Assembly (NCBI GenBank): GCA_004375895.1
Contig: SOJW01000068.1
Coordinates: 640-64,639, forward strand
Length of the DNA stretch: 64,000 nucleotides
Reading direction: 5' to 3'
DNA from: Candidatus Stahliibacteriota bacterium
Lineage (GTDB): Bacteria > Hydrothermota > Tepidihabitantia > B3-TA06
In this document: in pieces, positions 1 to 64,000 of the stretch
Layout of the letters: each line of letters opens with the position of its first letter
How positions within the stretch are numbered: the first letter of the stretch is position 1
The notes under the pieces: generated by a model
The model's database searches: none
Told to the model about the DNA's origin: nothing
Seen by the model: only the letters and a program-made list of their open reading frames with translations
Made by a program: the position numbers and the translations under genes

Positions 1-736
1 CGGTGAATTGCATGACTTCAGGATGCCGGGGTAGGCGATTATGCTCGATGATCAGCTTGACCCTGCTTGCCTTTGCCAATCTGCCTGCATCGGTTGAGAT
101 TCCGTCAGATACGTCCATGCACGCCGAGACCTTTCCCCTAAGCGCTATCCCCAGGGCGATGCGCGGTTGGGGCCTCAGGTGTCGGGCCTTGGATTCTGGG
201 AACCCTTCCACCCCCTTCCACAGCGCCTGCTGACCAACTCGGGAAAGGCCTGGGAATCCGGAGAGATAAAGCAGGTCGCCTGCTAAAGCCCCTGAGCGAA
301 GCAGAGGATCGGTGGTCTTGCCCAGGGCGGTGCAGCTTAAGATCAGCTTATCTGACGCAACGCTATCCCCTCCTGCAATCTCTACTCCCAACCGACCACA
401 AACCTCTTCCATACCGCTATAGAGACGCTTAAGGAAATCTATCTCGCAGCGAGGGGGCGCAAAAAGATTCAGCAAGAAACAGATAGGTTCTGCACCCATA
501 GCGGCTAGGTCCGAGAGCGTCGCTGCGGCTGCCTTGAAGCCTATATCCTCTGGCGAGAAGTAGAGCCGTGAGAAGTGAACGCCCTCCTCGTATGAATCCG
601 AGGTAACAACCGTCCCGTCTCTAAGCACTAGGGCATCGTCGCCAATGCTTATACGAACCGCTGGATTCCTGGTTTTTACCCAGGTCGCAAGCCGCTCAAG
701 GAACCCCTCCTCGCCAAGGTCCTCAAGCTTCAACAT
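1..736 (-). CDS. thiL: Thiamine-monophosphate kinase, 3' end outside window (absent from ORF track because no stop in window)
   Basis: Manual translation from ATG at 736: MLKLEDLGEEGFLERL...IGDDALVL...VVTSDSYEEGVHF...SDLAAMGAEP...IAGGDSV...ACMDVSDGISTDAGRLAKAS, the ThiL motifs; overlaps mcsB stop. Confidence 0.9.
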   Translation of the reverse strand, partial: MLKLEDLGEEGFLERLATWVKTRNPAVRISIGDDALVLRDGTVVTSDSYEEGVHFSRLYFSPEDIGFKAAAATLSDLAAMGAEPICFLLNLFAPPRCEIDFLKRLYSGMEEVCGRLGVEIAGGDSVASDKLILSCTALGKTTDPLLRSGALAGDLLYLSGFPGLSRVGQQALWKGVEGFPESKARHLRPQPRIALGIALRGKVSACMDVSDGISTDAGRLAKASRVKLIIEHNRLPRHPEVMQFT

Positions 737-1790
737 CCTTAAGGGCCTCTCGGATAAGCTCGGCGCGTTTGCGGTCGCGCTGCTCCGGCGAAAGTTCCTC
801 GTCGAAGAAGAACTGCAGGTTCGCAGGTCGGGTAAGTATCATAAGCTTATTGATCTTTGCTGCATCGAGTCCTTTCAAGGAACCAAGCCCCAACCGCAAA
901 GCAGAGAGTAGGTTAAGTGCCTCCTCGCTGGTCAGGGTACGGGCATAGCGGAGAATTCCAAAGGAGCGCATGATCTTATCCTCGATGTAGGTGTCCATCT
1001 TGGTCGAAAGGTACTCTCGCGCGTCGCGCTCGTAGCGGATAAGCTGCTCTGTCATCCTGATTAAGGTCTCAACGATCTCCTCCTCGCTCTGCCCCAGGGT
1101 GCGCTGGTTGGAGATCTGGAAGATATGTCCCTTGGTCTCGGTGCCCTCGCCGTACGTGCCTCGTACTGAAAGTCCCAACTGCAGAACTCCGCGCAGGACG
1201 CGGTCTATCTCCCTGGTAACTACCACCCCAGGCACATGGATGAGTATTGACGCGCGCATCCCGGTCCCTACATTGGTAGGACAAGCGGTAAGAAATCCGT
1301 AGCGCTCGCTATAGGCAAACGGCAGCGCCGAGTTCAAACGTTCTTCGATCTCGCTCGTGCGCTTGAAGGCCTCTTTAAGGGAAAGCCCTGATGCAAGAAC
1401 CTGAAGCCTGAGATGATCCTCCTCGTTTATCATCAAACTGAATGTCTCGTCTTCTGTGGCAAAGAATCCTCTCGGCCCCTTGCTTTTCAGGAAATCCGCT
1501 GAGATCAGATGACGCTCCAGAAGGAACTGAGCTTCAAGTGGCGACAGGTCCTCCACATTGACAACCCCGCGTCCGTTAGAGATAAGCGCCTCAGCCAACG
1601 CTCGATTTATGCTGGAAACCAGTTCCTTCTGTTCCTGGGGAGACGCTTTTGGAAGGAAGGATACCCCGGCCACGTTGCGTGCAAGGCGTATCCGGGAGCT
1701 GATAACGATGTCAGCCTGGGGCCCTTTGCCTGAAAGCCAGGCTCCAACCTTACGGGCCTTCAGTCCGCTCTTCATATTTCTTGAGGTCAT
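723..1790 (-). CDS. mcsB: Protein arginine kinase McsB (ATP:guanido phosphotransferase)
   Basis: SSRIRLARN, MINEEDHLRLQ, GFLTACPTNVGTGMRAS, QISNQRTLG motifs; follows mcsA. Confidence 0.93.
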   Translation of the reverse strand: MTSRNMKSGLKARKVGAWLSGKGPQADIVISSRIRLARNVAGVSFLPKASPQEQKELVSSINRALAEALISNGRGVVNVEDLSPLEAQFLLERHLISADFLKSKGPRGFFATEDETFSLMINEEDHLRLQVLASGLSLKEAFKRTSEIEERLNSALPFAYSERYGFLTACPTNVGTGMRASILIHVPGVVVTREIDRVLRGVLQLGLSVRGTYGEGTETKGHIFQISNQRTLGQSEEEIVETLIRMTEQLIRYERDAREYLSTKMDTYIEDKIMRSFGILRYARTLTSEEALNLLSALRLGLGSLKGLDAAKINKLMILTRPANLQFFFDEELSPEQRDRKRAELIREALKDVEA

Positions 1791-2250
1791 CTCGTATCCT
1801 TGCGGCTTTTTCGTATTCCTCCTGCTGTATCGCCTTGATAAGCTGCTGTCTCAGGCGTTTCTTTTCTATCTCGACAAAAACAGGAGAAGTTTTCTGATCC
1901 CCTGCAGCCTCGCGACCGGTATGCTGGGTGGTGCCCTGGATGCGGGAGATCAACTTTTCCACATGATTCCCAAACTCCTGGTAACATCCCTCACACCCGA
2001 ATCTACCAAGGCGGCGGAACTCTGCCCAGCTCATCCCACACGCAGAACACCGCAGCTCCTCATCCTCGCCCTCCCCAAGTTCCTTGAGAAGCTCGATGAA
2101 CATCTGTGAAAGCGGCTTATGCTTCTCTAAAAGATACCCCTTCTTTGACGCACAAGCCTTGCACAGATGCCTTTCGGCAAGATTGCCGCCGGCGTCAACC
2201 TCGGTAATCAAAACCTCGGCTTCGTTCTCGTGACATTCTTCACAGAGCAT
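1750..2250 (-). CDS. mcsA: McsA, UVR-domain McsB activator
   Basis: CxxC pairs (CEEC, CKAC, CSAC, CEGC), GRFGC..CY motif and C-terminal UVR domain (EEYEKAARIRD). Confidence 0.92.
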   Translation of the reverse strand: MLCEECHENEAEVLITEVDAGGNLAERHLCKACASKKGYLLEKHKPLSQMFIELLKELGEGEDEELRCSACGMSWAEFRRLGRFGCEGCYQEFGNHVEKLISRIQGTTQHTGREAAGDQKTSPVFVEIEKKRLRQQLIKAIQQEEYEKAARIRDDLKKYEERTEGP

Positions 2251-2921
2251 TACATCTTCCCATCTATAAGGTTGTACTGTCTATCGGTGAACCTCTTAAT
2301 TATAGGATTATGTGAGACTATGACAAACGTAACCTTAAGCTTATCGTTAAGGTCAGTAAACACCCCCATGACCTCTCGTTCGGTCTCCAGATCCAGATTA
2401 CCGGTTGGTTCATCTGCCAGCACAAGACGTGGATTATGCACCAACGCCCTTGCAACGGCAACGCGCTGCTTCTCGCCCCCTGAGAGCTTGACAGGCAGGA
2501 AATCGGTGCGATCAGCCAGACCTACCTCAACAAGGACCGCATTGGCGCGCTCAAATGCCTCAGTCCTGGGAATTTTTGCTATAAGCAGGGGTAAGGCGAC
2601 ATTCTCAAGGGCAGAAAACTCAGGCAGCAGATGGTGGAACTGGAAAACGAACCCAATCTCACGATTGCGAAACTCGGCAAGCTCGGAATCGTCCATCTCG
2701 AACACGTCTTTACCGTCGAAGAAAACCTTGCCTGAGGTAGGCCTGTCAAAAGCACCCAGAAGATGAAGGAACGTGCTCTTGCCTGAACCTGAGGGGCCGA
2801 ATATCGAAACTGCCTCGCCCTTATTAAGCTTCAAAGACGCAGATCGAAGGGCATGAACCCTGTCGTCGCCGTTGATGTAAATCTTCTCCAAATCTTCCGC
2901 CACCAGAAAAATCCTACTCAT
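2250..2921 (-). CDS. lolD: Lipoprotein-releasing ABC transporter ATPase (LolD-like); start moved to ATG 2921
   Basis: Walker A GPSGSGKST, LSGGEKQRVA, LADEPTGNLD, GFVFQFHHLLPEFSALEN; follows lolC/E. Confidence 0.88.
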   Translation of the reverse strand: MSRIFLVAEDLEKIYINGDDRVHALRSASLKLNKGEAVSIFGPSGSGKSTFLHLLGAFDRPTSGKVFFDGKDVFEMDDSELAEFRNREIGFVFQFHHLLPEFSALENVALPLLIAKIPRTEAFERANAVLVEVGLADRTDFLPVKLSGGEKQRVAVARALVHNPRLVLADEPTGNLDLETEREVMGVFTDLNDKLKVTFVIVSHNPIIKRFTDRQYNLIDGKM

Positions 2922-4143
2922 AACGAATCGCCTCCACAGGATCGAGCCTTGAGGCACGTCTGGCAGGATAGAGCGTGGCAAGGAAGGTTATAATGACGGC
3001 TGCCACGGCTATCAGGATTACGTCCAACGGTTGAACCTTAACAGGCACCGTATCAATAAACCAGACCTCTGCAGGCAAGCGAATGATCTTGAATCGGTCA
3101 ATGATCCAGGAGACACCAACCCCGAAAACCGTGCCTGAGACGGTGCCAACCACCCCTATCAGCAGACCAAAATAGGTAAAGACGCGCATAACGTCTTTTG
3201 ACTTCATGCCAATCGCCCTTAAGATCCCTATCTCACGGGTCTTGCGCATCACGGTCATGATCAAAGTGCCGATTATGTTGAACGCCGCAACCAGGATAAT
3301 CAACGCAAGCACTATAAAAACGACCACCTTCTGCATCTTCAAGGCGGAAAAGAGGTTCTTGTTCTCCATGAGCCAGTCGATGGGTACGAACGGATAGCCC
3401 AGTTCGTCACGTATCTTCTGGGATACCCTGGTAGAGCGCAGGGGATCTGTAAGCTTCACCTCTACGTTGGTGATGCGATCGCCGTAGCCGAATAACTGCT
3501 GGGCGTTGCGGATGTCAATAAAAACCATCACCATGTTGTAGTCATAGAAACCCGCGTCAAAGATACCGCGAACCACGTGGTGTTTAACTATGGGGATAGG
3601 CCCTACCGGCGTCATGATAACATCCTCGGGTGAGGCGATCAGGACAGTATCACCCACCTTCACGCGCAGGTTATCTGCAAGCTGACGACCTATAACCACC
3701 CCGCGACCCTCGAACGACCACTCCCCTTCCAATGGATAGCGCGGATCGGTAATGCTTGAGGTTCGCGCCAGGAGCTCAGGATCAACCCCGCGCACAAGCA
3801 CACCCTCAGCGCCGTATTTTGACTGAATCAGGGTCTTGCGCATAAGCGCCGGGCCAAATCCAACAACCTCACGCATTTCAGAAAGCTTGGCTGCAACCCG
3901 CTCGTACTCCTCAGGTGTAATGGGATTTGAGTAAAACTTTTGAATAGTTATGTGAGGAGCTACCCCTACGATACGGTCCTTGAGCTCGCCGTTGAAACCG
4001 TTCAAAACAGACAACGCGATTATAAGTGCAGCAACGCCGACGAACACACCGGCTATGGCGATGGTGGAGATCAGGTTGTAGAAACCCTCGCCCCTGCGCC
4101 GCTGGCGTAGATAACGACGAGCAACAAAGAGATTAACGTTCAC
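2914..4143 (-). CDS. Lipoprotein-releasing ABC transporter permease (LolC/E family)
   Basis: GVAALIIALSVLNGF, NLFSALKMQK, VAAFNIIGTLIM..KTREIGILRAIG, LYPARRASRLDPVEAIRYE. Confidence 0.9.
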   Translation of the reverse strand: MNVNLFVARRYLRQRRRGEGFYNLISTIAIAGVFVGVAALIIALSVLNGFNGELKDRIVGVAPHITIQKFYSNPITPEEYERVAAKLSEMREVVGFGPALMRKTLIQSKYGAEGVLVRGVDPELLARTSSITDPRYPLEGEWSFEGRGVVIGRQLADNLRVKVGDTVLIASPEDVIMTPVGPIPIVKHHVVRGIFDAGFYDYNMVMVFIDIRNAQQLFGYGDRITNVEVKLTDPLRSTRVSQKIRDELGYPFVPIDWLMENKNLFSALKMQKVVVFIVLALIILVAAFNIIGTLIMTVMRKTREIGILRAIGMKSKDVMRVFTYFGLLIGVVGTVSGTVFGVGVSWIIDRFKIIRLPAEVWFIDTVPVKVQPLDVILIAVAAVIITFLATLYPARRASRLDPVEAIRYE

Positions 4144-5579
4144 TTTCCCTCTTCTCTAAGCTGCGGAAAGATGATTACGTCGCGGATGGTTGAAGAATCC
4201 GTAAATAGCATTACCATGCGATCTATGCCCAGTCCCAGTCCGCCCGTGGGAGGCATACCCTGCTCAAGGGTCTGGATAAAATCCTCGTCCATCACCGAAA
4301 ACTCCTCATGCCGAGCCACCTGCTCTTCGAACCGCTTGCGCTGCTCTAAAGGATCATTAAGCTCTGAAAAAGCGTTGCCGAATTCAACACCGGCGATCAC
4401 CGGCTCGAACCGCTCGACTAATTGAGGATTATTCCTGTGCACCTTGGCAAGGGGCGAGATAAGCCTGGGGTGATCGGCCACGAACGCCGGGCCGTGGATG
4501 TGATCCTGAATCAACTCGGTAAAGAGCTTATCTAACATCTTGCCGTAAGGGGCCTCATCACCTACTTCGACGTTTTTTTTCTTGCAGATGTTGCGCAATT
4601 CTTTATCGGACAAAGCCAGAGGGTCGGTGCCGATATTCTCCTGCAGGGTCGGCACAAATTCAACCCTCTGCCACGGCTTGCCGAAGTCGAACTCGGCTCC
4701 CATCCAGGTAACGGTGGTTGAACCGGTAAGCTCGGAGGCGAGGAGTCTGAACAGCTCCTCGGTAAGCTTCATCATCTGGAAGTAATCCACGTACGCCTGG
4801 TAAGCCTCAAGCATGGTGAACTCAGGGTTGTGCACCCGGTCCAGCCCCTCGTTGCGGAAGTCCTTGCCTATCTCATAAACCTTCTCGAACCCGCCCACGA
4901 TGAGCCGCTTGAGATAAAGCTCGGTGGCGATTCGCAGAAAGTAGTCGCGGTCAAGCACCCGGTAGTGGGTGCAGAACGGCTCGGCCGCAGCCCCGCCGTA
5001 TAAAGGCTGAAGCATCGGGGTCTCCACCTCAAGGAAGCCGCGCTCATCAAAGAATCGGCGGGTAAGTGCAATCAGCCTGGTGCGGAGCCTGAAGACCTCG
5101 CGCGTCTCCTGATTTACAAGCAGGTCAAGATGACGCTTACGTAGTCGCTGCTCGGTATCCTGAAGCCCGTGAAATTTCTCAGGCAGAGCGGCAAGCGACT
5201 TGGACAAGAGGGTGAACTCCTTGACGTTGACGGTCGGCTCGCCGGTCTTGGTTTTGAAGAGCGTTCCCGATACCCCGACAAAGTCACCAAGGTCAATCAA
5301 TGGGAGGGGGGCGAGGGCTTCGTCCTTGCGGATGTAGAGCTGAATCTTGCCACTCTCATCGTGCAGGTCGAAGAAGATAGTCTTGCCGAAGTCCCGCCGG
5401 GTGCGGAGCCTTCCTGCAACCTTTACCATCGTCTCAGACTCAGAGAGTTTATCGAAATTCGCCAACGCCTCGGCTGCGGTGTGGGTGCGATCGAACTTGT
5501 AAGGATAAGGCTCTATGGCTTTGGAACGCAGCTCCTCCAATTTCCGGATACGATTTTCCCTATCAGGAAGTGAAGACAT
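4140..5579 (-). CDS. lysS: Lysyl-tRNA synthetase, class II
   Basis: EPYPYKF, LSKSLAALPEKFHGL, FLEVETPML, LYLKRLIVGGFEKVYEIGKDFRNEG, GMPPTGGLGLGIDR. Confidence 0.97.
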   Translation of the reverse strand: MSSLPDRENRIRKLEELRSKAIEPYPYKFDRTHTAAEALANFDKLSESETMVKVAGRLRTRRDFGKTIFFDLHDESGKIQLYIRKDEALAPLPLIDLGDFVGVSGTLFKTKTGEPTVNVKEFTLLSKSLAALPEKFHGLQDTEQRLRKRHLDLLVNQETREVFRLRTRLIALTRRFFDERGFLEVETPMLQPLYGGAAAEPFCTHYRVLDRDYFLRIATELYLKRLIVGGFEKVYEIGKDFRNEGLDRVHNPEFTMLEAYQAYVDYFQMMKLTEELFRLLASELTGSTTVTWMGAEFDFGKPWQRVEFVPTLQENIGTDPLALSDKELRNICKKKNVEVGDEAPYGKMLDKLFTELIQDHIHGPAFVADHPRLISPLAKVHRNNPQLVERFEPVIAGVEFGNAFSELNDPLEQRKRFEEQVARHEEFSVMDEDFIQTLEQGMPPTGGLGLGIDRMVMLFTDSSTIRDVIIFPQLREEGK

Positions 5580-5585
5580 ACTTGG

Positions 5586-5613
5586 ATGATAGTCATTGAA
5601 AGCTGTAAGTCAA
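5586..5613 (-). promoter_or_regulatory. Sigma70-type promoter of lysS operon, probably leaderless
   Basis: TTGACT-16 bp-TATCAT, ATG 6 nt downstream, no SD. Confidence 0.7.
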
Positions 5614-5631
5614 CATAATCCCTCTCCCATT

Positions 5632-5661
5632 GCGATCTTTTTGCCCGCGGCAAAAAGGAGC
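5632..5661 (+). repeat. Covarying hairpin element, copy 1
   Basis: GCGATCTTTTTGCC-CGC-GGCAAAAAGGAGC. Confidence 0.8.
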
Positions 5662-5759
5662 ATTAAGGTGAGGGCGTGCGGTCTTTTTGCGAAGCCAAAA
5701 AAACCTCTTGACAAAACACCTCATCTGGTTATCTTTAGGTAAGAGAATTGGAGGTAGAC

Positions 5760-6560
5760 ATGAAACGCTTAGTAGTAAAGAGAGGGTTGATGGTGAGCCT
5801 TGTGATCCTTTTGCTTGCAATCTCAGGTTGTGATCTATTCGAGGGCGTCAACAAGATCGAATACCCCTTCACCTATCGTTTATACGAAACCCCGGGTTCC
5901 CCTGTCTCGCTTATCGTTTCTATTGATTTCTTCGATGAAACCCCTGACTTAAGTGGCGTGGATCATCAATGGGAGCTTCGCGGCGATACGATCTGGATTC
6001 TCCTGAAGGGAAACAACGAGGAAGACGAGGTCTCGGGTTCACACTCCAACACCCTTCCTGTAGACGTAGGAGCCCTGGAGAACGGAAACTACACCCTTCT
6101 TTTCGAAGGCAAAGATGAAGAACAAGACGCCTTCGTGCTTGCGGTAAAAGACAGCATCTACCTGGTGGAAGGGGAAGGCGAGGAGGTGGCTCTGTATTAC
6201 GGGGTGGACACACTGCACCGGCTTTTCGAGAACATGCTGCTGCTGGAGATGGCGTACGACACTTCCCAGGCACCGTACAGTGATTCGCTCAAGGAGGCCC
6301 TCACAGCCCTGGGCGCAGCCGAGACCGCTCTTGAACCGGGCTTCTACTCTATCTTTTCTGTCGATTCACAAGGGGAGGTGTCCGGCAGTAGAGTATCTAA
6401 TCATCCATCGTTTATCACCCACTCAGCGCTTTTTGCATACGATGGAGATACGTTGGAATTAGAAGGTGTCTTCAAAACCTACCAAGATCAATTGGAGTAT
6501 CTGAGTCTACGTATGGGTAATGGATTTGACCTTCACAAGCCTCACATCTTCGGCGAGTAA
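5760..6560 (+). CDS. Hypothetical lipoprotein
   Basis: Signal peptide with lipobox LAISGC, SD GGAGG, promoter TTGACA-16-TATCTT at 5708-5735; no family recognised. Confidence 0.7.
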   Translation: MKRLVVKRGLMVSLVILLLAISGCDLFEGVNKIEYPFTYRLYETPGSPVSLIVSIDFFDETPDLSGVDHQWELRGDTIWILLKGNNEEDEVSGSHSNTLPVDVGALENGNYTLLFEGKDEEQDAFVLAVKDSIYLVEGEGEEVALYYGVDTLHRLFENMLLLEMAYDTSQAPYSDSLKEALTALGAAETALEPGFYSIFSVDSQGEVSGSRVSNHPSFITHSALFAYDGDTLELEGVFKTYQDQLEYLSLRMGNGFDLHKPHIFGE

Positions 6561-6576
6561 GTAATCAGAGAGTCGA

Positions 6577-7590
6577 CTATTCTGCGGAAGCCTCTTCCCA
6601 CTCAACGGCTTTAGCCGCCAGTTCCGCAATATTGATGTTCACAGGGCAGGCGCGACCGCACCGTCCGCAGCCAAGGCACTGGTAGGAGCCGAACACCTGG
6701 GGGAAGTAAGAAAACTTGTGCATAAGCCGCTGGCGCCAGCGCTCGCGGCCCGACGGCCTGGGGTTGTGGCCCGAGGTCTCCAGGGTGTAGCCCTCGTACA
6801 AACAGGAGTCCCACTGACGGGAACGCAGTCCGCGCGAACCCCTGGACGCATCGCTTACGTCAAAGCAGTGGCAGGAAGGGCACACAAACGCGCACGTCCC
6901 GCACCCGATGCACGGGTTGTGGACCCTGTCCCAGAAGTTACTGTCTACCATTAACTTAAGCTTGTCCGCGATTCCTTCAAAGTTGTACTTCTCAATCTTG
7001 TCTTCCGCCCGACGGCGGTCGGCCTCCAACTGGGAGACATCCCCGACTTCCTCAACGTCCAGACCTTGGATAGCTGCCTCCCCCTTCTTCGATGGCGTCT
7101 CTATAAGATACCCATCCTCCGTAGGATAGATGAAGATGTCCGCGCCCTCGGACTTGTAAGGAGAACCCTCCACCGAGGTGCAGAAGCATGAAGGCCACGG
7201 TTCGGAGCACGCGAGACCTACGATTAACGTTCGCTCAAACCGCTGCATAAAGTAGGGATCCTTATAGCCCTCCTCCCCCACCTGGTTGAACATCCGCTCC
7301 AGTTCACCGATTCCGGCAATGTCGCAGGGACGCACACCCCACAGAACGTTGGGTTTGACCTCATCCTTGGGAAGAATCGTCTTCTGGGCCTTGAAGTAAA
7401 ACAGCACCTCGTCTTGCGGAAAGAAGACCTCTTTGGGCGAGAAGTTACCCAGAAGAACGTTGGACTGCCATTGATCGAACGAGTCTAAGGCCCGGTAGAA
7501 GTATCGGTTATCCTCTTTGGTGAGACCCACGATCTGCCGATCCTTGGAAAGATGGTCGTAGAGGGTTTTGAGGACGGGAACTTTCTTCAT
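6577..7590 (-). CDS. 4Fe-4S dicluster protein, AsrA/FlxB/sulfhydrogenase-beta family
   Basis: GVRPCD, C.EPWPSCFC, CIGCGTCAFVCPSCHCF, RQWDSC, CLGCGRCGRACP. Confidence 0.88.
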   Translation of the reverse strand: MKKVPVLKTLYDHLSKDRQIVGLTKEDNRYFYRALDSFDQWQSNVLLGNFSPKEVFFPQDEVLFYFKAQKTILPKDEVKPNVLWGVRPCDIAGIGELERMFNQVGEEGYKDPYFMQRFERTLIVGLACSEPWPSCFCTSVEGSPYKSEGADIFIYPTEDGYLIETPSKKGEAAIQGLDVEEVGDVSQLEADRRRAEDKIEKYNFEGIADKLKLMVDSNFWDRVHNPCIGCGTCAFVCPSCHCFDVSDASRGSRGLRSRQWDSCLYEGYTLETSGHNPRPSGRERWRQRLMHKFSYFPQVFGSYQCLGCGRCGRACPVNINIAELAAKAVEWEEASAE

Positions 7591-8555
7591 AAGATAAACT
7601 CCTGGGGGTCTTCCTTCTTGTATGTAGCCAGTGGCGGCAGTGCCTCGGGGTCAACGCCTGCCTCGAACCCGAAACGCTCGCGCACCACAAGGTTCATCTT
7701 CCGGGTCAGCCATAACAATTTCACTCCCATAGGACACGCCTCCTCGCACGCACCGCAGTCTACGCACCGCCCGGCCTGGTGATAGGTTCGTATAAGCTGC
7801 CATATTGCGAGATCTGTGGGCTCCAACCCCTTGTCCACCCACTTTGGCTGGGTGATGTCTACAAAGCACTCGTCGCAGTTGCAGGTAGGACACGCCTGCC
7901 GGCACGCGTAGCACCGGATGCAAGCTGACATCTCAGACATCAGGTACTGGTAACGTTCCGGGGCAGGTTTGTTCTCGAATTCGCGGATCGAGTCGTAGCC
8001 GTCGTCTTCGACGTCCGGTTCTTTGATTGAATCCCCGACTACTACATCGGAGATAACCGGGGCATGATGTCTGCAAGCCACGCAGTTGGAGGGCATTAGG
8101 TCGAAACAGGAGATTTCTTTGGTTCCCTCGGTGGTCTCAAAAGACCACTTATCACCATTGGATGAAGCGGCAACAATTTCTCCCGCCTTTTCCCTTGCCA
8201 CCTGCCTTGACAGCATTCCCGGACAGTTAACCCCGATGATGAAGAGCCGGTCCCTATCTATTTGATTTTCCTTGAGTAAGGCCACGATCGAACGGGAGTC
8301 GCAACCCTTGGCCACTATGCCTATCTTGTGCGGGGTGTTACGGGTAGTACGATATCTTAAGAGATAATTTGCGAGATTTATGAGACCGAACGACGGCCAC
8401 ACGAGTTTATCGATATCCTCGACCTTGTCGATGAACACCGGCTGGGTGCGCATGGAGTTATCACCCTGGCCGTAGCCGATTACGAAATCTACCTTGCCTT
8501 CTTGCAATATCTTGCGCGCTTCCTCGCGGATGGAATTAGTGAGAGATTTAGACAT
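7587..8555 (-). CDS. FlxC/FdhB-like Fe-S protein (F420-reductase beta N-terminal-like plus 4Fe-4S dicluster)
   Basis: KIGIVAKGCDSRS, IIGVNC, CVACRHH, CIRCYACRQACPTCNC, GRCVDCGACEEACP; start at ATG 8555. Confidence 0.85.
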   Translation of the reverse strand: MSKSLTNSIREEARKILQEGKVDFVIGYGQGDNSMRTQPVFIDKVEDIDKLVWPSFGLINLANYLLRYRTTRNTPHKIGIVAKGCDSRSIVALLKENQIDRDRLFIIGVNCPGMLSRQVAREKAGEIVAASSNGDKWSFETTEGTKEISCFDLMPSNCVACRHHAPVISDVVVGDSIKEPDVEDDGYDSIREFENKPAPERYQYLMSEMSACIRCYACRQACPTCNCDECFVDITQPKWVDKGLEPTDLAIWQLIRTYHQAGRCVDCGACEEACPMGVKLLWLTRKMNLVVRERFGFEAGVDPEALPPLATYKKEDPQEFIL

Positions 8556-9165
8556 CACCCCGATTCCATTTTTCAAAGAAGCTCAACCCTTCAAATCTCT
8601 GCAAACCGGGATCGGGAATCAAAAAGCTCTTGTATACCTTTACCTGTTTCTTCTTCGTTTTTCTGAGACGTGCAAAGCGTTTTTCACGATGCGCCAGCTT
8701 GATCTTCCAGTTCCCTCCCATTCTCTTAACTATCCCATCTCTGGTTACTTGTCGTTTAGGAGGGTTGTAAATAAAGCATTCGAGTGTCTCAAGAACCTTC
8801 GAGGGGATTACCCAGTAGGTTCCTCCATGAATCTCACGCTCTTCCTCAGGTCTAAAAGCTTCTTCAATGAAAAAGAGGTAATAATAGTTTTCACGAGTGG
8901 TATACGACTTCAAGGTCAATGCTCCTATGCTGTGCCCCCTCCTGACGTGTGCCTTACCGTGGAACCTGGGCCGCACCACTAATTCTATCTCCAGATATTC
9001 AGATTTCCCTTTAACGTTACGTTTAATAATCCATGTACGCGGCCTCACTTCTCCATAAGGAAGGTACAACTGGCAACCCAGATTCAACAGCTTTAACATA
9101 ATAATAGTTTCAGCATAGTCAACTTCATTCATGTTATCTAGAATTGAACTCACGCTCTCATTCAC
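8548..9165 (-). CDS. Hypothetical basic protein, N-terminus resembles PD-(D/E)XK group-I-intron-like endonucleases with degenerate active site
   Basis: AETIIMLKLLNLGCQLYLPYG resembles E..v...Ll..G..V..P.G motif; canonical D and QxK not seen; overlaps both neighbours. Confidence 0.5.
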   Translation of the reverse strand: MNESVSSILDNMNEVDYAETIIMLKLLNLGCQLYLPYGEVRPRTWIIKRNVKGKSEYLEIELVVRPRFHGKAHVRRGHSIGALTLKSYTTRENYYYLFFIEEAFRPEEEREIHGGTYWVIPSKVLETLECFIYNPPKRQVTRDGIVKRMGGNWKIKLAHREKRFARLRKTKKKQVKVYKSFLIPDPGLQRFEGLSFFEKWNRGDV

Positions 9166-9589
9166 TTGGCCAATCCCTTTTCTTCAAAAACTGACTAGTA
9201 TCCTTAACCTGCTTGACTCCGTCGGTTACTTCCTTGACCACCTCGGCGAACTTACCGCCCTCGGCGGCAGAGACCCAGGAGAAGCGAACCCGGCCTTTTT
9301 CCAGACCCACGTATTCGAGCAAGTCGAGCATCGTTGCGAACTTGCGGCGGGCGTAGTAGTTGCCTTCAAGGTAGTGACAGTCCCCGGGATGACATCCGGA
9401 CACCAGCACCCCGTCAGCGCCTTCCTGAAGCGCTTTAAGGATAAACTGGGGGTTCACCCGTGCCGAGCAGGGCACGCGTAAGACACGCAGTGTCGTAGGA
9501 TACTGGATACGCGAGGTCCCTGCCAGGTCAGCACCGGCATAGGAGCACCAGTTGCATAAGAAAGCCAGGATTTTCGGATCATCGTTCAT
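9158..9589 (-). CDS. mvhD: MvhD/FlxD [2Fe-2S] subunit
   Basis: KILAFLCNWCSYAGADLAG, RVPCSARV, GCHPGDCHY, WVSAAEG. Confidence 0.93.
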   Translation of the reverse strand: MNDDPKILAFLCNWCSYAGADLAGTSRIQYPTTLRVLRVPCSARVNPQFILKALQEGADGVLVSGCHPGDCHYLEGNYYARRKFATMLDLLEYVGLEKGRVRFSWVSAAEGGKFAEVVKEVTDGVKQVKDTSQFLKKRDWPSE

Positions 9590-9591
9590 AT

Positions 9592-10806
9592 TCAATTTCC
9601 TCCGCCTGCCCGACCCGTGTTCTGGTTGTCGTGTTGGAACTTAGGCCAGGGGCTTGAGACCAGCCCTTTTGAATCGCTGTGAACCGCGTAAAAACAGCTA
9701 TCCAGTGACCCAACGTATACGGTCCCATCTGAGCCTATCGCTGGCGATGATTTTATCTCGCCGCCGATTTTATATCTCCACTTGCGTTCGCCTTCAGGCG
9801 TAAAAGCGTAAAGGTAACCTACCAGCTGCATGTTACTTAATTTCCTACCCACCCAGTCGTTCACCCCGAAGTATATGGTCCCATCCGAGCCTATGGTTGG
9901 AGTTGTTTCAACATTACCGTAACCAATTTCTTCGTCAAGTCTCCATTTTTCTGTGTAGTCCGAGTTCAGAACGCTGAAATGGTTCCCTCCTAAATATAGT
10001 GTACCGTCAGTATCTATTGCTGGCGAAGTCCACTCAGATGTCCAAACAACATATTGTAAAATGTCAAGCTTAAACTTAAGCTCCCCCTGGGGAGTAAACA
10101 CATAAAAACTACCCCCTTCCGTACAAAAACATATGTTGCCTTCACCATCTATCGCCATGGAAGAAATGGTGGTAGTGGACCACATACCAGGAACTTCAAA
10201 GCTCCATTTAAGATTACCTAGTGTATCTACTGCATAAATCATGTTACTAATACTGACATATAACGTGCCATCTAACCCTATCGCTGGAGGAAACATTGTC
10301 ATCCAACCTTTAATTTGTGATGATTCCCACTTCAGCTCTCCTTCAGGTGTGATTGCATAGAGACGACCACCGGTAGCCGCAACATATACAGTTCCATCAT
10401 GATCAATCGCAGGTGATGATAGTGTATAGTAGGTCTCACATTTCCATTTCAGCTTGCCTTCGGGTGAAATCGCATAGGTATAACCGTCCCACGGGTTGAT
10501 ATATACCGTTCCATCAGCCCCTATGGTAGGTGAAGCGACTATTTGCCCGTCAGTCTTAAAACTCCACTTGAGGTTCCCTTCAGGACTAAAGGCATACAGA
10601 CAACTGTCCATTGAGGTGACGTATACCGTTCCGTCATGTCCGATTGCCGGAGAAGACCTTATCGGGCCCCCGGTCTTGTACTTCCACTTCAGCGTACCCG
10701 GCCCCTCGGTTTTGCATTGAGTGGAGAGAAGTAAAACCACGCTGAAAAGTAAGGTGCTGAGAATCCTCAACTTACCTTTCAGTAACTGATGGTGTCGTCC
10801 ATTCAT
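9592..10806 (-). CDS. PQQ-binding-like beta-propeller protein, probable lipoprotein (paralog A)
   Basis: Repeated SSPAIG.DGTVY...LYA..P.G.LKW units; hydrophobic N-terminus ending TQC. Confidence 0.85.
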   Translation of the reverse strand: MNGRHHQLLKGKLRILSTLLFSVVLLLSTQCKTEGPGTLKWKYKTGGPIRSSPAIGHDGTVYVTSMDSCLYAFSPEGNLKWSFKTDGQIVASPTIGADGTVYINPWDGYTYAISPEGKLKWKCETYYTLSSPAIDHDGTVYVAATGGRLYAITPEGELKWESSQIKGWMTMFPPAIGLDGTLYVSISNMIYAVDTLGNLKWSFEVPGMWSTTTISSMAIDGEGNICFCTEGGSFYVFTPQGELKFKLDILQYVVWTSEWTSPAIDTDGTLYLGGNHFSVLNSDYTEKWRLDEEIGYGNVETTPTIGSDGTIYFGVNDWVGRKLSNMQLVGYLYAFTPEGERKWRYKIGGEIKSSPAIGSDGTVYVGSLDSCFYAVHSDSKGLVSSPWPKFQHDNQNTGRAGGGN

Positions 10807-10808
10807 AA

Positions 10809-11945
10809 TCAATTTCCTCCGCCTGCCCGACCCGTGTTCTGATTATCGTGTTGGAACTTAGGCCACGGGCTATCTGCAAGGCCTTTGGAATCGGAGTGAA
10901 TTGCGTAAAAACAGCTATCCAGTGACCCAACGTATACGGTCCCATCTGAGCCTATCGCTGGCGAACTGAAAATTTCACTATCAATATCTGCTTCCCATCT
11001 CAGAGAACCATCGGCATTTAATGCAATTAACCCTCGATCCTTAGTTCCGATATAAATTGTACCATCTGAACCTACTGCAGGAGATGCAGGAGAAAAAACT
11101 CTTAAAGTGCTATCGATTATATATCGCCATTTCAAATTTCCCGTTGGATTAATCGCCCAGAGGCAGCCATCAGAATTCACATATATTGTTCCATCCGAAC
11201 CTATCACAGGAAACGCCAACTCGTTCGTAAAAACATGTTGAACGTCAAGCTGGGCTTTATGTTCTCCTTGAGGCGTAAGAACGTGAAAACCACCCACATT
11301 CGTACAAAAACATATGTTGCCTTCACTATCTATCGCCAAGGGTGCAGTAGTAGTAGGGCACGTATCAGGAACCTCAAAACTCCACTTAAAATTACCCAGA
11401 GAATCATGGGCGTATACTTTATTAGATCCCCCCGAATACACCGCACCACCTGCCGCTATAACAGGAGGGAAAATATTCAAACTAGTATCCAGGGAAGATT
11501 TCCACTTCAGCTTTCCTTCTGGCGTGATAGCAAAAAGATAAGCATGGATATTCGCAACTAATAGTGTTCTATCATTAGCAATCGCAGGTGATGATACGGA
11601 CTGGGTCTCATATTCCCATTTCAGTTCGCCATCAGGAGTAATAGCATAAGTATAAGCATCCCATGATGAGATGTATACCGTACCATCAGCTCCTATGGAA
11701 GGTGAAGCGTAAATTTTGCCGCTAGTCTGATATTTCCACTTGAGGTCCCCTTCCGGACTAAAGGCATACAAACAACTGTCCATTGAGGTGATGTATACTG
11801 TGCCGTCATGTCCAATTGCAGATGAAGACATAATCGGACCATCAGTTTTGTACTTCCACTTCAGCGTACTCTGCCCCTCGGATTTGCATCCTGAGATAAG
11901 CAAAAGCATTGCACAAAACACTAAGATACGGGGTTTTTTATCCAT
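10809..11945 (-). CDS. PQQ-binding-like beta-propeller lipoprotein (paralog B)
   Basis: Same repeat; lipobox LISGC; C-terminus SPWPKFQHDNQNTGRAGGGN identical to paralog A. Confidence 0.85.
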   Translation of the reverse strand: MDKKPRILVFCAMLLLISGCKSEGQSTLKWKYKTDGPIMSSSAIGHDGTVYITSMDSCLYAFSPEGDLKWKYQTSGKIYASPSIGADGTVYISSWDAYTYAITPDGELKWEYETQSVSSPAIANDRTLLVANIHAYLFAITPEGKLKWKSSLDTSLNIFPPVIAAGGAVYSGGSNKVYAHDSLGNFKWSFEVPDTCPTTTAPLAIDSEGNICFCTNVGGFHVLTPQGEHKAQLDVQHVFTNELAFPVIGSDGTIYVNSDGCLWAINPTGNLKWRYIIDSTLRVFSPASPAVGSDGTIYIGTKDRGLIALNADGSLRWEADIDSEIFSSPAIGSDGTVYVGSLDSCFYAIHSDSKGLADSPWPKFQHDNQNTGRAGGGN

Positions 11946-11975
11946 TATCGACTCTCCTTTCCGAAGTGTAGCTCT

Positions 11976-12140
11976 TCACCCTCCCCCTTATCCCCTGCCC
12001 GACAGGGGCACGCTGTCCCGTCGAGGGAGGGGTGAAATTAAGGAAGCTTTTAGTCCTTGAACTAAAAGCCAACCGCCCCAATATCTCCCCCTTGATGGGG
12101 GAGAACGCCTCTCCGTAAGGAGAGGTAAGAGGGGGTGGAA
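11976..12140. repeat. C/G-run REP-like palindrome cluster (family also near 17841-17880, 26521-26575, 52188-52235, 53728-53770, 61741-61830, 62085-62125, 63085-63345)
   Basis: Recurring CCCCCTTGACGGGGGAGG..GGGGGTGA and TCACCCTCCCCC..TCCCC..AAGGGAGGGG motifs in intergenic gaps. Confidence 0.7.
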
Positions 12141-12166
12141 TGAAAAATCTTACCATCTCAAATATC

Positions 12167-15100
12167 CTATACTCCACAGCACCCGATTATATCGTCCTCT
12201 TCCCACATCAGCTGCTCGAAGGCGGACACCAGGTCCTGGTTGGTGAATCCGGCAAGGTCAATGGAGTTTGACCTGCAGGAGGCGGCGCATCCGCCGCAGC
12301 CCTTGCACAAAGCGGCATTTACCGCAGCGACCTTCTTTTCAATACCGAGAACACGCTTCTCTGCCAGTTCGATTGCTCCGTACGGACAGACCTCCACGCA
12401 GTAGCCGCAGCCGATGCAGGTTCGCTCGTTGGTCAGGGCTATCTTGCCCTCGGCCTCGATGTGGTCTTTATTGAGGATAAGTACCGCTCTTGCGGCAGTT
12501 GCCGCAGCCTGCGCGATCGCCTCATCGGTGAACTTGGGCGCGTGGGCCAGACCACAAAGGTAGACACCGTCGGTGGCGAAATCTACAGGGCGGAGCTTCA
12601 TGTGCGCCTCGAGGAAGAATCCGTCCTCGTTGAGAGGCACCTTGTAGTGCTGGGCCAGGACTTTATTGGAATCGGCTTCGGCCACGATGCCGGTGGAGAG
12701 GGCTACGATATCTGGGGAGAATTCTACTTCACGTCCGATGAGTTCGTCCATTATTCGTACAGTTATTGTCCCGTTTTTGTCCACTATTTGGGGCTCTTTT
12801 TCCTGGTCAAATCTCATGAATAACACACCCTTCTGCCGCGCCTCTTCGTACGCAAGCTCTTTAAGTCCGTAGGTTCGCAGGTCCCGAAACATGATGATGA
12901 CCTCGGTATCAGGCGAGGTTTCTTTTATGGTCAAGGCGTTCTTCACGGCCTCGGTGCAGCACACACGAGAGCAGTAAGGATGCTCGTCATTGCGCGAGCC
13001 AACGCACTGGATCATCACCACGGTTTTGGCGTTGAAGTTACCTTTGTGCAGGGATTCCTCCAACTCCCGCTGGGTGATGATCAGCGGATCGCCAGACAAA
13101 TATTCATCAGGTTTGGGTTGGTATTCAACCGCTCCGGTGGCGATGATGGTCGCGCCGTGCTCGATCACTTCACCGTTGGACAGGGTCGTTTTGAAGCTTC
13201 CTACAAATCCTTCTACAGACTGAACTTCGGTGTCCTTGTATACAGTGATATTGGAATCTTCCTCGACTTGTGCAATAAGTTCGGCAAGGAAAACCTGAGC
13301 GTCTTCACCCCAAAGGGTCTTGGTCAAATGAGTCAGATTTCCGCCCAGCTGGTCGGATTTTTCGATGAGAACCGTCTCAAATCCTGCCTGTGAGATGGTT
13401 TTTGCCGCAGTCATGCCTGCCACTCCCCCGCCGATCACCAACGCGCGCTTGGTAACGGGAAGTTCGATATTGGGAAGCGCCTTAAGTCTCGCTGCCTTGG
13501 CCACCGCCATGCGCACCAGGTCCTTGGCCTTGGCTGTAGCTTTTTCCGGCTCGTGCATGTGCACCCAGGAGTCCTGATCGCGGATGTTCGCCATCTCAAA
13601 CAGATACTTGTTCAGTCCGGCTTCGCGGATGGTGGACTGAAACAGCGGCTCGTGCGTCCTCGGCGTGCAAGCAGAGACAACCACGCGGTTTAGACGGAAG
13701 TTATTGATAATTTCTTTGATCTTCTCCTGGGTGTCCGAGGAGCAGGTGTAGAGGTTTTCGGTGGCAAACACCACGTTGGGCAGGGTCTTTGCGTATTCTA
13801 CAACCTCAGGCACGTTGACCACCAAGCCAATGTTGATGCCGCAGTGGCAGACAAACACACCGATGCGTGGCGGCTCGGTGAAGACGTCGCGCTCAAGAGG
13901 CAGGTCCTTGGCCTTGACCTCGGTGTTGCGCGCTTCTCCTAAAAGCCCCTGCACCATACCAACAGCACCCGATGCCTGAGCCACGCTCTCCGGGATATCC
14001 TTGGGTGCCGAAGCCGCACCTGCGACGAATACCCCGTAGCGGGTAGTAAGCATGGGCGCAAAGGTGGAGGTTTTCACGAAACCCTGCTCATCAAGCTCTA
14101 TACCTAACGCACTAGCAAATTGAGGTGAAGACCGAGGGGGTTCTAACCCCACGGAGAGCACCACCAGATCGAAGGTTTCGGTAGCAAGTTTACCGTCATC
14201 GGTCTCGTAAGTTAAAGAGACTTCTTTGGTTACAGGATCTTCTACCATCTTGGCCACCCTTCCCCGAACGTAGCGGACGCCAAACTGCTCCTGGGCGCGT
14301 TCGATATACTTGTCAAAATCCTTGCCGTAGGCACGGATATCCATGTAGAAGATGGTTTTCTGCATCTGGGGCGCGTGCTCTGCGGCGATAATCGCCTCCT
14401 TGGTGGCGTACATGCAGCAGACAGACGAGCAGTAGGGCCGGTTGATATGCCTGTCGCGGCTGCCCACACACTGGATCCAGGCGACTTTTCCGACCTCCTT
14501 GCCGTCCGAAGGTCGCAGGATATGCCCGGCAGTTGGACCGGATGAGGACATAAATCGTTCAAACTCGATGCTTGTAAGAACGTTCGGGTAGCGTCCGTAG
14601 CCGTATTCGCTTAACCGTTTGGCATCGAACTCATCGAATCCGGGAGCAAGAAGCACCGCGCCGACTTCGATCTCGGTCTCATTATCTTTATCATTATACC
14701 GCACCGCGTCGGGCGGACAGATATTGGCACAAAGCCCGCAGCCAATGCACTTATCCTTGTCAATGGCATACGCCAGGGGCACGGCCTGAGGATAGCTGAT
14801 GTAGGCGGCGCGGCGCTCGGAGAGTCCCTCGTTGTAGGAGTCTATGGCAGATACCGGACAGTGCACAGCGCAAAGATTACAGGCGGTGCAGGCTTCGATA
14901 TCGATGTAACGCGCGTGCTTGCGCAGCTTGGCTATGAAATTCCCGGCTTTGCCGTCAAGGGCGACCAGTTCGGTGTTGGTGATGATGTTGATGTTGAGAT
15001 GACGACCGGTATCCACCAGCTTTGGTGAGAGGATGCACATGGAACAGTCGTTGGTTGGAAAGGTTTTGTCCAGCTGGGCCATGACCCCGCCGATGGTGGG

Positions 15101-15205
15101 TTTTGAATCCACAAGATAGGCCTTTATGCCGCCGTCGGCCAGGTCGAGCGCGGCCTGGATGCCTGCTATTCCGCCGCCGATCACTAATGTAGCACCTTTA
15201 CCCAT
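12167..15205 (-). CDS. hdrA: Heterodisulfide reductase subunit A-like flavoprotein, 1012 aa, two FAD modules
   Basis: VIGGGIAG, MAQLDKTFPTNDCSMCI, IQCVGSR..CSSVCC, GVFVCHCGINI, SACTPRTHE, second VIGGGVAG and QCVGSR, ferredoxin CxxCxxCxxxC motifs. Confidence 0.93.
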   Translation of the reverse strand: MGKGATLVIGGGIAGIQAALDLADGGIKAYLVDSKPTIGGVMAQLDKTFPTNDCSMCILSPKLVDTGRHLNINIITNTELVALDGKAGNFIAKLRKHARYIDIEACTACNLCAVHCPVSAIDSYNEGLSERRAAYISYPQAVPLAYAIDKDKCIGCGLCANICPPDAVRYNDKDNETEIEVGAVLLAPGFDEFDAKRLSEYGYGRYPNVLTSIEFERFMSSSGPTAGHILRPSDGKEVGKVAWIQCVGSRDRHINRPYCSSVCCMYATKEAIIAAEHAPQMQKTIFYMDIRAYGKDFDKYIERAQEQFGVRYVRGRVAKMVEDPVTKEVSLTYETDDGKLATETFDLVVLSVGLEPPRSSPQFASALGIELDEQGFVKTSTFAPMLTTRYGVFVAGAASAPKDIPESVAQASGAVGMVQGLLGEARNTEVKAKDLPLERDVFTEPPRIGVFVCHCGINIGLVVNVPEVVEYAKTLPNVVFATENLYTCSSDTQEKIKEIINNFRLNRVVVSACTPRTHEPLFQSTIREAGLNKYLFEMANIRDQDSWVHMHEPEKATAKAKDLVRMAVAKAARLKALPNIELPVTKRALVIGGGVAGMTAAKTISQAGFETVLIEKSDQLGGNLTHLTKTLWGEDAQVFLAELIAQVEEDSNITVYKDTEVQSVEGFVGSFKTTLSNGEVIEHGATIIATGAVEYQPKPDEYLSGDPLIITQRELEESLHKGNFNAKTVVMIQCVGSRNDEHPYCSRVCCTEAVKNALTIKETSPDTEVIIMFRDLRTYGLKELAYEEARQKGVLFMRFDQEKEPQIVDKNGTITVRIMDELIGREVEFSPDIVALSTGIVAEADSNKVLAQHYKVPLNEDGFFLEAHMKLRPVDFATDGVYLCGLAHAPKFTDEAIAQAAATAARAVLILNKDHIEAEGKIALTNERTCIGCGYCVEVCPYGAIELAEKRVLGIEKKVAAVNAALCKGCGGCAASCRSNSIDLAGFTNQDLVSAFEQLMWEEDDIIGCCGV

Positions 15206-15239
15206 CTATGACCTCCATGTTCAAGAAACGCCGCAGCAT

Positions 15240-15286
15240 GTAGCGCGAGACTTTAGTCTCGCAGCGGAGCTAAAGCTCCGCACTAC
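15240..15286. repeat. Inverted doublet of GTAG-headed REP hairpins (REPIN-like)
   Basis: GTAG-CGCGAGACT-TT-AGTCTCGC followed by CGGAGCT-AA-AGCTCCGCA-CTAC. Confidence 0.75.
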
Positions 15287-15302
15287 GTTGATTAATGATA
15301 CC

Positions 15303-15369
15303 GTAGGGGCACGGCAGAGCCTGCCCCTTGAGCGATTCGTGCCGCTCATAGGGCATGCCGTGCCCCTAC
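15303..15369. repeat. Second GTAG...CTAC inverted REP doublet
   Basis: GTAGGGGCACGGCA...TGCCGTGCCCCTAC terminal inverted repeat. Confidence 0.75.
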
Positions 15370-15380
15370 CTTTATATGTA

Positions 15381-15410
15381 AATCTGCGCTAATCTGCGTC
15401 ATCTGCGGTT
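15381..15410. repeat. AATCTGCG short tandem repeat (reverse copies at 52321-52347 and 61921-61966; single units near 53771, 63339)
   Basis: AATCTGCGCT AATCTGCGTC ATCTGCGGTT directly after gene ends. Confidence 0.65.
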
Positions 15411-15433
15411 TATTCGACATTTCGGACAACCTC

Positions 15434-16249
15434 CTACCCATCTACTACCTCCACGTACAAGGGACGCTCTTTTCTTATCTTATCGAGACGTGCCCTGGTT
15501 TCGCGCTCAAGCTCAACGATCAACTCGAACACCCGGTGGGCTGGGATTCCTGTTGCCTCAGCAACGTCAACTGCGGAACAAGGCTCTTTAAGATTTTCCA
15601 GAATCAGCCCCTTCTCGTACTCCTCTCGAAGTATATGCTTAATCATTGTATCGTAGTCTTGCGGATCGAGCTTCTCATCGAACACGTTGCCCTTGCGCAC
15701 AAGCTCCAGCTCCTTGGAAAGAAGCCAGCGCACCGGCTCAGACGTGCATACACGTTTCATTGCGGCGACCCGTAACACAAGCTCCGGCCTGCCAAGTGCT
15801 TGAGACGATAATGTTCCAAATTCCTTTAACTTTTCCTCAAACCCGTTGATAGCCTGGGCAAGCCCGAACGCGTAGGTTGTATCGGCATGATAGAAGGCGA
15901 CGCGGTCACGGCGCAGACCGGCGATCTCCAATAAATCGGCAAGATGGTTGATACGGGCCAGGGCATGATGGTTGCCTGGTTCGTAGTGGCAGTCACCCAG
16001 AGGACACAGGGCGAAGAACAGGCCATCGGCACCCTTTGTCAGCGCCTGGACCCCATCTGCAAGGTCGAACCTGGCAGAGCAGCGCAAATTGATAAAGGCG
16101 ATGTCGGCAGGGTAGGACATACGCTGCATACCGGCGTAATCAAGCGCAAACCCGGCCCAGTCGCAGGTGAAGCCTAATATCTTAGGAACATGCTCAGATT
16201 CTCCAGAACTTGCTGATTGGGGATGAGTTGTGTGTGTTACGGGCTTCAT
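15434..16249 (-). CDS. MvhD-like [2Fe-2S] protein with C-terminal extension ending in a winged-helix-like segment
   Basis: KILGFTCDW, LRCSARF, LCPLGDCHYEPGN; C-terminal SAVDVAEATGIPAHRVFELIVELE. Confidence 0.8.
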   Translation of the reverse strand: MKPVTHTTHPQSASSGESEHVPKILGFTCDWAGFALDYAGMQRMSYPADIAFINLRCSARFDLADGVQALTKGADGLFFALCPLGDCHYEPGNHHALARINHLADLLEIAGLRRDRVAFYHADTTYAFGLAQAINGFEEKLKEFGTLSSQALGRPELVLRVAAMKRVCTSEPVRWLLSKELELVRKGNVFDEKLDPQDYDTMIKHILREEYEKGLILENLKEPCSAVDVAEATGIPAHRVFELIVELERETRARLDKIRKERPLYVEVVDG

Positions 16250-17835
16250 GATGTCTCACCCCAAGCTCGTATCTGAGCTTTAATAGTATCTCTGGACTTG
16301 ACTGGATCAGAGATGGCGAACACCGGGCATCCGGCGATGCACAAACCACATAACGTGCAGAATCTTGGCGACATACGCGCTTTATGACCGGTATCGGTCC
16401 GCTCTAAGATAGGCGCTCCGTAAGGACATACTGCGGCACAGTAGCCGCATCCGATGCAGACTTCTTCATCGATTTGTGCACCAGGCAGTCGCTTGGGTTT
16501 CGTATCGAATAACGCCTTGATACGGGCGGCCACAACGAACGCGTGGTTTATGGTTTCCTCCATGGGCATAGGCGTGTGCGCACCGCCCACAACGAAGATA
16601 CCAGGATGCACCACGTCCCGGGGTCGTATCCGGTAGCGGCGCTGGGCAAGGTAACCGTTCGTATCCTGTGGAATCCTGAGGGCTTGTGCGAGATTCTCAG
16701 AAAGGTTGCCCACCAGTTTTCCCAGCTTCACGTGCGCACCCTTCCAACCCGTAACACCCGTAACACCCGTACCCCTACGGGGCATTTTCACTATTACTCG
16801 GAGCTTGCACTCAGGTCGCAAGGACATAACACCCGTAACACCCGTAACACCCGTAACACCACCTGGGATACTCCCTCTGATGATTTCGATGTTATGTTTT
16901 TCCGCACCCTCCTTGAACCCTTCGGGAAGAACCACAGATTCAGGCATAAAGAAAACGATTCGCTCCTCCGGCTTTTCGTGCCGCAGCATCACCGCATCCC
17001 AAAAAGCGGTTTCCAGAAGGAACGGATGTACCCCTTCCTTGACCTCGAACGCCAGCGGACCGCGGAACTTACCCCTATCGCGCCACCGGTACTCGAACTC
17101 GAAAAGATTGCCTCCGACCTCACGCACGCCGGTGGCAACAACAATCGCTCCCACCTCCTCTTCGGCATCATTGGAAAGCTTTACTTCGTAGCCGTGCAGC
17201 GATTCTTCAAGGTTTACAAGCTCTGTTTCCTGATAAACCGTTACGTGAAGTTTGTCCTGTAACCCATCGTAAAGTCGATGCAAAAGCTTTTCGGAATCCT
17301 CGCCAGAGGGCCAGACCGTGCGGGTTCTGCGCAGGGTTCCGCCTAAGCGATTGGATTTTTCAATAAGAACAACGTCTATACCTTGCTCAGCTAAAGCACG
17401 CGAACACGCCAGCCCGGCAGGACCGGCACCGATGATTAGTACACGTTCCAAGAGGTCGAGATCCCATTCGGTAAGATGCTCTCTGGTTACGAGCTCTGCC
17501 AACCCCATAGAAAGGAGTCTTTGGGCCTTAAGTGTAGCTTCGGACTTGTTATCATGAACCCAGGCGCAGCGCTCGCGCAGGTTTACGAGCTGGTAGGGAT
17601 TACCTCCGGCCAGGAATTTGAAGATGCTCCCGTGGGTTCTCTCGTCGCACGCGCCGAAGAGGAGGGCTCCTTCGACACCATTGAGATGCTCACGGGCCGC
17701 GCCGTCGCCTAGTTGGGCAAGTGTCTCTACTGATTGGACTTGTGCGAGAGAGTTAAAGTGTTTCTTTAACTTCTCAAGGTCAATCTTTTGGGAGATTTCG
17801 CACCCTTGGCACAAGAAAATTTTAACCTTTTCCAT
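16246..17835 (-). CDS. Divergent HdrA-like flavoprotein (530 aa) carrying an in-frame repeat insertion
   Basis: FLCQGC, GACDERTHG, VNLRERCAWVH, IIGAGPAG, GIFVVGG, CIGCGYCAAVCPY, CTLCGLCIAGCP; lacks QCVGSR..CC motif. Confidence 0.8.
   Translation of the reverse strand: MEKVKIFLCQGCEISQKIDLEKLKKHFNSLAQVQSVETLAQLGDGAAREHLNGVEGALLFGACDERTHGSIFKFLAGGNPYQLVNLRERCAWVHDNKSEATLKAQRLLSMGLAELVTREHLTEWDLDLLERVLIIGAGPAGLACSRALAEQGIDVVLIEKSNRLGGTLRRTRTVWPSGEDSEKLLHRLYDGLQDKLHVTVYQETELVNLEESLHGYEVKLSNDAEEEVGAIVVATGVREVGGNLFEFEYRWRDRGKFRGPLAFEVKEGVHPFLLETAFWDAVMLRHEKPEERIVFFMPESVVLPEGFKEGAEKHNIEIIRGSIPGGVTGVTGVTGVMSLRPECKLRVIVKMPRRGTGVTGVTGWKGAHVKLGKLVGNLSENLAQALRIPQDTNGYLAQRRYRIRPRDVVHPGIFVVGGAHTPMPMEETINHAFVVAARIKALFDTKPKRLPGAQIDEEVCIGCGYCAAVCPYGAPILERTDTGHKARMSPRFCTLCGLCIAGCPVFAISDPVKSRDTIKAQIRAWGETS
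16748..16859 (+). repeat. 112-bp (CCCGTAACA)n-flanked element, copy 1, inside the HdrA-like gene
   Basis: 101/112 identical to 50128-50239 by manual alignment. Confidence 0.9.
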
Positions 17836-17947
17836 CACCTCCCCCTTGACGGGGGAGGACTAAGGTGGGGGTCACCCTCTATTATTATTGTTGAGGTTTG
17901 AGCGAACTTAAAGGGTCGCACTACATGGAGAGGTGTGTTACGGGTCA

Positions 17948-18637
17948 TCACTTCTCCCCCACTTTCGACTCTGATTCCAGATTCATTTCTCCGCAGATCG
18001 AACAGTCGGGAGCCTCGTAATCGTATGGATGTTTATGGACACCAGGCATGGGCTTGGAAACGTCCTTGAGGGTTATCGCCGCCGTAGGACAGATGTAGAC
18101 GCAGGTGCCGCAGCCGATACAGCGTTCGGAAAGCCGCTCGATGGGCGGACCCACGTGGCGCTCGGTGCCGCGATCTATGAACCCGATGGCTGAAGCACCG
18201 ATGATCTCATGGCAGGCACGCACGCAAAGCCCGCAGAGTATGCACTTATCGTTTAAGACCAGGGGATAGCGGGATTTCTCGATACCATATTCACGGGCCA
18301 GTTTCTGGATAAGCGAAGCGTCAGGAGCACGGGCAAGAAGAAGCTCAAGCACCGCCTTGCGGTTGCGGATCACCCGCTCGGTCGAGGTTTTGACCTCGAT
18401 ATCGGGAGCAACTTCATAAATACAAGAAGTTACTAGCTTTGTGCGGCGTCCTGTTGTAACCTCCACAAGACATAACCGGCAGGCAGCGTAAGGTTCAAGC
18501 GCTTCGTGATAACAGAGAGTGGGGATATCAAACCCCTCACGCCGGGCCACCTCGAGGATTGTCTCTCCTTTATAACCAACCACTTCCCTGCCGTCTATGG
18601 TAAATTTGGCCTGACCTTCCCAGTCTGCGTGACTCAC
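17948..18637 (-). CDS. NuoG/HydA N-terminal-like Fe-S protein without catalytic domain
   Basis: IPTLCYH..ACRLCLVEV..LVTSC [2Fe-2S], CILCGLCVRAC, CIGCGTCVYICP; ends after ferredoxin domain. Confidence 0.88.
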   Translation of the reverse strand: MSHADWEGQAKFTIDGREVVGYKGETILEVARREGFDIPTLCYHEALEPYAACRLCLVEVTTGRRTKLVTSCIYEVAPDIEVKTSTERVIRNRKAVLELLLARAPDASLIQKLAREYGIEKSRYPLVLNDKCILCGLCVRACHEIIGASAIGFIDRGTERHVGPPIERLSERCIGCGTCVYICPTAAITLKDVSKPMPGVHKHPYDYEAPDCSICGEMNLESESKVGEK

Positions 18638-18728
18638 AACACTATCTCTCCATCATTACAGATTCCAGCATTATCCAGACGATCTAAAACATATACGGAC
18701 AGTCCAAAAGGTGTGTTACGGGCGTGGT

Positions 18729-20663
18729 TCATTGTGACTTCCCCCCGGAGTGTGTGTTACGGGTGTTACGGGTCACCGCGTCGAATTTACACACGTCAAG
18801 ACAAACGCCGCATTTGATGCAGGCATCCTGATCTATCACGTGGACTTGTTTGCGTTCGCCTGTAATCGCGTCAACCGGGCAGTTGCGGACGCATAAGGTG
18901 CATCCGGTGCAGTTTTCGTTGATCTCGAAGTTGATAAGCGCGGTGCACACCCCGGCAGGGCAGCGCTTATTCTTAATGTGTTCAAGGTACTCGTCGCGGA
19001 AGAAACGCAAGGTGGAAAGCACTGGGTTTGGTGCCGAGCCGCCTAAGGCACACAAAGACGAATCTTGCATCGCCTTACCCAGCTCTTCCAGGAGATCAAG
19101 GTCCGATTCCTGTCCCTCGCCCTCAGTGATACGTTTCAAAATCTCGTGGGTTTGAGATAAACCTTCCCTGCATGGCACGCACTTGCCGCAGCTTTCATCC
19201 TTCAAGAACTCGGTGAAGAACTTGGCCACGTCCACCATGCAGGTCTCGGAGTCCATAACGATCATGCCGCCCGAGCCCATCATCGAGCCTGCCTCCCACA
19301 GCCTGTCGAAGTCTACTTCAAGGTCCAAGAGATTCGCGGGGATACAGCCTCCGGAAGGCCCACCGGTCTGCACCGCCTTGAACTTTTTGCCCTCGGGTAT
19401 CCCGCCGCCGATGTCGTAGATGATTTCCCTGAGTGTAATTCCCATGGGAACTTCCACGAGACCCGCGCGGTTCACCTTGCCCACCAGGGAGAAGATCTTG
19501 GTTCCGGTAGACTCCGGATTGCCGATCGAGGCAAACCACTCCGCGCCCCGCACCGCGATTACTGGAACGTTGGCCCAGGTCTCCACGTTGTTGAGTGTGG
19601 TGGGTTGGTTCCATAAACCTTTTTCGACGGTGTGGACGTACTTGGCGCGGGGTTCGCCCGGCTTGCCCTCGATTGACGCCATAAGTGCCGTGGATTCGCC
19701 GCACACGAACGCACCCCCGCCCTTCACGATTCTGAGATCGAAGTTGAACCCGGTACCGAAGATGTCAGATCCCAAAAGACCGTGCACACGTGCGTCATCT
19801 ATCGCCTTCTCGAGCCGCTTTACTGCCAAGGGGTACTCGGCGCGGACGTATACATAGCCCTGCTGTGAACCTATGGCAAAGGCTCCGATGAGCATCCCTT
19901 CAAGGATGGAATGCGGATCGCCTTCGAGAAGCGAGCGATCCATGTATGCGCCAGGGTCGCCCTCGTCCGCGTTGCAGATAACGTAGCGGTAGCCTTCTGC
20001 GGCCTTGCAGTAGCGCCACTTGCGGCCGGTTCCGAATCCGCCGCCCCCGCGGCCACGCAGACCGGAGGCATCCACCATATCAATAACCTCGTCCGGCTTC
20101 ATCTCGGTAAGGACTCTGTAAAGGCCGCGGTATCCGCCCCGCGCAATATACTCCTCAATGGATTCAGGGTCGATGATCCCGCAGTTGCGCATCGCGATAT
20201 GTTGCTGCTTGGCGGTAAATTCCAGCCCAAACAGATTCTCCACAGCCGCAATTTCGGGCGGAACATTCTCCAGGGGATAGCGGTAGCGGGTGTTACGGGT
20301 GTAATCTTCAATCTCTTCTATCTTTCCTAAGAGCCCCTCTTTGACGACCTTGCCTTCCTTGACTGCAGAAAGAATCTCGGCGACCTGCTCCGGTTTCACG
20401 TGCGAGTAAGTTATCCTGGGCCAGCCCGGTTTGAGGATATCCATAAGCGGCTCCTCATAGCACATTCCGATACAGCCGGTTCGGGCCGACGCGGCTCCGT
20501 TGCCGAACTGTTTTAAGGTCTCTTCGACTGCATGGATGACATCCTTGGCTCCTGATGCGATGCCGCAGGTGGCAGCACCAACCATCACTTTAAGATGCGG
20601 CGGATGTATCCTGCGCTCACCCTCGGACGCTACCTTTTCCAAGTCGGCTAATGATTTTATCAT
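18729..20663 (-). CDS. NuoF/HydB-like FMN/NADH-binding subunit with N-terminal thioredoxin-like [2Fe-2S] and C-terminal ferredoxin
   Basis: GLRGRGGGGF, CNADEGDPGAYMDR, AFVCGESTAL, ESCGKCVPCREG, CALG, CTGCTLC..CP, CIKCGVC. Confidence 0.93.
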   Translation of the reverse strand: MIKSLADLEKVASEGERRIHPPHLKVMVGAATCGIASGAKDVIHAVEETLKQFGNGAASARTGCIGMCYEEPLMDILKPGWPRITYSHVKPEQVAEILSAVKEGKVVKEGLLGKIEEIEDYTRNTRYRYPLENVPPEIAAVENLFGLEFTAKQQHIAMRNCGIIDPESIEEYIARGGYRGLYRVLTEMKPDEVIDMVDASGLRGRGGGGFGTGRKWRYCKAAEGYRYVICNADEGDPGAYMDRSLLEGDPHSILEGMLIGAFAIGSQQGYVYVRAEYPLAVKRLEKAIDDARVHGLLGSDIFGTGFNFDLRIVKGGGAFVCGESTALMASIEGKPGEPRAKYVHTVEKGLWNQPTTLNNVETWANVPVIAVRGAEWFASIGNPESTGTKIFSLVGKVNRAGLVEVPMGITLREIIYDIGGGIPEGKKFKAVQTGGPSGGCIPANLLDLEVDFDRLWEAGSMMGSGGMIVMDSETCMVDVAKFFTEFLKDESCGKCVPCREGLSQTHEILKRITEGEGQESDLDLLEELGKAMQDSSLCALGGSAPNPVLSTLRFFRDEYLEHIKNKRCPAGVCTALINFEINENCTGCTLCVRNCPVDAITGERKQVHVIDQDACIKCGVCLDVCKFDAVTRNTRNTHSGGKSQ

Positions 20664-21208
20664 TTACCAGGCTTCCCGGAGGTTTGGGAGGAGGGCGAGG
20701 GCTCTGGTGGGTGTCTTACGGGTGTTACGGGTGAGGAGGGCCGATACTTCTTGATGATCTCCGGCACCTTATCCTGTCGTACGTGGGCGTGGGTCTCCTC
20801 GTCGATCATCACCGCAGGTGCGATGGAACAGCATCCGACGCATCGCACTCCCTGCAGGGTGAACTGGCCGTCTCGAGTTGTCTCGTCCTGCTCAACACCA
20901 AGATCGCGCTTGAACCGATCCATAATCAGGCTAGCTCCCTTAACGTGACACGCTGTTCCCAGACAGACATTAATTATGTGCTTACCTTTGGGTTTTAATG
21001 AGAACGCGGAATAGAACGTAGCCACATGATAGACCTGAGCTACAGGTATGCGCAATCTGGCCGCGACCTGGCGCATGGCCGCTTCGGGCAGATACCGGTA
21101 GCGCACCTGAAGCTCCTGAAGGGCCGCTATGAGAGACGCCCTCTTTTCTTCAACTTCGTTAAGGATGGTATAAGCGTTTTCGCTCACCAACCCTTTTAGT
21201 TGATCCAT
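20660..21208 (-). CDS. NuoE/HydC-like [2Fe-2S] subunit; start at ATG 21208
   Basis: VATFYSAF, INVCLGTACHVKG, VRCVGCCSIAPAVMID. Confidence 0.92.
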   Translation of the reverse strand: MDQLKGLVSENAYTILNEVEEKRASLIAALQELQVRYRYLPEAAMRQVAARLRIPVAQVYHVATFYSAFSLKPKGKHIINVCLGTACHVKGASLIMDRFKRDLGVEQDETTRDGQFTLQGVRCVGCCSIAPAVMIDEETHAHVRQDKVPEIIKKYRPSSPVTPVRHPPEPSPSSQTSGKPGK

Positions 21209-21216
21209 TGACGCGA

Positions 21217-21244
21217 ATTCTACACGGTTACTGAAGAATGTCAA
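21217..21244 (-). promoter_or_regulatory. Promoter of nuoEFG-hdr cluster, probably leaderless
   Basis: TTGACA-16-TAGAAT-TCGCGTCA-ATG. Confidence 0.7.
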
Positions 21245-21446
21245 GGATCTTCGGGGTAATTTTCTCCTCTTGCCGGGGTCTAGTGCCCCAGCTTGCACTT
21301 GCCGTCTAGTGTCGAGTGAGTGGGACAAAGTGTGAGTGGATCTAAATCCGCGTCACCGAAGGAGAACGACCGCAGGGAGTTCTAATCCGCGTACGCTTTG
21401 CGACGGAAGTAATCTGTGGTTCCTTCAACCTCCTCCCCCGGCGGGG

Positions 21447-22541
21447 CTAAGGGGTTATTGTTTCCCCTTTCCGAATCAACGCGCTTGTTTCTTTCATTTC
21501 CTTCGGAGTGCGTTTGTAGACTTTCGTAACTATACAAATGGCTGGAGGGCCTTCAATATATCTCCCTTCAACCTTCCTTGGTGTCTTAAACTCTTGTTCT
21601 ATTTCAACCATCACTAAATTTGCCCTCTGCGCCCTCTGCGCTACGTATTTTGCGTAATCAATGTTTTCTTTACCAGCGAGTATATATATGTAATCGAAGC
21701 CCTGGCTTATCGCCACTTTAACAGCTCTTATATACGGGCTTGCACCTTCCCTTCTAAACTTCTCTGGTTTAGCAATAAGGAGTATAAATATATTCATTAG
21801 ATTTCCCTGAAATCCCATCTCAATCTCCTCTCCTCGTTCTCTCATGGCCACCCTATATAGAAAGTCAAGAAATCTCTTACATTCTTGGTTCATTTCTTTC
21901 CCAGTAAGTCCTTCCCATTGCCTTATACTCAAATATGAAAATTCTCTAATCATAATTCGCGTAAAGATTCCTACAAAATCCAATTTGATCATTTTTTTTC
22001 TGAGCTCTTTAATGTTATCATAATTCTTAAAGACGGGTATCAATATTTCTCTATAAAACCTTGCCGCTAACTCTGGGTCTACTTTTCTAGCTATAATCAA
22101 CTCTGCCAAAGTATGATCCATAGCTTTTGAGAGTTCCTCCCCTAAGTAAGGTTTAGATTCGGGAATGACACCTTTTTGAGTATAGGCCAAGACGGCCGTT
22201 ACCAAGTTTTCCCACGAATCATGTTGATCTGCCATCTTTATAACAATTTTATTATCATCAAGTAAAACTTTAGCCTTTTCTGGACTTACCAGTTTCAATT
22301 CTACAAGATCCCGACCTATTCCTGCGAGTCCGGAGTCGTATATAAAGTCATTTATGGACATTTTTAGATCCTCTACTATAAATTCAACTCGGCGTTCCGG
22401 TCGGGCTTTGCTCACCTGGCGGAGGAATTTTAGTCTGATTTGACCCCGGAAATGTGGATCTCTTTGCATTCTAATTAAGAAACCAATTACTACCATTGCC
22501 AGCAAGAGTAAAATCGATAACGCGATTGTTATAGCAACCAT
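21447..22541 (-). CDS. AT-rich hypothetical protein with N-terminal membrane anchor
   Basis: Long open ORF, hydrophobic N-terminus, SD AAGGAG; no family recognised. Confidence 0.7.
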   Translation of the reverse strand: MVAITIALSILLLLAMVVIGFLIRMQRDPHFRGQIRLKFLRQVSKARPERRVEFIVEDLKMSINDFIYDSGLAGIGRDLVELKLVSPEKAKVLLDDNKIVIKMADQHDSWENLVTAVLAYTQKGVIPESKPYLGEELSKAMDHTLAELIIARKVDPELAARFYREILIPVFKNYDNIKELRKKMIKLDFVGIFTRIMIREFSYLSIRQWEGLTGKEMNQECKRFLDFLYRVAMRERGEEIEMGFQGNLMNIFILLIAKPEKFRREGASPYIRAVKVAISQGFDYIYILAGKENIDYAKYVAQRAQRANLVMVEIEQEFKTPRKVEGRYIEGPPAICIVTKVYKRTPKEMKETSALIRKGETITP

Positions 22542-22542
22542 A

Positions 22543-22992
22543 TTACTCAACTCCTTCAAAAACCGATCCGTCCATCTTTATTTTCCGGAGGCAATTTAAG
22601 CAAATTACTCTTTGCCCCTCTGATTCTGGAATAGTAAGGAAAGGCCCCACCGGATCAATCTTTTCACCACACAAACTGCAATTCTTTACCCCCACTTTAT
22701 CCAAAAATTCAATAGCCTCCCTAGTAGTAGATAGGACTCCTATTTCTCTAATCTCCGGGGCTTCAAAAAATTCAGCCTGAAGCCCAGCTTTGCTAATGTT
22801 AAACATTTTAAGTCTTTCAGGGAATGCAATTATTAGTAATATAATCCCTCCCATTATAATCACACAAAAAGGAAGAAGCCACCACTGGTGCCAAATAACT
22901 GCACACCCCGCAATAGCCAGTAAAGCTAACATCGCCACATAAGCCAATATTATCTTGACACGCAGCCAAATCCAAACAAGTGCTCTTGTCAT
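22543..22992 (-). CDS. AT-rich two-TM protein with ClpX-type C4 zinc finger; start uncertain
   Basis: Two hydrophobic helices then CSLCG...VICLNC; promoter TTGACA-16-TATAGT at 23015-23042 lies inside the longer ORF-track call. Confidence 0.65.
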   Translation of the reverse strand: MTRALVWIWLRVKIILAYVAMLALLAIAGCAVIWHQWWLLPFCVIIMGGIILLIIAFPERLKMFNISKAGLQAEFFEAPEIREIGVLSTTREAIEFLDKVGVKNCSLCGEKIDPVGPFLTIPESEGQRVICLNCLRKIKMDGSVFEGVE

Positions 22993-23151
22993 CAACAACT
23001 CTTGATATAATTTTACTATACTCCTTTTACGCTTCATGTCAAGAGTTAACCAAATTACGTCGCCAAGCTGACGCTTGGCCTTTTCCCTGGCTGTCTCCCA
23101 TCTGCTGATGTTGACAAGCATTCCAAGCGGTGTAGAATTCAGCGTGTATGC

Positions 23152-23225
23152 GCCCGGCTAGCTCAATCAGGCAGAGCGGCGGATTCTTAATCCGTAGGTT
23201 ATAGGTTCGATTCCTATGCCGGGTA
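23152..23225 (+). tRNA. tRNA-Lys (CTT), CCA not encoded
   Basis: Acceptor GCCCGGC/GCCGGGT, D arm AGCTCAATCAGGCAGAGC, anticodon arm GCGGA-TTCTTAA-TCCGT, T arm GGTTCGATTCC; promoter TTGACA-16-TAGAAT at 23111-23138. Confidence 0.95.
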
Positions 23226-23246
23226 TGGCGACAATCTGCTAATAAA

Positions 23247-23270
23247 TCAGGGGGCCTCAGGCTCCCCTGA
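23247..23270 (+). terminator. Hairpin after the tRNA
   Basis: TCAGGGG..GC-CTCAG-GC..CCCCTGA; no clear U tract. Confidence 0.4.
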
Positions 23271-23281
23271 AAGGAGGCAAC

Positions 23282-23569
23282 GTGGAACAACCGCTGACCC
23301 TTGAAGAAAAGAAACGGGTTCGCTTTGAGGCAACAATAGACATCCTTTACCTCATGAACCTTCTCGGTCTCTACGTGGGATCATTCCTGAGCCCTATCAT
23401 AGGGATTATCTACGCGATTATCCTCAAGTCCGGTTCGCTTTCCGAGCGGGCAAAAAGGGTCGGGCACATCTGTCTGATCCTTGCCCTGATCGGCCTGGGG
23501 ATATGGGTGCTGTTTATCATCATCATCGTCGTTATCGCAGTCGCGGTAGGGGTAGGATACGGCTTCTAG
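23282..23569 (+). CDS. Small membrane protein
   Basis: GTG start after AAGGAGG; 2-3 hydrophobic helices. Confidence 0.7.
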   Translation: MEQPLTLEEKKRVRFEATIDILYLMNLLGLYVGSFLSPIIGIIYAIILKSGSLSERAKRVGHICLILALIGLGIWVLFIIIIVVIAVAVGVGYGF

Positions 23570-23578
23570 GACATAGCA

Positions 23579-26374
23579 TTGGATATTAAATTGTTGAGGA
23601 GAAGAGGAGTGCTCGTCTTCTCCTCTCTTCTGCTTTTCGCATCAACCGCTTTTGCACAAAGCCCCTACTGGATATACCTGGCAAACAAGGGTGAGGGGCG
23701 CTCACCTGATGTGATGCGTGTTCATCGTTTTACCGCAGAGCGACGCCAGGCTTCAAAGTTGGCCTCTAAAGCGGGGTTCGGGGATATTCCTCTTCATCCA
23801 CGCTATCTGCGTTTGATTGAGCTCTCAGGTGCGCGCATCCGCGCCCGCTCGCGCTGGCTTAACGCAGTCAGTGTTGAAACGGACTCCATGCGCTTGGAAA
23901 GTCTGCAGGCAATGCCCTTTGTTCGTTCAGTCGAGCCCGTTGCAGTTGAGATAATCCAGTTGCCCATGAATCTAATCCAGCGCAAGGAGCCGATAGAACC
24001 TGAACACTACGGTAACACCTACACCCAGCTTGATCTCTTGAACATCCCGGCGGTTCACAACCTGGGGATATTCGGGCAGGGTGTGCGGATAGGGTTCCTT
24101 GACACAGGCTTCAAGCGCGATCACACGGTCTTTAGAACCGTTCGTTTGGGCGGTGAGCACGACTTCATCACAGGCGATGAGATCATGCTGTGGAACAACG
24201 GTCCCTCTGAGGCTGTGGTTTCGAATTACGAGATCGTGCAGCAGCCTGAGCTTCATGGAGACTGGATTTTCTTTATCGCCGACTCCACCGCTCTCAACGC
24301 AACCACAGCCCGTGTCCTATATGCCGCGCATCGTAGTGCAGGGTCGGTGGATGCAGTCCTTGCGCTCTCCGAGCCAAAAATCACCTCCACCGAGGGCATT
24401 GCCCGTTCCCACGCCATAGTAACCAAGGCAAACAGTGATACCATGCTCGTGATCTGGGAGGCCGGCTCAACAAACGATTATAGGCGGCGTGATCTGCACT
24501 GCGGGGTGCTCAGCAATACGAGTTTTAAGGAGTTTGCAAAGCTGCCGGAGTCTAATTGTCGCAACCCCTTTGTTATCTCCGACCAGAATGATACCAGTCT
24601 TTTATTCTATGTCAGGGACGATGGGGAGGTACGGATGAACCGTGCAGTATGGACACTAGATAACGTGGAATGGCTTGGAGCAAGCCAGGTATTTGCCCCT
24701 GGCGGGATCCTCGATCAACCAAAGGCCTCGGTTTCGGGAGATACCATAATAGTCGCCGCGCTTGATCTTACAAAGGGAGCACTCCATCTTGCACAAAGCC
24801 TGGATAAAGGCCAGAACTTCTCCGACATCTCATCTCCTGCAAACGAAGAGGTGGTGGCATTCGATCTTGAAGGAAATTACCTTACGGTTGCGGAGATCGA
24901 TCCTGCCTCAGGCGGTTTCAGGCTGCACTCCTTTGAAACCCTGGACGGAGGAAGCAGTTGGACTAATGATTTCATACACCCTGACGTCTTTGAGGTTATC
25001 GGAAGTATAGATCTGTTAAGCATCGCCGGTGGAGGCCTTCATGCTGTTTTTGAAAGCGCAGGAGATATACTGCTGACCAGCAGCCCTGGAGCAGTGGATT
25101 CCTGGAGTACCCCCTCCATACTGGCCCAGGAGTTTTCTTACCAACCCTACCTGGCATTCAATGCCGGCGAACTGGAGGTGGTGTGGTCTTCGCGCGGTGA
25201 TGAGGATACCGATTACGATCCTGAGGAGGACTGGAGAGACATAAACGGATTCAGCCAGCCAGCGCACGGTTCCCGCACCGCGGCGCTCGCGGTGGGCTAT
25301 CAGGGACGTTCTTATATAGGGGCTTCTCCGGGCGCAGAGCTTTACGTTGCCAAGACCGAAAAACACGTGAACCTCTACGGGTCTACGTACGAGATGCGGG
25401 TTGAGGAAGATATGTGGATCGAAGGCCTTGAATGGCTCGAGCGCAACGGTGTGGATATAGTGAACTCCTCCCTTGCCTACGGCGACTGGTACAGCCAAGA
25501 TGAGTTGGACGCTAAGACCTCACCCGCCTCTCGTGCAGCCAGCATGGCTGCAAAACGAGGTGTGCTTATCACGAACGCGGCAGGCAACGTGGAATCCGCA
25601 GCACCATACATCTCACCTCCAGGCGACGCTTATGGAATCATTACCGTAGGCGGCGTAGATACCCTGGGTAACTGGTGGGAGCATGGAGCCGGGGTTACAG
25701 GAAGTGCCGTTGGCTTGCCGGACGACGGAAGGATAAAACCGGAGCTCGTGGCTCCTGCTGCGGGTGTTTACGTAATCGATGTAGACGACACAATCAGCCA
25801 CTACTTCTACGGCAACGGAACCTCTTATGCCGCGCCTCTTGTGGCAGGAATAGCCGCACTTATGCTTGAGGTTCACCCTGAGTACCGGGGAAATCCCGAT
25901 ACCATCATCTCTTTGCTCGAGCAAAGCGCTTCAAATACCTCCTCGCCGAACGATACCATAGGCTACGGTATACCTGATGCTTACCAGGCCATACTGCCCT
26001 TGCCTGCGGACATAGACACCTTTTCACGCAACGAGCTTCTGCCGCCCTATCCTAATCCCTTCTATCCTGGCTCACAAGCCTTGATATACTTCCCGTTCCG
26101 GCTCAACAAGGCCTCTACCAGGATCAGGCTGCGCATCTTTACCTTAAGTGGGGAACGGGTCTTAGAAAAGCCGCTTGTGCCGCTTTATGCTACTGAAGAG
26201 GTTGACGACGAGATAGCCATCGGGACCTACGACGATCCCGCTGATCTTGAGCAAATAGGTGCTTTCTGGGACGGCTTGACTGAGAACGGCAAACCTGTTG
26301 CTTCAGGGCTTTATCTCGTGGTTCTTTCCACCCAGTACGGCAGCCACGCGGCTAAGTTCCTCCTGTTGCGATAG
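23579..26374 (+). CDS. Secreted S8 (subtilisin) peptidase with ~341-aa Asp-box insert and FlgD-Ig/T9SS-like C-terminal domain
   Basis: Triad GFLDTG / QPAHGS / GNGTSYAAP, oxyanion AAGN, IKPELVAP; C-terminal YPNPF...WDGLTENGKPVASGLY. Confidence 0.9.
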   Translation: MDIKLLRRRGVLVFSSLLLFASTAFAQSPYWIYLANKGEGRSPDVMRVHRFTAERRQASKLASKAGFGDIPLHPRYLRLIELSGARIRARSRWLNAVSVETDSMRLESLQAMPFVRSVEPVAVEIIQLPMNLIQRKEPIEPEHYGNTYTQLDLLNIPAVHNLGIFGQGVRIGFLDTGFKRDHTVFRTVRLGGEHDFITGDEIMLWNNGPSEAVVSNYEIVQQPELHGDWIFFIADSTALNATTARVLYAAHRSAGSVDAVLALSEPKITSTEGIARSHAIVTKANSDTMLVIWEAGSTNDYRRRDLHCGVLSNTSFKEFAKLPESNCRNPFVISDQNDTSLLFYVRDDGEVRMNRAVWTLDNVEWLGASQVFAPGGILDQPKASVSGDTIIVAALDLTKGALHLAQSLDKGQNFSDISSPANEEVVAFDLEGNYLTVAEIDPASGGFRLHSFETLDGGSSWTNDFIHPDVFEVIGSIDLLSIAGGGLHAVFESAGDILLTSSPGAVDSWSTPSILAQEFSYQPYLAFNAGELEVVWSSRGDEDTDYDPEEDWRDINGFSQPAHGSRTAALAVGYQGRSYIGASPGAELYVAKTEKHVNLYGSTYEMRVEEDMWIEGLEWLERNGVDIVNSSLAYGDWYSQDELDAKTSPASRAASMAAKRGVLITNAAGNVESAAPYISPPGDAYGIITVGGVDTLGNWWEHGAGVTGSAVGLPDDGRIKPELVAPAAGVYVIDVDDTISHYFYGNGTSYAAPLVAGIAALMLEVHPEYRGNPDTIISLLEQSASNTSSPNDTIGYGIPDAYQAILPLPADIDTFSRNELLPPYPNPFYPGSQALIYFPFRLNKASTRIRLRIFTLSGERVLEKPLVPLYATEEVDDEIAIGTYDDPADLEQIGAFWDGLTENGKPVASGLYLVVLSTQYGSHAAKFLLLR

Positions 26375-26934
26375 CCCGCACCTGAAAAGCAGGAGGGCAA
26401 AGAGAACTTAGTCATCGCGACCGACCGAAGGGTGGCGCTCTCATATGGGGCACAATGCAATGCGAGGATTTAGCTCCAAGTGTTTATTCCTCGACTACCT
26501 ATTGTCCAGGTCTCATCTTCTCCCCCTTGACGGGGGACAAAGTGCTACCGTCTGGAAGGATTGAGGTGGGTGTGAAACTATGGAGTGCAATGACCGTGTC
26601 ATTGCTGCAACAATACGATTGTTGCACTCCAAAGTGGATTTCGCGGATTTTTAACATTCATCTGCGTCAATCGGCGTTCCGAAGGGAAACCCTGATTGGG
26701 TTCCACCGGAGGAAAACGAGTGCAACGAGTTTTAATCTGCGGATTGGGGACCCCGGACGGAGAAGGAGCAGCCGTTTGGGGTGTGTTTTTTGCCCACACA
26801 AATAATAATTGCGATAACGCCCAAGGGCGAATCCCTTGGCAAACCCTTGACATATCTAAAAAGGCTTCTATACTTATACGTAGAGGAAAACGGAGGTGTA
26901 AAAACGAACCGTATCACACAGAGGAGGATGAATC

Positions 26935-28611
26935 ATGAGAAAAGCCGTAATCATAACCCTGGCCATCGCAATGATGGTCACAACCGTGATAGCCGCTCCC
27001 ACGGTTACAGCCGGAAACGGACTGCTCAGAATCCAGAACGCCGCCACGATGCATAAGGGCGCTTTAGGATTCAACCTGCACTGGGCAGGCTATCCGGTAG
27101 GCGCCTATCACTACAACGACGGCGAGATAACCACCTGGGACGGCATAGCAAGGTTAGGCGCCGGCTGGACACCTCTGGGGTTCCTTGAAGTGGGAGTGGT
27201 GCCTGCTCTGGCATACAACAGACCCAACACCGATACCGACCCTGAGACAGGTCTGTGGGACCTGGAGATCAACGCAAAGGCAAGCTATACAAAGATACCG
27301 GTTCTCAAGCTCGGCGTGCAGGTGAAAACGCTTCTTCCCGTGGGTTCCGACGCGTTCTTCCCCGAAGGCTACAACAACGGCCTTGATCTCGGGGCTCTGG
27401 CTCTTGTTACCTCCGACTTCGGCGATGTCGTGCCCCTTCCCTTAAGGATCCATCTCAACGCCGGATATCTCATGACAGGCGACGATATTGATGGTGCTGA
27501 CGTTACCGACTACATACCAATCGGCGCAGGACTCGAGGTGGATGCAAAGTATGTGGTTCTCTTCACCGAACTCTACTCCAATTATCCTCTGGACAGCGAT
27601 CAAGATGCTGATTTCTGGCTTACCCCCGGTATCCGACTCTCCCTTCCCTTCGGGATGAACTTTGATCTTGGAATGGACTTTCTTATCCTCAAACAGGAGG
27701 ACGACCCTCGCGAGAACTGGTACAGAACCTTTACTGCCGGCATATCCTGGGCAACGCCTGAGAAGAAGTACGTACCCATGGGCGCAATCTCAGGCAACGT
27801 CAAGGATGCAGAGACGAACGAAGGCCTCGTGGCCAAGCTAAGCTACTCCGGTGCAGAGACAGGCATGATAACTGCAGGCTCGATGGGATTTAAGATCGAT
27901 TCCCTTGATCCGGGCATATACACGCTCGAGGCCACAGCGGACGGATACCAGGACGCTAAAAAAACCGTGACCGTGATGGACGGCAAGGTTGCCCGGGTAG
28001 AGTTCATGCTGGAATCCAGGATGGCGACTCTTTCCGGCGCGGTTCGCGACCGTGAGACCGACGCAGGCCTGCCCGCTGCGATTCGCTTCACCGACGCTCC
28101 CATCCCCGAGGTTAAAACCGACCCCTCAACAGGTCTGTACAAGACAGAGGTTAAACCAGGCACCTACGGCGTGGAGGTCTCGTCTGAAGACTACCTGCCG
28201 CAAACCGCATCGGTTATTGTCGGCGCGGCGGGAACGAGCAGGGACTTCAACCTGATCAAGAAGGGCATGAAGATTGTCTTCCGCGGCATCAACTTCGAGA
28301 CCGCCAAGGCCGTAATCCTTCCCGAATCCTATCCTATACTTGACGAGGCGGCCAAGATCCTCAAGGAGAATCCCACTATCAGGGTCGAGATAGGCGGACA
28401 CACCGACTCGCGCGGCTCGGCGAGCTACAATCAGAGGCTCTCCCAGGAGCGTGCAGAGGCGGTAAGACTCTATCTGATTCAGAACCACTCGATCGAATCC
28501 AACCGCCTTCTGGCCAAGGGCTACGGCGAAAGCCAGCCTGTGGCACCCAACGACACCGAGGAGAACATGGCTAAGAATCGCCGGGTGGAGTTCACCATCC
28601 TGGGCAAATAG
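26935..28611 (+). CDS. OmpA-family protein: N-terminal barrel-like region, two carboxypeptidase-regulatory-like domains, OmpA C domain
   Basis: Signal peptide; INFETAKA, EIGGHTDSRGS..YNQRLSQERAEAV, GYGESQP, NRRVEF. Confidence 0.88.
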   Translation: MRKAVIITLAIAMMVTTVIAAPTVTAGNGLLRIQNAATMHKGALGFNLHWAGYPVGAYHYNDGEITTWDGIARLGAGWTPLGFLEVGVVPALAYNRPNTDTDPETGLWDLEINAKASYTKIPVLKLGVQVKTLLPVGSDAFFPEGYNNGLDLGALALVTSDFGDVVPLPLRIHLNAGYLMTGDDIDGADVTDYIPIGAGLEVDAKYVVLFTELYSNYPLDSDQDADFWLTPGIRLSLPFGMNFDLGMDFLILKQEDDPRENWYRTFTAGISWATPEKKYVPMGAISGNVKDAETNEGLVAKLSYSGAETGMITAGSMGFKIDSLDPGIYTLEATADGYQDAKKTVTVMDGKVARVEFMLESRMATLSGAVRDRETDAGLPAAIRFTDAPIPEVKTDPSTGLYKTEVKPGTYGVEVSSEDYLPQTASVIVGAAGTSRDFNLIKKGMKIVFRGINFETAKAVILPESYPILDEAAKILKENPTIRVEIGGHTDSRGSASYNQRLSQERAEAVRLYLIQNHSIESNRLLAKGYGESQPVAPNDTEENMAKNRRVEFTILGK

Positions 28612-28625
28612 ATCTGGGGAATCTA

Positions 28626-28654
28626 AAGCGCTCTGCCTAGCAGGGCGCTTCTTT
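28626..28654. terminator. Intrinsic terminator between convergent genes
   Basis: AAGCGCTCTGC-CTA-GCAGGGCGCTT followed by CTTT. Confidence 0.7.
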
Positions 28655-28665
28655 ATTCAAACCTA

Positions 28666-28941
28666 TCATTTTATCCTTTGTTTTATGCGATGCACCTCAC
28701 GATTGATCATCCTCTCGCGAAACTTGCCAAACACGAATACACTCAAGGCATGCACAATCACTCCAACCCCCCAGCCCCCAAGCGGGATAAGAAACCAAGG
28801 GAATCCTTTCCCATGATCTGAGATAAAATACCACGCCAGAAACAGCCCCGCGTTGACAACAAGATATGTCACAAGGTGGGTAAAAAAACCCATTCGCCTC
28901 TCTACCCTCTCCTCTGCCCTACGATGGATATCTTGTTCCAT
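28666..28941 (-). CDS. 2TM-domain protein
   Basis: GFFTHLVTYLVVN...WFLIPLGGWGVGVIVH. Confidence 0.8.
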   Translation of the reverse strand: MEQDIHRRAEERVERRMGFFTHLVTYLVVNAGLFLAWYFISDHGKGFPWFLIPLGGWGVGVIVHALSVFVFGKFRERMINREVHRIKQRIK

Positions 28942-29471
28942 TCTTCATTGCTCCTTTACCGCTGAATCATGCACAATACACACAAAAGGCCAATTGTCAA
29001 GCTGACGATCTTCCTCAAAAATAATCCGCCCGAACGATATCGGTTTACTCAGAATTAACTATCTGAAATTGAAGCCTCTTCCAGAAACATGCATCATCCT
29101 TAAGCTATCCTATGACAGCAACCATACCAAAAGCTAGTATCACTATCTTGATGGACAAGACGAAGGTGACCTCTGAGAACGCAAACAAATACAGGCGTGT
29201 CAGAACGTTTGCTCAGGGTGCCTGAAGAGCTCGACTTCTTCGGACTCCTAAAGTCTATGGCAGACCATAGAAAGAAACTTGACCTCGCCTATAACAACGA
29301 ATATCATCTTAAGGAGGCAGTATGAAATCCCCCCCTCCTTTCGGGAAGATTTATTTCTGAGGAAAGACGGCCTATAGTCTGTGCGCCAAGTGATCAATGT
29401 TAGGCCGCATGTCCCTACCTGCAAAACTTATAGCTATTGACAGTCTCTAACAAAGGGATATAATCCTACTC

Positions 29472-31352
29472 ATGCAGCTACTCCTACTACTTTCCCTTAT
29501 AACGTTACCGGTAGGTGAGGCAAGGGTCAACGGGCTTGCCGATGCTGGTGTAACCATTGCCGATCAACCCCTGGCTCTTTACGTTAACCCGGCCCTTCTA
29601 ACCAGCACTAACGACAGTAAGTTTCTCTTTAACCCTGTCGGCTTCAGGTTCGAACCGCCTGAGAACAGACCTGATGATATCAATGCTGTTCTACCTCGGG
29701 TGTTTGGCTCCTATACCAGCGTAGGATTCATCGGCTACTCCCAGCCTTTTGGAGATTTCGGCGCAGGCCTGGCCGGTTTTCAGGATGAGGCCCGAGCACG
29801 CGGCCTCCTCCTGGGAGCGGCTTACCGATGGAGATTCCTGCAGACCGGGGCCAGCCTGGGGATTCGATATCTGGACTACGACCCTGGCCATGATGAAAGC
29901 CGTCTCAAATCGACCTTTGCTCTGGGCATATCCATACCGGATATAAAGTTTGAAGACGTCCCAGGCGAGATCTCGGTTGCCGCAGCTGCCCGTAAGATAG
30001 AGTGGCCCGCCATTCAAGTTGGTCTGGATTACAACATAGCGTTCTTCCGCTTTCTTGTCAACTTCAATCTTCGCGAGCCGTTCCATGAAGAAGGCAGGCA
30101 GGGAACCGTTCACCTCGCCGGCCTCTTCGCCTTCAAGGATCTTCTGGGGATTCCCCTCGAGTTCGGTGGCGGCTGGGCAAGCGATAATCGTTTCGGGGTG
30201 CTGACAGCCGTGGACCTGACCCTTTGTAAAATCAATCTCAGCTATTCGCAGATACCTACATCCAGCATCCAGCCCAACGGAATAATTGCATTTTCGTTTC
30301 TGTTCAACATCGCCTCCACCAAAGAGGTTGAAGAGCGACTGGCCTCCATAGAGAGCGAAAAGCGGGCGAAGAACAGGATAACCAGCAAGACCTACACAAC
30401 CCAGGGGATAGATTTCTACAACGACGGCGCCTTTGATGATGCTATTTATGCCTTTGACGTTGCCCTTATCTGGGACCCTGCCAACGATGAGGCGCTAAAC
30501 TGGCTCCAGCGCGTTAAGGAAGAGAAGAGCGCCTCCGAGCTGCGCGCGCTGATTGCCGCAGCAAACGCGGCTATGCGAACAGCCGACTATCTCGAAGCGA
30601 TGAGCAAGGCGGAAGCCGCTTTAGAGATTGACTCCACCTCAAACCAAGCCCGATCCCTCGCCGAAGAGGCGCAGCGCAAGTTCTCAGAATCCATCCTTGC
30701 TCAAACCTCATCGGTGCGCAACGCGGGAGAGATCAACGCACTATACCAGAAAGGGCTTGAGGAGTATGCAGCCGGCGAGTACAAGAATGCCGCCGAGACA
30801 TGGGAAAAGATAGAAAAGCTTCAACCCCGGTCCAGAACCGTCCAGACCTACAAGAAAAAGACCTCAGAGAAGCTCGGCCAACAGATTGCCGAAGGCATGA
30901 AGCAGATGGAAAGCCTTGAACGCAAGGGGAGGTGGCTGAAAGCCCTTAACCTTGCCAAACAACTAAAGGCTCTGGCGCCGTCCAATCGCGAGATCGCGGC
31001 CAAGATAACCCTCTATCAAGCTAAGATTGCCTCCTTGGCGTCCACCTATGAAACCCAGGGGATCGACTACTATAACCGCGGGTACTACGTTCAGGCGCAG
31101 AACTCGTTCTACGCCCTGCTCGCGGTTAACCCTGACAACGCCACCGCCAAAGATTACCTTACGCGCATCAAATCCAGGCTTCAAAAAAAGGACGCGGACG
31201 AGCTCTACCTGCAAGGTGTGCAGGCCTATACCAACAACAACTACGAACAGGCAGTCTACTACTGGGAGCAGGTGCTCGCTATCGATCCATCATACGCGAA
31301 CGCGACCCGCAACATCCAGCGCGCAAAGGAAAAGCTCGCAAAACTGAAGTAA
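29472..31352 (+). CDS. PorV/UPF0164-like beta-barrel fused to TPR repeats
   Basis: GEARVNGLADAGV...ALYVNPALL resembles family N-terminal motif; C-terminal TPRs; leaderless promoter TTGACA-16-TATAAT at 29437-29464. Confidence 0.7.
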   Translation: MQLLLLLSLITLPVGEARVNGLADAGVTIADQPLALYVNPALLTSTNDSKFLFNPVGFRFEPPENRPDDINAVLPRVFGSYTSVGFIGYSQPFGDFGAGLAGFQDEARARGLLLGAAYRWRFLQTGASLGIRYLDYDPGHDESRLKSTFALGISIPDIKFEDVPGEISVAAAARKIEWPAIQVGLDYNIAFFRFLVNFNLREPFHEEGRQGTVHLAGLFAFKDLLGIPLEFGGGWASDNRFGVLTAVDLTLCKINLSYSQIPTSSIQPNGIIAFSFLFNIASTKEVEERLASIESEKRAKNRITSKTYTTQGIDFYNDGAFDDAIYAFDVALIWDPANDEALNWLQRVKEEKSASELRALIAAANAAMRTADYLEAMSKAEAALEIDSTSNQARSLAEEAQRKFSESILAQTSSVRNAGEINALYQKGLEEYAAGEYKNAAETWEKIEKLQPRSRTVQTYKKKTSEKLGQQIAEGMKQMESLERKGRWLKALNLAKQLKALAPSNREIAAKITLYQAKIASLASTYETQGIDYYNRGYYVQAQNSFYALLAVNPDNATAKDYLTRIKSRLQKKDADELYLQGVQAYTNNNYEQAVYYWEQVLAIDPSYANATRNIQRAKEKLAKLK

Positions 31353-31573
31353 AAAGATTCCATAGAGATCCGAACCCAATCGATAATCAGGGTATCATTA
31401 TCTTCTGACAAAGCAAAGACAGAATACTTAGCTGAAGCTTAGGCTTCGCCTCCTTCCTTTACTACAAAGTCCCCCCGCAATGAAAGAGGTTATCGCAGCA
31501 GCATGAACTAGTCTATTTAAAGAAAGAGCCGGATACAACGTTGATGGAACCACTCTTTTTTTCTGTTCGGGGT

Positions 31574-31604
31574 CCCCGCGCGAATGCAACGCATTAGCGT
31601 GGGG
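31574..31604 (-). terminator. Hairpin at end of hydrogenase operon
   Basis: CCCCGCGC-GAATGC-AAC-GCATT-AGCGTGGGG just past stop at 31610. Confidence 0.45.
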
Positions 31605-31609
31605 TTTAC

Positions 31610-32215
31610 TTAATATCCCCAGAGCTCGTTAAGGATCACCTTGCGCCGGCAAGCAGGGCACAAAAGCCGCTGGTGGTCACTGCGGTAAGGCTCGGCATCA
31701 CCACGCTCAGGCTTCATCTCAACCGTATCCAAACTGCTCTGACGCGCCAGAACCAGGGTAGGGTTGGCATAGGCAAGCTCCCCCAGGCGTCGGGCGATCC
31801 ACTCCAGATGCTCACGGGTAGTTATCACCCCACCGCAGCGCTCGCAGAACAAAAGTTCCTTTTCGATCTCATCCCGGTATTGCTCCTTGTCAAGATAGGT
31901 CATATCGTAGTCCACGGTGTGGCGAATAGCCTCTGTCGGGCAATATGTAACGCACTGACCGCAGAAGATGCACATATCCTTTAGATAGACCACGTGCCTG
32001 ATGCCTTTCTCAAGATCATCCTCAAGCTCACGCGCCCTGGCAGGACAAACCTCAACGCATGCCCCGCAACCGATACATTTCTCCTCATCGAAAACGATAA
32101 CGCCGCGGAACCGAGGCGGAGGCAGGGTTGCCCTTTTGGGAAATTTAGTGGTGTAAGGAGCGGAGAAGAGAGATCGCAGCGCCTCACCCAGTTCTCGAAT
32201 CTTAGGCCACTTCAT
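31610..32215 (-). CDS. NuoI/MbhN-like 2x[4Fe-4S] subunit
   Basis: PYTTKFP, CIGCGACVEVCP, CIFCGQCVTYCP, plus CERC/CPAC; start ATG 32215. Confidence 0.9.
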   Translation of the reverse strand: MKWPKIRELGEALRSLFSAPYTTKFPKRATLPPPRFRGVIVFDEEKCIGCGACVEVCPARARELEDDLEKGIRHVVYLKDMCIFCGQCVTYCPTEAIRHTVDYDMTYLDKEQYRDEIEKELLFCERCGGVITTREHLEWIARRLGELAYANPTLVLARQSSLDTVEMKPERGDAEPYRSDHQRLLCPACRRKVILNELWGY

Positions 32216-32612
32216 CGTCCTTCTCCTTACTCTCTTTGGCTTCGCCTTCCTCGCTTTCGATCTGCGGCCCTCCCAGTTTATCCTTGCCGTAGGAATCAAT
32301 CACGGTTCCCTTCCACATCTTTGCTCCAAAGCGCAAGGAACCACGGGAAAGGGCGTGTGCCGAAACGGGTGCGGTCAACAGCAAAAAAACGCCGCAGATG
32401 AGCGCCTTGATACCCAAAGGGGTAAAGCCTGCAACGATCAGGATACCGATCATGATCCCGAAGGTGCCCAGGGTAACGCTCTTTGTTGCCGACTGCAGGC
32501 GGTTGTAAACATCCGGGAACCGGACAAGACCGATGGCACCAAGAAGGTCAAAAACCACACCCACAAAGATCACGATGTATCCGATTATATCAACTACAGT
32601 TACCTCAGTCAT
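32202..32612 (-). CDS. MrpG/MbhC antiporter subunit
   Basis: GAIGLVRFPDVYNRLQSATK, TAPVSAHAL. Confidence 0.9.
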   Translation of the reverse strand: MTEVTVVDIIGYIVIFVGVVFDLLGAIGLVRFPDVYNRLQSATKSVTLGTFGIMIGILIVAGFTPLGIKALICGVFLLLTAPVSAHALSRGSLRFGAKMWKGTVIDSYGKDKLGGPQIESEEGEAKESKEKDDEVA

Positions 32613-32871
32613 CAAGCGTCCTCCGCTCAAGGTACTTGGCCAGGGCAAGCGTCCCGACAAAACTAATCAAGGCAAGGGCAATCGCGATATCCACCAGGAA
32701 TGAAAGATTGTAAAGTATACCGGTAATCGCCGTTATCCCGACGAAGAGTATGCCCATGATGTCAACCCCAACCATGCGGTCGGCAATCGTGGGCCCGCGG
32801 AAGATGCGGAAAAGGCACAGGAAAGACGCAACCCCAAGGATAATGAGAATAACAATCCAGAGAACACTCAT
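32605..32871 (-). CDS. MrpF/MbhB antiporter subunit
   Basis: RIFRGPTIADRMVGVD, SFVGTLALAKYL. Confidence 0.9.
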   Translation of the reverse strand: MSVLWIVILIILGVASFLCLFRIFRGPTIADRMVGVDIMGILFVGITAITGILYNLSFLVDIAIALALISFVGTLALAKYLERRTLDD

Positions 32872-33362
32872 TCGAAGATCCTCCTCAAGTACTTCTCGAA
32901 CTTCGCCACTATTGCCTTTGTGTTGGCTTCGACATCCTCCCCATCGTCCAGTACATCGATCCAATGAACGTAAAGGACATCTTCATCCACGTCAACGGTC
33001 ATGGTTCCAGGGGTAAGGGTGATGGAGTTGGCAAGAAACGCCTTGGCCACGTCTGTCTTGAGCACGGTTTTCACCTTCACGATTCCGGGTTTTACAGGAC
33101 AGGCAGGATGAAGCACGCGGAACGCAACGTCAAGATTGGCCACCAGCATGTGCCAGAAGAATACAGGTATATAGATGATGCCCCAGAACCAGCGACGAGG
33201 GTTGAGGAATGAAAGGGGCCGATGGGTAAACTCTGCACCGAAGAAGATAGCCACAAGAAGCGCCAACACCGCTCCAACAACATAGACCGGCCAATCGCCT
33301 CCTGGCAAGGTCAAGAGCAGCCACAATCCATAGCTGAGGACAAACAAAACCACTCGCCGCAT
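32868..33362 (-). CDS. MrpE/MbhA antiporter subunit
   Basis: ANLDVAFRVL, KPGIVKV, LANSITLTPGT, LYVHWID. Confidence 0.92.
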   Translation of the reverse strand: MRRVVLFVLSYGLWLLLTLPGGDWPVYVVGAVLALLVAIFFGAEFTHRPLSFLNPRRWFWGIIYIPVFFWHMLVANLDVAFRVLHPACPVKPGIVKVKTVLKTDVAKAFLANSITLTPGTMTVDVDEDVLYVHWIDVLDDGEDVEANTKAIVAKFEKYLRRIFE

Positions 33363-33363
33363 G

Positions 33364-34872
33364 CTAACCCCCCGTCCCTATCCTGAACACAATATCAGCA
33401 TACTCGGTCCCCTTGAGCAGAACATCGGCCGCAGGCTGCAAAAGGTGGGGTTTGAGCCAGAAGAAGAACGCGCCGCCTGCCACCAACAGAACAACAAGAC
33501 AGACCATGGCGAAGACCATAACGAACGGGGATTCCTTTATCCCCTTTATACCCTCCTTGCCCCAGAATACCTTGTTGGTGATCTTCAAGAGATAGCCCAG
33601 GGTAACCACAGCAAAGAGCCCGGCTACGACGGCAGGGACGATGAACCCCGCTTTTACCGCACCCAGGATAATAAACAGCTTGGAGAAGAAGCCCAGGAAA
33701 GGAGGCATGCCGGCAACAGAAAGAGCGCCCAGGTTATAGGAAAGCGAGGTCCAGGGCATCTGCTTGCCCAGCCCACCGGTAAACTTGGTTATGTCGCGTT
33801 CTCCAACACGGTAGACGACAGAACCTGAGGTGAGAAACAGAAGCCCCTTACCGAGCGAGTGGCTCAGGATATGCGCAAACGCACCTATAAGTGCAAACTC
33901 GTTGCCTATACCCAACGCAAGCACAATGTAGCCGATCTGACTGATGCTTGAGTAGGCCAGAAGCCGCTTGTAATCCTTCTGAGGGAGTGCAAGTAGGCCT
34001 CCCACCACGATCGAGACAAGTCCGAGGATTAGAAGTGCATTAAAGACCTCTGGGGAGCTGGCTCGAGAGAAGCCGTATACGTTGAAGAGAATCCGCGCCA
34101 TAGCATAAACCCCCAGCGCCTTGGTAAAGACACCTGAAAGCACGGCGGTAACAGGAGCAGGAGCCGAGGGGTAGGCATCGGGTAACCAGAAGTGGAAGGG
34201 AACAAGGCCCGCCTTAAGCGAAAAACCGAACATCAAGAGAATAACCACGAAGTAAAAGCCCGGGGTCTTATCCATAGTAGCGAACGCGCGGGAAAGATCG
34301 GCAAGATTGAGGGTAGAGGTAGCGGCGTAGATTAATGCGATCGCCAGAAGGATCATCAGACTTGCTATCTCCCCCATCACCATGTACTTGAATCCGGCCT
34401 CCAGCTCCTTAGGCTTGGTCCCGAAGGCCACGAGCGCGTAGGCAGCGAGACCCGCGATCTCCATAAACACAAACATATTGAAAAGATCGCCGGTCATCAC
34501 CACCCCGTTCATCCCGACGAGCATCAAAAGATACAGGGTGTAGAACTTCCCCGCCCCGGTGAACTGATCCATGTATCGGATAGCGAAGAGATAGGAAAAG
34601 AACGCCAGGATAGAGACAATCAGAAGCATGAGGGAAGAGAGCTTATCAACCGCAAACGCGATCCCCAAAGGAACCGGCCAGTTGCCAAACAGGTAAACCA
34701 AGGGCTTCCCAGGCACAAGGAAGAAGGCGAGATAGATACTCAAAGCCAGAACGGTCGCTAGGCAAAGCCCGGCGACGATCTCTGCCAAACGCCTCCAGGC
34801 CTTGTAAAGAATGGGCACAAGGAAGGCTCCACCCAGGGGGATTGCAATCAAAAGAACCGGAAATGTCTCCAT
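33364..34872 (-). CDS. MrpD/MbhH-like antiporter subunit
   Basis: GDLFNMFVFMEI, KAGLVPFHFWLPDAY, KRLLAYSSISQIG, GMPPFLGFFSK. Confidence 0.9.
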   Translation of the reverse strand: METFPVLLIAIPLGGAFLVPILYKAWRRLAEIVAGLCLATVLALSIYLAFFLVPGKPLVYLFGNWPVPLGIAFAVDKLSSLMLLIVSILAFFSYLFAIRYMDQFTGAGKFYTLYLLMLVGMNGVVMTGDLFNMFVFMEIAGLAAYALVAFGTKPKELEAGFKYMVMGEIASLMILLAIALIYAATSTLNLADLSRAFATMDKTPGFYFVVILLMFGFSLKAGLVPFHFWLPDAYPSAPAPVTAVLSGVFTKALGVYAMARILFNVYGFSRASSPEVFNALLILGLVSIVVGGLLALPQKDYKRLLAYSSISQIGYIVLALGIGNEFALIGAFAHILSHSLGKGLLFLTSGSVVYRVGERDITKFTGGLGKQMPWTSLSYNLGALSVAGMPPFLGFFSKLFIILGAVKAGFIVPAVVAGLFAVVTLGYLLKITNKVFWGKEGIKGIKESPFVMVFAMVCLVVLLVAGGAFFFWLKPHLLQPAADVLLKGTEYADIVFRIGTGG

Positions 34873-34878
34873 AGCCAG

Positions 34879-35217
34879 CTATCCTTTCAGCCTCTGGATC
34901 TCTTCGAGATCAAAGGAACCGATGCGGTTGTAGATCCGCAATATCAACGAGAGCATGAAAGCAGTAACGCCAAGACCGATCACTATAGCGGTAAGCACCA
35001 GGGCTTGAGGCAAGGGATCGGAGTAAACCTTACCTACCTCAACCGCCTGGAGTATGGGCGGTACGGCGCCGGGGCGAAATCCCACAATAGCAAACAGAAA
35101 GTTTACCGAGTACTCCATAAGCGAAAACCCCACCGCTATCTTTATCATGTTGCGCTTGGTGATTATGGCATAAAGCCCAACAAGGAACAGAATCAATGAA
35201 GCAACCAGGATAATCAC
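34879..35217 (-). CDS. MrpC/MbhG subunit; start at GTG 35217
   Basis: KRNMIKIAVG, DPLPQALVLTAIVIG. Confidence 0.9.
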   Translation of the reverse strand: MIILVASLILFLVGLYAIITKRNMIKIAVGFSLMEYSVNFLFAIVGFRPGAVPPILQAVEVGKVYSDPLPQALVLTAIVIGLGVTAFMLSLILRIYNRIGSFDLEEIQRLKG

Positions 35218-35221
35218 CGCA

Positions 35222-35659
35222 TCACTCCTTGAATATGTATTTGGTTGACGCCAGCACAAGGAAGATGGAAAGTATAGCCGCCGCTACCTTGATGCCGATC
35301 GCAATGTTAGAGAAGGGAATGGAACCGGCAGAGACAAGCCTTCCTTGTGTACCGAAGGAAGGAAAGAGATTTATAAAGAAGTACCCGCCGACAAAGAGCC
35401 CAAGCAAACCAACGAGAAGGAAGAGAAGTCCACCGGTGCTTTCGAAGATGGACGAGGAGATCGAGGCGCTCTTCTCCTGCTTTGCGGTTGTGCCGAATGC
35501 AAGCCGTGAAAGTATAAGGCCTGCAGCTATAATCGCCCCGCCTGCGAACCCGCCGCCGGGCGAGAGATGCCCGTAGAGTACGATGTAGCAGCCGTAAAGG
35601 AAGATGAATCCTCCAACGAGGCGGACTACCACCTTGACAATCGGGGTCATTCCACTCAT
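35222..35659 (-). CDS. MnhB/MbhF domain subunit
   Basis: GHLSPGGGFAGG, NIAIGIKV. Confidence 0.9.
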   Translation of the reverse strand: MSGMTPIVKVVVRLVGGFIFLYGCYIVLYGHLSPGGGFAGGAIIAAGLILSRLAFGTTAKQEKSASISSSIFESTGGLLFLLVGLLGLFVGGYFFINLFPSFGTQGRLVSAGSIPFSNIAIGIKVAAAILSIFLVLASTKYIFKE

Positions 35660-36189
35660 TTCCTTCTCCCTTCAAGCCTGAGAACTGCAAGGACTCCAAT
35701 CACGGCGGTAAAGAGAACCGTTGTCTCGCCCAGGGTATCCAACGCCCGGTAGTCGAGCACCACCGAGGTTACCCGATTCACTGCCCCGGTCTCTGCCAGA
35801 CCCTGCGTTAGATAGTGACTTGCAACCTGACCGAGCTCCCGACTCATAGGGGCAAGACCTGCAAACAGCCTGATACCGAAGTAGACAAAGGCCAGCGCAA
35901 ACACCCCGAATACCACAAAGGTAAAGATGTCAGCCGGCTTATAAGGCCGTCCTGCTGCAGAATCCACGTGCGTGGTCTTAAGGATCACGGCGACAAAGAA
36001 GACCACCGAGAGGACCTCGATCACGATCTGAACTATGGCCAGATCGGGCGCTGCAAGCATTATGAACCCAATGGCTACAGCGAACCCCACCGCACCTAAC
36101 GCTATCACCGAAGCCAGGAGGTCCTTGATCTCGACGGCCACAATTCCAGCCGCTATCATAAAGATCAACAAAACGATAAGATCAAGCAC
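35656..36189 (-). CDS. DUF4040 + MnhB N-terminal (MbhD/E-like) subunit
   Basis: APDLAIVQ, AVNRVTSVVLDYRALDTLGETTVL. Confidence 0.88.
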   Translation of the reverse strand: MLDLIVLLIFMIAAGIVAVEIKDLLASVIALGAVGFAVAIGFIMLAAPDLAIVQIVIEVLSVVFFVAVILKTTHVDSAAGRPYKPADIFTFVVFGVFALAFVYFGIRLFAGLAPMSRELGQVASHYLTQGLAETGAVNRVTSVVLDYRALDTLGETTVLFTAVIGVLAVLRLEGRRK

Positions 36190-38143
36190 CGCCGCCTCCT
36201 CGAATCAGGAACAGGATCAAGATCAAGATCCCCAATAATATCCAGCCCAGGTAAAACGTCAACCGCCCGGTTTGCCACCGGCTCAAGCCCTTACCGGCCA
36301 GATTGAAAAAGTACATTATGAACCGTGTGAGTGCGTTGAGAGAGTCGTCTATCAGCCCTTTCACGGCCTTCCCTAAGGCTCGGGCAACGCTTTCTATATA
36401 GTGGAAGGGGTCGAAGGAACCTCCTTCTGCAAAGCGGTAGAACTCTCCAAAGATCTTGACCTCTTTGATAGATGAGTAGAAGTGCGTACCGGAGAAGTGC
36501 ATCTCCTCCTCGGTCAACTCCTCGGCACCCAAGAAGACCTTACGCGGACGAGGCTTATAGCTGCCGCCGACAAGGTAGATAAGGAAACCAAGAGACATAA
36601 TAACGAGAATGATTGCTGCAAACGCAAGGGGGGAAAAGTGCCCTAAAGGAACTATGACCGAGGCCGAAAGTGCAGGAGACACAAGATACCGTAAAGGTAA
36701 GCGGAAAGCAAAGAGACCGAACGCGATGCAGGCCAAAGCCATCACCAGAGGCGGGAACCAGCCGGTGAAGGATACCTCTTTTACCCCTTCCAGCGGTTTT
36801 GGCCGCCTGCCGAGGAAGAGCGAATGGGTAAGCTTGAGGAAAGACGCAAGGGTCAGCACGCTACCGAACGCACCTGCAACCAGGAAGATAAGGAAGAAAG
36901 GCTGGGTTCGTCCCAGTTCAACAAACGACTGATAGACAAGCCACTTGGACACAAAACCGTTGAGCGGCGGCACGCCTGAGATGGCCATAGCCGCGATAAG
37001 GAAGGAGAAGAAGGTAACGGGCATAGCCCGTGCAAGTCCTCCCAGCTTCTCAAGATCGCTCTCCCCGGTCTGGCGTCTCACCGCTCCGCCGGTAAGAAAG
37101 AGGGCACTCTTGTAGATAGCGTGGTTCATCATGTGGAAAAATCCACCAGCGATTCCAATTACCGTACCTGAGGCTATACCCAGGATCATGTAGCCTACCT
37201 GGCTCACCGCGTGGTAGGAAAGAAGGCGCATGGCATCCTTCTGTACAATTGCCATAAACACCGCGGCAAGAACGGTAACCGCCCCTATTGTAAGGAAGAT
37301 AAGCTGCACCGTAAGGTTGGAACGGATGTCAAAGATGGAGTAGCAAAGACGGACAAACAGGTAGATACCCAACAGCTTATCCAGGCTGGCAGGAATGAAC
37401 GCCATTGTTTCTGCAGGAGCCGATTCCGCCGCTTTGGGTATCCAGGTATGCATCGGGAACGCCCCGGCCTTGGTTAAAGCAGCGGCAGCGATGCAAACAA
37501 AAGCAACAATAGCCAGAGGGTCTGTAAGCGCAAAACGCTCAGCCCTGACCCCAGGGAAGTAGGCAAGTTGACCCGGCTCTACTCCCTGCTGTTTGGTATA
37601 TATGATAAAAACAAGTACCCCGAACAGCAACAGGAAGTCGGCCACCCCGTTCAGAACGAACATCTTGCGTGCGGCCATCTCCACGTCTCCCCTGCCGTAG
37701 AACAGGAGTCCATACACAGTAAAAAGCAGAACCCCCCAGAAGAAGTAAAGAACAAGCACTGAGCTGGCCAAAAGCGCCCCGTTTGCCGCACCGTAGGTGA
37801 GAAGAGCGAAGGTAAAGAACTTCCAGTCATCCCGGGGCCCGCCACGGAAGCGGAAGCTGTAAAGGAATATAAGGAACGCGAATCCGGAAACAAGCAGTAA
37901 GATAACACCTGAAAGCCCATCAACTTGAAGACGGTTAGCAATCCCGAATACCTCGGGTAAAGGGATGGGCGAGGTTCCGGTTCCGCTAAGCCCATCCAAG
38001 AAGATCCGCAGAGCGAAATAACCGGTTCCAAGAGCCGCTGCTATGGCTATATAACGCCGAGCAGGACGAATCAAAAACGCCAGCAACGCCCCGACCAAAG
38101 GAATAAGAACGAGCAACGTCATCGGTTGAAACAGATACCGCAT
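36182..38143 (-). CDS. NuoL/MrpA/HyfB-like proton-translocating subunit (653 aa)
   Basis: KAGAFPMHTWIP, RLLSYHAVSQVG, HAIYKSALFL, GVPPLNGFVSKW. Confidence 0.88.
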   Translation of the reverse strand: MRYLFQPMTLLVLIPLVGALLAFLIRPARRYIAIAAALGTGYFALRIFLDGLSGTGTSPIPLPEVFGIANRLQVDGLSGVILLLVSGFAFLIFLYSFRFRGGPRDDWKFFTFALLTYGAANGALLASSVLVLYFFWGVLLFTVYGLLFYGRGDVEMAARKMFVLNGVADFLLLFGVLVFIIYTKQQGVEPGQLAYFPGVRAERFALTDPLAIVAFVCIAAAALTKAGAFPMHTWIPKAAESAPAETMAFIPASLDKLLGIYLFVRLCYSIFDIRSNLTVQLIFLTIGAVTVLAAVFMAIVQKDAMRLLSYHAVSQVGYMILGIASGTVIGIAGGFFHMMNHAIYKSALFLTGGAVRRQTGESDLEKLGGLARAMPVTFFSFLIAAMAISGVPPLNGFVSKWLVYQSFVELGRTQPFFLIFLVAGAFGSVLTLASFLKLTHSLFLGRRPKPLEGVKEVSFTGWFPPLVMALACIAFGLFAFRLPLRYLVSPALSASVIVPLGHFSPLAFAAIILVIMSLGFLIYLVGGSYKPRPRKVFLGAEELTEEEMHFSGTHFYSSIKEVKIFGEFYRFAEGGSFDPFHYIESVARALGKAVKGLIDDSLNALTRFIMYFFNLAGKGLSRWQTGRLTFYLGWILLGILILILFLIRGGGGA

Positions 38144-38144
38144 C

Positions 38145-39548
38145 CTATCCTCCTGCTCCGATATAGGCCAAAAGCGGCTTTATTGCAAAACTGGCACCGA
38201 AAAGGGAAAGGGATATCACAAGAACGAGTATGGAGAGGAAAACGGATTGAGACATCTGTGGCTCCGGTTTCTTGCCTATAAGAAAAACGGACGAAAAGAG
38301 CCTGAGCATGTAGAGCAGGGTGAGGATCGAAGCAAGGATAAATCCTGCTCCTATGAGGATCCTGCCGCTGGATAGGATGCCGAAGATGACGTCGAGCTTT
38401 GCAAAGAACCCGAGAAGTGGGGGCAGACCTATGACTGAAAGGGTTGCGATAATAACACCCACAAAAAGGATCGGGAAGTTAGCAACCAGCCGCCCCTTAT
38501 GTCTGATGCCACGTCCGCCCATCTCGCGCTCCACTATTCCATACCCCATAAGAAGTGTCGCCTTGCCTAATCCATGCGCGATTATGAAAAGAATCGCTCC
38601 GATCATGCCCAGCTGGGGCGATATAGCAAATCCTGCAAGAACGAACGCAAGCTGGCTTACGGTTGAGTATCCCAGGATGCGCCGGTAGTCGTTAACGACA
38701 AGGGCGACTCCACCCGTTACAATACTGGAAGCAAGCGCTATCCACAGGATGGAAAGCTGCCAAGCCCCGGAAAGCGCAAAGGTTTCCACAAAGATCTTCA
38801 TAAAGGCGATAAGTCCGAAGTTCTCCAGCATCCCGGCCAGGAGAGCTACTACCGGTGTGGGTGATACCGCATATGCCGATGGAACCCAGATGTAGAGTGG
38901 TATCACCGCAGACTTTGCGAAGACGCCGCAGAGTATGAAGATACCTGCAAGCACAGGCATAGGCTTGCCCACCATATCGCCCAGATTAAGCGAACCGAAC
39001 TCTGAAGCCAGAAGAAGGAACCCGACCAGCATAAAGGCTGAACCGAAGAAATTAATAAGGAGGGTTCTTGCGGCGATAGAGATCTTCTCCTGGGTTCGAC
39101 CGAAACCGATAAGCCGCCAGGCAGCCACCGCCGCTATCTCCCAGAAGATATAGATGAAAACAAGATCGTTGGTGAAAAGCAAACCCATTGCGGAGCCAAG
39201 CATGAAAAGCATTAAGGAATAATACTCGGTATCTGCTTCTTCACTCTTCCGGAAGAACCCGAAGGAAAAAAGCATTATGATCAGACAGAGGAAGACAAAG
39301 GCAGCGGCGATAACAAGGGTTATGGGAGAAGTAAAGAACTGCGGGGATTCTGCCGATCCCAAAATATGCCAGAGCCTGAATCCTTTATTGCTCGCCGAGG
39401 TGAAGTTCAGCGCCAAAAGTAATCCAGTAGCAAGAACGGTCAAAAGACTGAATATCCACCGCAGCACCCGCAGGAAACGCCCGGGGAAGAGCACCAATAG
39501 ACCACCTATGAAAGGCACCGCGATAAGCAAAAGCAGCACAACGTTCAC
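38145..39548 (-). CDS. NuoL/M/MrpD-like proton-translocating subunit (467 aa)
   Basis: IFWEI, KSAVIPLYIWVP, RILGYSTVSQ, HGLGKATL, GLPPLLGFFAK. Confidence 0.88.
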   Translation of the reverse strand: MNVVLLLLIAVPFIGGLLVLFPGRFLRVLRWIFSLLTVLATGLLLALNFTSASNKGFRLWHILGSAESPQFFTSPITLVIAAAFVFLCLIIMLFSFGFFRKSEEADTEYYSLMLFMLGSAMGLLFTNDLVFIYIFWEIAAVAAWRLIGFGRTQEKISIAARTLLINFFGSAFMLVGFLLLASEFGSLNLGDMVGKPMPVLAGIFILCGVFAKSAVIPLYIWVPSAYAVSPTPVVALLAGMLENFGLIAFMKIFVETFALSGAWQLSILWIALASSIVTGGVALVVNDYRRILGYSTVSQLAFVLAGFAISPQLGMIGAILFIIAHGLGKATLLMGYGIVEREMGGRGIRHKGRLVANFPILFVGVIIATLSVIGLPPLLGFFAKLDVIFGILSSGRILIGAGFILASILTLLYMLRLFSSVFLIGKKPEPQMSQSVFLSILVLVISLSLFGASFAIKPLLAYIGAGG

Positions 39549-40738
39549 GATCCGCCTCCCATGCGTGCCGTCTTCTCCTGAGAAAGCTTCACAAGATCAT
39601 CCCATGTGTAGAGAAGTTTACCTTTGGTGTTGAATGCTGCGATTCGTTCGGTGCAGCAGTAGCAAGGGTCAACCGCAGCCAGGGTGATGGCGGCATCGGC
39701 AACCGAGGCGCCTAAGACGGCCACCTCGTTGGACTTGATATTCATAAAGCTTGGGGCGCGGATCTTGTAGCGCACCGGATAGAGTGAACCATCCCCCTTA
39801 ACGTAGTGGAAGACCTCACCGCGAGGCGCCTCGTAGCGGCCGATACCCTTGCCGTCAGGCGGATACTCCATGCGGGCATCTATCTCGCCCGCTGGCAAAT
39901 CCTTCAGCTTCCCAAGACACTGACGGATAATCTTGGTGGACTCAAAGCACTCAAGCAGACGAACCTTGGCCTTGGCAAACACATCCCCTTCATGTAAAAC
40001 TATCTCTTCCCACTCGATCCAATCATAGGCGGCATGCGGATCGTCCTTGCGAACGTCAGTCGCCAGACCCGAGGCACGAGCCGTGGGTCCGACAACGCTG
40101 TACTCTACCGCCTTCTCCTTAGTAAGGACCCCGACACCCTCAAGCCTGCGGTGGAGCACAGGATCATCCAGTATAGCCTTGGTAAGCATCATGATCTTCT
40201 TATCGGCGGCGTCAAGCACCTGCAAGAGCGGTGGGATCATACCGCCTTCGATGTCGCGGCGAACCCCGCCTGGCTTGAACATCGCGTAGTGGTTGCGGTT
40301 TCCGGTAATTAGCTCAAGCATCTCCAGCACAGGCTCGCGGTACTTCCACGCCCACATCCAGACGGTGTTGTAGCCCAAAAAGTGCCCGGCAAGCCCGACC
40401 CAGAGGAGGTGGGAGTGCAAACGCTCAAGCTCGCCGACGATGGTACGGATGTATGCGGCGCGTGGCGGGATCTCGATGCCTGCCGCGTCTTCGATTGCCT
40501 GCACGCATGCGAATGGATGCGAGGTGGAACATATCCCGCAGATGCGCTCAACAACAAAGGGGATCTGGTCATAGGTTTTGCCCTCGCATATCTTCTCGTG
40601 GCCGCGGTGCATGTAACCGAGCTGAATGTCGAGCCCGACTACCTTCTCCCCCTCGACCGTCAGCTTGAAGTACTCGGCCTCCTCCTGCAGAGGGTGGAAC
40701 GGCCCGATGGGGATTATCTTACGTTCGAGTTCAGCCAA
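39545..40738 (-). CDS. Group 4 [NiFe]-hydrogenase large subunit; TTG start at 40738
   Basis: Both Ni-binding motifs: ERICGIC and DPCYCCTER, plus ~30-aa C-terminal extension; PIGPFHP, EAPRGE; SD AGGAGG. Confidence 0.9.
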   Translation of the reverse strand: MAELERKIIPIGPFHPLQEEAEYFKLTVEGEKVVGLDIQLGYMHRGHEKICEGKTYDQIPFVVERICGICSTSHPFACVQAIEDAAGIEIPPRAAYIRTIVGELERLHSHLLWVGLAGHFLGYNTVWMWAWKYREPVLEMLELITGNRNHYAMFKPGGVRRDIEGGMIPPLLQVLDAADKKIMMLTKAILDDPVLHRRLEGVGVLTKEKAVEYSVVGPTARASGLATDVRKDDPHAAYDWIEWEEIVLHEGDVFAKAKVRLLECFESTKIIRQCLGKLKDLPAGEIDARMEYPPDGKGIGRYEAPRGEVFHYVKGDGSLYPVRYKIRAPSFMNIKSNEVAVLGASVADAAITLAAVDPCYCCTERIAAFNTKGKLLYTWDDLVKLSQEKTARMGGGS

Positions 40739-41255
40739 AGGACCTCCTATAGGGATGATAGTCATCAGGTGAGTCGTCCGGAAGCAAGAGATGACGGGTA
40801 TCACCCAGACCGCGGAACCCGATTCCAAGTATCTCGTGCATCTCGCGCTCAATCCACTCGAAGCCGCGGCCAAGAACGGAAAGGGAGTCAACCTGAGGAT
40901 CGTCGTGAGGCAGCGTAACCCGGACGTTTATTAAAAGACCGAGACGATCCAGGGAGAAGTGATAGAGTATGGTAAATCCCCTCGGGATATCTTCGCCAGT
41001 GGCGATCGAGAAGCGACAGCCAAGGGTATTGAAGCAGAAATCGGCGACCTTAACGACATCCTCGGCGGCTATCTCCCAGTACCAGCGGCGCTTACGGACA
41101 AGGTTGAGCTCTCCTTCGGGGTAGAACTCGCGGCATTGCCCCTCTACCCGCTTGAACTCAGCCTCGCTGTCCCTTTGATGACAGAAGCCTTTGTCACCGA
41201 TATAAGCGCCGTTCTTTTCAAGATTCTTGGTCTTGGTTACTTCATCAGGCATCAC
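40731..41255 (-). CDS. NuoC/MbhK-like subunit
   Basis: RFSIATG.D, ILYHF, WIEREMHEILGI.F.G, HLLLPDD. Confidence 0.88.
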   Translation of the reverse strand: MMPDEVTKTKNLEKNGAYIGDKGFCHQRDSEAEFKRVEGQCREFYPEGELNLVRKRRWYWEIAAEDVVKVADFCFNTLGCRFSIATGEDIPRGFTILYHFSLDRLGLLINVRVTLPHDDPQVDSLSVLGRGFEWIEREMHEILGIGFRGLGDTRHLLLPDDSPDDYHPYRRSFG

Positions 41256-41692
41256 AGGTCCTTAAGTTTCTTTATCTTTTCGATAGCGCGCACCACCCCG
41301 AGTATCATCGCCTCGGGCTTGGGCGGGCAGCCACCTATGTAAACATCAACCGGAATATGCTTATCCAAAGGGCCGGCGAAGTTGTAGGAGTCCACGAATA
41401 AATCACCGGAGATAGCGCACGAGCCGAACGCAGCAACCAGGCAGGGTTTAGGGGTCTGGGCGTAGACGCGCAGGACCCGGTCGAGAACCTTTTTATTCAC
41501 CATACCGGTAACCAGAAGCAAGTCTGCGTGACGCGGGGAGCCGACAAGAAGAAGCCCGAAACGCTCCACGTCGAATCGAGGGGTCAGGAGGTCGAGTATC
41601 TCGATATCACAGTTGTTGCACGGGCTTGCGGAAACGTGGTAAACCCACAAAGAACGGGCAAGTGCACCTTTCTTAAGTCCTTTCAACATCAC
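41252..41692 (-). CDS. Group 4 hydrogenase small subunit (NuoB/MbhJ-like)
   Basis: CNNCDIE, SPRHAD, GSCAISG, GGCPPKP. Confidence 0.92.
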   Translation of the reverse strand: MMLKGLKKGALARSLWVYHVSASPCNNCDIEILDLLTPRFDVERFGLLLVGSPRHADLLLVTGMVNKKVLDRVLRVYAQTPKPCLVAAFGSCAISGDLFVDSYNFAGPLDKHIPVDVYIGGCPPKPEAMILGVVRAIEKIKKLKDL

Positions 41693-42636
41693 AGCCCCAC
41701 AGCAGCCAGTATGAATCCCACGATCGAGAGGACTAAAACGATAGACCAGAAGAAACGCAACGCCTGATCTATCCGCAGCCGGGGATTCGTGTTCTTGATA
41801 AGGATGATCAAAACGATTATTGCCACAGGCTTAAGCCAACCCAGGATGTGGTACCAGCCTTGGCGCGGCGAGCGGAAACCGCCCCAGAAAAACACGGTAA
41901 GAAAGATGCTTGCCGTAAAGTAAAGCATCGCCTTGGTTAGTTTGAGCACGGCCAACGCAGGACCAGAATACTCCAGTATGGTTCCACCCATGATCTCCTG
42001 CTCCGCCTCGGCTATATCGAAGGGAACAAACCCCAGCTTGGCCTGCATGCATAAAAACGCCGAGACAAAAGCAATCGCCCCTGAAGCTGAGTAAAGAAAC
42101 GGATGATTGGCCCATTGCCACTGCAGCAAATCCCCTATCTTCAGGAGTCCGCCTGACTTGACTATGATCGTGGCCAGAGCAAAGAGCAGCGGAAGCTCAT
42201 AGGCAAGATAAAGCGTCATCTCACGCGAGGCACCAAGCGCTGAGATCGGGTTGGAGGAGGCCGAAGCACCAATGATCAGAATAATCGGCACGAACACAAA
42301 GAGGTAGAGAACGACTATCAAATCACCTGCAAACGCCTGCTGGGGGAACATATTGGAAACAAGAAGCACGGTGGATAGGACACTCACCGAGGCAAGCCCT
42401 ACAAGTGGAGCGCCAAGGAAAATAGAACGTGGAGCACCTTCAGGCACAAAGGTATCTTTACCTAGAAGCTTGAAGAAATCGTAAAACGGCTGAAGCAGGG
42501 GCGGACCGACCCTGAACTGCACCCGGGCGGTTACCTTACGATCTATCCAGGTGTAAAGAAGTCCAACCACGCTGGTAAAGAGGAACCCTGGGAAGACAAG
42601 GAGATAGAAGAACACCCAGCCGACGCTCATATTCAT
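41689..42636 (-). CDS. NuoH/MbhM-like membrane subunit
   Basis: IDRKVTARVQFRVGPP..QPFYDFFKL, PFDIAEAEQEI..G..LEYSG. Confidence 0.92.
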   Translation of the reverse strand: MNMSVGWVFFYLLVFPGFLFTSVVGLLYTWIDRKVTARVQFRVGPPLLQPFYDFFKLLGKDTFVPEGAPRSIFLGAPLVGLASVSVLSTVLLVSNMFPQQAFAGDLIVVLYLFVFVPIILIIGASASSNPISALGASREMTLYLAYELPLLFALATIIVKSGGLLKIGDLLQWQWANHPFLYSASGAIAFVSAFLCMQAKLGFVPFDIAEAEQEIMGGTILEYSGPALAVLKLTKAMLYFTASIFLTVFFWGGFRSPRQGWYHILGWLKPVAIIVLIILIKNTNPRLRIDQALRFFWSIVLVLSIVGFILAAVGL

Positions 42637-43100
42637 TGACGCCTCCAGGATGGTGAACGGGAGATGAACCGATCGTTTACAGGCGTCTTGGGGAGCTCAT
42701 CAACACTTATATATTTAAGGGCGAAGGAAGAACAACTGGCCACACATCTGGGGCCGCCATCCCGCTCTTGACAGTAGTCACACTTCGTGGCGATGTGTCT
42801 TTCCAGATACTGCTGAATGACCCCGAAAGGACATGCAAAGGTACAGGACTGACAGCCCACGCAAAGGAAGGGACGATGAACAACCACTCCGGTCTCCTCA
42901 TCCTTTACAAGGGCTTCTGTGAGACAGGAAGCTGCACATAAAGGGTCCTCGCAGTGACGACAGGCAGAGGGAAGATTGGCCTGTCCCGCTATATACCCAT
43001 GACGGATACGCGGCTCACCGTGGTGGGACTGCATACAGGCCGCTCTGCAACTCTCGCAACCGCAGCATAGATCAAGATCAAGGACTATTACCTTTTCCAT
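42633..43100 (-). CDS. HycB/CooF/DmsB-like 4x[4Fe-4S] protein
   Basis: CCGCESCRAAC, CRHCEDPLCAASC, CVGCQSCTFACP, KCDYC...RCVASC. Confidence 0.9.
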   Translation of the reverse strand: MEKVIVLDLDLCCGCESCRAACMQSHHGEPRIRHGYIAGQANLPSACRHCEDPLCAASCLTEALVKDEETGVVVHRPFLCVGCQSCTFACPFGVIQQYLERHIATKCDYCQERDGGPRCVASCSSFALKYISVDELPKTPVNDRFISRSPSWRRQ

Positions 43101-44689
43101 ATCCTGCTCCATGAAGGCTTAAGCAGGCCTTCGCCGGTTGCCGAATCCGTGCCCAGCTCAAAGAGCGCAAGCGAGGGTTGATGGTTCGTGCTGACAACCG
43201 CAACGCCAGAAGGTATACCGGGCTGAATCCTCGTGCTTAACCAGGCCTCCCCCTGTTCGGTCTCAATCCCGACCTCTTCCTTATCCTTAACCCCAAGCGA
43301 GGAGGCATCTTCAGGGCTAAGCTTAACCCAGGCCTCTTCGGCAAAGATGGAAAGAAAGCCAATCGCTGACTGGGTTCCTACAAGAAGATAATCCCTGCCC
43401 CTTCTTCGCTTTGCCTTGTAAGACACAAGCGCCTCGGCACGCTCATCGATCGCGGCATCATCCAACGCTTCATGATTCCCAACCAGGGACTCTACCGGCT
43501 TCACCGTGCCACCCAGGCGCCTTATATACTCCCCTGCTGGCAGGCTGCCGGAAAGTGGGGGAAGTTCACCGGTGAGTTCTGCATCACCGAAAAGGGTAAG
43601 GATACTTCCCTGCTTCTCTAGCTCCGCGGTCATCGGCAGAACGAGCTCCAACTCAAAACGTCCGTCCGGGATAAAAAGAGCCCCTGCGGCCACAAACTCG
43701 GCCTTACGAAGAACCGGCTTCAGTTGAGGCTGACCCCAGGGGAAGTAAGCGCCAAAACTCACCACCGCCTTGATGCGTCCTCCCATGAGCATGGGAAGAT
43801 AGGAGTAGAAGGAACTCCTAACCCCGGAAGGCACCCTGCGACCAAGGGGAAGATACCTCATCTGCTCAAGCACGCCGGCGAGCCCAAGAGCGGCTGCGTG
43901 GGTAAGAAAGGGATCAAAGCTGCGGCCACGGGAAGGCGCATTCACAAGAACACCATCCTTGTTGCGAATCATCAAAGCAACAGCCTCAAAGGTCGAGACC
44001 TCAACCCCGCATGCCTCGGTAATAGACTCAAGATCAACCTTATCGCTCGCAATGTGTTTATAAAGACCGTATAAAAACAGCCCCTCGTAACCGGCTTTTA
44101 CCTGCACGAATCTGTGGGCAAAGTGCGAGGTGTTGGTCTCGAACGCATCTACCACTATGTAGCGAAACTTCCGGTTATCACCCTTTGCCTTGCCGAGGTA
44201 GCCAGAGATAACCGAGTCCTGACCAAAGGCGTCCCCCACAATGAAGGCATACTCACCGGTGGTGATCTTCTCTACAGAGGTTGCCGGCGACTTACCGTAA
44301 AGGAACGCCGACTCCGGACCTAACGTTACGTAAGCCAGATTCTCGTAGCCAGCTCCGCGGGTCCATGCCGCGAGCAAAGCAGCCTCCTCACAGGTAAGCG
44401 AGGCGTCGTAGACCACAAGCACCTCGTCAGGCTTGAAGTCAGTAAGCCTTTGACGAAGATACCCTATCGCCTCTGCCAACGAAGCCTGCTCGCCCTTTAT
44501 GATAGGATGATAAAGTCGCTTACGGTGATTGGCTATCTCGGCAGCCGCGTTTCCTTTAGGGCAAAGACTGCCTTCATTACGTGAATCGGAAACATAATCT
44601 ACTCTCCTGATATCCCTTCCCTTAACCTCGAACCCCAACTCGCAGCCCAGGTTGCAGAATGGACATACGGTGCGAGTGGTCTTGCTCAT
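43088..44689 (-). CDS. Molybdopterin-oxidoreductase-fold (NuoG C-terminal/FdhF-like) protein; start ATG 44689
   Basis: VCPFCNLGC...SLCPKG [4Fe-4S], C-terminal dinucleotide-binding-like region (LSPEDASSLGV); no Mo-ligand Cys/Sec motif recognised. Confidence 0.75.
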   Translation of the reverse strand: MSKTTRTVCPFCNLGCELGFEVKGRDIRRVDYVSDSRNEGSLCPKGNAAAEIANHRKRLYHPIIKGEQASLAEAIGYLRQRLTDFKPDEVLVVYDASLTCEEAALLAAWTRGAGYENLAYVTLGPESAFLYGKSPATSVEKITTGEYAFIVGDAFGQDSVISGYLGKAKGDNRKFRYIVVDAFETNTSHFAHRFVQVKAGYEGLFLYGLYKHIASDKVDLESITEACGVEVSTFEAVALMIRNKDGVLVNAPSRGRSFDPFLTHAAALGLAGVLEQMRYLPLGRRVPSGVRSSFYSYLPMLMGGRIKAVVSFGAYFPWGQPQLKPVLRKAEFVAAGALFIPDGRFELELVLPMTAELEKQGSILTLFGDAELTGELPPLSGSLPAGEYIRRLGGTVKPVESLVGNHEALDDAAIDERAEALVSYKAKRRRGRDYLLVGTQSAIGFLSIFAEEAWVKLSPEDASSLGVKDKEEVGIETEQGEAWLSTRIQPGIPSGVAVVSTNHQPSLALFELGTDSATGEGLLKPSWSRIWKR

Positions 44690-45498
44690 ACGAAGGGATC
44701 CTCCAGATGCTTGATTCGATCCCAGGTAATCACAGGACCGTCCTTGCAGCAGAAGAGTTCTCCCAGCCGGCAGTGGCCGCACTTACCGAATCCACACGAC
44801 ATGTTCTTCTCCATCGAGAGGTAGATATCCTCATCTGCAAACCCCAGCTCAAGGAGCCTTTTGGTGGCAAACTTCATCATGACAGGCGGTCCGCAGGCAA
44901 CGGCAAGGCCGTCATTGGGTTTGAAGGGAAGATTGTCCAAAAGCACGGTCACAACGCCCACCTTCTCCTTCCAGTTCTTATCCCCCACGTCAACGCTGCG
45001 GCGTATCTCCACATTCTTGATCTTGCCCCACTCCTTGAACAGACGGTCGTAGACTATATCCCTGGGGGTGCGTGCCCCGTAGTAGAGATGAATCTTCTTG
45101 TATGCGGAGACGTTGTGCAGAAGTGCAAGGAAGAGCGATCGCAGCGGGGCAAGTCCGACGCCGCCGCCCACTATAAGCACGTGACGCCCTTCATAGCGGT
45201 CTGTCTCATAGGGTACGCCATACGGACCGCGGACAGCCAATGTGTCGCCAGGACGAACATCAAAGAGCTTCGAGGTGACGCGACCGACCTTCATTATCGT
45301 AACCTCCATACTCTCCTCCACGTAAGGAGAGGACGAGGGTGTAAATGGTGCCTCTCCAACCCCGGGGGCCGTCAGCTCGATAAACTGACCCGCGTGGAAT
45401 GAGAGCGCCGGCTTTGGCTCCAGCGTAAACGTGCGGATGGTCGGGGTCTCGATTATAACTTCCTTGACCTTAGCCTGGCGGGATTCGTAGGGATTCAT
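44686..45498 (-). CDS. FAD/NAD(P)H-binding subunit, AsrB/HydG/FlxA family
   Basis: GQF, RGPYG, GGGVGLAPLRS, CGPPVMM, MSCGFGKCGHC..CCKDGP. Confidence 0.92.
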   Translation of the reverse strand: MNPYESRQAKVKEVIIETPTIRTFTLEPKPALSFHAGQFIELTAPGVGEAPFTPSSSPYVEESMEVTIMKVGRVTSKLFDVRPGDTLAVRGPYGVPYETDRYEGRHVLIVGGGVGLAPLRSLFLALLHNVSAYKKIHLYYGARTPRDIVYDRLFKEWGKIKNVEIRRSVDVGDKNWKEKVGVVTVLLDNLPFKPNDGLAVACGPPVMMKFATKRLLELGFADEDIYLSMEKNMSCGFGKCGHCRLGELFCCKDGPVITWDRIKHLEDPFV

Positions 45499-46517
45499 AG
45501 CGCCCTCAGGACCTCACGAATGTCTATCTTACCCGTGCACCCGGCGATACAGCGCCCGCAGCCGGTGCACGCGGAAACCTTGAAGTTGCGCGGAAAGGCC
45601 ATAAACTTGCACTCGAAACGGTTACGCAGCCGGTGAGAAAAATGTGCAAGCGGGTTCACGCCACCGCCTACCCTGCCATAGGCGGCGTGGTAGCACCAGT
45701 CAAGCACCTTGACACGCTCAACACCCTTACCGACAGGGATATCATAAAGCAGGAAGCAGTAGCACGTCGAACAGATCCGCTCGCAGGCCTGGCAGTCAAC
45801 ACAGTTGGCCAGGGCCTTGGCCCAGAACGTGGTGTCAAGTTGATGCTCAATCCGATCGGGAAGGTCCGGGGCAAACTCATCGGGGTTGACCTTGGCAAGC
45901 TTGCGCTCGGCGTCGGTACGATGTTTGTCGCGCTTCTTAATCTCTTTTTTATCCACCTCCTTGAGAAGGTCCCCCATCTTCTCAACGATCTCTTCCCCCT
46001 TTGCGGAAAGCACATCCACGATTATCCCCTCCTCGCCAAAGGATAGGTTCAGGTCTCCACCCCAGACAGAGTAAGGTTTGCCGCCGATCCGCAGGCAGAA
46101 GCAGGTATCTGCAGGCTCAGGGCAATCCACGGTAACAACGAGATACTTCTCCCGGCGTTCCTTGTAGAACGGGTCCTCGAGCACGCCCTTAAGGTAGACG
46201 TTATCCTGAATCTCAATAAGCGAGCGGATGTCGCAGTCCTTCGCTCCCACTATCACCTTAGGTTTGATGTCCTTGGAGAAAAGCTGCGGGAAGCTTGCCA
46301 CCCGTTCACGTGAGCCTAAGAAAAATTCCTTCAAAGGCTCTACCGGTCGAACCATCTTGAGGGCTTGGTGAAGTTCCTCTGCTGCAATCTCCTCCTCGCG
46401 CCAGAGCTCGTAGATGGCGTGACGGTCAAACACGCGCGGGTAGTAGGTTTCGCCATATTTTGCCAACTGGGTATAGAACGCAGGAATTGAGGCTAGGGGT
46501 AAAAAAAGAGACCTCAT
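45495..46517 (-). CDS. AsrA/HydB/FlxB-family 4Fe-4S subunit, first gene of the hydrogenase operon
   Basis: GAKDCDI, C.EPADTCFC, CVDCQACERICSTCYCF, CTGCGRCIAGC. Confidence 0.9.
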   Translation of the reverse strand: MRSLFLPLASIPAFYTQLAKYGETYYPRVFDRHAIYELWREEEIAAEELHQALKMVRPVEPLKEFFLGSRERVASFPQLFSKDIKPKVIVGAKDCDIRSLIEIQDNVYLKGVLEDPFYKERREKYLVVTVDCPEPADTCFCLRIGGKPYSVWGGDLNLSFGEEGIIVDVLSAKGEEIVEKMGDLLKEVDKKEIKKRDKHRTDAERKLAKVNPDEFAPDLPDRIEHQLDTTFWAKALANCVDCQACERICSTCYCFLLYDIPVGKGVERVKVLDWCYHAAYGRVGGGVNPLAHFSHRLRNRFECKFMAFPRNFKVSACTGCGRCIAGCTGKIDIREVLRAL

Positions 46518-46525
46518 TGCCGCGA

Positions 46526-46553
46526 ACTATACACAGAAATCAGGGCTTGTCAA
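46526..46553 (-). promoter_or_regulatory. Promoter of hydrogenase operon, probably leaderless
   Basis: TTGACA-16-TATAGT-TCGCGGCA-ATG. Confidence 0.72.
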
Positions 46554-46631
46554 GTTATTTGAACGTTAATTAAACTGGATATCAGGCGCACGGCATCTTG
46601 TGTCTTACGGGTTGCTCTCCCTGTGTCCCCT

Positions 46632-46662
46632 GCGATCTTTTGTGCGCCAGCACAAAAGGAGC
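46632..46662 (+). repeat. Covarying hairpin element, copy 2
   Basis: GCGATCTTTTGTGC-GCCA-GCACAAAAGGAGC. Confidence 0.8.
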
Positions 46663-46666
46663 AATT

Positions 46667-46822
46667 TTGCATTTTGACCGTAGGACGACGCTTGCGGAGC
46701 TATCTTCCAATCTGTAATCTTCTAATCTTCCAATCTTCAATCTGTAATCTGAAATCGCGACGCAGTCGCGCCCCTATTGCCGTTCGCTGTCAGCTGTTCG
46801 CCGTGAGCCGTATGCCGTCAGC
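46667..46822 (+). repeat. Composite repeat block: 33-bp segment shared with 48276-48308, AATCTTC-type units, GCGACGCAGTCGC hairpin, TGAGCYG units
   Basis: TTGCATTTTGACCGTAGGACGACGCTTGCGGAG identical at both sites; hairpin at 46757-46769. Confidence 0.8.
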
Positions 46823-46832
46823 CGAGATTGCG

Positions 46833-47300
46833 TCAAGGAGATATGACGGGGTTAGATTTGGATGGCCAATATCTTTTTCTGGCGCGTATGAAATATATCA
46901 ACCAAGCGATAGGTATCCCGAATGTTAAAACTACGACAATCAAAAGAAACAAAAGTTGTCCCGTCGTTTCCGCTTCAATTTCTCCCCTGAACAACCACCA
47001 TATCCACGATACTGAACGATAAACAAGCGTAAAAGCTAACGTAACAAGCGCAAAAATCCAGCCGATTTTACGTTTAATCAGCATCGTGACAGCTGATGCA
47101 ATCAATATGAGGATATTAAAACATCTCAGCCCAAACGCTTTGAAGACGTCCAACCAGATGACATCAGGGTCACCTTCGATTCCATGAGAAATCTCGACAA
47201 TCGTCCCAACTATAAGTACCCCTCCCACAATAAGACCTCCAACCACCCAGATCCACGCAGGCCAGTGCAGCTTGGACGACGCCGCTTTCTCCTCAACCAT
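46833..47300 (-). CDS. Membrane protein, one copy of an LHWP...W..YF..AR.RY module
   Basis: Four hydrophobic helices; SKLHWPAWIWVVGG ... WLIYFIRARKRY. Confidence 0.75.
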   Translation of the reverse strand: MVEEKAASSKLHWPAWIWVVGGLIVGGVLIVGTIVEISHGIEGDPDVIWLDVFKAFGLRCFNILILIASAVTMLIKRKIGWIFALVTLAFTLVYRSVSWIWWLFRGEIEAETTGQLLFLLIVVVLTFGIPIAWLIYFIRARKRYWPSKSNPVISP

Positions 47301-48111
47301 GACTCACTACCCCGTACCTGCGACGCGCCTTAATGAAGTACACCAGCCAGGCGACGTTGATGACTCCCGCGTATATCAACCACATAATCCCACTGGAGCG
47401 ATGAGGAGTCAGGATACCGTAAACCATGTTAAAAGCAAAGTAGGCAAAAGATATCCCCAGGGTGATGAAAACCAGGAGGTAGCCGATTCTGCGATTGACA
47501 AGCAGCATTACTGAAGACCCGGCACAAGCAAGGACGAAGACAAGCCTCAGTACCTCAAGGGTCATTGCCATGCCCGAATCCAGCGGGTAGATCACCCTGT
47601 CTATGAACAGATATAAAAGGTAAGCCGAAAGCGCAAAATTGCCGACCACCCACACAATGCCTGGCCAGTGCAGAGGCTGTTTTTCAGGAGTGTCCCCTGA
47701 CTTCACAGCGATTCCGTACCTGTGCCGGAAGATAACAAAATAAACTGCCCAAACAAAATTTGAAATAAATGCAATACCCCATAAATATAGAGAGTATGAA
47801 GAAATATCTATCCTGCCACCCAGGAGCACGTAAGCATAGATTGTCGATACAACCAGAGCAATCATCACCAGAACGAAACTCGATTTACGCCTTTTGTACA
47901 AGGCCGTTGCGGCAGCAATATAAAAAATGGCGTAGAGCAAGAAACCTGCTACCGTCGAGGTTTTTAGCCACGGTTGCAGCATGTAAAACGGCTGCTTAAT
48001 AGCCCACACGAACCTAACCACGAGAGCAACAACAATCAAAGGATGCCCTAGCATCCATGCAACAGCTGGCCAGTGCAGAGACGGCTGCTTACTGCTCCTC
48101 TCCTTAGCCAT
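47293..48111 (-). CDS. Membrane protein, two copies of the same module; leaderless start at 48111
   Basis: PSLHWPAVAWMLG..WAVYFVIFRHRYG and QPLHWPGIVWVVG..WLVYFIKARRRYG; promoter TTGACA-16-TATACT at 48117-48144. Confidence 0.78.
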   Translation of the reverse strand: MAKERSSKQPSLHWPAVAWMLGHPLIVVALVVRFVWAIKQPFYMLQPWLKTSTVAGFLLYAIFYIAAATALYKRRKSSFVLVMIALVVSTIYAYVLLGGRIDISSYSLYLWGIAFISNFVWAVYFVIFRHRYGIAVKSGDTPEKQPLHWPGIVWVVGNFALSAYLLYLFIDRVIYPLDSGMAMTLEVLRLVFVLACAGSSVMLLVNRRIGYLLVFITLGISFAYFAFNMVYGILTPHRSSGIMWLIYAGVINVAWLVYFIKARRRYGVVSHG

Positions 48112-48169
48112 AAAGAAGTATACCATAGTTTACCGGCTTGTCAATCCCTCTCCCCCCGCCGCCAGCCCC

Positions 48170-48392
48170 TTCCATTTTGCACTTTGCACTTTGCATTTTG
48201 ACTTTTGCATTGGCGACGCAGTCGCCCCTATTGCTGTCTGCTGTGAGCCGTGAGCTGTGAGCTTCCCCTTCCATTTTGCATTTTGACCGTAGGACGACGC
48301 TTGCGGAGTAAATTTGCATTGGCGACGCAGTCGCCCCTATTGCCGTTCGCTGTCTGCTGTCAGCCGTGAGCCGTGAGCTGTTAGCTGTAAGG
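48170..48392 (+). repeat. Composite repeat block with two GCGACGCAGTCGC hairpins, TTTGCAC/TTTTGCA and TGAGCYG heptamer runs
   Basis: Hairpins at 48213-48225 and 48322-48334. Confidence 0.8.
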
Positions 48393-48410
48393 TGATATGA
48401 CGGGGCTAGG

Positions 48411-48701
48411 TTATCCAACTCCTATAGTATAATGACATTGTTGTTCCTTAGAACCTTCAACCTTGAGTTCTATTGCCCACCCTGGTGGCACGATGTGTGA
48501 AATCGCTTGCGTAGCACCTGCCTTCACACTTCCTATACCCGGGTTTTCCTTACCACGGCGGAGCCGCAAAGTCGCACGTATGTGGCTATCATTCCTTACT
48601 TGTATCGTCACAGTCAATTCCTTGTCCTTGTTTGAATTCTCATAGATAACCCCTTCATACCCACCGGTTTTAGAAACCTCTGGAAAAACACCACACGCCA
48701 T
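48411..48701 (-). CDS. Hypothetical protein, 96 aa
   Basis: SD AAGGAGG; co-directional with neighbours. Confidence 0.65.
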   Translation of the reverse strand: MACGVFPEVSKTGGYEGVIYENSNKDKELTVTIQVRNDSHIRATLRLRRGKENPGIGSVKAGATQAISHIVPPGWAIELKVEGSKEQQCHYTIGVG

Positions 48702-48712
48702 TTTTTGCCTCC

Positions 48713-49027
48713 TTACTTTTTCTTTTTGGGAACAGAACGACGAGACCTGCCGTCCTTCGTTCTTACCGTTCCGCCAACGTCTGCGTTCTTCATTGTCTGC
48801 ACTGCTTGGGGTATGTCTTTCTTCTTGACTATCATAACCTTTTGGGGCTTGCGACTCTTTTTCAGTCTTTGTGCTGCACCGTTAAAATCCCCACTATATT
48901 CAACTTCTACAGCTTTTTTCTTAGTTGTTGCGTCAAGACGTTCTCCACCTTTTAAAGGAACCTCCGTTTTCCCCTTCTTTCCTACAGCTTGTTTCTTTGC
49001 CCTTTTGTGGGCTTCACTTTCTGGCAT
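48713..49027 (-). CDS. Small basic protein with minimal PD-(D/E)XK-like motif
   Basis: ESEAHKRAK ... E.PL...RLDA ... AVEVE pattern; SD CAGGAG. Confidence 0.6.
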   Translation of the reverse strand: MPESEAHKRAKKQAVGKKGKTEVPLKGGERLDATTKKKAVEVEYSGDFNGAAQRLKKSRKPQKVMIVKKKDIPQAVQTMKNADVGGTVRTKDGRSRRSVPKKKK

Positions 49028-49041
49028 TTTTTACTCCTGTT

Positions 49042-49767
49042 TTAACTCGTATGTGGAGCCATTAATTTAAAGACCCTTTCAAACCTCTCGCAATCTTTAC
49101 AGTCAGGGTGTCCTTCAGGTGGTTCTATCATATTAACGATTGTTCGGACTTTTTTCAGTATTTCAGGTACTAACTCATCAGGTCTAAGTTGAACACTAAA
49201 CGGCGTTGCTTTAAAGTTCATCCAGAATTCTTCCTGCCCCATGTATTCTTCTACATTGGGTTGTTTAATATCGGTGATTGGCTCAGTGTAGATTAAGGTT
49301 ATAGCAGATACAGGACTAAATCCTATTCGGTTGGCTATATATGCATATATATTCAGCTGAGCATCATACATAGGAAATAATTGATCCTGCTTTGAGGTTG
49401 CCTTAGCAGTCTTATAATCTACGATGTGGTAAGAACCGTCTTCCATTTGGAACATATCATCAGGTGTACCTGAGACAACAATTGAATAGGCTTGGTCTCT
49501 ATACCTAAAAGAGCTGTGATGTAATTTAGCCACGTAAGCCTTTACTTGTCCTATGTCAGGAAACCACGGTGGTAAACTCTGATGATTCTCAAAGTAATAA
49601 TGAACAACCTTTTTCCCGTAGGCGTCTATCGAGTTAAATATTCCAGGGAATGGGCTTTCAAAAGGAAGTTTTCTATCGCAGTGCAATTTTAACCAGTAAC
49701 ATCTAGGGCAGAAATCCGGCAACATTACCTCCCCCAACGCCCGAGATGGAATGACGATATCATTCAT
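49042..49767 (-). CDS. PD-(D/E)XK nuclease, Cas4/AddB-like with four Cys
   Basis: FCPRCYW, GTPDD, IVDYKT, QLNIY, DCKDC. Confidence 0.82.
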   Translation of the reverse strand: MNDIVIPSRALGEVMLPDFCPRCYWLKLHCDRKLPFESPFPGIFNSIDAYGKKVVHYYFENHQSLPPWFPDIGQVKAYVAKLHHSSFRYRDQAYSIVVSGTPDDMFQMEDGSYHIVDYKTAKATSKQDQLFPMYDAQLNIYAYIANRIGFSPVSAITLIYTEPITDIKQPNVEEYMGQEEFWMNFKATPFSVQLRPDELVPEILKKVRTIVNMIEPPEGHPDCKDCERFERVFKLMAPHTS

Positions 49768-50021
49768 TCTTCCTCCTACTTCTTTTCTAACTATACGCCT
49801 TTTTACGCCTCATGTCAAGCCCTAAAATGAACTTCTGTCACCAAGCTGACGCTTGGCTCTTTTCCTTGACTCTCCCCCATCCTTTTACCCCAGACATTCG
49901 CCGTGAGCTATTAGCTGTCAGCCGTAAGCCGCTCCATTTTGCAATTTGATATTTGACTTTTGCATTGGCGACGCAGTCGCACCCTTGACTCTCTCCCCTA
50001 TCTGGTTACAATGACGACTAC

Positions 50022-50360
50022 ATGTTTGAAACGGTGCTTATAATACTCATCGCGGGCGCGGTTGCGATTCTTGCGGCAATGCGTTTTATCGCCGCCGTAA
50101 GAAAGCTGGCCAGCCGCGAGCCCGACACCCGTAACACCCGTAACACCCGTACCCCTTCGGGGCATTCTCATAATTACTCGGAGCTTGCGCTCCGCTCACA
50201 AGGAAATAACACCCGTAACACCCATAACGCCCGTAACACGCATGCGTCCTCCAGACGCTACGACACCCGGCGCCAGGACAAGCCGCCGCTGGTGTTCTGG
50301 GCCGTAGCCTCACCCCTGCTTGCCGCCGCCTGCGTCACCGTTATCCTGCTGATGCTTTAA
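50022..50360 (+). CDS. Two-TM small protein whose loop is largely the 112-bp repeat element
   Basis: Promoter TTGACT-16-TACAAT at 49985-50012; hydrophobic N- and C-termini; TRNTRN loop. Confidence 0.55.
   Translation: MFETVLIILIAGAVAILAAMRFIAAVRKLASREPDTRNTRNTRTPSGHSHNYSELALRSQGNNTRNTHNARNTHASSRRYDTRRQDKPPLVFWAVASPLLAAACVTVILLML
50128..50239 (+). repeat. 112-bp (CCCGTAACA)n-flanked element, copy 2
   Basis: Matches 16748-16859; internal hairpins CCCC-TTC-GGGG and GAGC-TTGC-GCTC. Confidence 0.9.
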
Positions 50361-50407
50361 ACCACCCCAGACGCCTTCGCCACCTTCTCTCAACCGATCC
50401 ATTGTCC

Positions 50408-50643
50408 AATCTTCAATCTGCAATCTTCCAATCTTCAATCCTCCAATCTTCAATCTTCCAATCTTCCAATCTGCAATCTGCCAATCTTCTAATCTTCAAT
50501 CGCGACGCAGTCGCCCCTATTGCTGTTCGCCGTGAGCTGTCAGCCGTGAGCTGTCAGCTGTGAGCTGTCATTTGTCCATCTTTTGTCCATCTTTTGACCA
50601 GCTTTTGACCAGCTTTTGTCCAGCTTATTTTGAGTGTTACGGG
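50408..50643 (+). repeat. Composite repeat block: CAATCTTC(C) run, GCGACGCAGTCGC hairpin, TGAGCTG run, five 11-bp units, GTGTTACGGG
   Basis: Hairpin 50502-50514; TTTGTCCATCT/TTTGACCAGCT x5 at 50571-50626; decamer 50634-50643. Confidence 0.85.
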
Positions 50644-50695
50644 TTGACTTTTACCCCTTCTCGGCATACAATTTAGCTAAAAATTGGAGGAAAAC

Positions 50696-52186
50696 ATGGC
50701 CGAAGAGTACAAGAATTTTATCGGGGGAGAATGGGTTAAGTCCAAGTCAAATAAGACTTTCGAGAATCGCAACCCTGCCGATACCAGTGACCTTGTGGGA
50801 ACGTTTCAGCTTTCTTCACGAGATGACGTAGATGCGGCAGTTACAGCCGCCCAGGCCGCATTTCCAAATTGGCGCGACACCCCGGCCCCGGAGCGCGCGG
50901 ATTATATGTATCGTGTTGCCAATAAGTTACGCGAACGCAAGGAGGAGATTGCGAAGCTCATGACCCGTGAGATGGGCAAGGTGATTGCCGAAACCCGGGG
51001 CGACATGCAGGAAGGCATCGACACCGCCGACTTCGCCGCAGGCGAGGGCCGCCGCATGCACGGCCAAACCGTCCCCTCCGAGCTGCGCAACAAGGCGGCT
51101 TACGTTATCCACAGACCAATGGGCGTGTGGTGGCTGATTACCCCGTGGAACTTCCCCATCGCCATCCCCACCTGGAAGACGTTCCCCGCCATAACCACCG
51201 GTAATACGATAGTTATCAAGCCAGCCACCGACACTCCTGCCTGCACCGCAAAGCTCATGGAGATTCTTGACTCCGCCGGCATCCCCAAGGGCGTTATCAA
51301 CTACGTGACCGGCTCGGGCCGCATTGTGGGCGAACACCTCATCAACCACCCGGACATCAAGGGCATAAGCTTTACCGGTTCGAGTGAGGTCGGTAAGCGG
51401 ATCGCGGAGGTCACCGGCAAGACCCTGAAACGGTGCTCACTAGAGCTGGGCGGCAAGAACGCGCAGATCGTGATGGCGGACGCAAACCTCGAACTGGCGT
51501 TGGACGGCGCTCTGTGGGGCGCGTTCGGAACCACCGGTCAGCGCTGCACCGCGACCTCGAGGATCATTGTGCAGGAAGGCGTGCACGACGAGTTCCTGGC
51601 CGAGCTGGTCAAGCGCGCCAAGGCGCTCAAGGTAGGCAACGGTCTGGACGAGTCGGTCGAGATGGGTCCACTGGTGTCCAAGGCTCAGCAGGAGACCGTG
51701 GCAAGCTACGTGAAGATCGGTCTTGAGGAAGACAAGGCCGAACTGGTCTGCGGCGGACATGCTCTCACCGACGGGGATTGCGCCAAGGGCTTCTTCTTCG
51801 AACCCACGATATTTGATAAGGTTACGCCCGATATGCGCATCGCCCAGGAGGAGATCTTCGGGCCGGTGCTTTCGATTCTTACGGTAAAGAGCCTGGATGA
51901 GGCGATTGAGGTTCTGAACGGCACGGTTTACGGGCTTTCGTCCTCGATTTACACCCAGGACGTGAATTCTGCGATGCGGGCAATTGAGCGCATCGAGGCG
52001 GGCATTACCTACGTGAACGGCCCGACCATCGGCGCTGAGTGCCACCTGCCGTTCGGCGGCGTAAAGGAAACCGGCAACGGACATAGAGAAGGCGGCTGGA
52101 CAGCCTACGAGATCTTCACCGAAATGAAAACCGTCTATATCGACTACAGCGGGAAGTTACAACGAGCTCAGATTGATAATAAATAG
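50696..52186 (+). CDS. NAD(P)-dependent aldehyde dehydrogenase
   Basis: ITPWNFP, IKPA, FTGSSEVG, LELGGKN, GQRCTA, EEIFGPV, PFGG.K..G. Confidence 0.95.
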   Translation: MAEEYKNFIGGEWVKSKSNKTFENRNPADTSDLVGTFQLSSRDDVDAAVTAAQAAFPNWRDTPAPERADYMYRVANKLRERKEEIAKLMTREMGKVIAETRGDMQEGIDTADFAAGEGRRMHGQTVPSELRNKAAYVIHRPMGVWWLITPWNFPIAIPTWKTFPAITTGNTIVIKPATDTPACTAKLMEILDSAGIPKGVINYVTGSGRIVGEHLINHPDIKGISFTGSSEVGKRIAEVTGKTLKRCSLELGGKNAQIVMADANLELALDGALWGAFGTTGQRCTATSRIIVQEGVHDEFLAELVKRAKALKVGNGLDESVEMGPLVSKAQQETVASYVKIGLEEDKAELVCGGHALTDGDCAKGFFFEPTIFDKVTPDMRIAQEEIFGPVLSILTVKSLDEAIEVLNGTVYGLSSSIYTQDVNSAMRAIERIEAGITYVNGPTIGAECHLPFGGVKETGNGHREGGWTAYEIFTEMKTVYIDYSGKLQRAQIDNK

Positions 52187-52240
52187 TCCCCGCCCCCTTT
52201 GTCCCCCTCCACCAAGGAGGGGGATGGAGCGAAGCGACCA

Positions 52241-52269
52241 GCGATCTTTTTGCGTTAGCAAAAAGGAGC
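52241..52269 (+). repeat. Covarying hairpin element, copy 3; homology to copy 5 extends to ~52347
   Basis: GCGATCTTTTTGC-GTTA-GCAAAAAGGAGC. Confidence 0.85.
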
Positions 52270-52422
52270 ATGAAGGCAAGCTGCAAAGAGCGCAAATCGA
52301 TAACAAGTAACGGAATCTATCCGCAGATTTCGCAGATGACGCAGATTTTGAAGGCCGCCCGAAAGGGCGGCCTTTATTATTACCATTACTTGACAACCAA
52401 TAAAAAGAAAATAGTATATGGG

Positions 52423-53577
52423 ATGGATAAACTACACGAAGCTATCAGAAAATTGGCTATCAAGAAGGGTGTAAAGCCTGTACCTATTGAAATTCCAGAT
52501 GAAGCGGAATATATAATATACCTTGTACAAGGATTCTTGGTTGAGGCTCCCCAGTTCTTCAGCCACGAAGAATCCACCAAAGCTATATTATGTAGATTTG
52601 ATCATCTAGAATTCAAAGACAACTCAAATATCAAGGAGAAGATTAAACAAGAATTAGCTTTTTCGTGGATGAAATGGAATAGAATAGACTCTAAGGCTAC
52701 GCTCCAACTCAATGAACCTGTCGTCTTACTGCTTAATCGGGATCGTAATGATCCTGAAAGACGATTGCATACTTATGAATTTGCTCAGCAACTGCTAGAC
52801 TATTTTGCCTTCACTAGCAGACTTGATTTTCATTCTGTTCCATCTCTAACAGAAACAGATTTTATGTCTGGTTTAGCCGCAGGTGTCATTGTTACAAAAA
52901 ACGATGTTAAACCTATTTATCCCCCTAAGGAGAAATTCCCCTTTGCTGTGGTGGAAACTCGAAACTATGACCTTACTGATTACTTGAATGATTCAGAAGT
53001 AATCAAAGCATTCTGGCGAGCCATTCATTGGAGAAGACGCGCCAAATTAACCTCTTCTCTTATTGACAAATTCCTTTTCCTTTGGATATCTTTGGAATCT
53101 ACTTTGCCCGAAGAATGCTACCAGTCAAGTTGTATCGAAAGCAAAGTTGGGGTATTGTGGGGCGAAATTCCTAGAAGACTCCGTTCTCAATTAAGTAAAA
53201 AACAAAGAAAAATCATCCGCAATGTCATCAAAGGACGTAAAACTACAGTCTCCGACATTGCAGCAAAAATTAACCGGAAATGGAGAAACGAAGTTGTTCA
53301 CGTTGGAGAAACTGATTTCGCCTCTGACTCACAAAAAACCCTTGAAATCATTAAGGCCATAAGTACTCTAAACATAATCAACGCAAGATGCTGCCACCTT
53401 CTCACTTTCGCTATCCAAAAGAATGTTTCAACTCTACCAGAGGTCTGGGAAAAAACGGTATTAAATTACATATTTAGAGAAATAGATACAAACTCAGAAT
53501 TCATAACAAGACTCCCAACGGAAAACCTCGACGAAAAACATGTTGAAGCAACATTATTAGAAAACCCTCCTATATAA
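52423..53577 (+). CDS. AT-rich HEPN-domain protein (ApeA-like), leaderless start at 52423
   Basis: DKFLFLWISLE helix and RNEVVH (Rx4H) motif; promoter TTGACA-16-TAGTAT at 52390-52417. Confidence 0.7.
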   Translation: MDKLHEAIRKLAIKKGVKPVPIEIPDEAEYIIYLVQGFLVEAPQFFSHEESTKAILCRFDHLEFKDNSNIKEKIKQELAFSWMKWNRIDSKATLQLNEPVVLLLNRDRNDPERRLHTYEFAQQLLDYFAFTSRLDFHSVPSLTETDFMSGLAAGVIVTKNDVKPIYPPKEKFPFAVVETRNYDLTDYLNDSEVIKAFWRAIHWRRRAKLTSSLIDKFLFLWISLESTLPEECYQSSCIESKVGVLWGEIPRRLRSQLSKKQRKIIRNVIKGRKTTVSDIAAKINRKWRNEVVHVGETDFASDSQKTLEIIKAISTLNIINARCCHLLTFAIQKNVSTLPEVWEKTVLNYIFREIDTNSEFITRLPTENLDEKHVEATLLENPPI

Positions 53578-53596
53578 AGCTCTATCTACATACTTT

Positions 53597-53626
53597 GCGA
53601 TCTTTTTCGTGAAACGAAAAAGGAGC
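53597..53626 (+). repeat. Covarying hairpin element, copy 4
   Basis: GCGATCTTTTTCGT-GAA-ACGAAAAAGGAGC. Confidence 0.85.
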
Positions 53627-53634
53627 GTCAAGAA

Positions 53635-53662
53635 ACTATACTCCTCCCCTGCCCTATGTCAA
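53635..53662 (-). promoter_or_regulatory. Promoter-like sequence facing antisense into the HEPN gene
   Basis: TTGACA-16-TATAGT with no co-directional gene downstream. Confidence 0.55.
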
Positions 53663-53779
53663 GTGTTAGGCAAGGGGTTTAAGTGACGCTCCTCGCAACG
53701 AGGCGTTCGTTGCACTCCATAGACCTCTCACCCCTCCCCCTATCCCCCTCCACCAAGGGAGGGGGATATAATCTGCGGT

Positions 53780-53968
53780 TTATTCTTCCCTGTGTTTGTC
53801 GGCAATCAGTTCGCCGTTAGCACCCACGTTCTCCGGCGGGTTCTCGCGAATCAATACTGTGATGTGCTCGATCTCGTAAATCTTGACCGCGACATCAGTT
53901 AGTTCTTTGACCAGCCGCCTTTTCTTCTCGATATCAATCGGCGGGCCGTCTATCTGGATTAAAGGCAT
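53780..53968 (-). CDS. 4-oxalocrotonate tautomerase family protein
   Basis: Pro-1 (MPLIQI), KKRRLVKELT, ENPPENVG. Confidence 0.9.
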   Translation of the reverse strand: MPLIQIDGPPIDIEKKRRLVKELTDVAVKIYEIEHITVLIRENPPENVGANGELIADKHREE

Positions 53969-54109
53969 CTATCCTCCTTCGTGTTTATTGAATATACCCT
54001 TAGATACTTTTTTGTCAAGGGGTTACTTGAAAAGAACCAGCTTCTGGACACGGCAAAGACCTCAAGGATGGACGCTTCTTGCAATCTTAGTCCAAGATCT
54101 GTCAGTCCA

Positions 54110-54661
54110 TTAACCGCTATAAAGCTCCTTGAATCTTTCCCTGGAGAGTTCCATCATCTCGTGGCCTTGCCAAGCCTCCAGGCCGGTTAGCAAAAACCCC
54201 GCCTTCTCGTATACCCGGAACGCCGGAGGGTTATCCTTATGAGGGGGAACGACTAAGAGCTCACAGGAGGTTTTGGCAAATATAAGCTCTACGATCATCC
54301 GCATCCCTTGAGTCCCTATGCCCTGTCCCCAATACCCGGACAGGAGTTTGATGTCGGTCATAAAGCATCTCACACCTTCGGGCCTGCGCCAGTCGCCGAC
54401 CGCAAAGCCTTCAGGCACAGGGCCGTAGTGCGACTCACCTATACGGGTGCCGTCTTCTAGTGAGACGATAAGCTGGGTGTCGTCGCCTGCGGTTTTCTTG
54501 TGTTCGGCAAGATACTCCTGCCACCAGCGCCGGATGTCGGCATCTAACCAGCACCTGCCTTCGGGGTAGCCCGCGTACCGCATCACCCCGGGGTCGTTCC
54601 ACATCCCGAGCAGGAAACCGAGGTCCTCTTCTCGCGCTTCGGTAAGCAACAGTTCTTTCAT
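54110..54661 (-). CDS. GNAT acetyltransferase (RimJ/RimL-like)
   Basis: YWGQGIGT, N.PAFRVYEKAGF. Confidence 0.88.
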   Translation of the reverse strand: MKELLLTEAREEDLGFLLGMWNDPGVMRYAGYPEGRCWLDADIRRWWQEYLAEHKKTAGDDTQLIVSLEDGTRIGESHYGPVPEGFAVGDWRRPEGVRCFMTDIKLLSGYWGQGIGTQGMRMIVELIFAKTSCELLVVPPHKDNPPAFRVYEKAGFLLTGLEAWQGHEMMELSRERFKELYSG

Positions 54662-54676
54662 TTGAGACTCTCCTCG

Positions 54677-55579
54677 CTACGTCAGGCTGATAATGAAATT
54701 CTCCTCCATACGATCGGGATGATAGGAGAGCTTGGCCTTGCGAATCCCCTCCTCGCCCAGGTCCTGCTCACGATTTACATAGGTAACCTGACCCCATGCA
54801 TGCTCGCAGCACTGCTGGTTAATAGCGGCATAAAGCCCGCGAATCGCAGGGTTGGCCTTCTCGATATGAACCACAGCCGTATCCTTGTTGAGAAGCTCGC
54901 CCACACTGAACGCCTGCATCTTGCCCTCGATAAGTATCACCCCTCCCATAAGCTTCAACACAGAGAAGTTCGCAAGAGCCTCATTAACCGCCTCCCTTTC
55001 GCTGATAAGGCTCATGTCCTTCTCGCAGCGCTTCATCATCCACCAGGCAGAGGCAAGCTCACGGCATGCTTCGATGTTGGTCTCGTCAAGCGGGGCATAG
55101 CTAAACTCGTAGTTCCTCTTAAAAGCGTTCAGGTGATTCTTCTTGGAGTGGTACTTGCGACCGGACAGCGCAACCAATGCTTTACGCAGATACACGTAAT
55201 CGTGGTGCCCGCGCTGAGGTTCTATCGAGAAGTCAGGCGATCCTTCCAGTTCCTCCACCAGCCGCTTGTCCGCTCGCTCAATGCGCGGGTTGGGAGATTG
55301 CTTCTCATCTCTCAGCCAGTGCAGTAACATACGGACTACATCAACTCGTGATCCGGGGCCAACAGGAGGGAATGCGTAAGCTTCGCCTTCCTTGGAGGAG
55401 GCCAAAAGAAGGAGAGTATCCTTGTATATGCACCACTGCACAGAGTAGTGATGCCGCCAGTTGAAAAGGTTGGCAAAACACAGCTTGGATATCTCGGGCT
55501 GGTAGCTCCAGAGTATCTCGTGTATGAAATCACGATCTTCAAGCTCGATCGGTTTGAAGTTCGGAAACTCTGGATGCAT
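54677..55579 (-). CDS. DUF2156 / aminoacyl-PG-synthase C-terminal-like protein
   Basis: FKPIELEDR, CFANLFNW, DYVY..L..LSGRKYHSKKNHLNAF, VHIEKA, YVNREQDLGEEGIRKAKLSYHP. Confidence 0.88.
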   Translation of the reverse strand: MHPEFPNFKPIELEDRDFIHEILWSYQPEISKLCFANLFNWRHHYSVQWCIYKDTLLLLASSKEGEAYAFPPVGPGSRVDVVRMLLHWLRDEKQSPNPRIERADKRLVEELEGSPDFSIEPQRGHHDYVYLRKALVALSGRKYHSKKNHLNAFKRNYEFSYAPLDETNIEACRELASAWWMMKRCEKDMSLISEREAVNEALANFSVLKLMGGVILIEGKMQAFSVGELLNKDTAVVHIEKANPAIRGLYAAINQQCCEHAWGQVTYVNREQDLGEEGIRKAKLSYHPDRMEENFIISLT

Positions 55580-55647
55580 CGCGTTGCCTCCTTATGGATT
55601 AACATTATTGATTTATAACCGGTTATCCCCAGGTGTCAAGCTACCTC
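55560..55647 (-). repeat. 88-bp direct repeat (promoter + SD + first codons of DUF2156 gene), partner 56947-57034
   Basis: First 58 bp differ at one position; offset 1387 bp. Confidence 0.9.
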
Positions 55648-55671
55648 GAAGCTCACCCCACCAGAAAACCA

Positions 55672-56865
55672 TTACTCCGCGTGCACTATTGAGTAATTCT
55701 GTTGTATAAAGGGCAACGGCTCCCCGACAATGTCTTTCAGGTTGGTGAAGTAACAGGGCAGGCCCCGGGCGGAAAGTATATCCGGACCGTCCATCAGGTG
55801 GAAGTGAAGATGTGGGCAATCGGAGTTTCCGGTATTACCAAGATGACCGATAACCTGACCTTGCTTCACCTTCTGACCTTTTCTTACCTTAAGACTGCCA
55901 GGAATAAGATGGGCATAGAACGAATATTCACCGCCGGGATGTTTCAATATTACGTAGTTACCTGCAACTCCAGCCACGAAACCACACGTTTCTTTAAGCG
56001 TGTCCCATTGCTCCTGAGGCAATCGAGAACCAAGGCCAGGCGGATTATCCGGCATCCCATCAAAACAACTGACGACTTCGCCATCAGCTACAGCATAGAC
56101 ATCATTTCCATAGAAACAGTAATCTTCGCTGGCAGCTCTAGGATCTGTAACCAGCCAGAAATCCGGAGTAAGCTGAACAAAATCCACCGCAAACTCCTGA
56201 CTGTACATCTTGCGATGCCCGTAGATGTAATCGTAGTTCTCGCCTGCTAACCACGCTCCCTTGAGTGGAAAGATGTAGCTATTCTTATTATCGTACTGAA
56301 CAACCGGGATGCTGCAGGAAGCCTTCTCTTCCATGCCGTTTTGGGTGTAGAAGACCGTAACAACACATTCGTCAACCGGATACTTGTCAAGGACCTTGAA
56401 GTGCTGAAGCACGAGACCCAGTTCTTCGCCAGGGTTAAGTAGAGGCGTATCGCTTATACGTTCATTATCCCAGAATCCATCGGTGCCGAAAACCATCCGG
56501 GCAACTTCACCATGGATATTCTTCAGATGTTGTTTTAGATCTCGAGCCAGACTTCCCGTTATCTCTTCAGGATAGGCGACCTGTTTTACGGTTTTTCCTT
56601 TTGCCTTGACGTCGAACCGAAATCCTGTTATCGTAACTGGATTAGAGGTGTTATTCCTGGCCCTAACTCCACGAAGGAGAAAATCGGATTCCACCTTGCC
56701 AGCTTCCTCCCTTGGGGCGTTGATAACATAGCCCTGAGGAAGAATGGTTATCCCCACTGCATTCTGCTCATGGGCCTCACCTTCTACGACCTCGGTTCCC
56801 TTTGCAAGCATATTCGCTGCCCAAAGAGAAAGAAAAAGAGTTACAACGACCTTGGCTTTATTCAT
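55672..56865 (-). CDS. Secreted M23 family metallopeptidase
   Basis: Signal peptide; HR...FAVD, YAHL, GNTGNS..PHLHF. Confidence 0.88.
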   Translation of the reverse strand: MNKAKVVVTLFLSLWAANMLAKGTEVVEGEAHEQNAVGITILPQGYVINAPREEAGKVESDFLLRGVRARNNTSNPVTITGFRFDVKAKGKTVKQVAYPEEITGSLARDLKQHLKNIHGEVARMVFGTDGFWDNERISDTPLLNPGEELGLVLQHFKVLDKYPVDECVVTVFYTQNGMEEKASCSIPVVQYDNKNSYIFPLKGAWLAGENYDYIYGHRKMYSQEFAVDFVQLTPDFWLVTDPRAASEDYCFYGNDVYAVADGEVVSCFDGMPDNPPGLGSRLPQEQWDTLKETCGFVAGVAGNYVILKHPGGEYSFYAHLIPGSLKVRKGQKVKQGQVIGHLGNTGNSDCPHLHFHLMDGPDILSARGLPCYFTNLKDIVGEPLPFIQQNYSIVHAE

Positions 56866-56912
56866 CTTTGCTCCTTTCTAATAAACCAATAGAACCATAA
56901 GGTTCCAGGGGT

Positions 56913-56966
56913 CACGTCTCTATCTGTAACTTCGATTGGGTTTTGATTCGGAAACTCCGGATGCAT
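56913..56966 (-). pseudogene. Frameshifted 5' remnant of a DUF2156 paralog
   Basis: MHPEFPNQKP(+1)IEVTDRDV versus MHPEFPNFKPIELEDRDF. Confidence 0.7.
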
Positions 56967-57161
56967 CGCGTTGCCTCCTTATGGATTAACATTATTGATT
57001 TATAGGCGTATATTCTCCACTGTCAAGCCACCTCACCTTCCTTGACCTCCCTAATCCAGGCTGTGATGAACAGATACCCGGCAGGTGTTACCTGATAAAG
57101 AACGCCAGCACCAATCCACCTGATATTCCCATACTAATCCAAAGCCACAACGTGAAACCTC

Positions 57162-57479
57162 CTAGGCCTTTGCCAGCGCGGCCGCGTAGCTTTTGCGGAC
57201 GTAATCCATGATCTCTTCAAGCTCAGAGCAGTCCGCAACCACCACCTGCATCCAGCCGCCGATTGTTTTGCCTTTTGACTCGAACGCAAACGCCTCGTGC
57301 TCGGCGGCAAGGCTTTCTCTTGATTCATTGTCTAGCTGAGTGATGACAACGCTGTCGTCAACAAAAAATGCAAACAGCTTGCCTTTGAGCATGTAAGCCA
57401 GACACCCGAACATGAACCTGGTGGTAACGTGCGGCCAGGAAAGGACCTCTGACTCAAACGCCAGCCGCAGATCCTTCAT
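57162..57479 (-). CDS. TfoX/Sxy N-terminal-like protein
   Basis: RFMFGCLAYMLKGKLFAF, WMQV, YVRKSY. Confidence 0.75.
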   Translation of the reverse strand: MKDLRLAFESEVLSWPHVTTRFMFGCLAYMLKGKLFAFFVDDSVVITQLDNESRESLAAEHEAFAFESKGKTIGGWMQVVVADCSELEEIMDYVRKSYAAALAKA

Positions 57480-57544
57480 GTCCGATTCGGAGTAGTACTT
57501 GATGGTTTATCTTTTCGTGACCACAGAATCTGTCTATCCACGAT

Positions 57545-57988
57545 TCAGCCGTTGATTTGCTTCTTCAGTGCCTCAAAACACACGTTCCACATCTTCTCGA
57601 ACCATTGCCGTGCCTCTTCCCACTCTTCTGAGCTTCTCCAGCCGGAGTGGATGAGTTGGACCTCGGTAAATCCATCACCTGGAATAAAGAAGACCACCAC
57701 GTGGGTGAGTGGATCGGCGGCATTCATGAAGTCATTGTACTGCTTCGGCCCTTTCCATTCAAAGGAAAGGAACTTGTCCTCTTTGATTGCGGTTATCCTG
57801 CAGCCGATGGTAGAATCGTACTGCTTGTCCTCTGGATTCCAGAAGAGCTCGTATTTTCCGCCTACACGCGGCTCAACGTCCGCCTCTTCCGTAAGCCAGC
57901 TTTCAAGCTTCTCGTTGACGGTGAGCATCTCGAAAGCCTGATGCACATCGCAGTTCAGCATAAGTGAACGATGGATGATCTTATCCAT
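57545..57988 (-). CDS. SRPBCC/AHSA1 domain protein
   Basis: AFEMLT..EKLESW, EPRVGGKYEL, FLSFEW, TEVQLIHSGW. Confidence 0.85.
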   Translation of the reverse strand: MDKIIHRSLMLNCDVHQAFEMLTVNEKLESWLTEEADVEPRVGGKYELFWNPEDKQYDSTIGCRITAIKEDKFLSFEWKGPKQYNDFMNAADPLTHVVVFFIPGDGFTEVQLIHSGWRSSEEWEEARQWFEKMWNVCFEALKKQING

Positions 57989-57998
57989 ACGCTCCTCC

Positions 57999-58577
57999 TT
58001 ACTTTCCCGGCCACTCTGTGGATTCAGGCTTCTCTTTCGGGCTGGTGTAGACTTCAATCGTGTTGCCCTGAGGGTCCATCACAGAAAATCCCCAGTAGCT
58101 ATCCTGCCGCCACTGTGGATTATCAGAAAAGGTCTTGACCCCGGCATCCTTGAGACGCTTTACGGTTTCGGCAAAGTCTTCCTCCGGTATCTGGATGGCC
58201 CATGAGGTTACGTGCAGGCTGCCGCCATCGTAGCCGGGCTGCCACGCCCAATCCTTGAAGACGGGTGCTTCCTGCCCGGAGTAGAAGAACATGAGGTAGA
58301 CACCCTCGCATGGATAGGATAGATACCCGAACTGCTTTTCGTTGAAGAAAGCCTGCTCCTGCATCCCCAACAGATCGGAGTAAAAGTGCCTCATCGCCTC
58401 TATGTCGCTGCACAGGGAAAAGATGAATCGCACGTTGATCTTGGGCACCTTCTTCTCGGGAGCTTTTTCGGCTTCTGCCATATTGTTCTCCTCTGGTTTA
58501 GGTGTTTTACGCAACAGACAACAGCCTTGCATAAGTGACGCAAGCAAAACTACTATCAGAACCAACCTGAATTTCAT
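57999..58577 (-). CDS. VOC/glyoxalase family protein with lipoprotein-like signal
   Basis: LMQGCC; MRHFYSDLLG, YWGFSVMDPQGNTIEV. Confidence 0.85.
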   Translation of the reverse strand: MKFRLVLIVVLLASLMQGCCLLRKTPKPEENNMAEAEKAPEKKVPKINVRFIFSLCSDIEAMRHFYSDLLGMQEQAFFNEKQFGYLSYPCEGVYLMFFYSGQEAPVFKDWAWQPGYDGGSLHVTSWAIQIPEEDFAETVKRLKDAGVKTFSDNPQWRQDSYWGFSVMDPQGNTIEVYTSPKEKPESTEWPGK

Positions 58578-58638
58578 ACACTATCCTCCTTAGGGATCAG
58601 GGAACCTTTGTTCATCCATAGCTTCTCGTCTCTCCAGT

Positions 58639-59913
58639 TCAACCACCCTCCCCCATCGCTTTCTTTACACGGGCAATGCCGCGGTCGGCCTTCTCAACTT
58701 CGTGCTTTGCACCAATCTTTACATACATCTCACGAGCACGTTGAAAATAGGATAGGGCTTCTTTGAACTGCTTCAATGTCTCATAAACCACACCGATGTT
58801 GTTGAGTTGGTTAGCCTGGACTTCTGGATTCCCGATTTGTTCAGCGAGTTTTAAGGAACGCTCATGATACTCAAGCGCCTTCTCTGTATCCCCCAAGTCA
58901 CCGTAGACATTGCCAATGTTGCCGAGGGCGTTAGCCTGAATCTCTAGGTTCCCGATCTTCTTCGCTATCTTCAGCGCCTTCTGGTGATAATCAAGCGCCT
59001 TCTTTGGCTCGCCCAGGGTCTGATAGACAAGGCCAATGTTGCCAAGTTGGTGGGCTTGGCCCTCGAGTCTGCCGATCTTTTTGTTGATCTCCAGCGCCCT
59101 CTCGTGAAACTCAAGCGCCTTCTGTGGCTTGCCTAAGGTTTGATAGACAAGGCCGATGTTGCCGAAGGCATTAGCTTTGCTTTCAAGTCTGCCGAGCTTT
59201 TCTTCTATTTCTAAGACGCGATTGTAGAACTCAAGCGCCTTTTCTGGCTCGCCCAAGGTTTGGTAGACATTGCCGATGTTGCCGAGGACACTAGCCTGAA
59301 TTTCAAGGTTGCCGATCTTTTCTGCTACCTCCAACGCCTTCTGATGATACTCCAGCGCCTTGTGCGGCTCGCCCAGGGTTCGATAGACAAGGCCGATGTT
59401 CCCGAGGGCGGCGGCCAGCGCTTCTTCGATTTTAGCATTCTCGGCGATGCGGATCATCTCAAGGAAGGTCTGCTCGGCGTCCTTCCTGTCGCCTTTATCA
59501 AATTGGCTCAAACCAATCAGGTTCAAAAGCGCGCAGCGCTCGTTGTCATCTGTCTCTAAGTTAAAGACTTCTTGGAACTTATCAATCGCCTCGGCATGGT
59601 GATACTTGTCCATTGCATCAAGGCCCTCGTCAAGGAGTTTGGCCTTGTCGGGTTCGGTAGTTTGGGGCAGACCATCAAGGTAAACGGGTAAATTCCTGAA
59701 CTTCTCTTCCAAGATTCTTTCAAATTTCTGCTCTAGGTCTGTAGTTATATCTTGCTTTAGTTTTTCTTGCTCTTCCCTCCTGCGGACCTCCTCTTCCTTC
59801 CGTTTCTTTTTCTTTCTGCATTCTTTAACGAGAAACCAAATGAACCATCCAATTCCGACAGCGGCGCCAACACCCCCTAAGGCTTTAAGGAAAGTCACCC
59901 AAAAGGGACTCAT
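58639..59913 (-). CDS. Membrane-anchored TPR protein with 40-aa (120-bp) tandem repeats
   Basis: Repeated A..LGNIG.VY.TLGEP.KAL.YH..AL; leaderless promoter TTGACA-16-TATGAT at 59919-59946. Confidence 0.88.
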   Translation of the reverse strand: MSPFWVTFLKALGGVGAAVGIGWFIWFLVKECRKKKKRKEEEVRRREEQEKLKQDITTDLEQKFERILEEKFRNLPVYLDGLPQTTEPDKAKLLDEGLDAMDKYHHAEAIDKFQEVFNLETDDNERCALLNLIGLSQFDKGDRKDAEQTFLEMIRIAENAKIEEALAAALGNIGLVYRTLGEPHKALEYHQKALEVAEKIGNLEIQASVLGNIGNVYQTLGEPEKALEFYNRVLEIEEKLGRLESKANAFGNIGLVYQTLGKPQKALEFHERALEINKKIGRLEGQAHQLGNIGLVYQTLGEPKKALDYHQKALKIAKKIGNLEIQANALGNIGNVYGDLGDTEKALEYHERSLKLAEQIGNPEVQANQLNNIGVVYETLKQFKEALSYFQRAREMYVKIGAKHEVEKADRGIARVKKAMGEGG

Positions 59914-60000
59914 ATCACATCATACCGTTGACGCTCGCTCTGTCAAGGGATTTACCCCACGAACTCGCTGCCTCTTCGCGGGCTCTATCTAATCCTCCCG

Positions 60001-60879
60001 TTAGAATCTTTCAAGTATCTCTTTCTTCTTCGCCTCGTACTCCTCGTTGGTGATTAAATCATCCTCAAGCATCTTCTTGAGCGTTTTGAGCCTGGCAACC
60101 AGGGCATCGGTTTCGTCTCCAGTCTCAGGCTTGGGTTGTTCCCCTGAAGGCTGTTGCTGAGGGGTCTGACCGACCTGATCGCTCTCCATGGGCTTGCCCA
60201 GAACCTCCTGGAACTTATCCATCTCCTCCTTTGGGATGGAGATGCGCTTGATGTTGAAGTTCACTATCTCGACCCCGTAGCGGCCAAACTCGCGGGATAT
60301 AGCGCTGCCGGTAAAGGTGGAAAGCTCGTTCAGCTGGGCGTTCGCCTGGAAAACGGAAGTCTTCTGCTTCTCGAAGAACTCGGCCATCGCATCGGAAAAC
60401 TTTTGGTCTATCTCGCCGATAAAGTGTTCCTCTATCCGGGCTGTATCAGTCATCTTGAGTGTCCCGACTATCTGAGTAACAAAGCTGCGTGAATCGGTAA
60501 TTCGCAGACCCCAACGTCCATAGGCCCTGACATTGACAGGGTAGTTGTATACCGAATCAATGATGGGTATGGGGGTCTTGGTTCCCCATTTAAGGTCACG
60601 TCTCACCGTCTTGTTGACAAACCAGACCTCTGCGGTAAAAGGGGTATCTCCGCCGAAAGGCAGGTTGACCAGTCGGTGAAGCAGGGGCAGGTTGCCTGTG
60701 GAAAGGGTGTGGGTGCCCGGACCGAATACGTCAAGGGCCTCTCCCCTCTTGACAAAAACCGCCTCCTGGCTCTGGCTCACTACAAGCTGGGAGCCCAGTC
60801 TGAGCTGTTCACCTGGATACCGCCATACAAGTATTTCCTCAGACGGGGCATCAAACTTTATTCTATCTACGACTGCCAC
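60001..60879 (-). CDS. SPFH (virion core/YdjI-like) protein with C-terminal SHOCT domain
   Basis: LVVSQSQEAVFVK.G, FGPGTHTL.T.NLP, PFTAEVWFVN, WGT..PI; L..LKKMLEDDLITNEEYEAKKKEIL. Confidence 0.85.
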   Translation of the reverse strand: MAVVDRIKFDAPSEEILVWRYPGEQLRLGSQLVVSQSQEAVFVKRGEALDVFGPGTHTLSTGNLPLLHRLVNLPFGGDTPFTAEVWFVNKTVRRDLKWGTKTPIPIIDSVYNYPVNVRAYGRWGLRITDSRSFVTQIVGTLKMTDTARIEEHFIGEIDQKFSDAMAEFFEKQKTSVFQANAQLNELSTFTGSAISREFGRYGVEIVNFNIKRISIPKEEMDKFQEVLGKPMESDQVGQTPQQQPSGEQPKPETGDETDALVARLKTLKKMLEDDLITNEEYEAKKKEILERF

Positions 60880-60906
60880 TTGCTACCTCCTGGAACCAAA
60901 AGCTCA

Positions 60907-60970
60907 CCCGTAACACCCCAAAAACATACCCAAAAGATACCCAAAAGATACCCAAAAGATACCCAAAAGA
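60907..60970 (+). repeat. CCCGTAACAC followed by 11-bp CCCAAAAGATA tandem array
   Basis: Directly visible. Confidence 0.85.
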
Positions 60971-60986
60971 AGAGTTACCATCCCGG

Positions 60987-61436
60987 TTAATACCAGGGTT
61001 TGGGCGCTGCAATGATCTGGATCAGGGTGGTGATCGCCAGAATAACAACGATCAGCATTATCCCCCCGGAAATCCCAATCGCTATCCAGGCGAAAACCTT
61101 GCCCTTCGGCTCTTTCTTGAGCGCTATGATCCCAACGATAAGGGCAGGGATAAAGGTGATAATAACCGCGAGTCCGACGAGCGCCAGAACGAACGCTGTA
61201 ATCGAGAGTGTTTGAGAGGTTAATCCTGCCCCGACTGCAGGTGCTGGTACTATCTCTTGCTGGGTTGCTTGAGGTGAAGTGGTGGGTGTTACGGGAGGTG
61301 GTGTTACGGGTACGGGTGTTACGGGAGTGGGTGTTACGGGTGCGGGTCTTACGGGCTCCGCCCCGCAATGAGGACAGTAGGTTGCATCAGGGGGAAGCTC
61401 TGAGCGGCAGTACTCGCAAATCCTTCTATCACTCAT
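60987..61436 (-). CDS. Zinc-ribbon + Pro/Thr linker + DUF4190-like membrane protein
   Basis: CEYC..CPHCG, PVT repeats, SITAFVLALVG..GIIALKK..G...AWIAIG. Confidence 0.82.
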   Translation of the reverse strand: MSDRRICEYCRSELPPDATYCPHCGAEPVRPAPVTPTPVTPVPVTPPPVTPTTSPQATQQEIVPAPAVGAGLTSQTLSITAFVLALVGLAVIITFIPALIVGIIALKKEPKGKVFAWIAIGISGGIMLIVVILAITTLIQIIAAPKPWY

Positions 61437-61842
61437 CCTCCCTCCCTTGCAAACCCAACAAGCTGAGATTTGCGTCTTCCTTCTTGAAATCCTGCTTCAT
61501 AGTTAATCTCCATGAATTTGAAACTTACGAAGTTCCTATTAACAATACTCCTTGGCAATTAATTGTCAAGCTAAGCCGACCCTCAAACGGTTGCAAAACA
61601 ATTCGAGAGAAGCATTTAAAATCTGCAGATTGAACCTCGTTTCACTCATTTCCCTTCGGTAGAACTCCTTGCAGTCGTTCTCCTTCGGAACGCAGATTTC
61701 GCGGATTAAGAAGGGGCGACAGCCCCTTCTTCCATTACTACCTCCCCCTTGACGGGGGAGGATAAAGGAGGGGGTGATTCATAGGTTTCACCCTCCCCCT
61801 ACCCCCTCCCGTCAAGGGAGGGGTAATTGGGGCGAAGCCCCT

Positions 61843-61872
61843 GCAATCTTTTTACCGAGGGTGAAAAGGAGC
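61843..61872 (+). repeat. Covarying hairpin element, copy 5
   Basis: GCAATCTTTTTACC-GAG-GGTGAAAAGGAGC. Confidence 0.75.
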
Positions 61873-62132
61873 ATTGAGGCAAGCTGCAAAGGGCGCAGAT
61901 AGATAATAAATAGGATTTTATCCGCAGATTGACTTCGTCGCAAGCGTTCGCAGATGACGCGGATTAGGTTGATCCCTCCGTCCGCTCCTTTGGAGCGGCC
62001 ACCTCCCTTACGCAAAGCGGCAGGATTGCCAAAAGGGAGGCAACCTTAAACGTCTCCCTTACCAAGTGAGAATCAAAGAGGGATCAAATGTCCCACTTAT
62101 TAAGGGGGAACTAAAGGGGGATCAGATTAAAC

Positions 62133-62159
62133 GTAGGGGCCGGTTTTCAAACCGGCCCG
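62133..62159 (+). repeat. GTAG-headed REP hairpin, left of nuclease-like gene
   Basis: GTAG-GGGCCGGTTT-TC-AAACCGGCCC-G. Confidence 0.8.
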
Positions 62160-62167
62160 ATTATTGG

Positions 62168-62794
62168 TCATTTCCAACGTTCGAGTTTTGCTTTTGAATT
62201 GTGCTTTAGTAGAGTGATGTTATGTTCCTTGCAGGCGTTCTCTGCCACACTCTCAATGTCCTCATTCTGTATCCAATAATAGTCATCAAACAGTATGAAA
62301 ACTACCCTTTCGGATATTTCTAGGTCTCTAATAGTCACCAATCTTTTAAGGTCCTTCTCAATGTCTTTCTGCGGAATTCTGTAATATCGACCGACTGCAT
62401 AGTGGAAAAATTTTGCCTCAGCACATAATAAGAACCTTTCCGGGCTGTCTTCCTGAGCTATTATTAAATCTACTTCCGGCACTTTTCCAAGTTCTTTTTC
62501 TAGGACTTCTAATTTATCTCTAAATGTGTAACCTGGAAAATTAGAGTCTTTTAGATTAACATTAATGTGCATTTCAATACCCGACAGTGAGTGATTAGCT
62601 AATTGGTCATAGAAGAACCTACCAAGTTGCACCATCAAATCGTATTCATTCCATAATATCCAGTGCTCCGTCTTAGCCTTTTCTTCATCTTCTCTGCCTA
62701 GAGACTCAGAATATTCGCGCACCCTTTTATCGTAATCGTTACGAAATGCATCCCATGCCTTTTCGAGTAGCTCTTCTGCGTTGATGTCAGGCAT
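62168..62794 (-). CDS. AT-rich hypothetical protein, PD-(D/E)XK-like
   Basis: EYDL..QL, VPEVDLII...CAEAK motif; SD AAGGAGG; promoter TTGATA-16-TATAAT at 62889-62916. Confidence 0.65.
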   Translation of the reverse strand: MPDINAEELLEKAWDAFRNDYDKRVREYSESLGREDEEKAKTEHWILWNEYDLMVQLGRFFYDQLANHSLSGIEMHINVNLKDSNFPGYTFRDKLEVLEKELGKVPEVDLIIAQEDSPERFLLCAEAKFFHYAVGRYYRIPQKDIEKDLKRLVTIRDLEISERVVFILFDDYYWIQNEDIESVAENACKEHNITLLKHNSKAKLERWK

Positions 62795-62822
62795 TTCGCC
62801 TCCTTGTAAGTTTTGTCTTGTT

Positions 62823-62849
62823 CGGGCCGACCTAAAGGTCGGCCCCTAC
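62823..62849 (-). repeat. GTAG-headed REP hairpin, right of nuclease-like gene, inverted orientation
   Basis: Reverse complement GTAG-GGGCCGACCT-TT-AGGTCGGCCC-G. Confidence 0.8.
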
Positions 62850-63385
62850 GAACTACGAACTTTCTGTTTTCTTCGTTTTCATACATTTATTATAGGCAAG
62901 AACCATTAGATATCAAGATCTAATCTTCTCCTTCAATTGTAGTTAAATCAACCCAAAGGAAGCCTAAGCTGTAAATCTGTTTTGTCAAGTCCTCTCAGAC
63001 GCAGTGCTGGCGCGGGTTTGCGGAGGCAGTGTCGTAAGTTGCGGGATTTCAGTGTGTAATCTTTGCGTTTTAAGACGGTTTTTTATCCCTCCCCCTTTAT
63101 CCCCCTACCCTATGGGGCGCAGTAAAATTGGCGCCCCAAGGGGCACGCTGTCCACCAGGGAGGGGGAACTTTCCTTTTGGAGTGCAACAATCATATTGTT
63201 GCCGCAATGACGCGGTCATTGTACTCCATAATCCCCCCTACCCCCCTTAAAAAGGGGGGCTTTGAGAGGCCTCCCTTATCAAGGGAGGTGGCCGAAGGCC
63301 GGAGGGATTCTTATTAAGGGGGACACAGGGGGATCAAAATCTGCGGATTTATTCACCCCAAGAGATATAGCTACATTGACCGCCC

Positions 63386-63512
63386 TCAAAAAATCCCTGT
63401 AATCAGCCCTAATGTCTGCTCAACCCTCCCCCGCTCCAAGCCATTCGGGCAGACTCGCTCATCACCGGTTAGCCTCGCCTTGCAATACTCGCAAAACTCT
63501 TTCCTTAGCCAT
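63386..63512 (-). pseudogene. Frameshifted zinc-ribbon gene remnant
   Basis: SD AGGAGG, MAKER then +1 frame FCEYCKARLTGDERVCPN, resembling the 60987-61436 N-terminus. Confidence 0.5.
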
Positions 63513-63662
63513 TTTCTCCTCCTGAGAGAAACCTAAACTAACGACCTATAATAATCACAACCCTTACAAAAATCAACCCACTACCCCGCTATCTATCGGC
63601 GCACGAACTTCATCCGTTTGACACCACCAATCTTCTGCCTATAATCAAGGAAAGGAGGCACA

Positions 63663-64000
63663 ATGCCTTATCTATACATAGCCCTGGGTGTGGTTGTAAT
63701 CATCATCCTGGCTTCGGCTATCAGGATACTTAAGGAGTACGAACGCGGTGTAATCTTTCGCCTGGGTCGGCTTGTGGGTGCCAAGGGTCCGGGGCTTATT
63801 CTGCTCATCCCTTTTATCGATAGGATGGTGCGTGTGAGTCTGCGGACTATAACCATGGACATCCCACCGCAGGACGTTATCACCCGCGACAACGTAACCG
63901 TTGAGGTCAACGCCGTCACCTACTTCAGGGTAATGGATGCGTCAAAGGCGATAGTTGAGATTCAGGACTTCATCTTCGGCACATCCCAGATGGCCCAGAC
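63663..64000 (+). CDS. Stomatin/slipin (SPFH) family protein, runs off window (absent from ORF track)
   Basis: [61 protein letters not shown]; SD AGGAGG; promoter TTGACA-16-TATAAT at 63618-63645. Confidence 0.93.

Follow-up and report, generated by a model that had tools for sequence, protein, structure and literature searches.

A lineage-restricted family of intergenic hairpins with an invariant closing helix and a variable top in WOR-3/Stahlbacteria

A stretch of 64,000 nt from Candidatus Stahliibacteriota bacterium (GCA_004375895.1, SOJW01000068.1, positions 640-64,639, forward strand), here called the window, carries a small hairpin at several scattered positions, and the question raised by this locus is whether that hairpin is a DNA repeat, an RNA element, a recombination site or a terminator. 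Five copies had been listed in a preliminary description, all on the + strand and with differing but paired inner stems; a covariance model trained on the genome re-found them with the same stems and loops and returned exactly five matches in the window (copies 1-5, E 1e-8 to 1e-11; Table 1). A degenerate sixth copy lies beside the first. The count of five is a window effect, the family having about 140 copies per genome. On balance, the hairpin is probably a member of a lineage-restricted extragenic palindromic DNA family, similar to REP/BIME units and with an architecture of its own.

Table 1. Hairpin copies and associated gene-end relics in the window
Feature	Position	Strand	Sequence	Detection	Site
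Copy 1	5632-5661	+	GCGATC-T5-GCC-CGC-GGC-A5-GGAGC	Covariance model, 51.4 bits, E 1.4e-11	Divergent spacer between class II aminoacyl-tRNA synthetase gene (4140-5579, -) and ORF 5748-6560 (+)
Sixth copy, degenerate	5678-5705	+	GCGGTCTTTTTGCGAAGCCAAAAAAACC	By eye; under covariance-model threshold	Runs up to -35 box at 5708
Copy 2	46632-46662	+	T4-GTGC-GCCA-GCAC-A4	Covariance model, 46.5 bits	79 nt upstream of -35 box of minus-strand gene 45495-46517
Copy 3	52241-52269	+	T5-GC-GTTA-GC-A5, the mini-hairpin GCGTTAGC	Covariance-model match	54 nt past stop of aldehyde dehydrogenase gene (50684-52186)
Aldehyde dehydrogenase 3'-end relic	52275-52310	+			5 nt beyond copy 3 tail
Copy 4	53597-53626	+	T5-CGT-GAA-ACG-A5	Covariance model, 49.3 bits	19 nt past stop of variable 378-aa gene (52441-53577)
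Copy 5	61843-61872	+	GCAATC-T5-ACC-GAG-GGT-G-A4-GGAGC, one T.G pair	Covariance model, 48.7 bits	
Second aldehyde dehydrogenase 3'-end relic	61878-61913	+			After copy 5

Architecture, lineage range and selection

The consensus of the hairpin is yT-GCGATC-T(3-6)-[variable stem, 3-4 nt loop]-A(3-6)-GGAGC-ATTwa. Pairing between its two conserved ends, GCGATC and GGAGC-A, forms an invariant, asymmetric closing helix, T-GC-[GA/T]-CTTTT ... AAAAG-[GA]-GC-A, which encloses one freely varying hairpin and, in long forms that retain the helix, two or three. A flank logo shows yT ahead of GCGATC and the tail A-TT-w-a, and a CT dinucleotide is conserved just 5' of the head. The tandem G.A/A.G proposed earlier for the closing part is a possible register, but only one of two equally possible ones, and folding programs favour a T.G pair with a 2x1 internal loop.

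A strict regular expression found 102 copies in the 2.195-Mb assembly (G000), where the same pattern read backwards gave no match; looser or model-based counts were 139-143. The covariance-model scan suggested in the preliminary description yielded about 140-150 copies each in G000 and its congeners G001 (at least 150), G002, G004 and G005. G003 has 19 copies, and the sister genera g3 and g2 have 52-62 and 14-17, respectively; none were found in genus g4 or in 30 genomes from other families of the class. Matches in a GTDB-wide scan were nearly all from WOR-3/Stahlbacteria. The hairpin is a lineage-restricted family in one family of these uncultured bacteria. At the gathering threshold, the only match of the Rfam 15 covariance models in the window was a tRNA-Lys, and permissive Rfam scans of two copies gave chance matches only; the family had likewise gone unrecognised at the outset. 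A viral origin was rejected, the sole IMG/VR match being a homologue of the chromosomal C32 locus.

Among 68 modal-length copies, 98.3% of cells were paired (inflated, as the copies had been pre-selected for a folding interior), compared with 82.0% in shuffles and 45-59% in slid controls, and 125 double-sided changes were observed against 31.8 expected. The outermost pair lay outside the selection criterion, so its covariation (G-C 106, C-G 13, mixed 2) is unaffected by the pre-selection. Across 25 orthologous pairs, 2 of 727 hairpin positions had changed (closing helix 0/413, interior 2/314), compared with 188 of 1775 flanking positions (10.6%), and the GA/T versus GA module showed no change over 275 outer positions at orthologous sites. 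Because of this covariation, which includes the outermost pair, and the near absence of change at orthologous sites, we conclude, as had been proposed, that the structure is under selection; each copy is kept in situ by purifying selection.

The tops vary widely, with about 100 distinct interiors among 122 copies, and at a few orthologous sites the interiors are wholly different and fully compensated. At the site orthologous to copy 3, G004 carries a short form; in G001 and G005 the form is long, with two hairpins. Since interiors hardly differ over the 25 strict pairs, a general diversifying mechanism was dropped. Conservation in situ of this strength is also compatible with a host RNA function.

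The further sequence that copies 3 and 5 had been said to have in common is real and is the aldehyde dehydrogenase 3'-end relic that follows each of them. The relic beside copy 3 and positions 52151-52186 both encode GKLQRAQIDNK*, with 10 differences that leave the peptide unchanged. Long target duplications were rejected on the grounds that such gene-end "duplicates" (at copy 3 and at one G001 copy) differ without altering the encoded peptide; this pattern points to probable allelic replacement by recombination. A systematic scan of G000 gave no other gene-end duplicate beside a hairpin copy.

Surroundings and folded strand

Nearly all copies sit between ORFs, in either orientation, and are held by 9.8% of convergent, 6.2% of tandem and 5.2% of divergent spacers. 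Where two share a spacer, 11 pairs are head-to-head, 4 tandem and 1 tail-to-tail; the members of head-to-head pairs are separated by unrelated spacers of 37-154 nt and stand around terminators. Further repeats, promoters and stop codons adjoin the copies. About 24% of copies have a terminator-like hairpin 6-16 nt from the head, and 9% have an inverted GTAG REP at 10-13 nt from it (background 1.3%). Nearby promoters are mostly directed away (42 versus 7), as are both of those flanking copy 1, while a minus-strand promoter (53662-53635) is directed into copy 4. Of the stop codons no more than 10 nt away, 22 face the tail and 2 the head; farther from stops, tail-first and head-first copies are equally common. 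Through its AT-rich tail (ATTwa; backwards TAAT), a copy may extend into a gene end and provide the stop codon. Shine-Dalgarno sequestration was rejected: the tail is SD-like, but a start codon stands at a working distance in few copies. Repeats headed by GGGGTCCCC or GTAG occupy common spacers with the hairpin in the same genomes and often abut it directly; unlike the hairpin, members of the GGGGTCCCC family are cleanly present or absent, as units of 43-56 nt, when close genomes are compared.

The loop classes C-GNA-G and C-GNNA-G belong to the GCGATC strand only. There are 48 C-GNA-G loops and 7 of their complements, 71 copies have G..A loop ends and 9 have T..C, G.T pairs outnumber A.C by 16 to 5, and for each of the five window copies the + strand gives the better fold. 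Loops of these mini-hairpin classes are far stabler as DNA than as RNA and need a C-G closing pair (PMC13037366, PMC3201870). With genes called by a crude ORF picker, copies in tandem spacers were 37 sense and 36 antisense to transcription. Comparison of the hairpin strand with GC skew and gene-strand bias at 5, 10 and 20 kb gave no replication-strand bias, GC skew in this 75-contig MAG being a weak proxy for replication direction. The mini-hairpin DNA loop types on one strand only, and an orientation that ignores both transcription and GC skew, favour a DNA-level hairpin over an RNA one. Of the two options first put forward, a protein-bound RNA and a single-stranded DNA recombination site, single-stranded DNA is thus the better fit, but an attC-like arrangement was not found.

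The folded form would be single-stranded or extruded DNA of the GCGATC strand, since only that strand has the DNA-stabilising loops together with purine mismatches. Its constant closing module could serve as the recognition surface for a protein, and the variable top would need only to form a stable hairpin.

Mobility and alternative explanations

A search for clean filled/empty pairs covered G001 (0.39 Mb), WOR-3 loci (about 0.64 Mb) and G003 (0.34 Mb) and gave none for the hairpin at the roughly 100 orthologous sites that were mapped (about 130 flank mappings); in G003, flank identity is just 70-79% and no more than 4 sites could be mapped. Differences at the mapped sites are blocks of 60-100 nt that include neighbouring hairpins, and a dominant master sequence, as in active REPIN populations, was not found. 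New copies seem to arise slowly, within larger spacer blocks, and not by frequent cut-and-paste.

A non-autonomous element mobilised by a resident HUH/Y1 (RAYT) transposase, most plausibly of type b, that recognises the asymmetric closing module on single-stranded DNA is an unlikely alternative with several points in its favour. G000 (C5:12027-12522 and C59:12251-12770), G002, G004, G005, G007 and G010 encode the type-b RAYT and have 52-150 hairpin copies each; the gene is truncated in G003 (19 copies), and G006 and G009 (14-17) and G008 (0) lack it. This co-distribution is suggestive but is broken by G001, with its many copies and no type-b RAYT, and is confounded by phylogeny in a set of only 11 genomes from 4 genera. 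Y1 enzymes typically act on hairpins with strand-specific mismatches, and the orthologous sites with wholly different interiors look as if refilled. The conserved CT precedes the head, and the E. coli RAYT cleaves at CT (PMC3479197). Against this, all 4 RAYTs of G000 and 8 type-b loci in relatives are flanked by GT(A/G)G- or GGAGTG-headed REPs and none by the hairpin (0/4 and 0/8), and linkage by flanks was rejected. An unpaired GTAG-like guide and a master sequence are missing, and no clean insertion polymorphism turned up among the mapped orthologous sites. No recombinase or HUH enzyme of the kind that the preliminary description had advised looking for is specifically tied to the hairpin, and no protein partner was identified. 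The ORFs enclosed by two hairpin copies, examined as candidates for such a partner, are unremarkable (TrmO, nitroreductase, Usp, ICMT-like, lipoate ligase, GH114) and include no nuclease or transposase.

Somewhat less probable is an RNA-level cis element acting in transcript stabilisation or processing: a hairpin in the 3' UTR or between cistrons, bound by protein and functional in the tail-first arrangement after stops. E. coli REPs stabilise upstream mRNA, stable RNA hairpins are predicted from both strands, and the 22 tail-first copies close to stop codons and the strong in-situ conservation would suit such a role. However, the balanced orientation in tandem spacers, and the lack of preference more than 10 nt from stops, speak against it. 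A tail-first transcript would be the complement, with pyrimidine mismatches and UNC loops, and would lack the selected purine mismatches and GNA loops. Neighbouring promoters are directed away, and about one copy in four has a terminator-like hairpin just upstream of its head; there, the GCGATC strand should therefore rarely be transcribed. The loop classes are also markedly less stable in RNA (PMC13037366).

To about the same low degree, we entertain a host-maintained, structure-specific and putatively protein-binding DNA site that is not selfish: a mini-hairpin marking transcription-unit boundaries, or the substrate of a non-RAYT hairpin-recognising enzyme. What is read would be the invariant closing module of the extruded or single-stranded element, and a topological or transcription-replication boundary mark is one conceivable role. 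If true, it would represent a new class of chromosomal single-stranded DNA signal with a constant base and a free top.

A structure-specific recombination site like integron attC, with a closing helix, an extrahelical base, a variable centre and cassette exchange, is very improbable. The architecture is analogous, and window copies 3 and 4, in direct orientation, flank a gene replaced by unrelated genes in G001 and G005. However, copies are single, scattered over all contigs in both orientations and mostly beside ordinary housekeeping genes, a G001 islet has the hairpin on one side only, and the attC R'/R'' consensus is absent by inspection.

An unusual intrinsic or bidirectional terminator can practically be set aside: the hairpin is stable, precedes an A/T-rich stretch and is mildly enriched in convergent spacers, but its T and A runs lie inside the stem with no T-tract after it, as had been argued at the outset against a standard terminator, a terminator scan flagged 0/5 window copies, copies are also found in divergent spacers and immediately 5' of promoters, many adjoin ordinary terminators, and there is no orientation bias.

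Comparison with known systems

To our knowledge, it is only in Proteobacteria that REP-type repeats are well understood; there, a GTAG head and a flanking RAYT define them. An equally abundant hairpin family from an uncultured phylum breaks both rules and offers a clear case of selection on chromosomal DNA secondary structure. The hairpin provides a precise bait for a putative reader protein (top-strand oligonucleotide versus bottom strand versus duplex), and the covariance model, which marks spacer boundaries and a built-in stop codon, aids annotation of Stahlbacteria genomes.

Comparison with REP/BIME units and RAYT (TnpAREP) was based on Nunvar 2010 (PMC2817692), Messing 2012 (PMC3479197) and Bertels and Rainey 2011 (PMC3116915). 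Like the gammaproteobacterial repeats, the hairpin has more than 100 extragenic copies per genome (about 140) of an imperfect palindrome (20-40 nt for REPs in general, 30-40 nt in this likeness), compensatory changes that preserve the palindrome, clusters with inverted partners and variable linkers near terminators, and a lineage-specific, vertically persistent distribution. It also has a strand-specific stem mismatch, the invariant GA/T versus GA; E. coli RAYT binding needs such a mismatch within the REP stem (PMC3479197), and a similar role in binding may apply here. Unlike REPs, the family has mutually pairing ends in place of an unpaired 5' GT(A/G)G head, no RAYT gene flanked by inverted copies, and a stem that combines an A/T run with an almost random top, in contrast to the GC-rich, near-identical palindromes of REPs. 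It also has two- and three-hairpin forms and no master sequence, and its doublets lack the conserved spacing of REPINs. A match to a known Rfam or REP family, named in the preliminary description as a refuting outcome, was not obtained.

Intrinsic terminators have a GC-rich hairpin followed by a T-tract and oriented with transcription, MITEs and IS200-IS605 derivatives have defined ends and clean filled/empty sites, and neither set of features was found, the second among about 100 mapped orthologous sites. The three-nucleotide bulge 5' of tandem G.A/A.G that marks kink-turns is absent by inspection, GA directly following GC with a single T next. Integron attC sites resemble the hairpin in their asymmetric, constant paired ends with an unpaired base and a variable, sometimes branched centre, and structural recognition would apply to both, but the one-orientation arrays and the R''/L''-L'/R' boxes with GTTRRRY have no counterpart here.

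The mini-hairpin DNA motifs GCGNAGC and GCGNNAGC mark single-strand initiation sites and promoters on single-stranded DNA, among them the origins of phages G4, St-1 and alpha3, ssiA/RepB' and the phage N4 vRNAP promoters (PMC13037366). The hairpin has the same loop classes and C-G closing pair, with literal GCGTTAGC, CCGAAGG and GCGAAAGC in its copies, and its structure would likewise be read on one DNA strand. Unlike those single functional sites on phage or plasmid single-stranded DNA, it occurs in about 140 chromosomal copies with no replication-strand bias and adds an invariant closing module.

Copy number, range and anatomy of the element

Five hairpins had been described on the + strand of the window, and each was located exactly where claimed, with inner stems GCC/GGC, GTGC/GCAC, GC/GC, CGT/ACG and ACC/GGT around loops of 3-4 nt; the ACC/GGT stem gains one T.G pair. 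The proposed covariance-model check was run, and a model built from genome-wide copies matched exactly five copies in the window (E 1e-8 to 1e-11).

Coordinates of the window copies, associated sequences and transposase genes (window positions unless a contig of the source genome G000 is named)
Feature	Location	Related positions
Motif copies 1-5 (+), starts	5632, 46632, 52241, 53597, 61843	
Degenerate sixth hairpin copy	5678-5705	
Aldehyde dehydrogenase 3' end, last 11 codons + stop (GKLQRAQIDNK*)	52151-52186	relics 52275-52310, 61878-61913
RAYT-type Y1 transposase genes	G000 C32:5853-6336; C59:12251-12770; C5:12027-12522; C5:94395-94950	

The source genome G000 (2.195 Mb in 75 contigs, 52.9% G+C, with the window on contig C57) held 102 motif copies by strict regular expression, 139 single-hairpin copies by a one-mismatch search filtered for folding, and 143 copies by the covariance model. 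The reversed motif pattern, used as a control, gave no match in 41 genomes. Using the covariance model, 139 to at least 150 copies were counted in each of four congeners, 19 in a fifth (G003), 52-62 in a second genus and 14-17 in a third, and none in a fourth genus or in 30 genomes from other families of the class. Exact-pattern matches across one genome per GTDB species were nearly confined to WOR-3/Candidatus Stahlbacteria MAGs, with single strays elsewhere. A viral origin of the motif was rejected, as the sole IMG/VR match is homologous to a chromosomal locus. The matching contig (IMGVR_UViG_3300024429_000021, labelled viral) resembles at 4900-5100 the RAYT-adjacent locus G000 C32:5600-5771, one hairpin included, and could represent either the edge of a prophage or a wrongly classified contig.

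A flank logo of 118 copies extended the element to yT/GCGATC...GGAGC/ATTwa, in which T(-1) and A(+1) are ~95% conserved and could pair, and the 10 nt 5' of the head (the GCGATC end; the GGAGC end is the tail side) are pyrimidine- and T-rich. Counted inward from the C-G pair, the stem measures 8-10 bp (mode 9), made up of a T-run/A-run (3-6 bp) and then 3-5 variable pairs; 85 copies have a 3-nt loop and 41 a 4-nt one. Long forms (~15 copies) contain one or two added ACCC-loop-GGGyACArGT hairpins, a module found essentially only within the motif, preceding the variable hairpin. The site of copy 3 carries the short form in congener G004 and a two-hairpin form in congeners G001 and G005, and the G000 and G001 orthologues of copy #14 differ by an 18-nt interior duplication. 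Since long and short forms keep the same closing helix, this helix is the constant part.

Pairing, conservation and turnover

Compensatory change and selection on structure, both proposed in the preliminary description, were supported. In 68 modal-length copies, standard pairs occupied 98.3% of cells (82.0% in shuffles, 45-59% with slid partners), and 125 double-sided changes were observed against 31.8 expected. The outermost pair, which the copy-selection filter left out of account, reads G-C 106 times and C-G 13 times, along with two mixed forms, and T-A switches to C-G and to A-T inside the T/A run. A Watson-Crick version of the internal module (G,A,T opposite G,A) was never seen; the tandem G.A with bulged T suggested for it stands as an equally possible register, whereas folding programs give a T.G pair and a 2x1 loop.

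In-situ divergence was scored in 25 copies with both 40-nt flanks aligned gap-free against another Stahlbacteria genome. Differences were found at 188 of 1775 flank sites (10.6%), against 0 of 413 in the closing helix and 2 of 314 in the interior, so every copy is a conserved island within a diverging spacer. This strict orthology criterion leaves out a minority of sites with wholly different interiors: at #48, #50, #104 and #129 the interior is entirely different between genomes yet fully paired, which looks like replacement rather than gradual change.

Approximately 30% of examined G001 copies were without an identical counterpart in G000, with flanking genes 90-99% identical. A search of ~1.4 Mb of relatives gave no clean filled/empty site pair in which the element alone differed; the genomes differ by 60-100 nt blocks that take in neighbouring hairpins, or by local block duplications. 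In contrast, the neighbouring GGGGTCCCC hairpins (cGGGGTCCCC-variable stem-GGGGT) show clean 43-56 nt indels in the same alignments (e.g., locus L103:1374 vs G000 C13:910; G001 C4:165015 vs G000 C67:46867), and because of this presence/absence between close genomes that family looks recently mobile. Identical interiors (17 pairs vs 8.2 expected, p = 0.04) were only slightly above expectation, so the motif family has no master sequence. Just past the window end, at C57:67052 and 67272, a block of GTGG-REP plus hairpin (~220 nt) is tandemly duplicated; the newer hairpin has the perfect stem GTCCC-GAA-GGGAC, and the older, common to another MAG, has the mismatch GTCCC-AAA-GAGAC.

The sequence reported as shared downstream of copies 3 and 5 was recovered as gene-end relics of aldehyde dehydrogenase, adjoining both tails 5 nt on. 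The relic beside copy 3 has 10 differences from the gene end, with the encoded peptide unchanged. The gene's 3' end looks to have been swapped for a diverged allele by recombination, and the block would then have been copied to the second locus. One similar relic was seen in G001 (C4:~180 kb). Runs of a CGCAGAT-like heptamer (atccgcagatttcgcagatgacgcagatt) stand behind the relics (52318-52346 and 61924-61966), and in G001 and G005 such repeats likewise come after gene ends. The segment 52187-53792, between copies 3 and 4, encodes a protein of 378 aa that matched no Pfam family; G001 and G005 have unrelated genes of similar total length there, between conserved aldehyde dehydrogenase and GNAT acetyltransferase flanks, and the segment is a small variable islet.

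Spacer layout and probable strand of action

Two copies sharing one spacer were arranged head-to-head in 11 cases, in tandem in 4 and tail-to-tail in 1, and such pairs frequently lie on either side of an ordinary terminator where two genes converge. In ~1/4 of copies the head is preceded, at 6-16 nt, by the end of a terminator-like hairpin (7-10% on the tail side), and 9% have an inverted GTAG REP 10-13 nt off the head (1.3% of random spacer positions). Beyond the tail, nine copies have a -35 box beginning 8-12 nt off, and GGGGTCCCC-family hairpins, which seem to target the motif's AT-rich trailer, lie 5-11 nt away in ~1/4. Of the stop codons no more than 10 nt from the motif, 22 face its tail and 2 its head (p = 4e-5); beyond 10 nt both orientations are equal. 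The trailer reversed reads TAAT, so that tail-first copies could overlap a gene end harmlessly. The simplest reading is a real unit of ~45-50 nt (leader, hairpin and AT-rich trailer) with neighbours packed against its ends.

The variable part of the hairpin is strand-asymmetric: C-GNA-G triloops outnumber their complements 48 to 7, loop ends are G..A in 71 copies and T..C in 9, and there are 16 G.T pairs vs 5 A.C. C-GNA-G and C-GNNA-G are 'mini-hairpin DNA' motifs, whose stability is extraordinary as DNA, considerably lower as RNA, and dependent on a C-G closing pair (PMC13037366, PMC3201870); literal GCGTTAGC, CCGAAGG and GCGAAAGC are present among the motif copies. With both parameter sets, the + strand is the better-folding one in 5/5 window copies. 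Tandem spacers hold 37 sense and 36 antisense copies, orientation shows no relation to GC skew or gene-strand bias, and of the sigma-70-like promoters up to 150 nt away, 42 are directed outward and 7 into the motif. The preliminary description had offered either a protein-bound RNA motif or a single-stranded DNA site. The loop asymmetry, DNA-stable loops, strand folding, orientation free of transcription and outward promoters together favour a hairpin acting at the DNA level, on the GCGATC strand, and the RNA reading is less favoured.

Strong sigma-70-like promoters occupy 5586-5613 (-) and 46526-46553 (-), stopping 7-9 nt short of the ATG in a tRNA-synthetase gene (5579) and a Fer4 gene (46517), which suggests that these mRNAs are leaderless or nearly so. 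A further promoter at 53635-53662 (-), 11/12 consensus, has its predicted start at the edge of copy 4 and a transcript antisense into the 378-aa gene.

The suggested Rfam comparison was run and matched no family at gathering or permissive thresholds. A motif copy was present in 9.8% of the convergent spacers, as against 6.2% for tandem and 5.2% for divergent ones. A terminator was ruled out, as already proposed, by the lack of a T-tract after the stem and by a terminator scan that flagged none of the five window copies.

Candidate partner enzymes and relation to REP elements

Four Y1/HUH proteins with motifs of RAYTs (REP-associated transposases) were identified in G000. Every gene has a REP class of its own on its flanks (GTAGGGGCCGACC..., GTAGCGCGGGC..., a GGTAGGC... 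repeat, and GGAGTG doublets), and the motif lies beside 0/4. A type-b RAYT follows motif copy number in 10 of the family's 11 genomes, but this link is broken by G001, in which type-b is missing despite at least 150 copies; its flanks at eight further loci were again GT(A/G)G REPs. Pairs of motif copies enclose ordinary housekeeping genes. None of these RAYTs bears out the co-distributed recombinase or HUH enzyme that the preliminary description suggested looking for.

The motif is a genuine and abundant structured DNA repeat, specific to its lineage, that works like a REP/BIME unit. It is no terminator and belongs to no known RNA family, and we infer for it a reader protein and a function. 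Membership among REPs was rejected: these are defined by an unpaired GT(A/G)G head and a RAYT gene flanked by the same REP, and the motif failed on both (PMC2817692, PMC3479197). Four RAYTs with their own REP classes in 2.2 Mb amount to a REP/RAYT complement that is unusually rich for a genome outside Proteobacteria.

Follow-up and report, generated by a model that had tools for sequence, protein, structure and literature searches.

The window analysed here, a stretch of 64,000 nucleotides, is part of contig SOJW01000068.1 (assembly GCA_004375895.1) in a Candidatus Stahliibacteriota (WOR-3) MAG that is 90% complete (G000). A redox gene cluster flanked by housekeeping genes spans positions 6577-21208 on the minus strand (Table 1). 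An earlier note, made from the sequence alone, had described nine genes here, running from a nuoE-like to a flxB-like gene and ending at a convergent gene. All nine were found in that order and within those limits, and the convergent gene was likewise recovered. The gene list itself was short by three open reading frames on the same strand inside the cluster, namely two lipoprotein beta-propeller genes and one orphan ORF, all regarded as passengers.

Table 1. Positions of the genes and sequence signals of the redox cluster.
Feature	Position	Strand	Basis or remark
Promoter-like site TTGACA-16-TAGAAT	21217..21244	-	11/12 consensus positions; consensus match only; 9 nt upstream of nuoE ATG
bfuC / nuoE-like, 182 aa, thioredoxin-like [2Fe-2S] protein	20660..21208	-	PF01257, E 2.6e-51
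bfuB / nuoF-like, 644 aa	18729..20663	-	Pfam domains and solved HydB/BfuB relatives
bfuA / short nuoG-like, 229 aa	17948..18637	-	Fer2_4 and Fer4 domains
hdrA530, stripped-down HdrA, 530 aa	16246..17838	-	alignments to 5odc_A and both HdrA1012 halves
mvhD271, long MvhD, 271 aa	15434..16249	-	PF02662 at 3.3e-29
hdrA1012, fused HdrA pseudo-dimer, 1012 aa	12167..15205	-	alignments to 8rvu_a and 5odc_A; Cys map
11-bp hairpin between hdrA1012 and first propeller gene	12045..12070	-	terminator-like scan; tail weakly T-rich
PQQ-like beta-propeller lipoprotein, 378 aa, passenger	10809..11945	-	PF13570 and PF13360
PQQ-like beta-propeller lipoprotein, 406 aa, passenger	9592..10812	-	PF13570 and PF13360
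mvhD145 / flxD, canonical MvhD, 145 aa	9158..9595	-	PF02662 at 2.8e-53
orf205, 205 aa, fills the mvhD145-flxC spacer	8548..9165	-	no family match
flxC, FdhB/FrhB-family iron-sulfur (possibly flavin) subunit	7587..8576	-	FrhB_FdhB_C and Fer4 domains
flxB, iron-sulfur subunit like sulfhydrogenase beta or AsrA	6577..7590	-	Fer4_22 at 2.1e-32
Convergent gene	5748-6560		beyond flxB

Translation of nuoE most likely begins at the ATG at 21208, given the promoter-like site just upstream and the point at which relatives begin to align. A longer reading frame with a TTG start at 21328 is probably spurious, since relatives align only from residue ~41 on. The hairpin could be a terminator or a REP-like element and, together with intergenic gaps of 228 nt and 221 nt, leaves room for more than one transcript. 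A scan for the Rex operator (TTGTGAA-N4-TTCACAA, up to three mismatches) returned one match, distant from the operon and under chance expectation.

The first three genes of the cluster were named NuoE, NuoF and NuoG-like by NCBIfam. NuoE carries the cluster motif C-x4-C-x35-C-x3-C (Cys82, 87, 123 and 127). NuoF consists of an N-terminal Trx-like domain, an FMN/NADH core, an SLBB domain, a [4Fe-4S] site and a C-terminal 2x[4Fe-4S] ferredoxin domain. Its best solved relatives were all HydB/BfuB subunits of bifurcating enzymes (E about 1e-184 to 1e-213), with which it aligns full length in the C-terminal ferredoxin region (Fer4 over 582-631; Cys585, 588, 591, 595 and Cys615, 618, 621, 625). The B1 [4Fe-4S] motif is present (C492, C495, C498, C538), as is the penta-coordinate B2 [2Fe-2S] site (C475, T513, H562, C568, C573), the ligands of which pair in the alignment with C438, C476, H525, C531 and C536 of 7t2r_B. 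As described in PMC9304861, the B2-site His of BfuB is absent in non-bifurcating homologs, and the second B2 position is Thr in about two-thirds of BfuB sequences. The N-terminal [2Fe-2S] domain of NuoF aligns to 7t2r_B and 9bov_B and, unlike the usual BfuB, holds three Cys (33, 64, 68) instead of four. Gly replaces the first Cys of C-x4-C, as it also does in the solved 9bov_B.

The short NuoG bears one [2Fe-2S] and two [4Fe-4S] clusters in 229 aa and has no catalytic or molybdopterin-like domain, in agreement with the earlier description of a nuoG without its catalytic domain. The His-ligated cluster is absent, there being no Cys between residues 72 and 132, and the best solved match was a 247-aa NuoG-like chain (9mqx_A, 3.9e-43). 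Given the HydB/BfuB relatives of NuoF, its B2 ligands including His562, and the short three-cluster NuoG, we classify the three genes, by their sequences, as a HydBC/Bfu-type module and not as a plain NADH dehydrogenase. The NAD(H) interface first envisaged is accordingly not a simple one but a module of the type that handles NADH and ferredoxin together, as the NuoF ligands and solved relatives indicate. The nearest of the named Bfu types is Type 2 as described in PMC9304861, which shares the small three-cluster BfuA without catalytic domain, the extra subunits, the BfuB ligands including the B2 His, the C-terminal 2x[4Fe-4S] and the [2Fe-2S] site of BfuC. In contrast to Type 2, the third-substrate side at this locus is an HdrA/Flx assembly, and no such side was found among the Bfu types named in the part of PMC9304861 used here, Bam-Bfu apart.

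Two HdrA proteins follow. The double-FAD hdrA of the earlier description holds up, as HdrA1012 carries two GGGxAG FAD motifs. The first unit (residues 1-440) contains FAD and TNDCSMC, a 2x[4Fe-4S] domain as an insertion, and the HA4 Cys together with Lys; the second (441-1012) contains FAD and an HA4-like motif besides an N-terminal cluster domain and a C-terminal 2x[4Fe-4S] domain. This domain set matches that described for BamE, and HdrA1012 is best regarded as a BamE-like fused dimer, a likeness to Bam subunits that here and below is judged by published description. The arrangement also recalls the fused or tandem HdrA of ANME archaea (Chadwick et al. 2022, PMC9012536), in which the halves are complementary, one having the N-terminal cluster domain without Cys197 and the other Cys197 without the N-terminal domain. 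In HdrA1012, however, the halves are reversed, with the Cys197-bearing half first, and the partners are Bfu and Flx in place of FdhAB or FrhB.

HdrA530 amounts to a pared-down half that keeps the N-terminal domain, the FAD Rossmann motif and the C-terminal 2x[4Fe-4S]. Missing from it are the Cys194/Cys197 pair, the ferredoxin insertion, and the HA4 cluster along with its Lys. Homolog searches found its orthologs only in the WOR-3 family of this genome. Truncated relatives (P0016 and P0017) were 55% identical, and a relative in another genome (G156) is a solitary truncated gene without cluster partners. MvhD271 combines a [2Fe-2S] MvhD domain with a ~125-aa C-terminal extension that is helical and winged-helix-like in the predicted model (mean pLDDT 85.8; helix-helix-strand-strand at residues 226-267). 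A fold search against a PDB copy matched the MvhD domain alone and returned no solved counterpart for the extension. The long form of MvhD is common between HdrA genes of other phyla, also in clusters without Bfu. The second MvhD, MvhD145, has five conserved Cys and is 53-78% identical to the MvhD downstream of double HdrA at 79 loci of other phyla.

FlxB, FlxC and FlxD (MvhD145) all adjoin hdrA at the locus. FlxC matched the FdhB of Fdh-Hdr complexes (7bkb_E, 9.7e-31), and flxC comes after MvhD in many HdrA clusters. FlxB fell into the NCBIfam families ShyB, AsrA and HydB, with a match to 9nez_B (9.9e-44). Identity to the hdrAA-mvhD-flxCB clusters of other phyla was 26-44% for FlxC, 33-39% for FlxB and 42-78% for MvhD, and flxA was present in the four of these clusters that were checked. 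None of the 79 loci of other phyla most similar in HdrA1012 had NuoE, NuoF or NuoG within 10 kb, so the link to Bfu is not general to this HdrA clade.

Neither HdrB (CCG domain) nor FlxA (NAD_binding_1 and DHODB_Fe-S_bind) was found in or beside the cluster. To this extent the absence of HdrBC and FlxA noted before is correct, as is the statement that a high-potential partner is not encoded here, no HdrBC-type subunit lying at the locus. Genome-wide the absence does not hold. A search for hdrB and hdrC, which the earlier note had suggested, located pairs on two other contigs, C7 and C50. On C7, flxA lies directly upstream of hdrC and hdrB in one operon, which continues into one AhpD-like, two DsrE-like and one GcvH-like gene. 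The hdrC-hdrB pair is intact, HdrB having two complete CCG motifs. Compared with its counterparts in the hdrA-flxDCBA clusters of other phyla, this FlxA is 48-56% identical, and it is the single clear ortholog in the genome. The C7 operon could also act alone as an NAD(P)H:disulfide reductase, which would speak against a complex built from both loci. The same applies to the second cluster on C50 (hdrCB-hdrL-hdrAA-mvhD, with another hdrCB pair), which could use or supply partners. The genome also contains nfnAB.

G096, of the same genus, and G076 and G114, of a sister genus, share the order of the window's cluster, with proteins that are 63-96% identical. Conservation thus spans at least three other genomes, in two genera of a single WOR-3 family, and partial data are available for two further genomes. 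In every genome of the family whose cluster was read, flxA was missing from it. Outside the family, in contrast to this arrangement, the C7-type flxA ortholog directly follows flxC-flxB in 21 of the 23 related WOR-3 loci of the class that were examined. Among the 11 genomes of the family, C7-type FlxA and window-type FlxC were both present in seven and both absent in four; this co-occurrence (7/7 and 4/4) is weak evidence, the genomes being related and the MAGs incomplete. In the sister lineages G105, G113 and G133, FlxA and the NuoEFG-like module share one cluster, with a small HdrC-like ferredoxin and without HdrB. The order seen in sister lineages, bfu-hdrAA-mvhD-hdrC-hdrAA-flxD-flxC-flxB-flxA, parallels the window. 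Fusion genes of the types HdrA(N-piece)::NuoE and NuoG::HdrA occur in G133 and G105, and NuoG is fused to a full double HdrA, within the same overall order, in other WOR-3 classes. The NuoEFG-HdrA-MvhD unit proposed earlier thus gains support from both the conserved order and the fusions. Because the C7-type ortholog follows flxC-flxB in those 21 of 23 loci and shares a cluster with Bfu in the three sister lineages, FlxA, judged by its orthology, has been relocated and not lost in this family.

We propose, at a probability of about 0.5, that the two loci encode a single Bfu-extended FlxABCD-HdrABC complex. The window would supply the greater part of a large, soluble iron-sulfur flavoprotein complex in which two electron-bifurcation modules are joined. 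In the first, BfuC, BfuB and BfuA would handle NADH and ferredoxin together and pass on mid-potential electrons through the short BfuA. The second would be HdrA1012, the first half of which is predicted to bear the bifurcating FAD with both output branches. HdrA530 and MvhD271 are most likely adaptors between the two modules, while FlxD, FlxC and FlxB would connect to HdrA as the customary Flx wire. What this wire lacks at its ends would be supplied from C7, with FlxA as the NAD(P)H/FAD subunit and HdrC-HdrB as the disulfide-reducing high-potential branch. The whole enzyme may couple NAD(P)H and ferredoxin to the reduction of a protein-bound disulfide or persulfide, which is probably the acceptor, or run as the reverse oxidation. 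The proposal draws on gene content, cofactor motifs, conservation, FlxA orthology and the fusions of the sister lineages, and from these we infer the assembly across both loci, the direction of electron flow and the acceptor. It is further favoured by the two CCG motifs of the C7 HdrB and by G005, whose NuoF is the closest outside the family and in which a C7-type hdrC-hdrB pair lies directly upstream of nuoEFG-hdrA. Nor did the genome (90% complete) yield another partner, as searches found no [FeFe] hydrogenase, AOR-family gene or complex I membrane arm. A difficulty is that, were ferredoxin both the donor to Bfu and the low-potential acceptor of HdrA, the overall reaction would be a trivial one, and electrons must in reality take a route other than this simplest scheme.

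The earlier note had instead proposed that NuoEFG replaces FlxA. On this view Bfu would have taken over the NAD(H) entry of FlxA, FlxB-FlxC would now serve only to wire Bfu to HdrA, and the C7 operon would be a separate enzyme. The absence of FlxA from the locus throughout the family would fit, as would G005, whose nuoEFG-hdrA-mvhD cluster shows no flx gene in the part of the contig read. We nonetheless consider a takeover unlikely. The flxA ortholog is kept on C7 and tracks the presence of flxC, Bfu and FlxA stand side by side in G105, G113 and G133 and so are not alternatives, and HdrA would have no high-potential branch without HdrBC or another acceptor. At the level of gene content, hdrBC and flxA do exist elsewhere in the genome, and such orthologs forming a canonical Hdr-Flx complex were what the note itself had named as refuting its inference.

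Two independent, co-located enzymes, Bfu with HdrA530 and MvhD271 as its third-substrate side on the one hand and an ordinary Flx-Hdr complex of HdrA1012-FlxDCB with the FlxA and HdrCB of C7 on the other, would explain the two gaps and the hairpin after hdrA1012, and HdrAA-MvhD-FlxCBA is indeed widespread without NuoEF within 10 kb. This division is nevertheless rather improbable, since HdrA530 has none of the output cofactors, which would leave Bfu-HdrA530-MvhD271 alone without an evident substrate site, and since the overall order and the fusions of NuoG to double HdrA are kept in other WOR-3 classes. The several transcripts that the hairpin and gaps permit, and the three-Cys N-terminal [2Fe-2S] site of NuoF, are also points against a two-locus complex. 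Another possibility is a transhydrogenase without thiol chemistry, similar to Nfn or Stn, in which FlxA would be the entry point of NADPH, with HdrA bifurcating the electrons between ferredoxin and, through Bfu, NAD+. It would account for the presence of FlxA and BfuB as separate nicotinamide-binding modules beside ferredoxin-type domains, and for the sister-lineage clusters with an HdrC-like ferredoxin but no HdrB; Nfn-Bfu enzymes exist, as reported in PMC9304861. We regard it as improbable, however, because nfnAB is already in the genome and because the flxA of this family comes linked to an hdrB whose CCG motifs are intact.

A complex I N-module, or a diaphorase serving some hydrogenase or formate dehydrogenase whose genes lie elsewhere, is suggested by the NCBIfam names and by a membrane hydrogenase operon (Hun) about 10-25 kb away in the same window. 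The short NuoG without the large C-terminal domain and the HydB-specific extra clusters of NuoF make it very improbable. The sole NuoH-like gene lies inside the Hun operon, which has its own flavoprotein module. We rejected this reading on the short NuoG and on the genome (90% complete), in which neither a complex I membrane arm nor an [FeFe] hydrogenase was found. A class II benzoyl-CoA reductase (Bam) or other tungsten-enzyme-linked Bfu-HdrA complex is scarcely credible and was rejected on gene content, as BamG, H, I, E and F all have counterparts but the locus has no BamC or BamD, its flanking genes are housekeeping, and the AOR family (PF01314) is unmatched in the 90% complete MAG.

Bam is still the experimentally solved precedent for joining Bfu to HdrA, through BamGHI-BamF-BamE. 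The class II enzyme of Geobacter metallireducens is Bam[(BC)2DEFGHI]2 (Appel et al. 2026, bioRxiv 10.64898/2026.04.10.717634), and the name Bam-Bfu appears in Schut et al. 2022 (PMC9304861). By its description, the Bam complex shares with the WOR-3 cluster a HydBC-type NADH/ferredoxin module (BamGH for NuoE/F) with a short NuoG-like wire (BamI), a fused HdrA dimer (BamE for HdrA1012), a first TrxR unit bearing the CxxC pair, the FAD-adjacent cluster and the Lys, and an MvhD-type adaptor more than 100 aa longer than usual. The last is BamF, comparable to MvhD271, and its winged helix contacts BamI (bioRxiv 10.64898/2026.04.10.717634). Unlike Bam, the WOR-3 system lacks the tungsten BamB, BamC and, at the locus, BamD, and has separate HdrC and HdrB elsewhere. 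It adds the degenerate HdrA530, a second MvhD and FlxC/FlxB (FlxA elsewhere), and its genes read without a selenocysteine codon.

In FlxABCD-HdrABC, the NADH dehydrogenase/heterodisulfide reductase of Desulfovibrio vulgaris, FlxA is an NAD-binding 2Fe-2S subunit, FlxB is AsrA/HydB-like, FlxC is FrhB/FdhB-like and FlxD is MvhD (Ramos et al. 2015, as cited in PMC5861303). All these subunit kinds, FlxA-D, HdrA, HdrB and HdrC, are encoded in the WOR-3 genome. In contrast to D. vulgaris, the WOR-3 genes are split over two loci with the break between flxB and flxA, HdrA is a fused double, and Bfu, HdrA530 and MvhD271 lie upstream in an order other than hdrCBA-flxDCBA. The C7 operon, for its part, runs on into the AhpD-like, DsrE-like and GcvH-like genes and is not near dsrC.

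Flavin-based electron bifurcation supplies low-potential ferredoxin to anaerobes near the thermodynamic limit, and WOR-3 has very few cultured members. Two different bifurcation modules are stacked in one enzyme in benzoyl-CoA reductase, as described in the 2026 preprint (bioRxiv 10.64898/2026.04.10.717634). This is so far the only case in which serial HydBC-HdrA coupling is experimentally known. The WOR-3 operon and its relatives display the same stacking of modules without the tungsten enzyme and with modules tied by gene fusions, which suggests from gene content that stacking may be a general design principle rather than an isolated case. Tentatively, such serial coupling might be general and of much greater age, and used across the WOR-3 phylum for thiol/persulfide or nicotinamide redox chemistry. 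NAD(P)H-input modules (the BfuCBA genes or an NfnB-like domain) would have been inserted into HdrA at the gene level and swapped between lineages, and the family studied here would be derived, its Bfu-linked HdrA having lost the bifurcating half and its FlxA-HdrCB having moved to a second operon. For 'orphan' HdrA-Flx clusters without HdrBC, the relocated flxA-hdrCB operon offers a concrete candidate answer.

No Pfam or NCBIfam match was obtained for orf205, nor a tblastn match in G096, G076 or G114; it represents a strain-specific insertion if it is a gene at all. The propeller genes were rejected as subunits of the complex on their lipoprotein signal peptides, which carry a lipobox and end at Cys20 (10809..11945) and Cys33 (9592..10812), and on their copy number, which varies from 0 to 3 among close relatives. 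Local GC is 0.45 at the first of them, against about 0.54-0.55 in flanking genes.

The redox cluster comprises 12 head-to-tail ORFs, all on the minus strand (21208 to 6577), between flanking housekeeping genes, and flxB is followed by a convergent gene. Annotation with Pfam, NCBIfam, and a search against solved structures agreed with every gene and coordinate of the earlier note, which had however omitted three inserted ORFs. The source MAG is 2.2 Mb in 75 contigs, of which C57 (640–64639) contains the window, and is 90% complete; the nearest public contigs for the 1012-aa HdrA (HdrA1012) were labelled candidate division WOR-3 and Candidatus Stahlbacteria (87–90% identity). The ATG at 21208 is the likely start of nuoE, since a promoter-like site, the best in the scan, ends 9 nt before it and relatives align only from there. 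Because only 9 nt separate this ATG from the -10 hexamer, the sequence suggests a leaderless or near-leaderless transcript.

Features of the window cluster and of related loci in the source genome and other WOR-3 genomes
Feature	Location	Strand	Description
Promoter-like site	within 21208-21244		TTGACA-16-TAGAAT
NuoE-like	ATG 21208	minus	thioredoxin-like [2Fe-2S] protein
NuoF-like, 644 aa		minus	FMN/NADH core, SLBB, [4Fe-4S], C-terminal ferredoxin dicluster
NuoG-like, 229 aa		minus	[2Fe-2S] and two [4Fe-4S] only
HdrA-like, 530 aa		minus	
MvhD, 271 aa		minus	
HdrA, 1012 aa		minus	two FAD motifs
Two PQQ-like beta-propellers	9592-11945	minus	
MvhD, 145 aa		minus	
orf205, 205 aa	8548-9165	minus	fills mvhD145-flxC spacer; family match absent
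FlxC		minus	FrhB/FdhB-family iron-sulfur protein
FlxB		minus	sulfhydrogenase beta- or AsrA-like
C7 operon, source genome	L012:5655-10426	minus	flxA, hdrC, hdrB, AhpD-like (CMD family), two DsrE-like, GcvH-like
C50 cluster (third), source genome	L010:6385-16022	minus	hdrC, hdrB, hdrL, hdrAA, mvhD, FrhB-like, PrcB_C-domain gene
C53 cluster, source genome	C53:3553-7608		sulfhydrogenase-type (group 3b-like): HydB-like, FlxA/HydG-like, [NiFe] large subunit
Fusion genes	L150:7291-13350 (G133:C6); L148:6974-16142 (G105:C60)		
Split-HdrL loci	L145 (G018:C181); L152 (G080:C55); L156 (G002:C11)		

The solved structures closest to the NuoF-like protein were without exception HydB/BfuB chains of bifurcating enzymes (9bov_B, 7t2r_B, 8oh5_B, 9n5u_B, 7q4v_B, 8a6t_B, and 7p5h_B; E 1e-184 to 1e-213), whereas complex I NuoF aligned at E of about 1e-107 to 1e-113 and covered only the core. 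According to Schut et al. (PMC9304861), the unusual B2 cluster in the A. mobile enzyme is ligated by C438, C476, H525, C531, and C536, and the His is missing in non-bifurcating homologs. In an ungapped alignment, C475, T513, H562, C568, and C573 of the window NuoF occupy these positions. Its C-terminal ferredoxin domain is complete, with eight Cys. In the N-terminal Trx-like domain one of the usual four Cys is missing, a trait shared with the solved 9bov_B. The short NuoG carries three clusters without the His-ligated one, which is the Type 2 BfuA pattern of PMC9304861. By sequence criteria, the window locus belongs to the Bfu family (BfuC, BfuB, and BfuA corresponding to NuoE, NuoF, and NuoG). 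No second NuoF, [FeFe] hydrogenase, or AOR-family gene was found in the 90% complete MAG, and its sole NuoH-like gene is part of the window's Hun hydrogenase operon; the NuoEFG-like module therefore belongs with its HdrA neighbours.

Alignment to methanogen HdrA structures and a Cys map show that HdrA1012 is a fused pseudo-dimer. Unit 1 (1–440) contains FAD, a TNDCSMC pair (HdrA Cys194/197), an inserted two-cluster ferredoxin domain, and an HA4 motif followed by Lys, and unit 2 contains an N-terminal cluster domain, FAD, an HA4-like motif, and a C-terminal ferredoxin domain. This complementarity is that described for fused or tandem HdrA genes (Chadwick et al., PMC9012536), and the cofactor set is that reported for BamE, in which the first FAD alone bifurcates, in a preprint on the Bam complex (bioRxiv 10.64898/2026.04.10.717634). 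The 530-aa HdrA (HdrA530) is similar to unit 2 and is without the Cys pair, inserted domain, HA4, and Lys; we read it as a putative adaptor rather than a second bifurcation site. The 271-aa MvhD (MvhD271) keeps the four Cys of the [2Fe-2S] site, and the model of its C-terminus (pLDDT 86) shows helices and, at the end, a winged-helix-like unit. BamF is described as a long MvhD whose winged helix contacts BamI (bioRxiv 10.64898/2026.04.10.717634). This parallel is only a lead, because clusters that lack Bfu often have a long MvhD of the same type between their HdrA genes.

FlxC matched FdhB of formate dehydrogenase–Hdr complexes, and FlxB matched the beta subunit of Pyrococcus sulfhydrogenase I. 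Across 79 loci from Bathyarchaeia, Asgard archaea, Thermoplasmata, Bacillota, and Desulfobacterota, an HdrA1012-type gene was followed by MvhD and often then by FlxC–FlxB, with no NuoE/F/G within 10 kb in any of them. FlxB was in turn followed by a FlxA gene (NAD_binding_1 plus DHODB_Fe-S_bind) in four of four checked loci. The earlier note had proposed that NuoEFG replaces FlxA, which is absent from the window cluster. Five proteins of the source genome carry the FlxA-type iron-sulfur domain, and the one on contig C7 matched the FlxA proteins of those four loci over its full length at 48–56% identity (next best paralog, 40–43%). In a class-wide search, orthologs of this C7-type FlxA (56–64% identity) immediately followed flxC-flxB or flxB in 21 of 23 loci outside the window family, and a small HdrC-like gene often came next; one of the remaining two ends at a contig end, and the other has a partial FlxB match and a gap before flxA. 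Only in the seven window-family genomes that have it did flxA adjoin hdrC-hdrB, away from flxB. Among the 11 family genomes, C7-type FlxA and window-type FlxC were both present in seven and both absent in four. Since the ortholog is retained on C7, follows flxB elsewhere, and co-occurs with FlxC, flxA was evidently relocated in this family, and the proposed replacement is not supported.

The absence of HdrBC from the window cluster likewise does not extend to the genome, in which hdrC-hdrB was located on both C7 and C50. The C7 hdrB encodes two complete CCG motifs, and no hdrA was found among the genes read in that operon. Genes for an NAD(P)H flavoprotein and HdrCB stand side by side in it, next to those for sulfur-carrier or lipoyl-type proteins, and nfnAB lies 3 kb upstream. 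On C50, the HdrL-like protein is an HdrA of 1125 aa into which an NfnB/GltD-like NAD(P)H domain is inserted, and the double HdrA is 996 aa long. The C53 cluster is the source of FlxB and FlxA paralogs in the genome.

HdrA-family genes adjoined Bfu in 13 of 16 loci fetched from other WOR-3 genomes, which is not an unbiased rate as eight had been chosen for an HdrA match on the same contig; among the eight chosen by NuoF similarity alone, five adjoined such genes. Three patterns were seen. In (a), found in the genome with the closest NuoF outside the window family (G005), the order is hdrC-hdrB (C7 type)-nuoE-nuoF-nuoG-hdrA (unit 2 type)-...-mvhD. Pattern (b), a Flx-HdrA-Bfu hybrid cluster present in three WOR-3 genomes (G133, G105, and G113), reads [HdrA N-piece::NuoE]-NuoF-[NuoG::double HdrA]-MvhD-HdrC-like-double HdrA-MvhD-FlxC-FlxB-FlxA, which is the window order with Bfu and FlxA both in one cluster. 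Its two fusions, of the HdrA N-terminal FAD piece with NuoE (289–296 aa) and of NuoG with a double HdrA (1098–1129 aa), were confirmed in G133 and G105 by ORF reading and Pfam. These fusions are the strongest sequence-level evidence for Bfu and HdrA working as one unit. Relative to pattern (b), unit 1 of the HdrA that is linked to Bfu has apparently been lost in the window family, and flxA has moved. In a genome search, one match in the G133 frame was reported with a TGA in frame that may encode selenocysteine. In pattern (c), seen in several genomes, hdrC-hdrB-hdrL (N part)-nuoE-nuoF-nuoG-hdrL (C part), the three nuo genes occupy the place of the NfnB-like insert in C50-type HdrL, as if modules had been swapped at a single insertion site.

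We give a two-locus Bfu-Flx-Hdr complex roughly even odds (about 0.5). The closest experimental model for it is class II benzoyl-CoA reductase (BCRII), and the window locus may work like the BamDEFGHI part of that enzyme. In bioRxiv 10.64898/2026.04.10.717634, BamGH confurcates NADH and reduced ferredoxin, BamI and BamF lead to the bifurcating FAD of BamE, and one electron then passes to the HdrBC-like BamD and one to a tungsten site. The window locus has no BamB, which defines BCRII, and the source genome holds the parts list of Flx-Hdr in other than its defining gene arrangement. By homology, BfuCBA would deliver electrons by way of MvhD271 and HdrA530 to the FAD in unit 1 of HdrA1012. HA4 would lead the high-potential branch to HdrC-HdrB of C7 and from these to a disulfide or persulfide in a protein of the DsrE-, AhpD-, or GcvH-like set; FlxA-FlxB-FlxC-MvhD145 would form an NAD(P)H-linked port, as input or output. 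Free ferredoxin is a possible low-potential partner. Placing ferredoxin at both ends of a simple scheme would bring no net gain. A WOR-3 survey paper names MvhADG-HdrABC only, and no description of the window arrangement turned up in the literature searched.

G096, of the same genus, and the sister-genus genomes G076 and G114 kept the cluster order, with 63–96% protein identity. Partial data for G151 and G154 were consistent with the window order, and G131 held cluster pieces at contig ends. HdrA530 orthologs occurred in six of the 10 other family genomes and in 0 of 121 other genomes of the class; in a large protein collection, about 15 clusters had at least 66% identity, followed by at most 34% for full-length proteins. 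No counterpart of orf205 was found in G096, G076, or G114, so that it represents an insertion specific to this strain or else a spurious ORF. The source genome has two propeller ORFs, and tblastn matched three regions in G096 and one in G076; G114 gave no match, and spacing suggests none in G151. The two propeller ORFs and orf205 are passengers, not complex subunits. The propeller proteins have lipoprotein signal peptides, and their genes are low in GC (~0.45). The two genes are paralogs inside a cytoplasmic redox operon, on its strand, with 4-nt overlaps mutually and with mvhD145.

Follow-up and report, generated by a model that had tools for sequence, protein, structure and literature searches.

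A family-restricted nonamer repeat and its docked hairpin module in WOR-3 bacteria, a candidate selfish DNA repeat system

The window, by which we mean the whole 64-kb stretch of DNA analysed here, contains an hdr/nuo cluster at 15.7-20.8 kb (NuoE-, NuoF-, HdrA- and MvhD-like genes by Pfam), an operon at 31.6-46.5 kb and a short word dispersed within and between genes (Table 1). A recount found CCCGTAACAC/GTGTTACGGG 24 times in exact form across the window, while 100 dinucleotide shuffles gave an expectation of 0.04 +/- 0.2 copies and a maximum of 1. An earlier, sequence-only reading had listed 23 of these, all at their correct positions, and had overlooked the plus-strand copy at 15769; of its three variants, the one at 61346 was well placed and those given at 20711 and 46600 were each 2 nt off, lying at 20713 and 46602. 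These three sites, all CCCGTAAGAC, and one at 6194 are the four that were added when one mismatch was allowed. That thirteen exact copies fall in the hdr/nuo cluster and that the operon has none (no exact decamer lies between 20732 and 50127) was borne out, as were the frames read as TRNT twice in the NuoF-like gene, as PVT in the NuoE-like C-terminal tail and the start of the MvhD-like gene, and as VTG in the HdrA-like gene. The copy at 18713, read as TRNT in a FlxC-like protein, is more likely intergenic, since the Pfam match fits a gene start at 18637. Gene predictions were made with our own crude caller, and every genome compared is an incomplete MAG.

Table 1. Repeat units and composites in the window and the state of the orthologous sites
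Position	Strand	Feature	Related genomes
8335..8344	-	Single unit, 5' end or leader of FrhB/FdhB-like Fe-S protein ORF 7587-8576(-)	Unit in G004; G001 shorter by exactly 9 bp; none in G009
15769..15778	+	Single unit, antisense within MvhD-like gene 15434-16249(-)	Kept in G001 and G004; same-length non-unit sequence in G006 and G009
16234..16243	-	Single unit, codons 3-5 (PVT) of MvhD-like gene, right past the overlapping HdrA-like stop	G002: HdrA-like and MvhD-like genes fused in frame across the orthologous unit
16748..16859	+	Composite in HdrA-like gene 16246-17838(-): two units, split unit with 57-bp module, three units; module-bearing 66-mer 16766-16831; translation GVTGVTGVTGVMSLRPECKLRVIVKMPRRGTGVTGVTG	
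17935..17944	-	Single unit 4 nt past TGA stop (TGATGA) of 2Fe-2S/4Fe-4S gene 17948-18637(-), same orientation	Spacer strongly variable in G001 and G004
18713..18722	-	Single unit in 91-bp spacer from NuoF-like stop (18729) to next gene start (18637)	
18754..18772	-	Two tandem units, C-terminal tail (VTRNTRNT...) of NuoF-like gene 18729-20663(-)	Three units in G001 and G004
20290..20299	-	Single unit (TRNT), N-terminal region of NuoF-like gene	G004 two units; G001 unit, 66-bp module and variant unit, all in frame; G009 none
20713..20731	-	Unit and variant (CCCGTAAGA), PVTPVR, C-terminal tail of NuoE-like gene 20660-21328(-)	Stretch shorter in G001
46602..46611	-	Variant unit (CCCGTAAGAC) ~55 nt upstream of TTGACA-N17-TATAGT promoter of the 31.6-46.5 kb operon; adjoins REP-like hairpin and 8-mer arrays	
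50128..50239	+	Composite in ORF 50022-50360(+) (112 aa, no Pfam match, hydrophobic N- and C-terminal stretches): two units, module, unit, variant, unit; TRN frame; 66-mer 50146-50211, module 90% identical to that in 16748-16859	
50634..50649	-	Single unit (TGTTACGGG on + strand) abutting -35 box TTGACT, promoter of gene 50684-52186(+)	See text
60907..60916	+	Single unit, then 11-mer array (AAAAGATACCC x4.5), in spacer between zinc-ribbon gene stop (60987) and start of gene 60001-60879(-)	
61286..61355	-	Four units and one variant, 15-bp spacing, in ORF 60987-61436(-); encode Pro-Val-Thr-rich linker from zinc ribbon to hydrophobic C-terminal stretch (presumed membrane helix)	

A 10-mer count showed that CCCGTAACAC is the most frequent 10-mer of the G000 genome (2.2 Mb), and Tandem Repeats Finder gave a period of 9, the true unit being the nonamer CCCGTAACA (extended consensus A-CCCGTAACA-CAC), so that decamers overlap by one base. 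The genome-wide enrichment raised for checking by the earlier reading was confirmed, with 303 decamers and 310 nonamers in G000 versus 1-5 copies of the reversed control. The units form 178 clusters, 102 of them solo units and others short arrays of period 9 or also 6-15, at a density of ~1 per 7 kb. No other 6 kb of the genome is as dense as the hdr/nuo cluster, which has seven arrays (simulated maxima: mean 4, largest 7, 300 runs). The 310 exact nonamers compare with 371 copies summed over all 27 one-mismatch variants, a total within the 330-1080 background of composition-matched control words; exact copies thus dominate over near-misses at background, and the copies are young or actively renewed.

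The repeat is present in 11 of 11 genomes from a single, uncultured WOR-3 family (four genera, protein identity ~70% across the family), at 36-361 copies each, versus 0-5 copies in each of 20 outgroup genomes from other families of the same class. No comparably hyper-abundant 10-mer was found in two other families (200 kb checked per family). Both orientations are equally frequent, and the units showed no lagging-strand, GC-skew or replichore bias, the last of which had been put forward earlier as a check. In an unrelated phage family, GTTACGGG repeats serve as origin iterons.

In G000, 163 of the 310 nonamers (53%) lie within predicted CDS, in the RNT (47), VTG (41), LRV (33), PVT (31) and CYG (11) frames and never in the stop (TAA) frame, and the encoded peptides sit in protein tails and linkers. 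The use of five of six frames in both orientations supports spread and maintenance at the DNA level, as had been proposed, and not as a peptide, and orthologues from genomes or sites that lack the repeat also lack the motif peptides, which are insertions (9n bp). Non-coding copies concentrate with the 5' side of the unit against stop codons and -35 boxes. Arrays overlapping a stop or starting within 20 nt after it are 38 sense versus 1 antisense (14 supply the TAA themselves and 13 begin at +1), a bias that arises in part automatically, since TAA occurs in one frame of the sense unit, and no array orientation bias was found more than 20 nt from stops. A TTGAC box pointing away lies within 16 nt of the 5' side of 24 arrays, against a background of 1.5% per 16-nt window, compared with no array for the same box on the 3' side and one array for each of the two configurations pointing toward the unit. 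The 5' flank is enriched in ACA (16-fold), TAA (7-fold), GTA (3.6-fold) and CAA (3-fold), and the 3' flank in CAC (29-fold) and CCC (14-fold). The 5'-junction preference could in part reflect selection and loss of neutral spacer DNA instead of targeting.

The unit also hosts a mini-element, a two-hairpin module of 45 or 57 bp that docks between CCCGTA and ACA. G000 has ~24-28 copies, two of them in the window; all 24 that were scored follow CCCGTA, precede ACA and share the orientation of the unit, and tandem modules abut directly (...ATA/CCC...). Thirteen scored modules are intergenic and 11 lie in ORFs, every one of these in an open frame, and the module subfamily of VTG-frame genes carries two changes that abolish stops in that frame. 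The two hairpins are short, mutually dissimilar and thermodynamically unexceptional (z -0.5 to -1.3); one base pair of hairpin 2 switches among A-U, G-C and U-A in 7 of the 30 copies and stays paired throughout. Module types follow the genus (the long form in g1 and g3, the short one in g2) and span three of the four genera. The suggestion that the decamer is the footprint of a small mobile element thus held for the existence of such an element, which that reading had itself not noticed, but the decamer is not simply that footprint, because genomes with few or no detectable modules keep 36-210 decamers and single units can arise de novo without the module.

Comparison of G000 and G001 (~94% identical) showed that 7 of 23 orthologous arrays were unchanged, while the others differed in length by +/-9n bp, in 8- or 13-bp units or in the presence of entire modules. 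Arrays thus gain and lose units and come and go between these species, and the repeat spreads and varies in number as DNA even within essential genes. The HdrA-like site is empty in G009, giving the empty site that the earlier reading had asked for, holds units only in G006 and G002, and holds units and module in G000, G001 and G004, with 1+1 flanking units in G001 versus 2+3 in G000. The same three states occur at the NuoF and C67 sites, and the insertion polymorphism at 20290 is recent. The 50684 promoter carries the unit in G000, G001, G004 and G005 and lacks it in G003, G007, G009 and G010; since these four outgroup genomes retain the same -35 box, a single unit arose there by de novo insertion. 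In relatives, the copy at 15769 and two G001 sites are matched by equal-length non-unit sequence, as expected of decay or substitution and not of insertion, and the 15769 copy may be chance or substitution-derived. Across genera, most unit sites are not orthologous. One array has hybrid native-like units (CCTGAAACA) interspersed in it, and in G006 spacer variants have been amplified to arrays of period 11-13. For a recombination hotspot, also proposed earlier, the evidence is anecdotal: a single 91-bp deletion from one unit to another and a single array allele that lineages have apparently exchanged.

We consider it somewhat probable that the decamer marks a selfish, lineage-specific DNA repeat system of two layers, propagated by polar DNA-level insertion and slippage, and we infer that unit insertion is active and enzyme-mediated. 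In the first layer, the 9-bp unit CCCGTAACA would insert as DNA with fixed polarity, its 5' junction falling after A-ending triplets, namely TAA or TGA stops, CAA (complementary to TTGAC of a -35 box) and ...GTA, ...GTAA and ...ACA of the unit itself. Since the 3' part of the unit resembles its own preferred target, insertions would pile into tandem arrays, in which replication slippage and unequal recombination would gain or lose units and amplify spacer variants. In the second layer, the 45- or 57-bp modules would enter one specific site, between CCCGTA and ACA, in a single orientation. The reading frame would be preserved because insert lengths are 9n and 57 bp, and copies would survive where they are harmless: right after stops (some providing TAA), in front of promoters, or in protein termini and linkers in one of the five stop-free frames (TRN, VTG, LRV, PVT and CYG).

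No transposase or other catalyst was identified for the repeat or the module in the family genomes examined, IS630 DDE_3 being found in 1 of 11, IS110 DEDD in 0 of 11 and reverse transcriptase in 3 of 11. Y1_Tnp, found in 10 of 11, does not follow the distribution of the repeat, being equally common outside the family and not flanked by units (none of the four Y1 genes of G000 is). Polar nick-and-join chemistry of the HUH/Y1 or site-specific type is a tentative suggestion that we regard as rather doubtful. As in the PATEs (IS200/IS605-derived, HUH), insertion has a fixed orientation and occurs 3' of a specific short sequence, with internal hairpins and with neither terminal inverted repeats nor target duplication; unlike in PATEs, the hairpins differ from each other, a cognate TnpA could not be linked and the lagging strand is not favoured. 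A lagging-strand or GC-skew bias is the usual trace of IS200/IS605-type single-strand transposition. We know of no precedent for a 9-bp mobile unit, which is far below any known transposon size.

Compared by analogy, the repeat is closest to RPE (Rickettsia palindromic elements), STRR and REP and belongs to none of them. The STRR of heterocystous cyanobacteria, short tandemly repeated repetitive heptamers that Mazel and colleagues reportedly described in 1990, are known as intergenic repeats. Both they and the present repeat are lineage-specific short units (7 and 9 bp, respectively) dispersed as short tandem arrays; unlike STRR, the nonamer keeps the reading frame, has half of its copies inside genes, is commonly solo, hosts a nested mini-element and forms polar junctions at stops and -35 boxes. 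REP/REPIN are likewise lineage-specific short repeats of very high abundance, presumably mobilised in trans by a single-copy domesticated enzyme (RAYT, a Y1 protein), and Y1_Tnp genes are present in G000; however, the present unit is non-palindromic, is not confined to extragenic space and forms direct arrays instead of inverted pairs, and the Y1 genes are as frequent in repeat-less relatives. RPE are small non-coding repeats inserted in frame in unrelated housekeeping genes and translated as an extra peptide (review PMC10969869). The modules resemble them in that 11 of 24 lie in ORFs, in open frames, with orthologues revealing the insertion, but they are 45-57 bp instead of ~100-150 bp, are fixed in position and orientation within the nonamer whereas RPE are not known to have a dedicated 9-bp tandem-repeat dock, and come from an unrelated lineage and sequence.

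It is unlikely, in our estimate, that drive or selection instead maintains the nonamer for recognition, as a DNA-uptake-like signal or as the (iteron) site of a family-specific DNA-binding protein, and that the module merely exploits this abundant target; a protein-binding site had also been proposed by the earlier reading. Exact copies of a 9/10-mer that far exceed near-misses, balanced orientations, the lack of replichore bias, family-wide presence and absence outside, tolerance in coding frames with intergenic enrichment, the 24 arrays touching or neighbouring -35 boxes and the array allele seemingly moved by recombination all fit such a signal, and the phage iterons indicate that the word can be a protein-binding site. 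The DUS of Neisseriaceae and the USS of Pasteurellaceae are similarly exact, family-specific 9-12-mers in both orientations, enriched near gene ends and tolerated within coding frames. Known uptake sequences occur at ~1 per kb, however, so that the density here is about seven times lower, and new copies arose as inserted 9n-bp units and tandem arrays and not by substitution. The orthologous 50684 promoter functions in four genomes that lack the unit, individual sites turn over between 94%-identical species, the 9-bp array period is off the helical repeat, and no dialect turned up in the two other families checked.

We also regard as improbable that the composite is the sole mobile entity, with units as its terminal direct repeats and solo units or arrays left after module deletion, like solo LTRs. 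The module is always flanked by and co-oriented with units, each filled versus units-only polymorphism can be read in either direction, and module families spanning three genera are old; moreover, the CCCGTA spacer (15-bp spacing) ties for third commonest and is exactly what a deletion from the module-start CCC to the next unit would be expected to leave. Against this, arrays exceed modules ~7:1 in G000, G008, G010 and G005 have 75, 36 and 210 decamers and 0, 0 and 2 detectable modules, respectively, and no module trace accompanies the de novo 50684-promoter unit in any of its four carriers; this explanation likewise lacks a transposase and accounts no better for the polar 5' junctions.

A passive minisatellite, in which a few ancestral arrays changed by slippage and unequal crossing-over without active insertion, is largely refuted and very unlikely: it fits the mostly whole-unit gains and losses between G000 and G001, the hybrid units and the amplified spacer variants of G006, but 102 of 178 clusters are single units that cannot slip, sites are largely non-orthologous among genera, a solo unit was gained at a naive site (the 50684 promoter), near-misses stay at background despite the ~70% protein identity span of the family, and the polar junction bias is left unexplained. 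Equally hard to credit is selection on RNA or protein, for a C-rich, Rho-loading (rut-like) tract after stops or a flexible PVT/TRN/VTG linker peptide: although sense RNA of the unit is rich in C and poor in G (4 C and 1 G per 9 nt), sense arrays predominate just after stops and coding units sit in tails and linkers, the unit encodes five different peptides in both orientations, the orientation bias is partly automatic and gone beyond 20 nt, and promoter-adjacent units run opposite in sense to the downstream gene.

An exact search of the 64-kb window for the decamer CCCGTAACAC/GTGTTACGGG returned 24 copies, against 0.04 +/- 0.2 (maximum 1) in dinucleotide shuffles. All 23 positions listed in the sequence-only reading were placed correctly, and one copy on the plus strand, at 15769, had been overlooked. 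When one mismatch was allowed, four sites were added (6194, 20713, 46602 and 61346), the last three of which carry the variant CCCGTAAGAC. Tandem Repeats Finder showed that the decamers overlap by one base and that the true unit is the nonamer CCCGTAACA. The assembly of the window's genome (G000; 2.2 Mb, 75 contigs, 53% GC; window at 640-64639 of contig C57) contains 303 decamers and 310 nonamers, the latter split 152/158 between the strands, at a density of one unit per 7 kb. The decamer is the top-ranked 10-mer genome-wide and most of the top ranks are its cyclic shifts; the genome-wide enrichment on which the proposal of a DNA-level repeat depended was therefore confirmed. The exact unit is present 310 times and all 27 of its one-mismatch variants together 371 times, compared with 330-1080 for composition-matched control words. 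Since these near-misses are within the control-word range, the exact sequence of the unit is either maintained or constantly renewed.

A pattern search of 31 related genomes showed that the decamer is present at 36-361 copies per genome in all 11 genomes, from four genera, of one WOR-3 family (G000-G010), and at 0-5 copies per genome in 20 genomes of nine other families of the class, three of which belong to the same order. A reversed control word gave equally low counts. No hyper-abundant 10-mer that could represent a "dialect" of the repeat was found in 200 kb each of two genomes from other families (G022 and G027), in which the top 10-mers reached only 4-6.5 per 100 kb and resembled ordinary coding words.

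The 310 units of the window's genome form about 180-197 clusters, or arrays, the count varying with the linking distance. Single units make up 102 of 178 clusters (57%) and the remaining clusters hold 2-5 exact units. Neighbouring exact units are spaced by 9 bp (n=46), 10 bp (n=9), 12 bp (n=12) or 15 bp (n=13), and also by 11, 13 and 18 bp, the spacers being mainly partial units (C, CA, CCC, CAC, CCCG and CCCGTA). CCCGTAACA(C) is without dyad symmetry and the arrays are direct repeats. The base preceding an array is an adenine in 63% of cases, and the triplets ACA, TAA, GTA and CAA are enriched 16-, 7-, 3.6- and 3-fold, respectively, on the 5' side, as are CAC (29-fold) and CCC (14-fold) on the 3' flank.

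A simple dicodon model predicted 2153 genes and a coding share of 89%, these calls being approximate, and the cluster of NuoE-, NuoF-, HdrA- and MvhD-like genes of the window (hdr/nuo cluster) was annotated with Pfam. This cluster is the densest stretch of the genome, with 7 arrays in 6 kb, while the maxima of 300 simulated runs had a mean of 4.0 and a largest value of 7.

Genes of the hdr/nuo cluster, in window coordinates
Feature	Position	Strand	Basis
NuoE-like	20660-21328	minus	ORF listing and Pfam
NuoF-like	18729-20663	minus	Pfam
2Fe-2S/4Fe-4S protein	17948-18637	minus	Pfam
HdrA-like	16246-17838	minus	Pfam
MvhD-like	15434-16249	minus	Pfam
HdrA-type fusion, 1012 aa	12167-15205	minus	Pfam

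Genome-wide, 163 of the 310 units are located in coding sequences, 134 are intergenic (43%, while intergenic DNA makes up 11% of the genome) and 13 extend across a gene end. The coding units are distributed over five frames, named here by the peptide that the unit encodes (RNT 47, VTG 41, LRV 33, PVT 31 and CYG 11), and none was found in the sixth frame, which reads TAA. The frame independence first noticed in the window holds for the genome; with five frames in use and units in either orientation, selection at the peptide level is excluded. Unit orientation showed no bias in this genome, either relative to local GC skew (45/42 versus 47/47, Fisher p = 0.88; the skew also tracks gene strand) or relative to local gene strand, on which ground a replication motif or a polar motif of the Chi/KOPS type was rejected. 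A tRNA-derived origin was rejected because none of the 48 tRNA genes contains a unit; some arrays lie 2-5 nt from tRNA gene ends.

The arrays show polarity at stop codons and at -35-like boxes. Among those that overlap a stop codon or lie up to 20 nt downstream of one, 38 are in the sense and 1 in the antisense orientation; the unit's own TAA is the stop codon in 14 of these stop-linked arrays, and 13 begin exactly one base after TAA, TGA or TAG. A TTGAC(A) box pointing away from the unit was found within 16 nt of its 5' side in 24 of 197 arrays (background 1.5%), versus none on the 3' side of the same 197 arrays. In the window, TGTTACGGG at 50634-50643 is directly followed by TTGACT-N17-TACAAT, a ribosome-binding site and the ATG of gene 50684-52186. 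The spacer upstream of this gene (50405-50626) is made up almost wholly of unrelated short tandem arrays, consisting of the 8-mer TCCAATCT (13 copies), the 14-mer GCCGTGAGCTGTCA (3 copies) and the 11-mer TTTTGTCCAGC/TTTTGACCAGC (5 copies); others are found at 46702-46756 and 48175-48388. In all four genera the orthologous promoter is still preceded by the 11-mer array, and the genome contains 108 copies of TGGTCAAAAG. These short arrays are probably protein-binding iterons. Another 11-mer array, AAAAGATACCC (4.5 copies, 97% matches), occupies 60921-60970, directly after the unit at 60907 and between two minus-strand genes. The REP-like hairpin at 46640-46680, ATTGCTCCTTTTGTGC...GCACAAAAGATCGCAG, represents a family present in about 137 copies (TGCGATCTTT / AAAGGAGCAT). 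A 120-bp tandem repeat (58865-59410; 4.6 copies, 73% matches) lies within ORF 58639-59913 on the minus strand, which is probably a repeat-protein gene.

Comparison of orthologues gave evidence that the repeats are insertions. The HdrA-like protein of G009 is insert-free (…VGEVG–PSWQGA…), those of G006 and G002 contain (VTG)n alone, and those of G000, G001 and G004 contain (VTG)n, a 22-residue peptide encoded by a hairpin module (described below) and (VTG)n again. At position 20290, in the NuoF-like gene, there is one unit in G000, two in G004 and none in G009; in G001 the site holds a unit followed by a 66-bp module and a variant unit, with the frame kept throughout. The repeat-free orthologues of G009 thus lack the motif peptides at both sites, as expected if these peptides are insertions. 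Judging from intact frames, the module would be translated in the HdrA-like protein, in the NuoF-like protein of G001 and in a 112-aa ORF. The insert region of the predicted HdrA-like structure, a poor model (mean pLDDT 49, from 6 sequences), has no secondary structure and a pLDDT of 21-38, and residues 240-380 fell outside the alignment with solved HdrA (5odc). In G002, the HdrA-like gene is fused to the MvhD-like gene, and a single open frame runs across a nonamer (…AWGPVTHSS…; 981-3221 of locus L004, contig C149); their counterparts in the window share an ATGA overlap immediately ahead of the unit at 16234.

We then compared G000 with 417 kb of one close relative, G001 (aligned DNA about 94% identical). 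Only 7 of 23 orthologous arrays were unchanged. The others had gained or lost 9, 18, 27 or 36 bp or units of 8 or 13 bp, or differed by the presence or absence of a 123-bp double module; one difference is a deletion of 91 bp that lies between two units. On contig C67, a coding site holds 4-14 units in G000, G002 and G004, interspersed with native-like CCTGAAACA units, and is empty in G001, G003 and G005. Its immediate flanks track the presence of the array and not the relationship given by the outer flanks, which suggests that the array allele was exchanged by recombination. The clearest instance of a single unit gained de novo, where the site had no earlier resemblance to it, is the promoter of gene 50684-52186, where a unit abuts the -35 box in G000, G001, G004 and G005 and the identical TTGACT box is kept without a unit in G003, G007, G009 and G010.

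The two larger clusters of the window, at 16748-16859 and 50128-50239, share 90% identity over 113 bp, and both consist of CCCGTACCCCTWCGGGGCATTYTCA..ATTACTCGGAGCTTGCRCTC..CAAGGAMATAACA with units on either side. Alignment of the copies, of which there are about 24-28 in the genome, showed that this hairpin module is a 57-bp insert between the CCCGTA and the ACA of one unit. A short form of 45 bp lacks the second hairpin, forms of 101-104 bp carry an extra nested hairpin, and forms of 123-126 bp are two modules joined directly (...ATA|CCC...). The module has the orientation of its flanking units in every copy, and all 24 copies scored follow CCCGTA. Its ends, CCCCTTCGG... and ...CAAGGAAATA, have at most CCTT/AAGG in common when aligned by eye, and its junctions fit a 2-bp TA duplication (CCCG-TA-module-TA-ACA) and equally an insertion between CCCGTA and ACA without duplication. 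Left and right ends pair at 51-126 bp only, and no longer element with these ends was found in G000. The two hairpins differ from each other: the first is CCCC-TNC-GGGG with the loop variants TTCG, TACG, TCCG and TGCG, and the second is CGGAGC-TTRC-GCTCCG, one pair of which is A-U in 23 copies, G-C in 5, U-A in 2 and unpaired in none. This switching base pair lends modest support to a conserved stem; the folding energies are unexceptional (z -0.5 to -1.3). A known RNA family was rejected, since Rfam gave no match at gathering thresholds for the whole window nor at E<=5 for 50080-50300. Thirteen of the 24 scored copies are intergenic and 11 are in ORFs (TRN frame 7, VTG 2, CYG 2). The module consensus is open in the PVT, TRN and CYG frames, and a VTG-frame subfamily has two changes that eliminate the stops of that frame. 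An insert of about 120 bp at 3973-4110 of contig C68, unrelated to the module, also has units on both sides, and the units may thus receive small elements of more than one type.

BLAST searches with the module plus its split unit (66-mer) found 21-32 copies in each of five genomes of the window's genus, 5 in G007 and 2 in G009. G005 has 2 copies versus 210 decamers, G006 has 11 diverged copies versus 361 decamers, and neither G008 (75 decamers) nor G010 (36 decamers) yielded a module. Paired units 40-70 bp apart were also searched for: the short module type predominates in G006 and G009 and the long type in G007, while G008 gave arrays only and G010 nothing. Modules are thus old and widespread, but unit abundance does not track module abundance across the family. 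We treated the unit as primary and regard a derivation of the units from composite unit-module elements, as their remnants, as an unlikely rival.

Several candidate enzymes were then considered; the family genomes are MAGs, which are prone to losing IS copies, so that the absence of an enzyme weighs less than it would in closed genomes. Y1_Tnp (PF01797) is encoded by 10 of the 11 genomes of the family and by 10 of the 20 outgroups, and no unit lies within about 400 bp of the four Y1_Tnp genes of G000. A RAYT link was rejected, as the Y1 genes are neither unit-flanked nor co-distributed with the repeat. An IS630/Tc1-type parent targeting TA was rejected because DDE_3 is present in 1 of 11 family genomes, and the one-way orientation of the module also speaks against a symmetric TA target. 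IS110/IS1111 bridge-RNA recombinases would suit an orientation- and sequence-specific insertion into repeats; their DEDD transposase was found in 0 of 11 family genomes and this class was also rejected, as was a telomerase-like or retron-like templated addition (RVT_1 in 3 of 11). None of these four obvious enzyme classes fits, which makes the repeat a concrete starting point for finding an as yet unrecognised activity that inserts DNA sequence-specifically.

The best-supported picture is one in which DNA would be inserted with a fixed polarity beside triplets ending in A. The GTA, GTAA and ACA of the unit would themselves be such targets, which would account for tandem growth and for the 6-, 7- and 9-bp offsets. 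Slippage and recombination would then reshape the arrays, selection would leave them in harmless places, and the hairpin modules would parasitise them by docking at a single bond within the unit. The preferred junction would be provided by stop codons, and by the complement of TTGAC, exactly where insertion is neutral, a coincidence that can explain the pile-ups at stops and -35 boxes. Insertion by HUH/Y1 chemistry is a tentative analogy, proposed because insertion is oriented, apparently free of duplication and 3' of a short word, and held at that level because strand bias and a linked enzyme are both missing. Oriented insertion 3' of a short target, without terminal inverted repeats or an evident target duplication, is shared with IS200/IS605-type mini-elements (24/24 modules after CCCGTA in unit orientation; unit arrays polar at the 5' junction). 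However, the lagging-strand-template bias of that class was not seen (Fisher p = 0.88; the skew also tracks gene strand). As to a cognate TnpA, which would recognise similar subterminal hairpins at both ends, the module has two hairpins that differ from each other, and Y1 genes are present but unlinked.

We also consider, as a rather improbable but broader reading, that the nonamer is the smallest self-propagating DNA element yet seen, a "micro-insertion" of 9-13 bp: a family-specific, sequence-directed enzyme of unrecognised kind would write units, always with the same polarity, 3' of triplets that end in A, and the same activity would move the 45/57-bp modules into the unit. This would represent a new class of polar insertion machinery, by which protein linkers, gene ends (stop codons and gene fusions) and promoter contexts would be remodelled family-wide. 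A role of the nonamer as a recognition sequence, either a putative uptake signal or a protein-binding iteron, seems unlikely: like a DNA uptake sequence, the nonamer is a hyper-abundant, exact, strand-even and lineage-specific oligomer, but uptake sequences occur about once per kb and arise mainly by point substitution, whereas the unit occurs once per 7 kb and is gained in insertions of 9n bp. It would be the first such signal in the phylum. A passive minisatellite, in which slippage acts at existing arrays only, is very improbable in view of the solo units, which make up 57% of clusters, the non-orthologous sites, the appearance of a solo unit de novo and the lack of decayed copies.

Defining features set the repeat apart from RPE, REP/RAYT and IS200/IS605 elements. 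As a dispersed short tandem unit, it resembles the STRRs of cyanobacteria. Rickettsia palindromic elements (RPEs) are inserts translated in frame (PMC10969869), as the present inserts would be from their intact frames, but they are elements of Rickettsia of about 100-150 bp, whereas the present element is from a WOR-3 MAG, measures 45-66 bp and has no Rfam match. Polarity is what the repeat shares with the mini-elements of REP/RAYT or IS200/IS605. REP/REPIN sequences are imperfect palindromes of 20-40 nt, essentially extragenic, and their RAYT (Y1) gene is flanked by and co-distributed with the repeat; here, the arrays are direct repeats without dyad symmetry, predicted coding sequences contain 163 of the 310 units and 11 of the 24 modules, and neither Y1 relation was found. 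Classical MITEs have terminal inverted repeats and a parent IS with matching ends, while the module ends share at most CCTT/AAGG and no such parent was found in G000 (end pairs at 51-126 bp), these genomes being MAGs. A full-text search for the 9-mer matched unrelated papers only. Should the selfish reading hold, a single family within an uncultured phylum harbours a two-tier selfish DNA system not described in the literature searched.

The repeat edits core energy-metabolism genes, adding 3-40 residues within HdrA-, NuoF- and NuoE-like subunits. It also provides the stop codons of 14 genes, bridges the fused HdrA and MvhD genes of a sister species and lies flush with promoters. It is a natural experiment on the tolerance of flavin and Fe-S enzymes to in-frame insertions, and its arrays are hypervariable strain-typing markers for WOR-3 metagenomes.

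Unit dimers were also found in 37 viral contigs. Most of these either represent an AT-rich, unrelated family of phages whose origin iterons are GTTACGGG or carry imperfect coding repeats with a 9-bp period, which by eye may be collagen-like. The phage family is represented by L149 and about 12 IMG/VR contigs like it, with a GC of about 0.41 and a tetranucleotide correlation with G000 of about 0. In these contigs (9430-9720 in L149), numerous GTTACGGG repeats pointing either way surround an AT-rich core. This region is probably a replication origin with iterons, because it is located just 3' of the primase and DUF5906/VapE-like helicase genes, and its use of the same word as the unit is probably a coincidence. 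Only the IMG/VR contigs L152 and L166, which carry unit dimers, are host-like (tetranucleotide r = 0.83 and 0.73 with G000; GC 0.54-0.56), and they may be viruses or proviruses of the WOR-3 family that likewise gather units.
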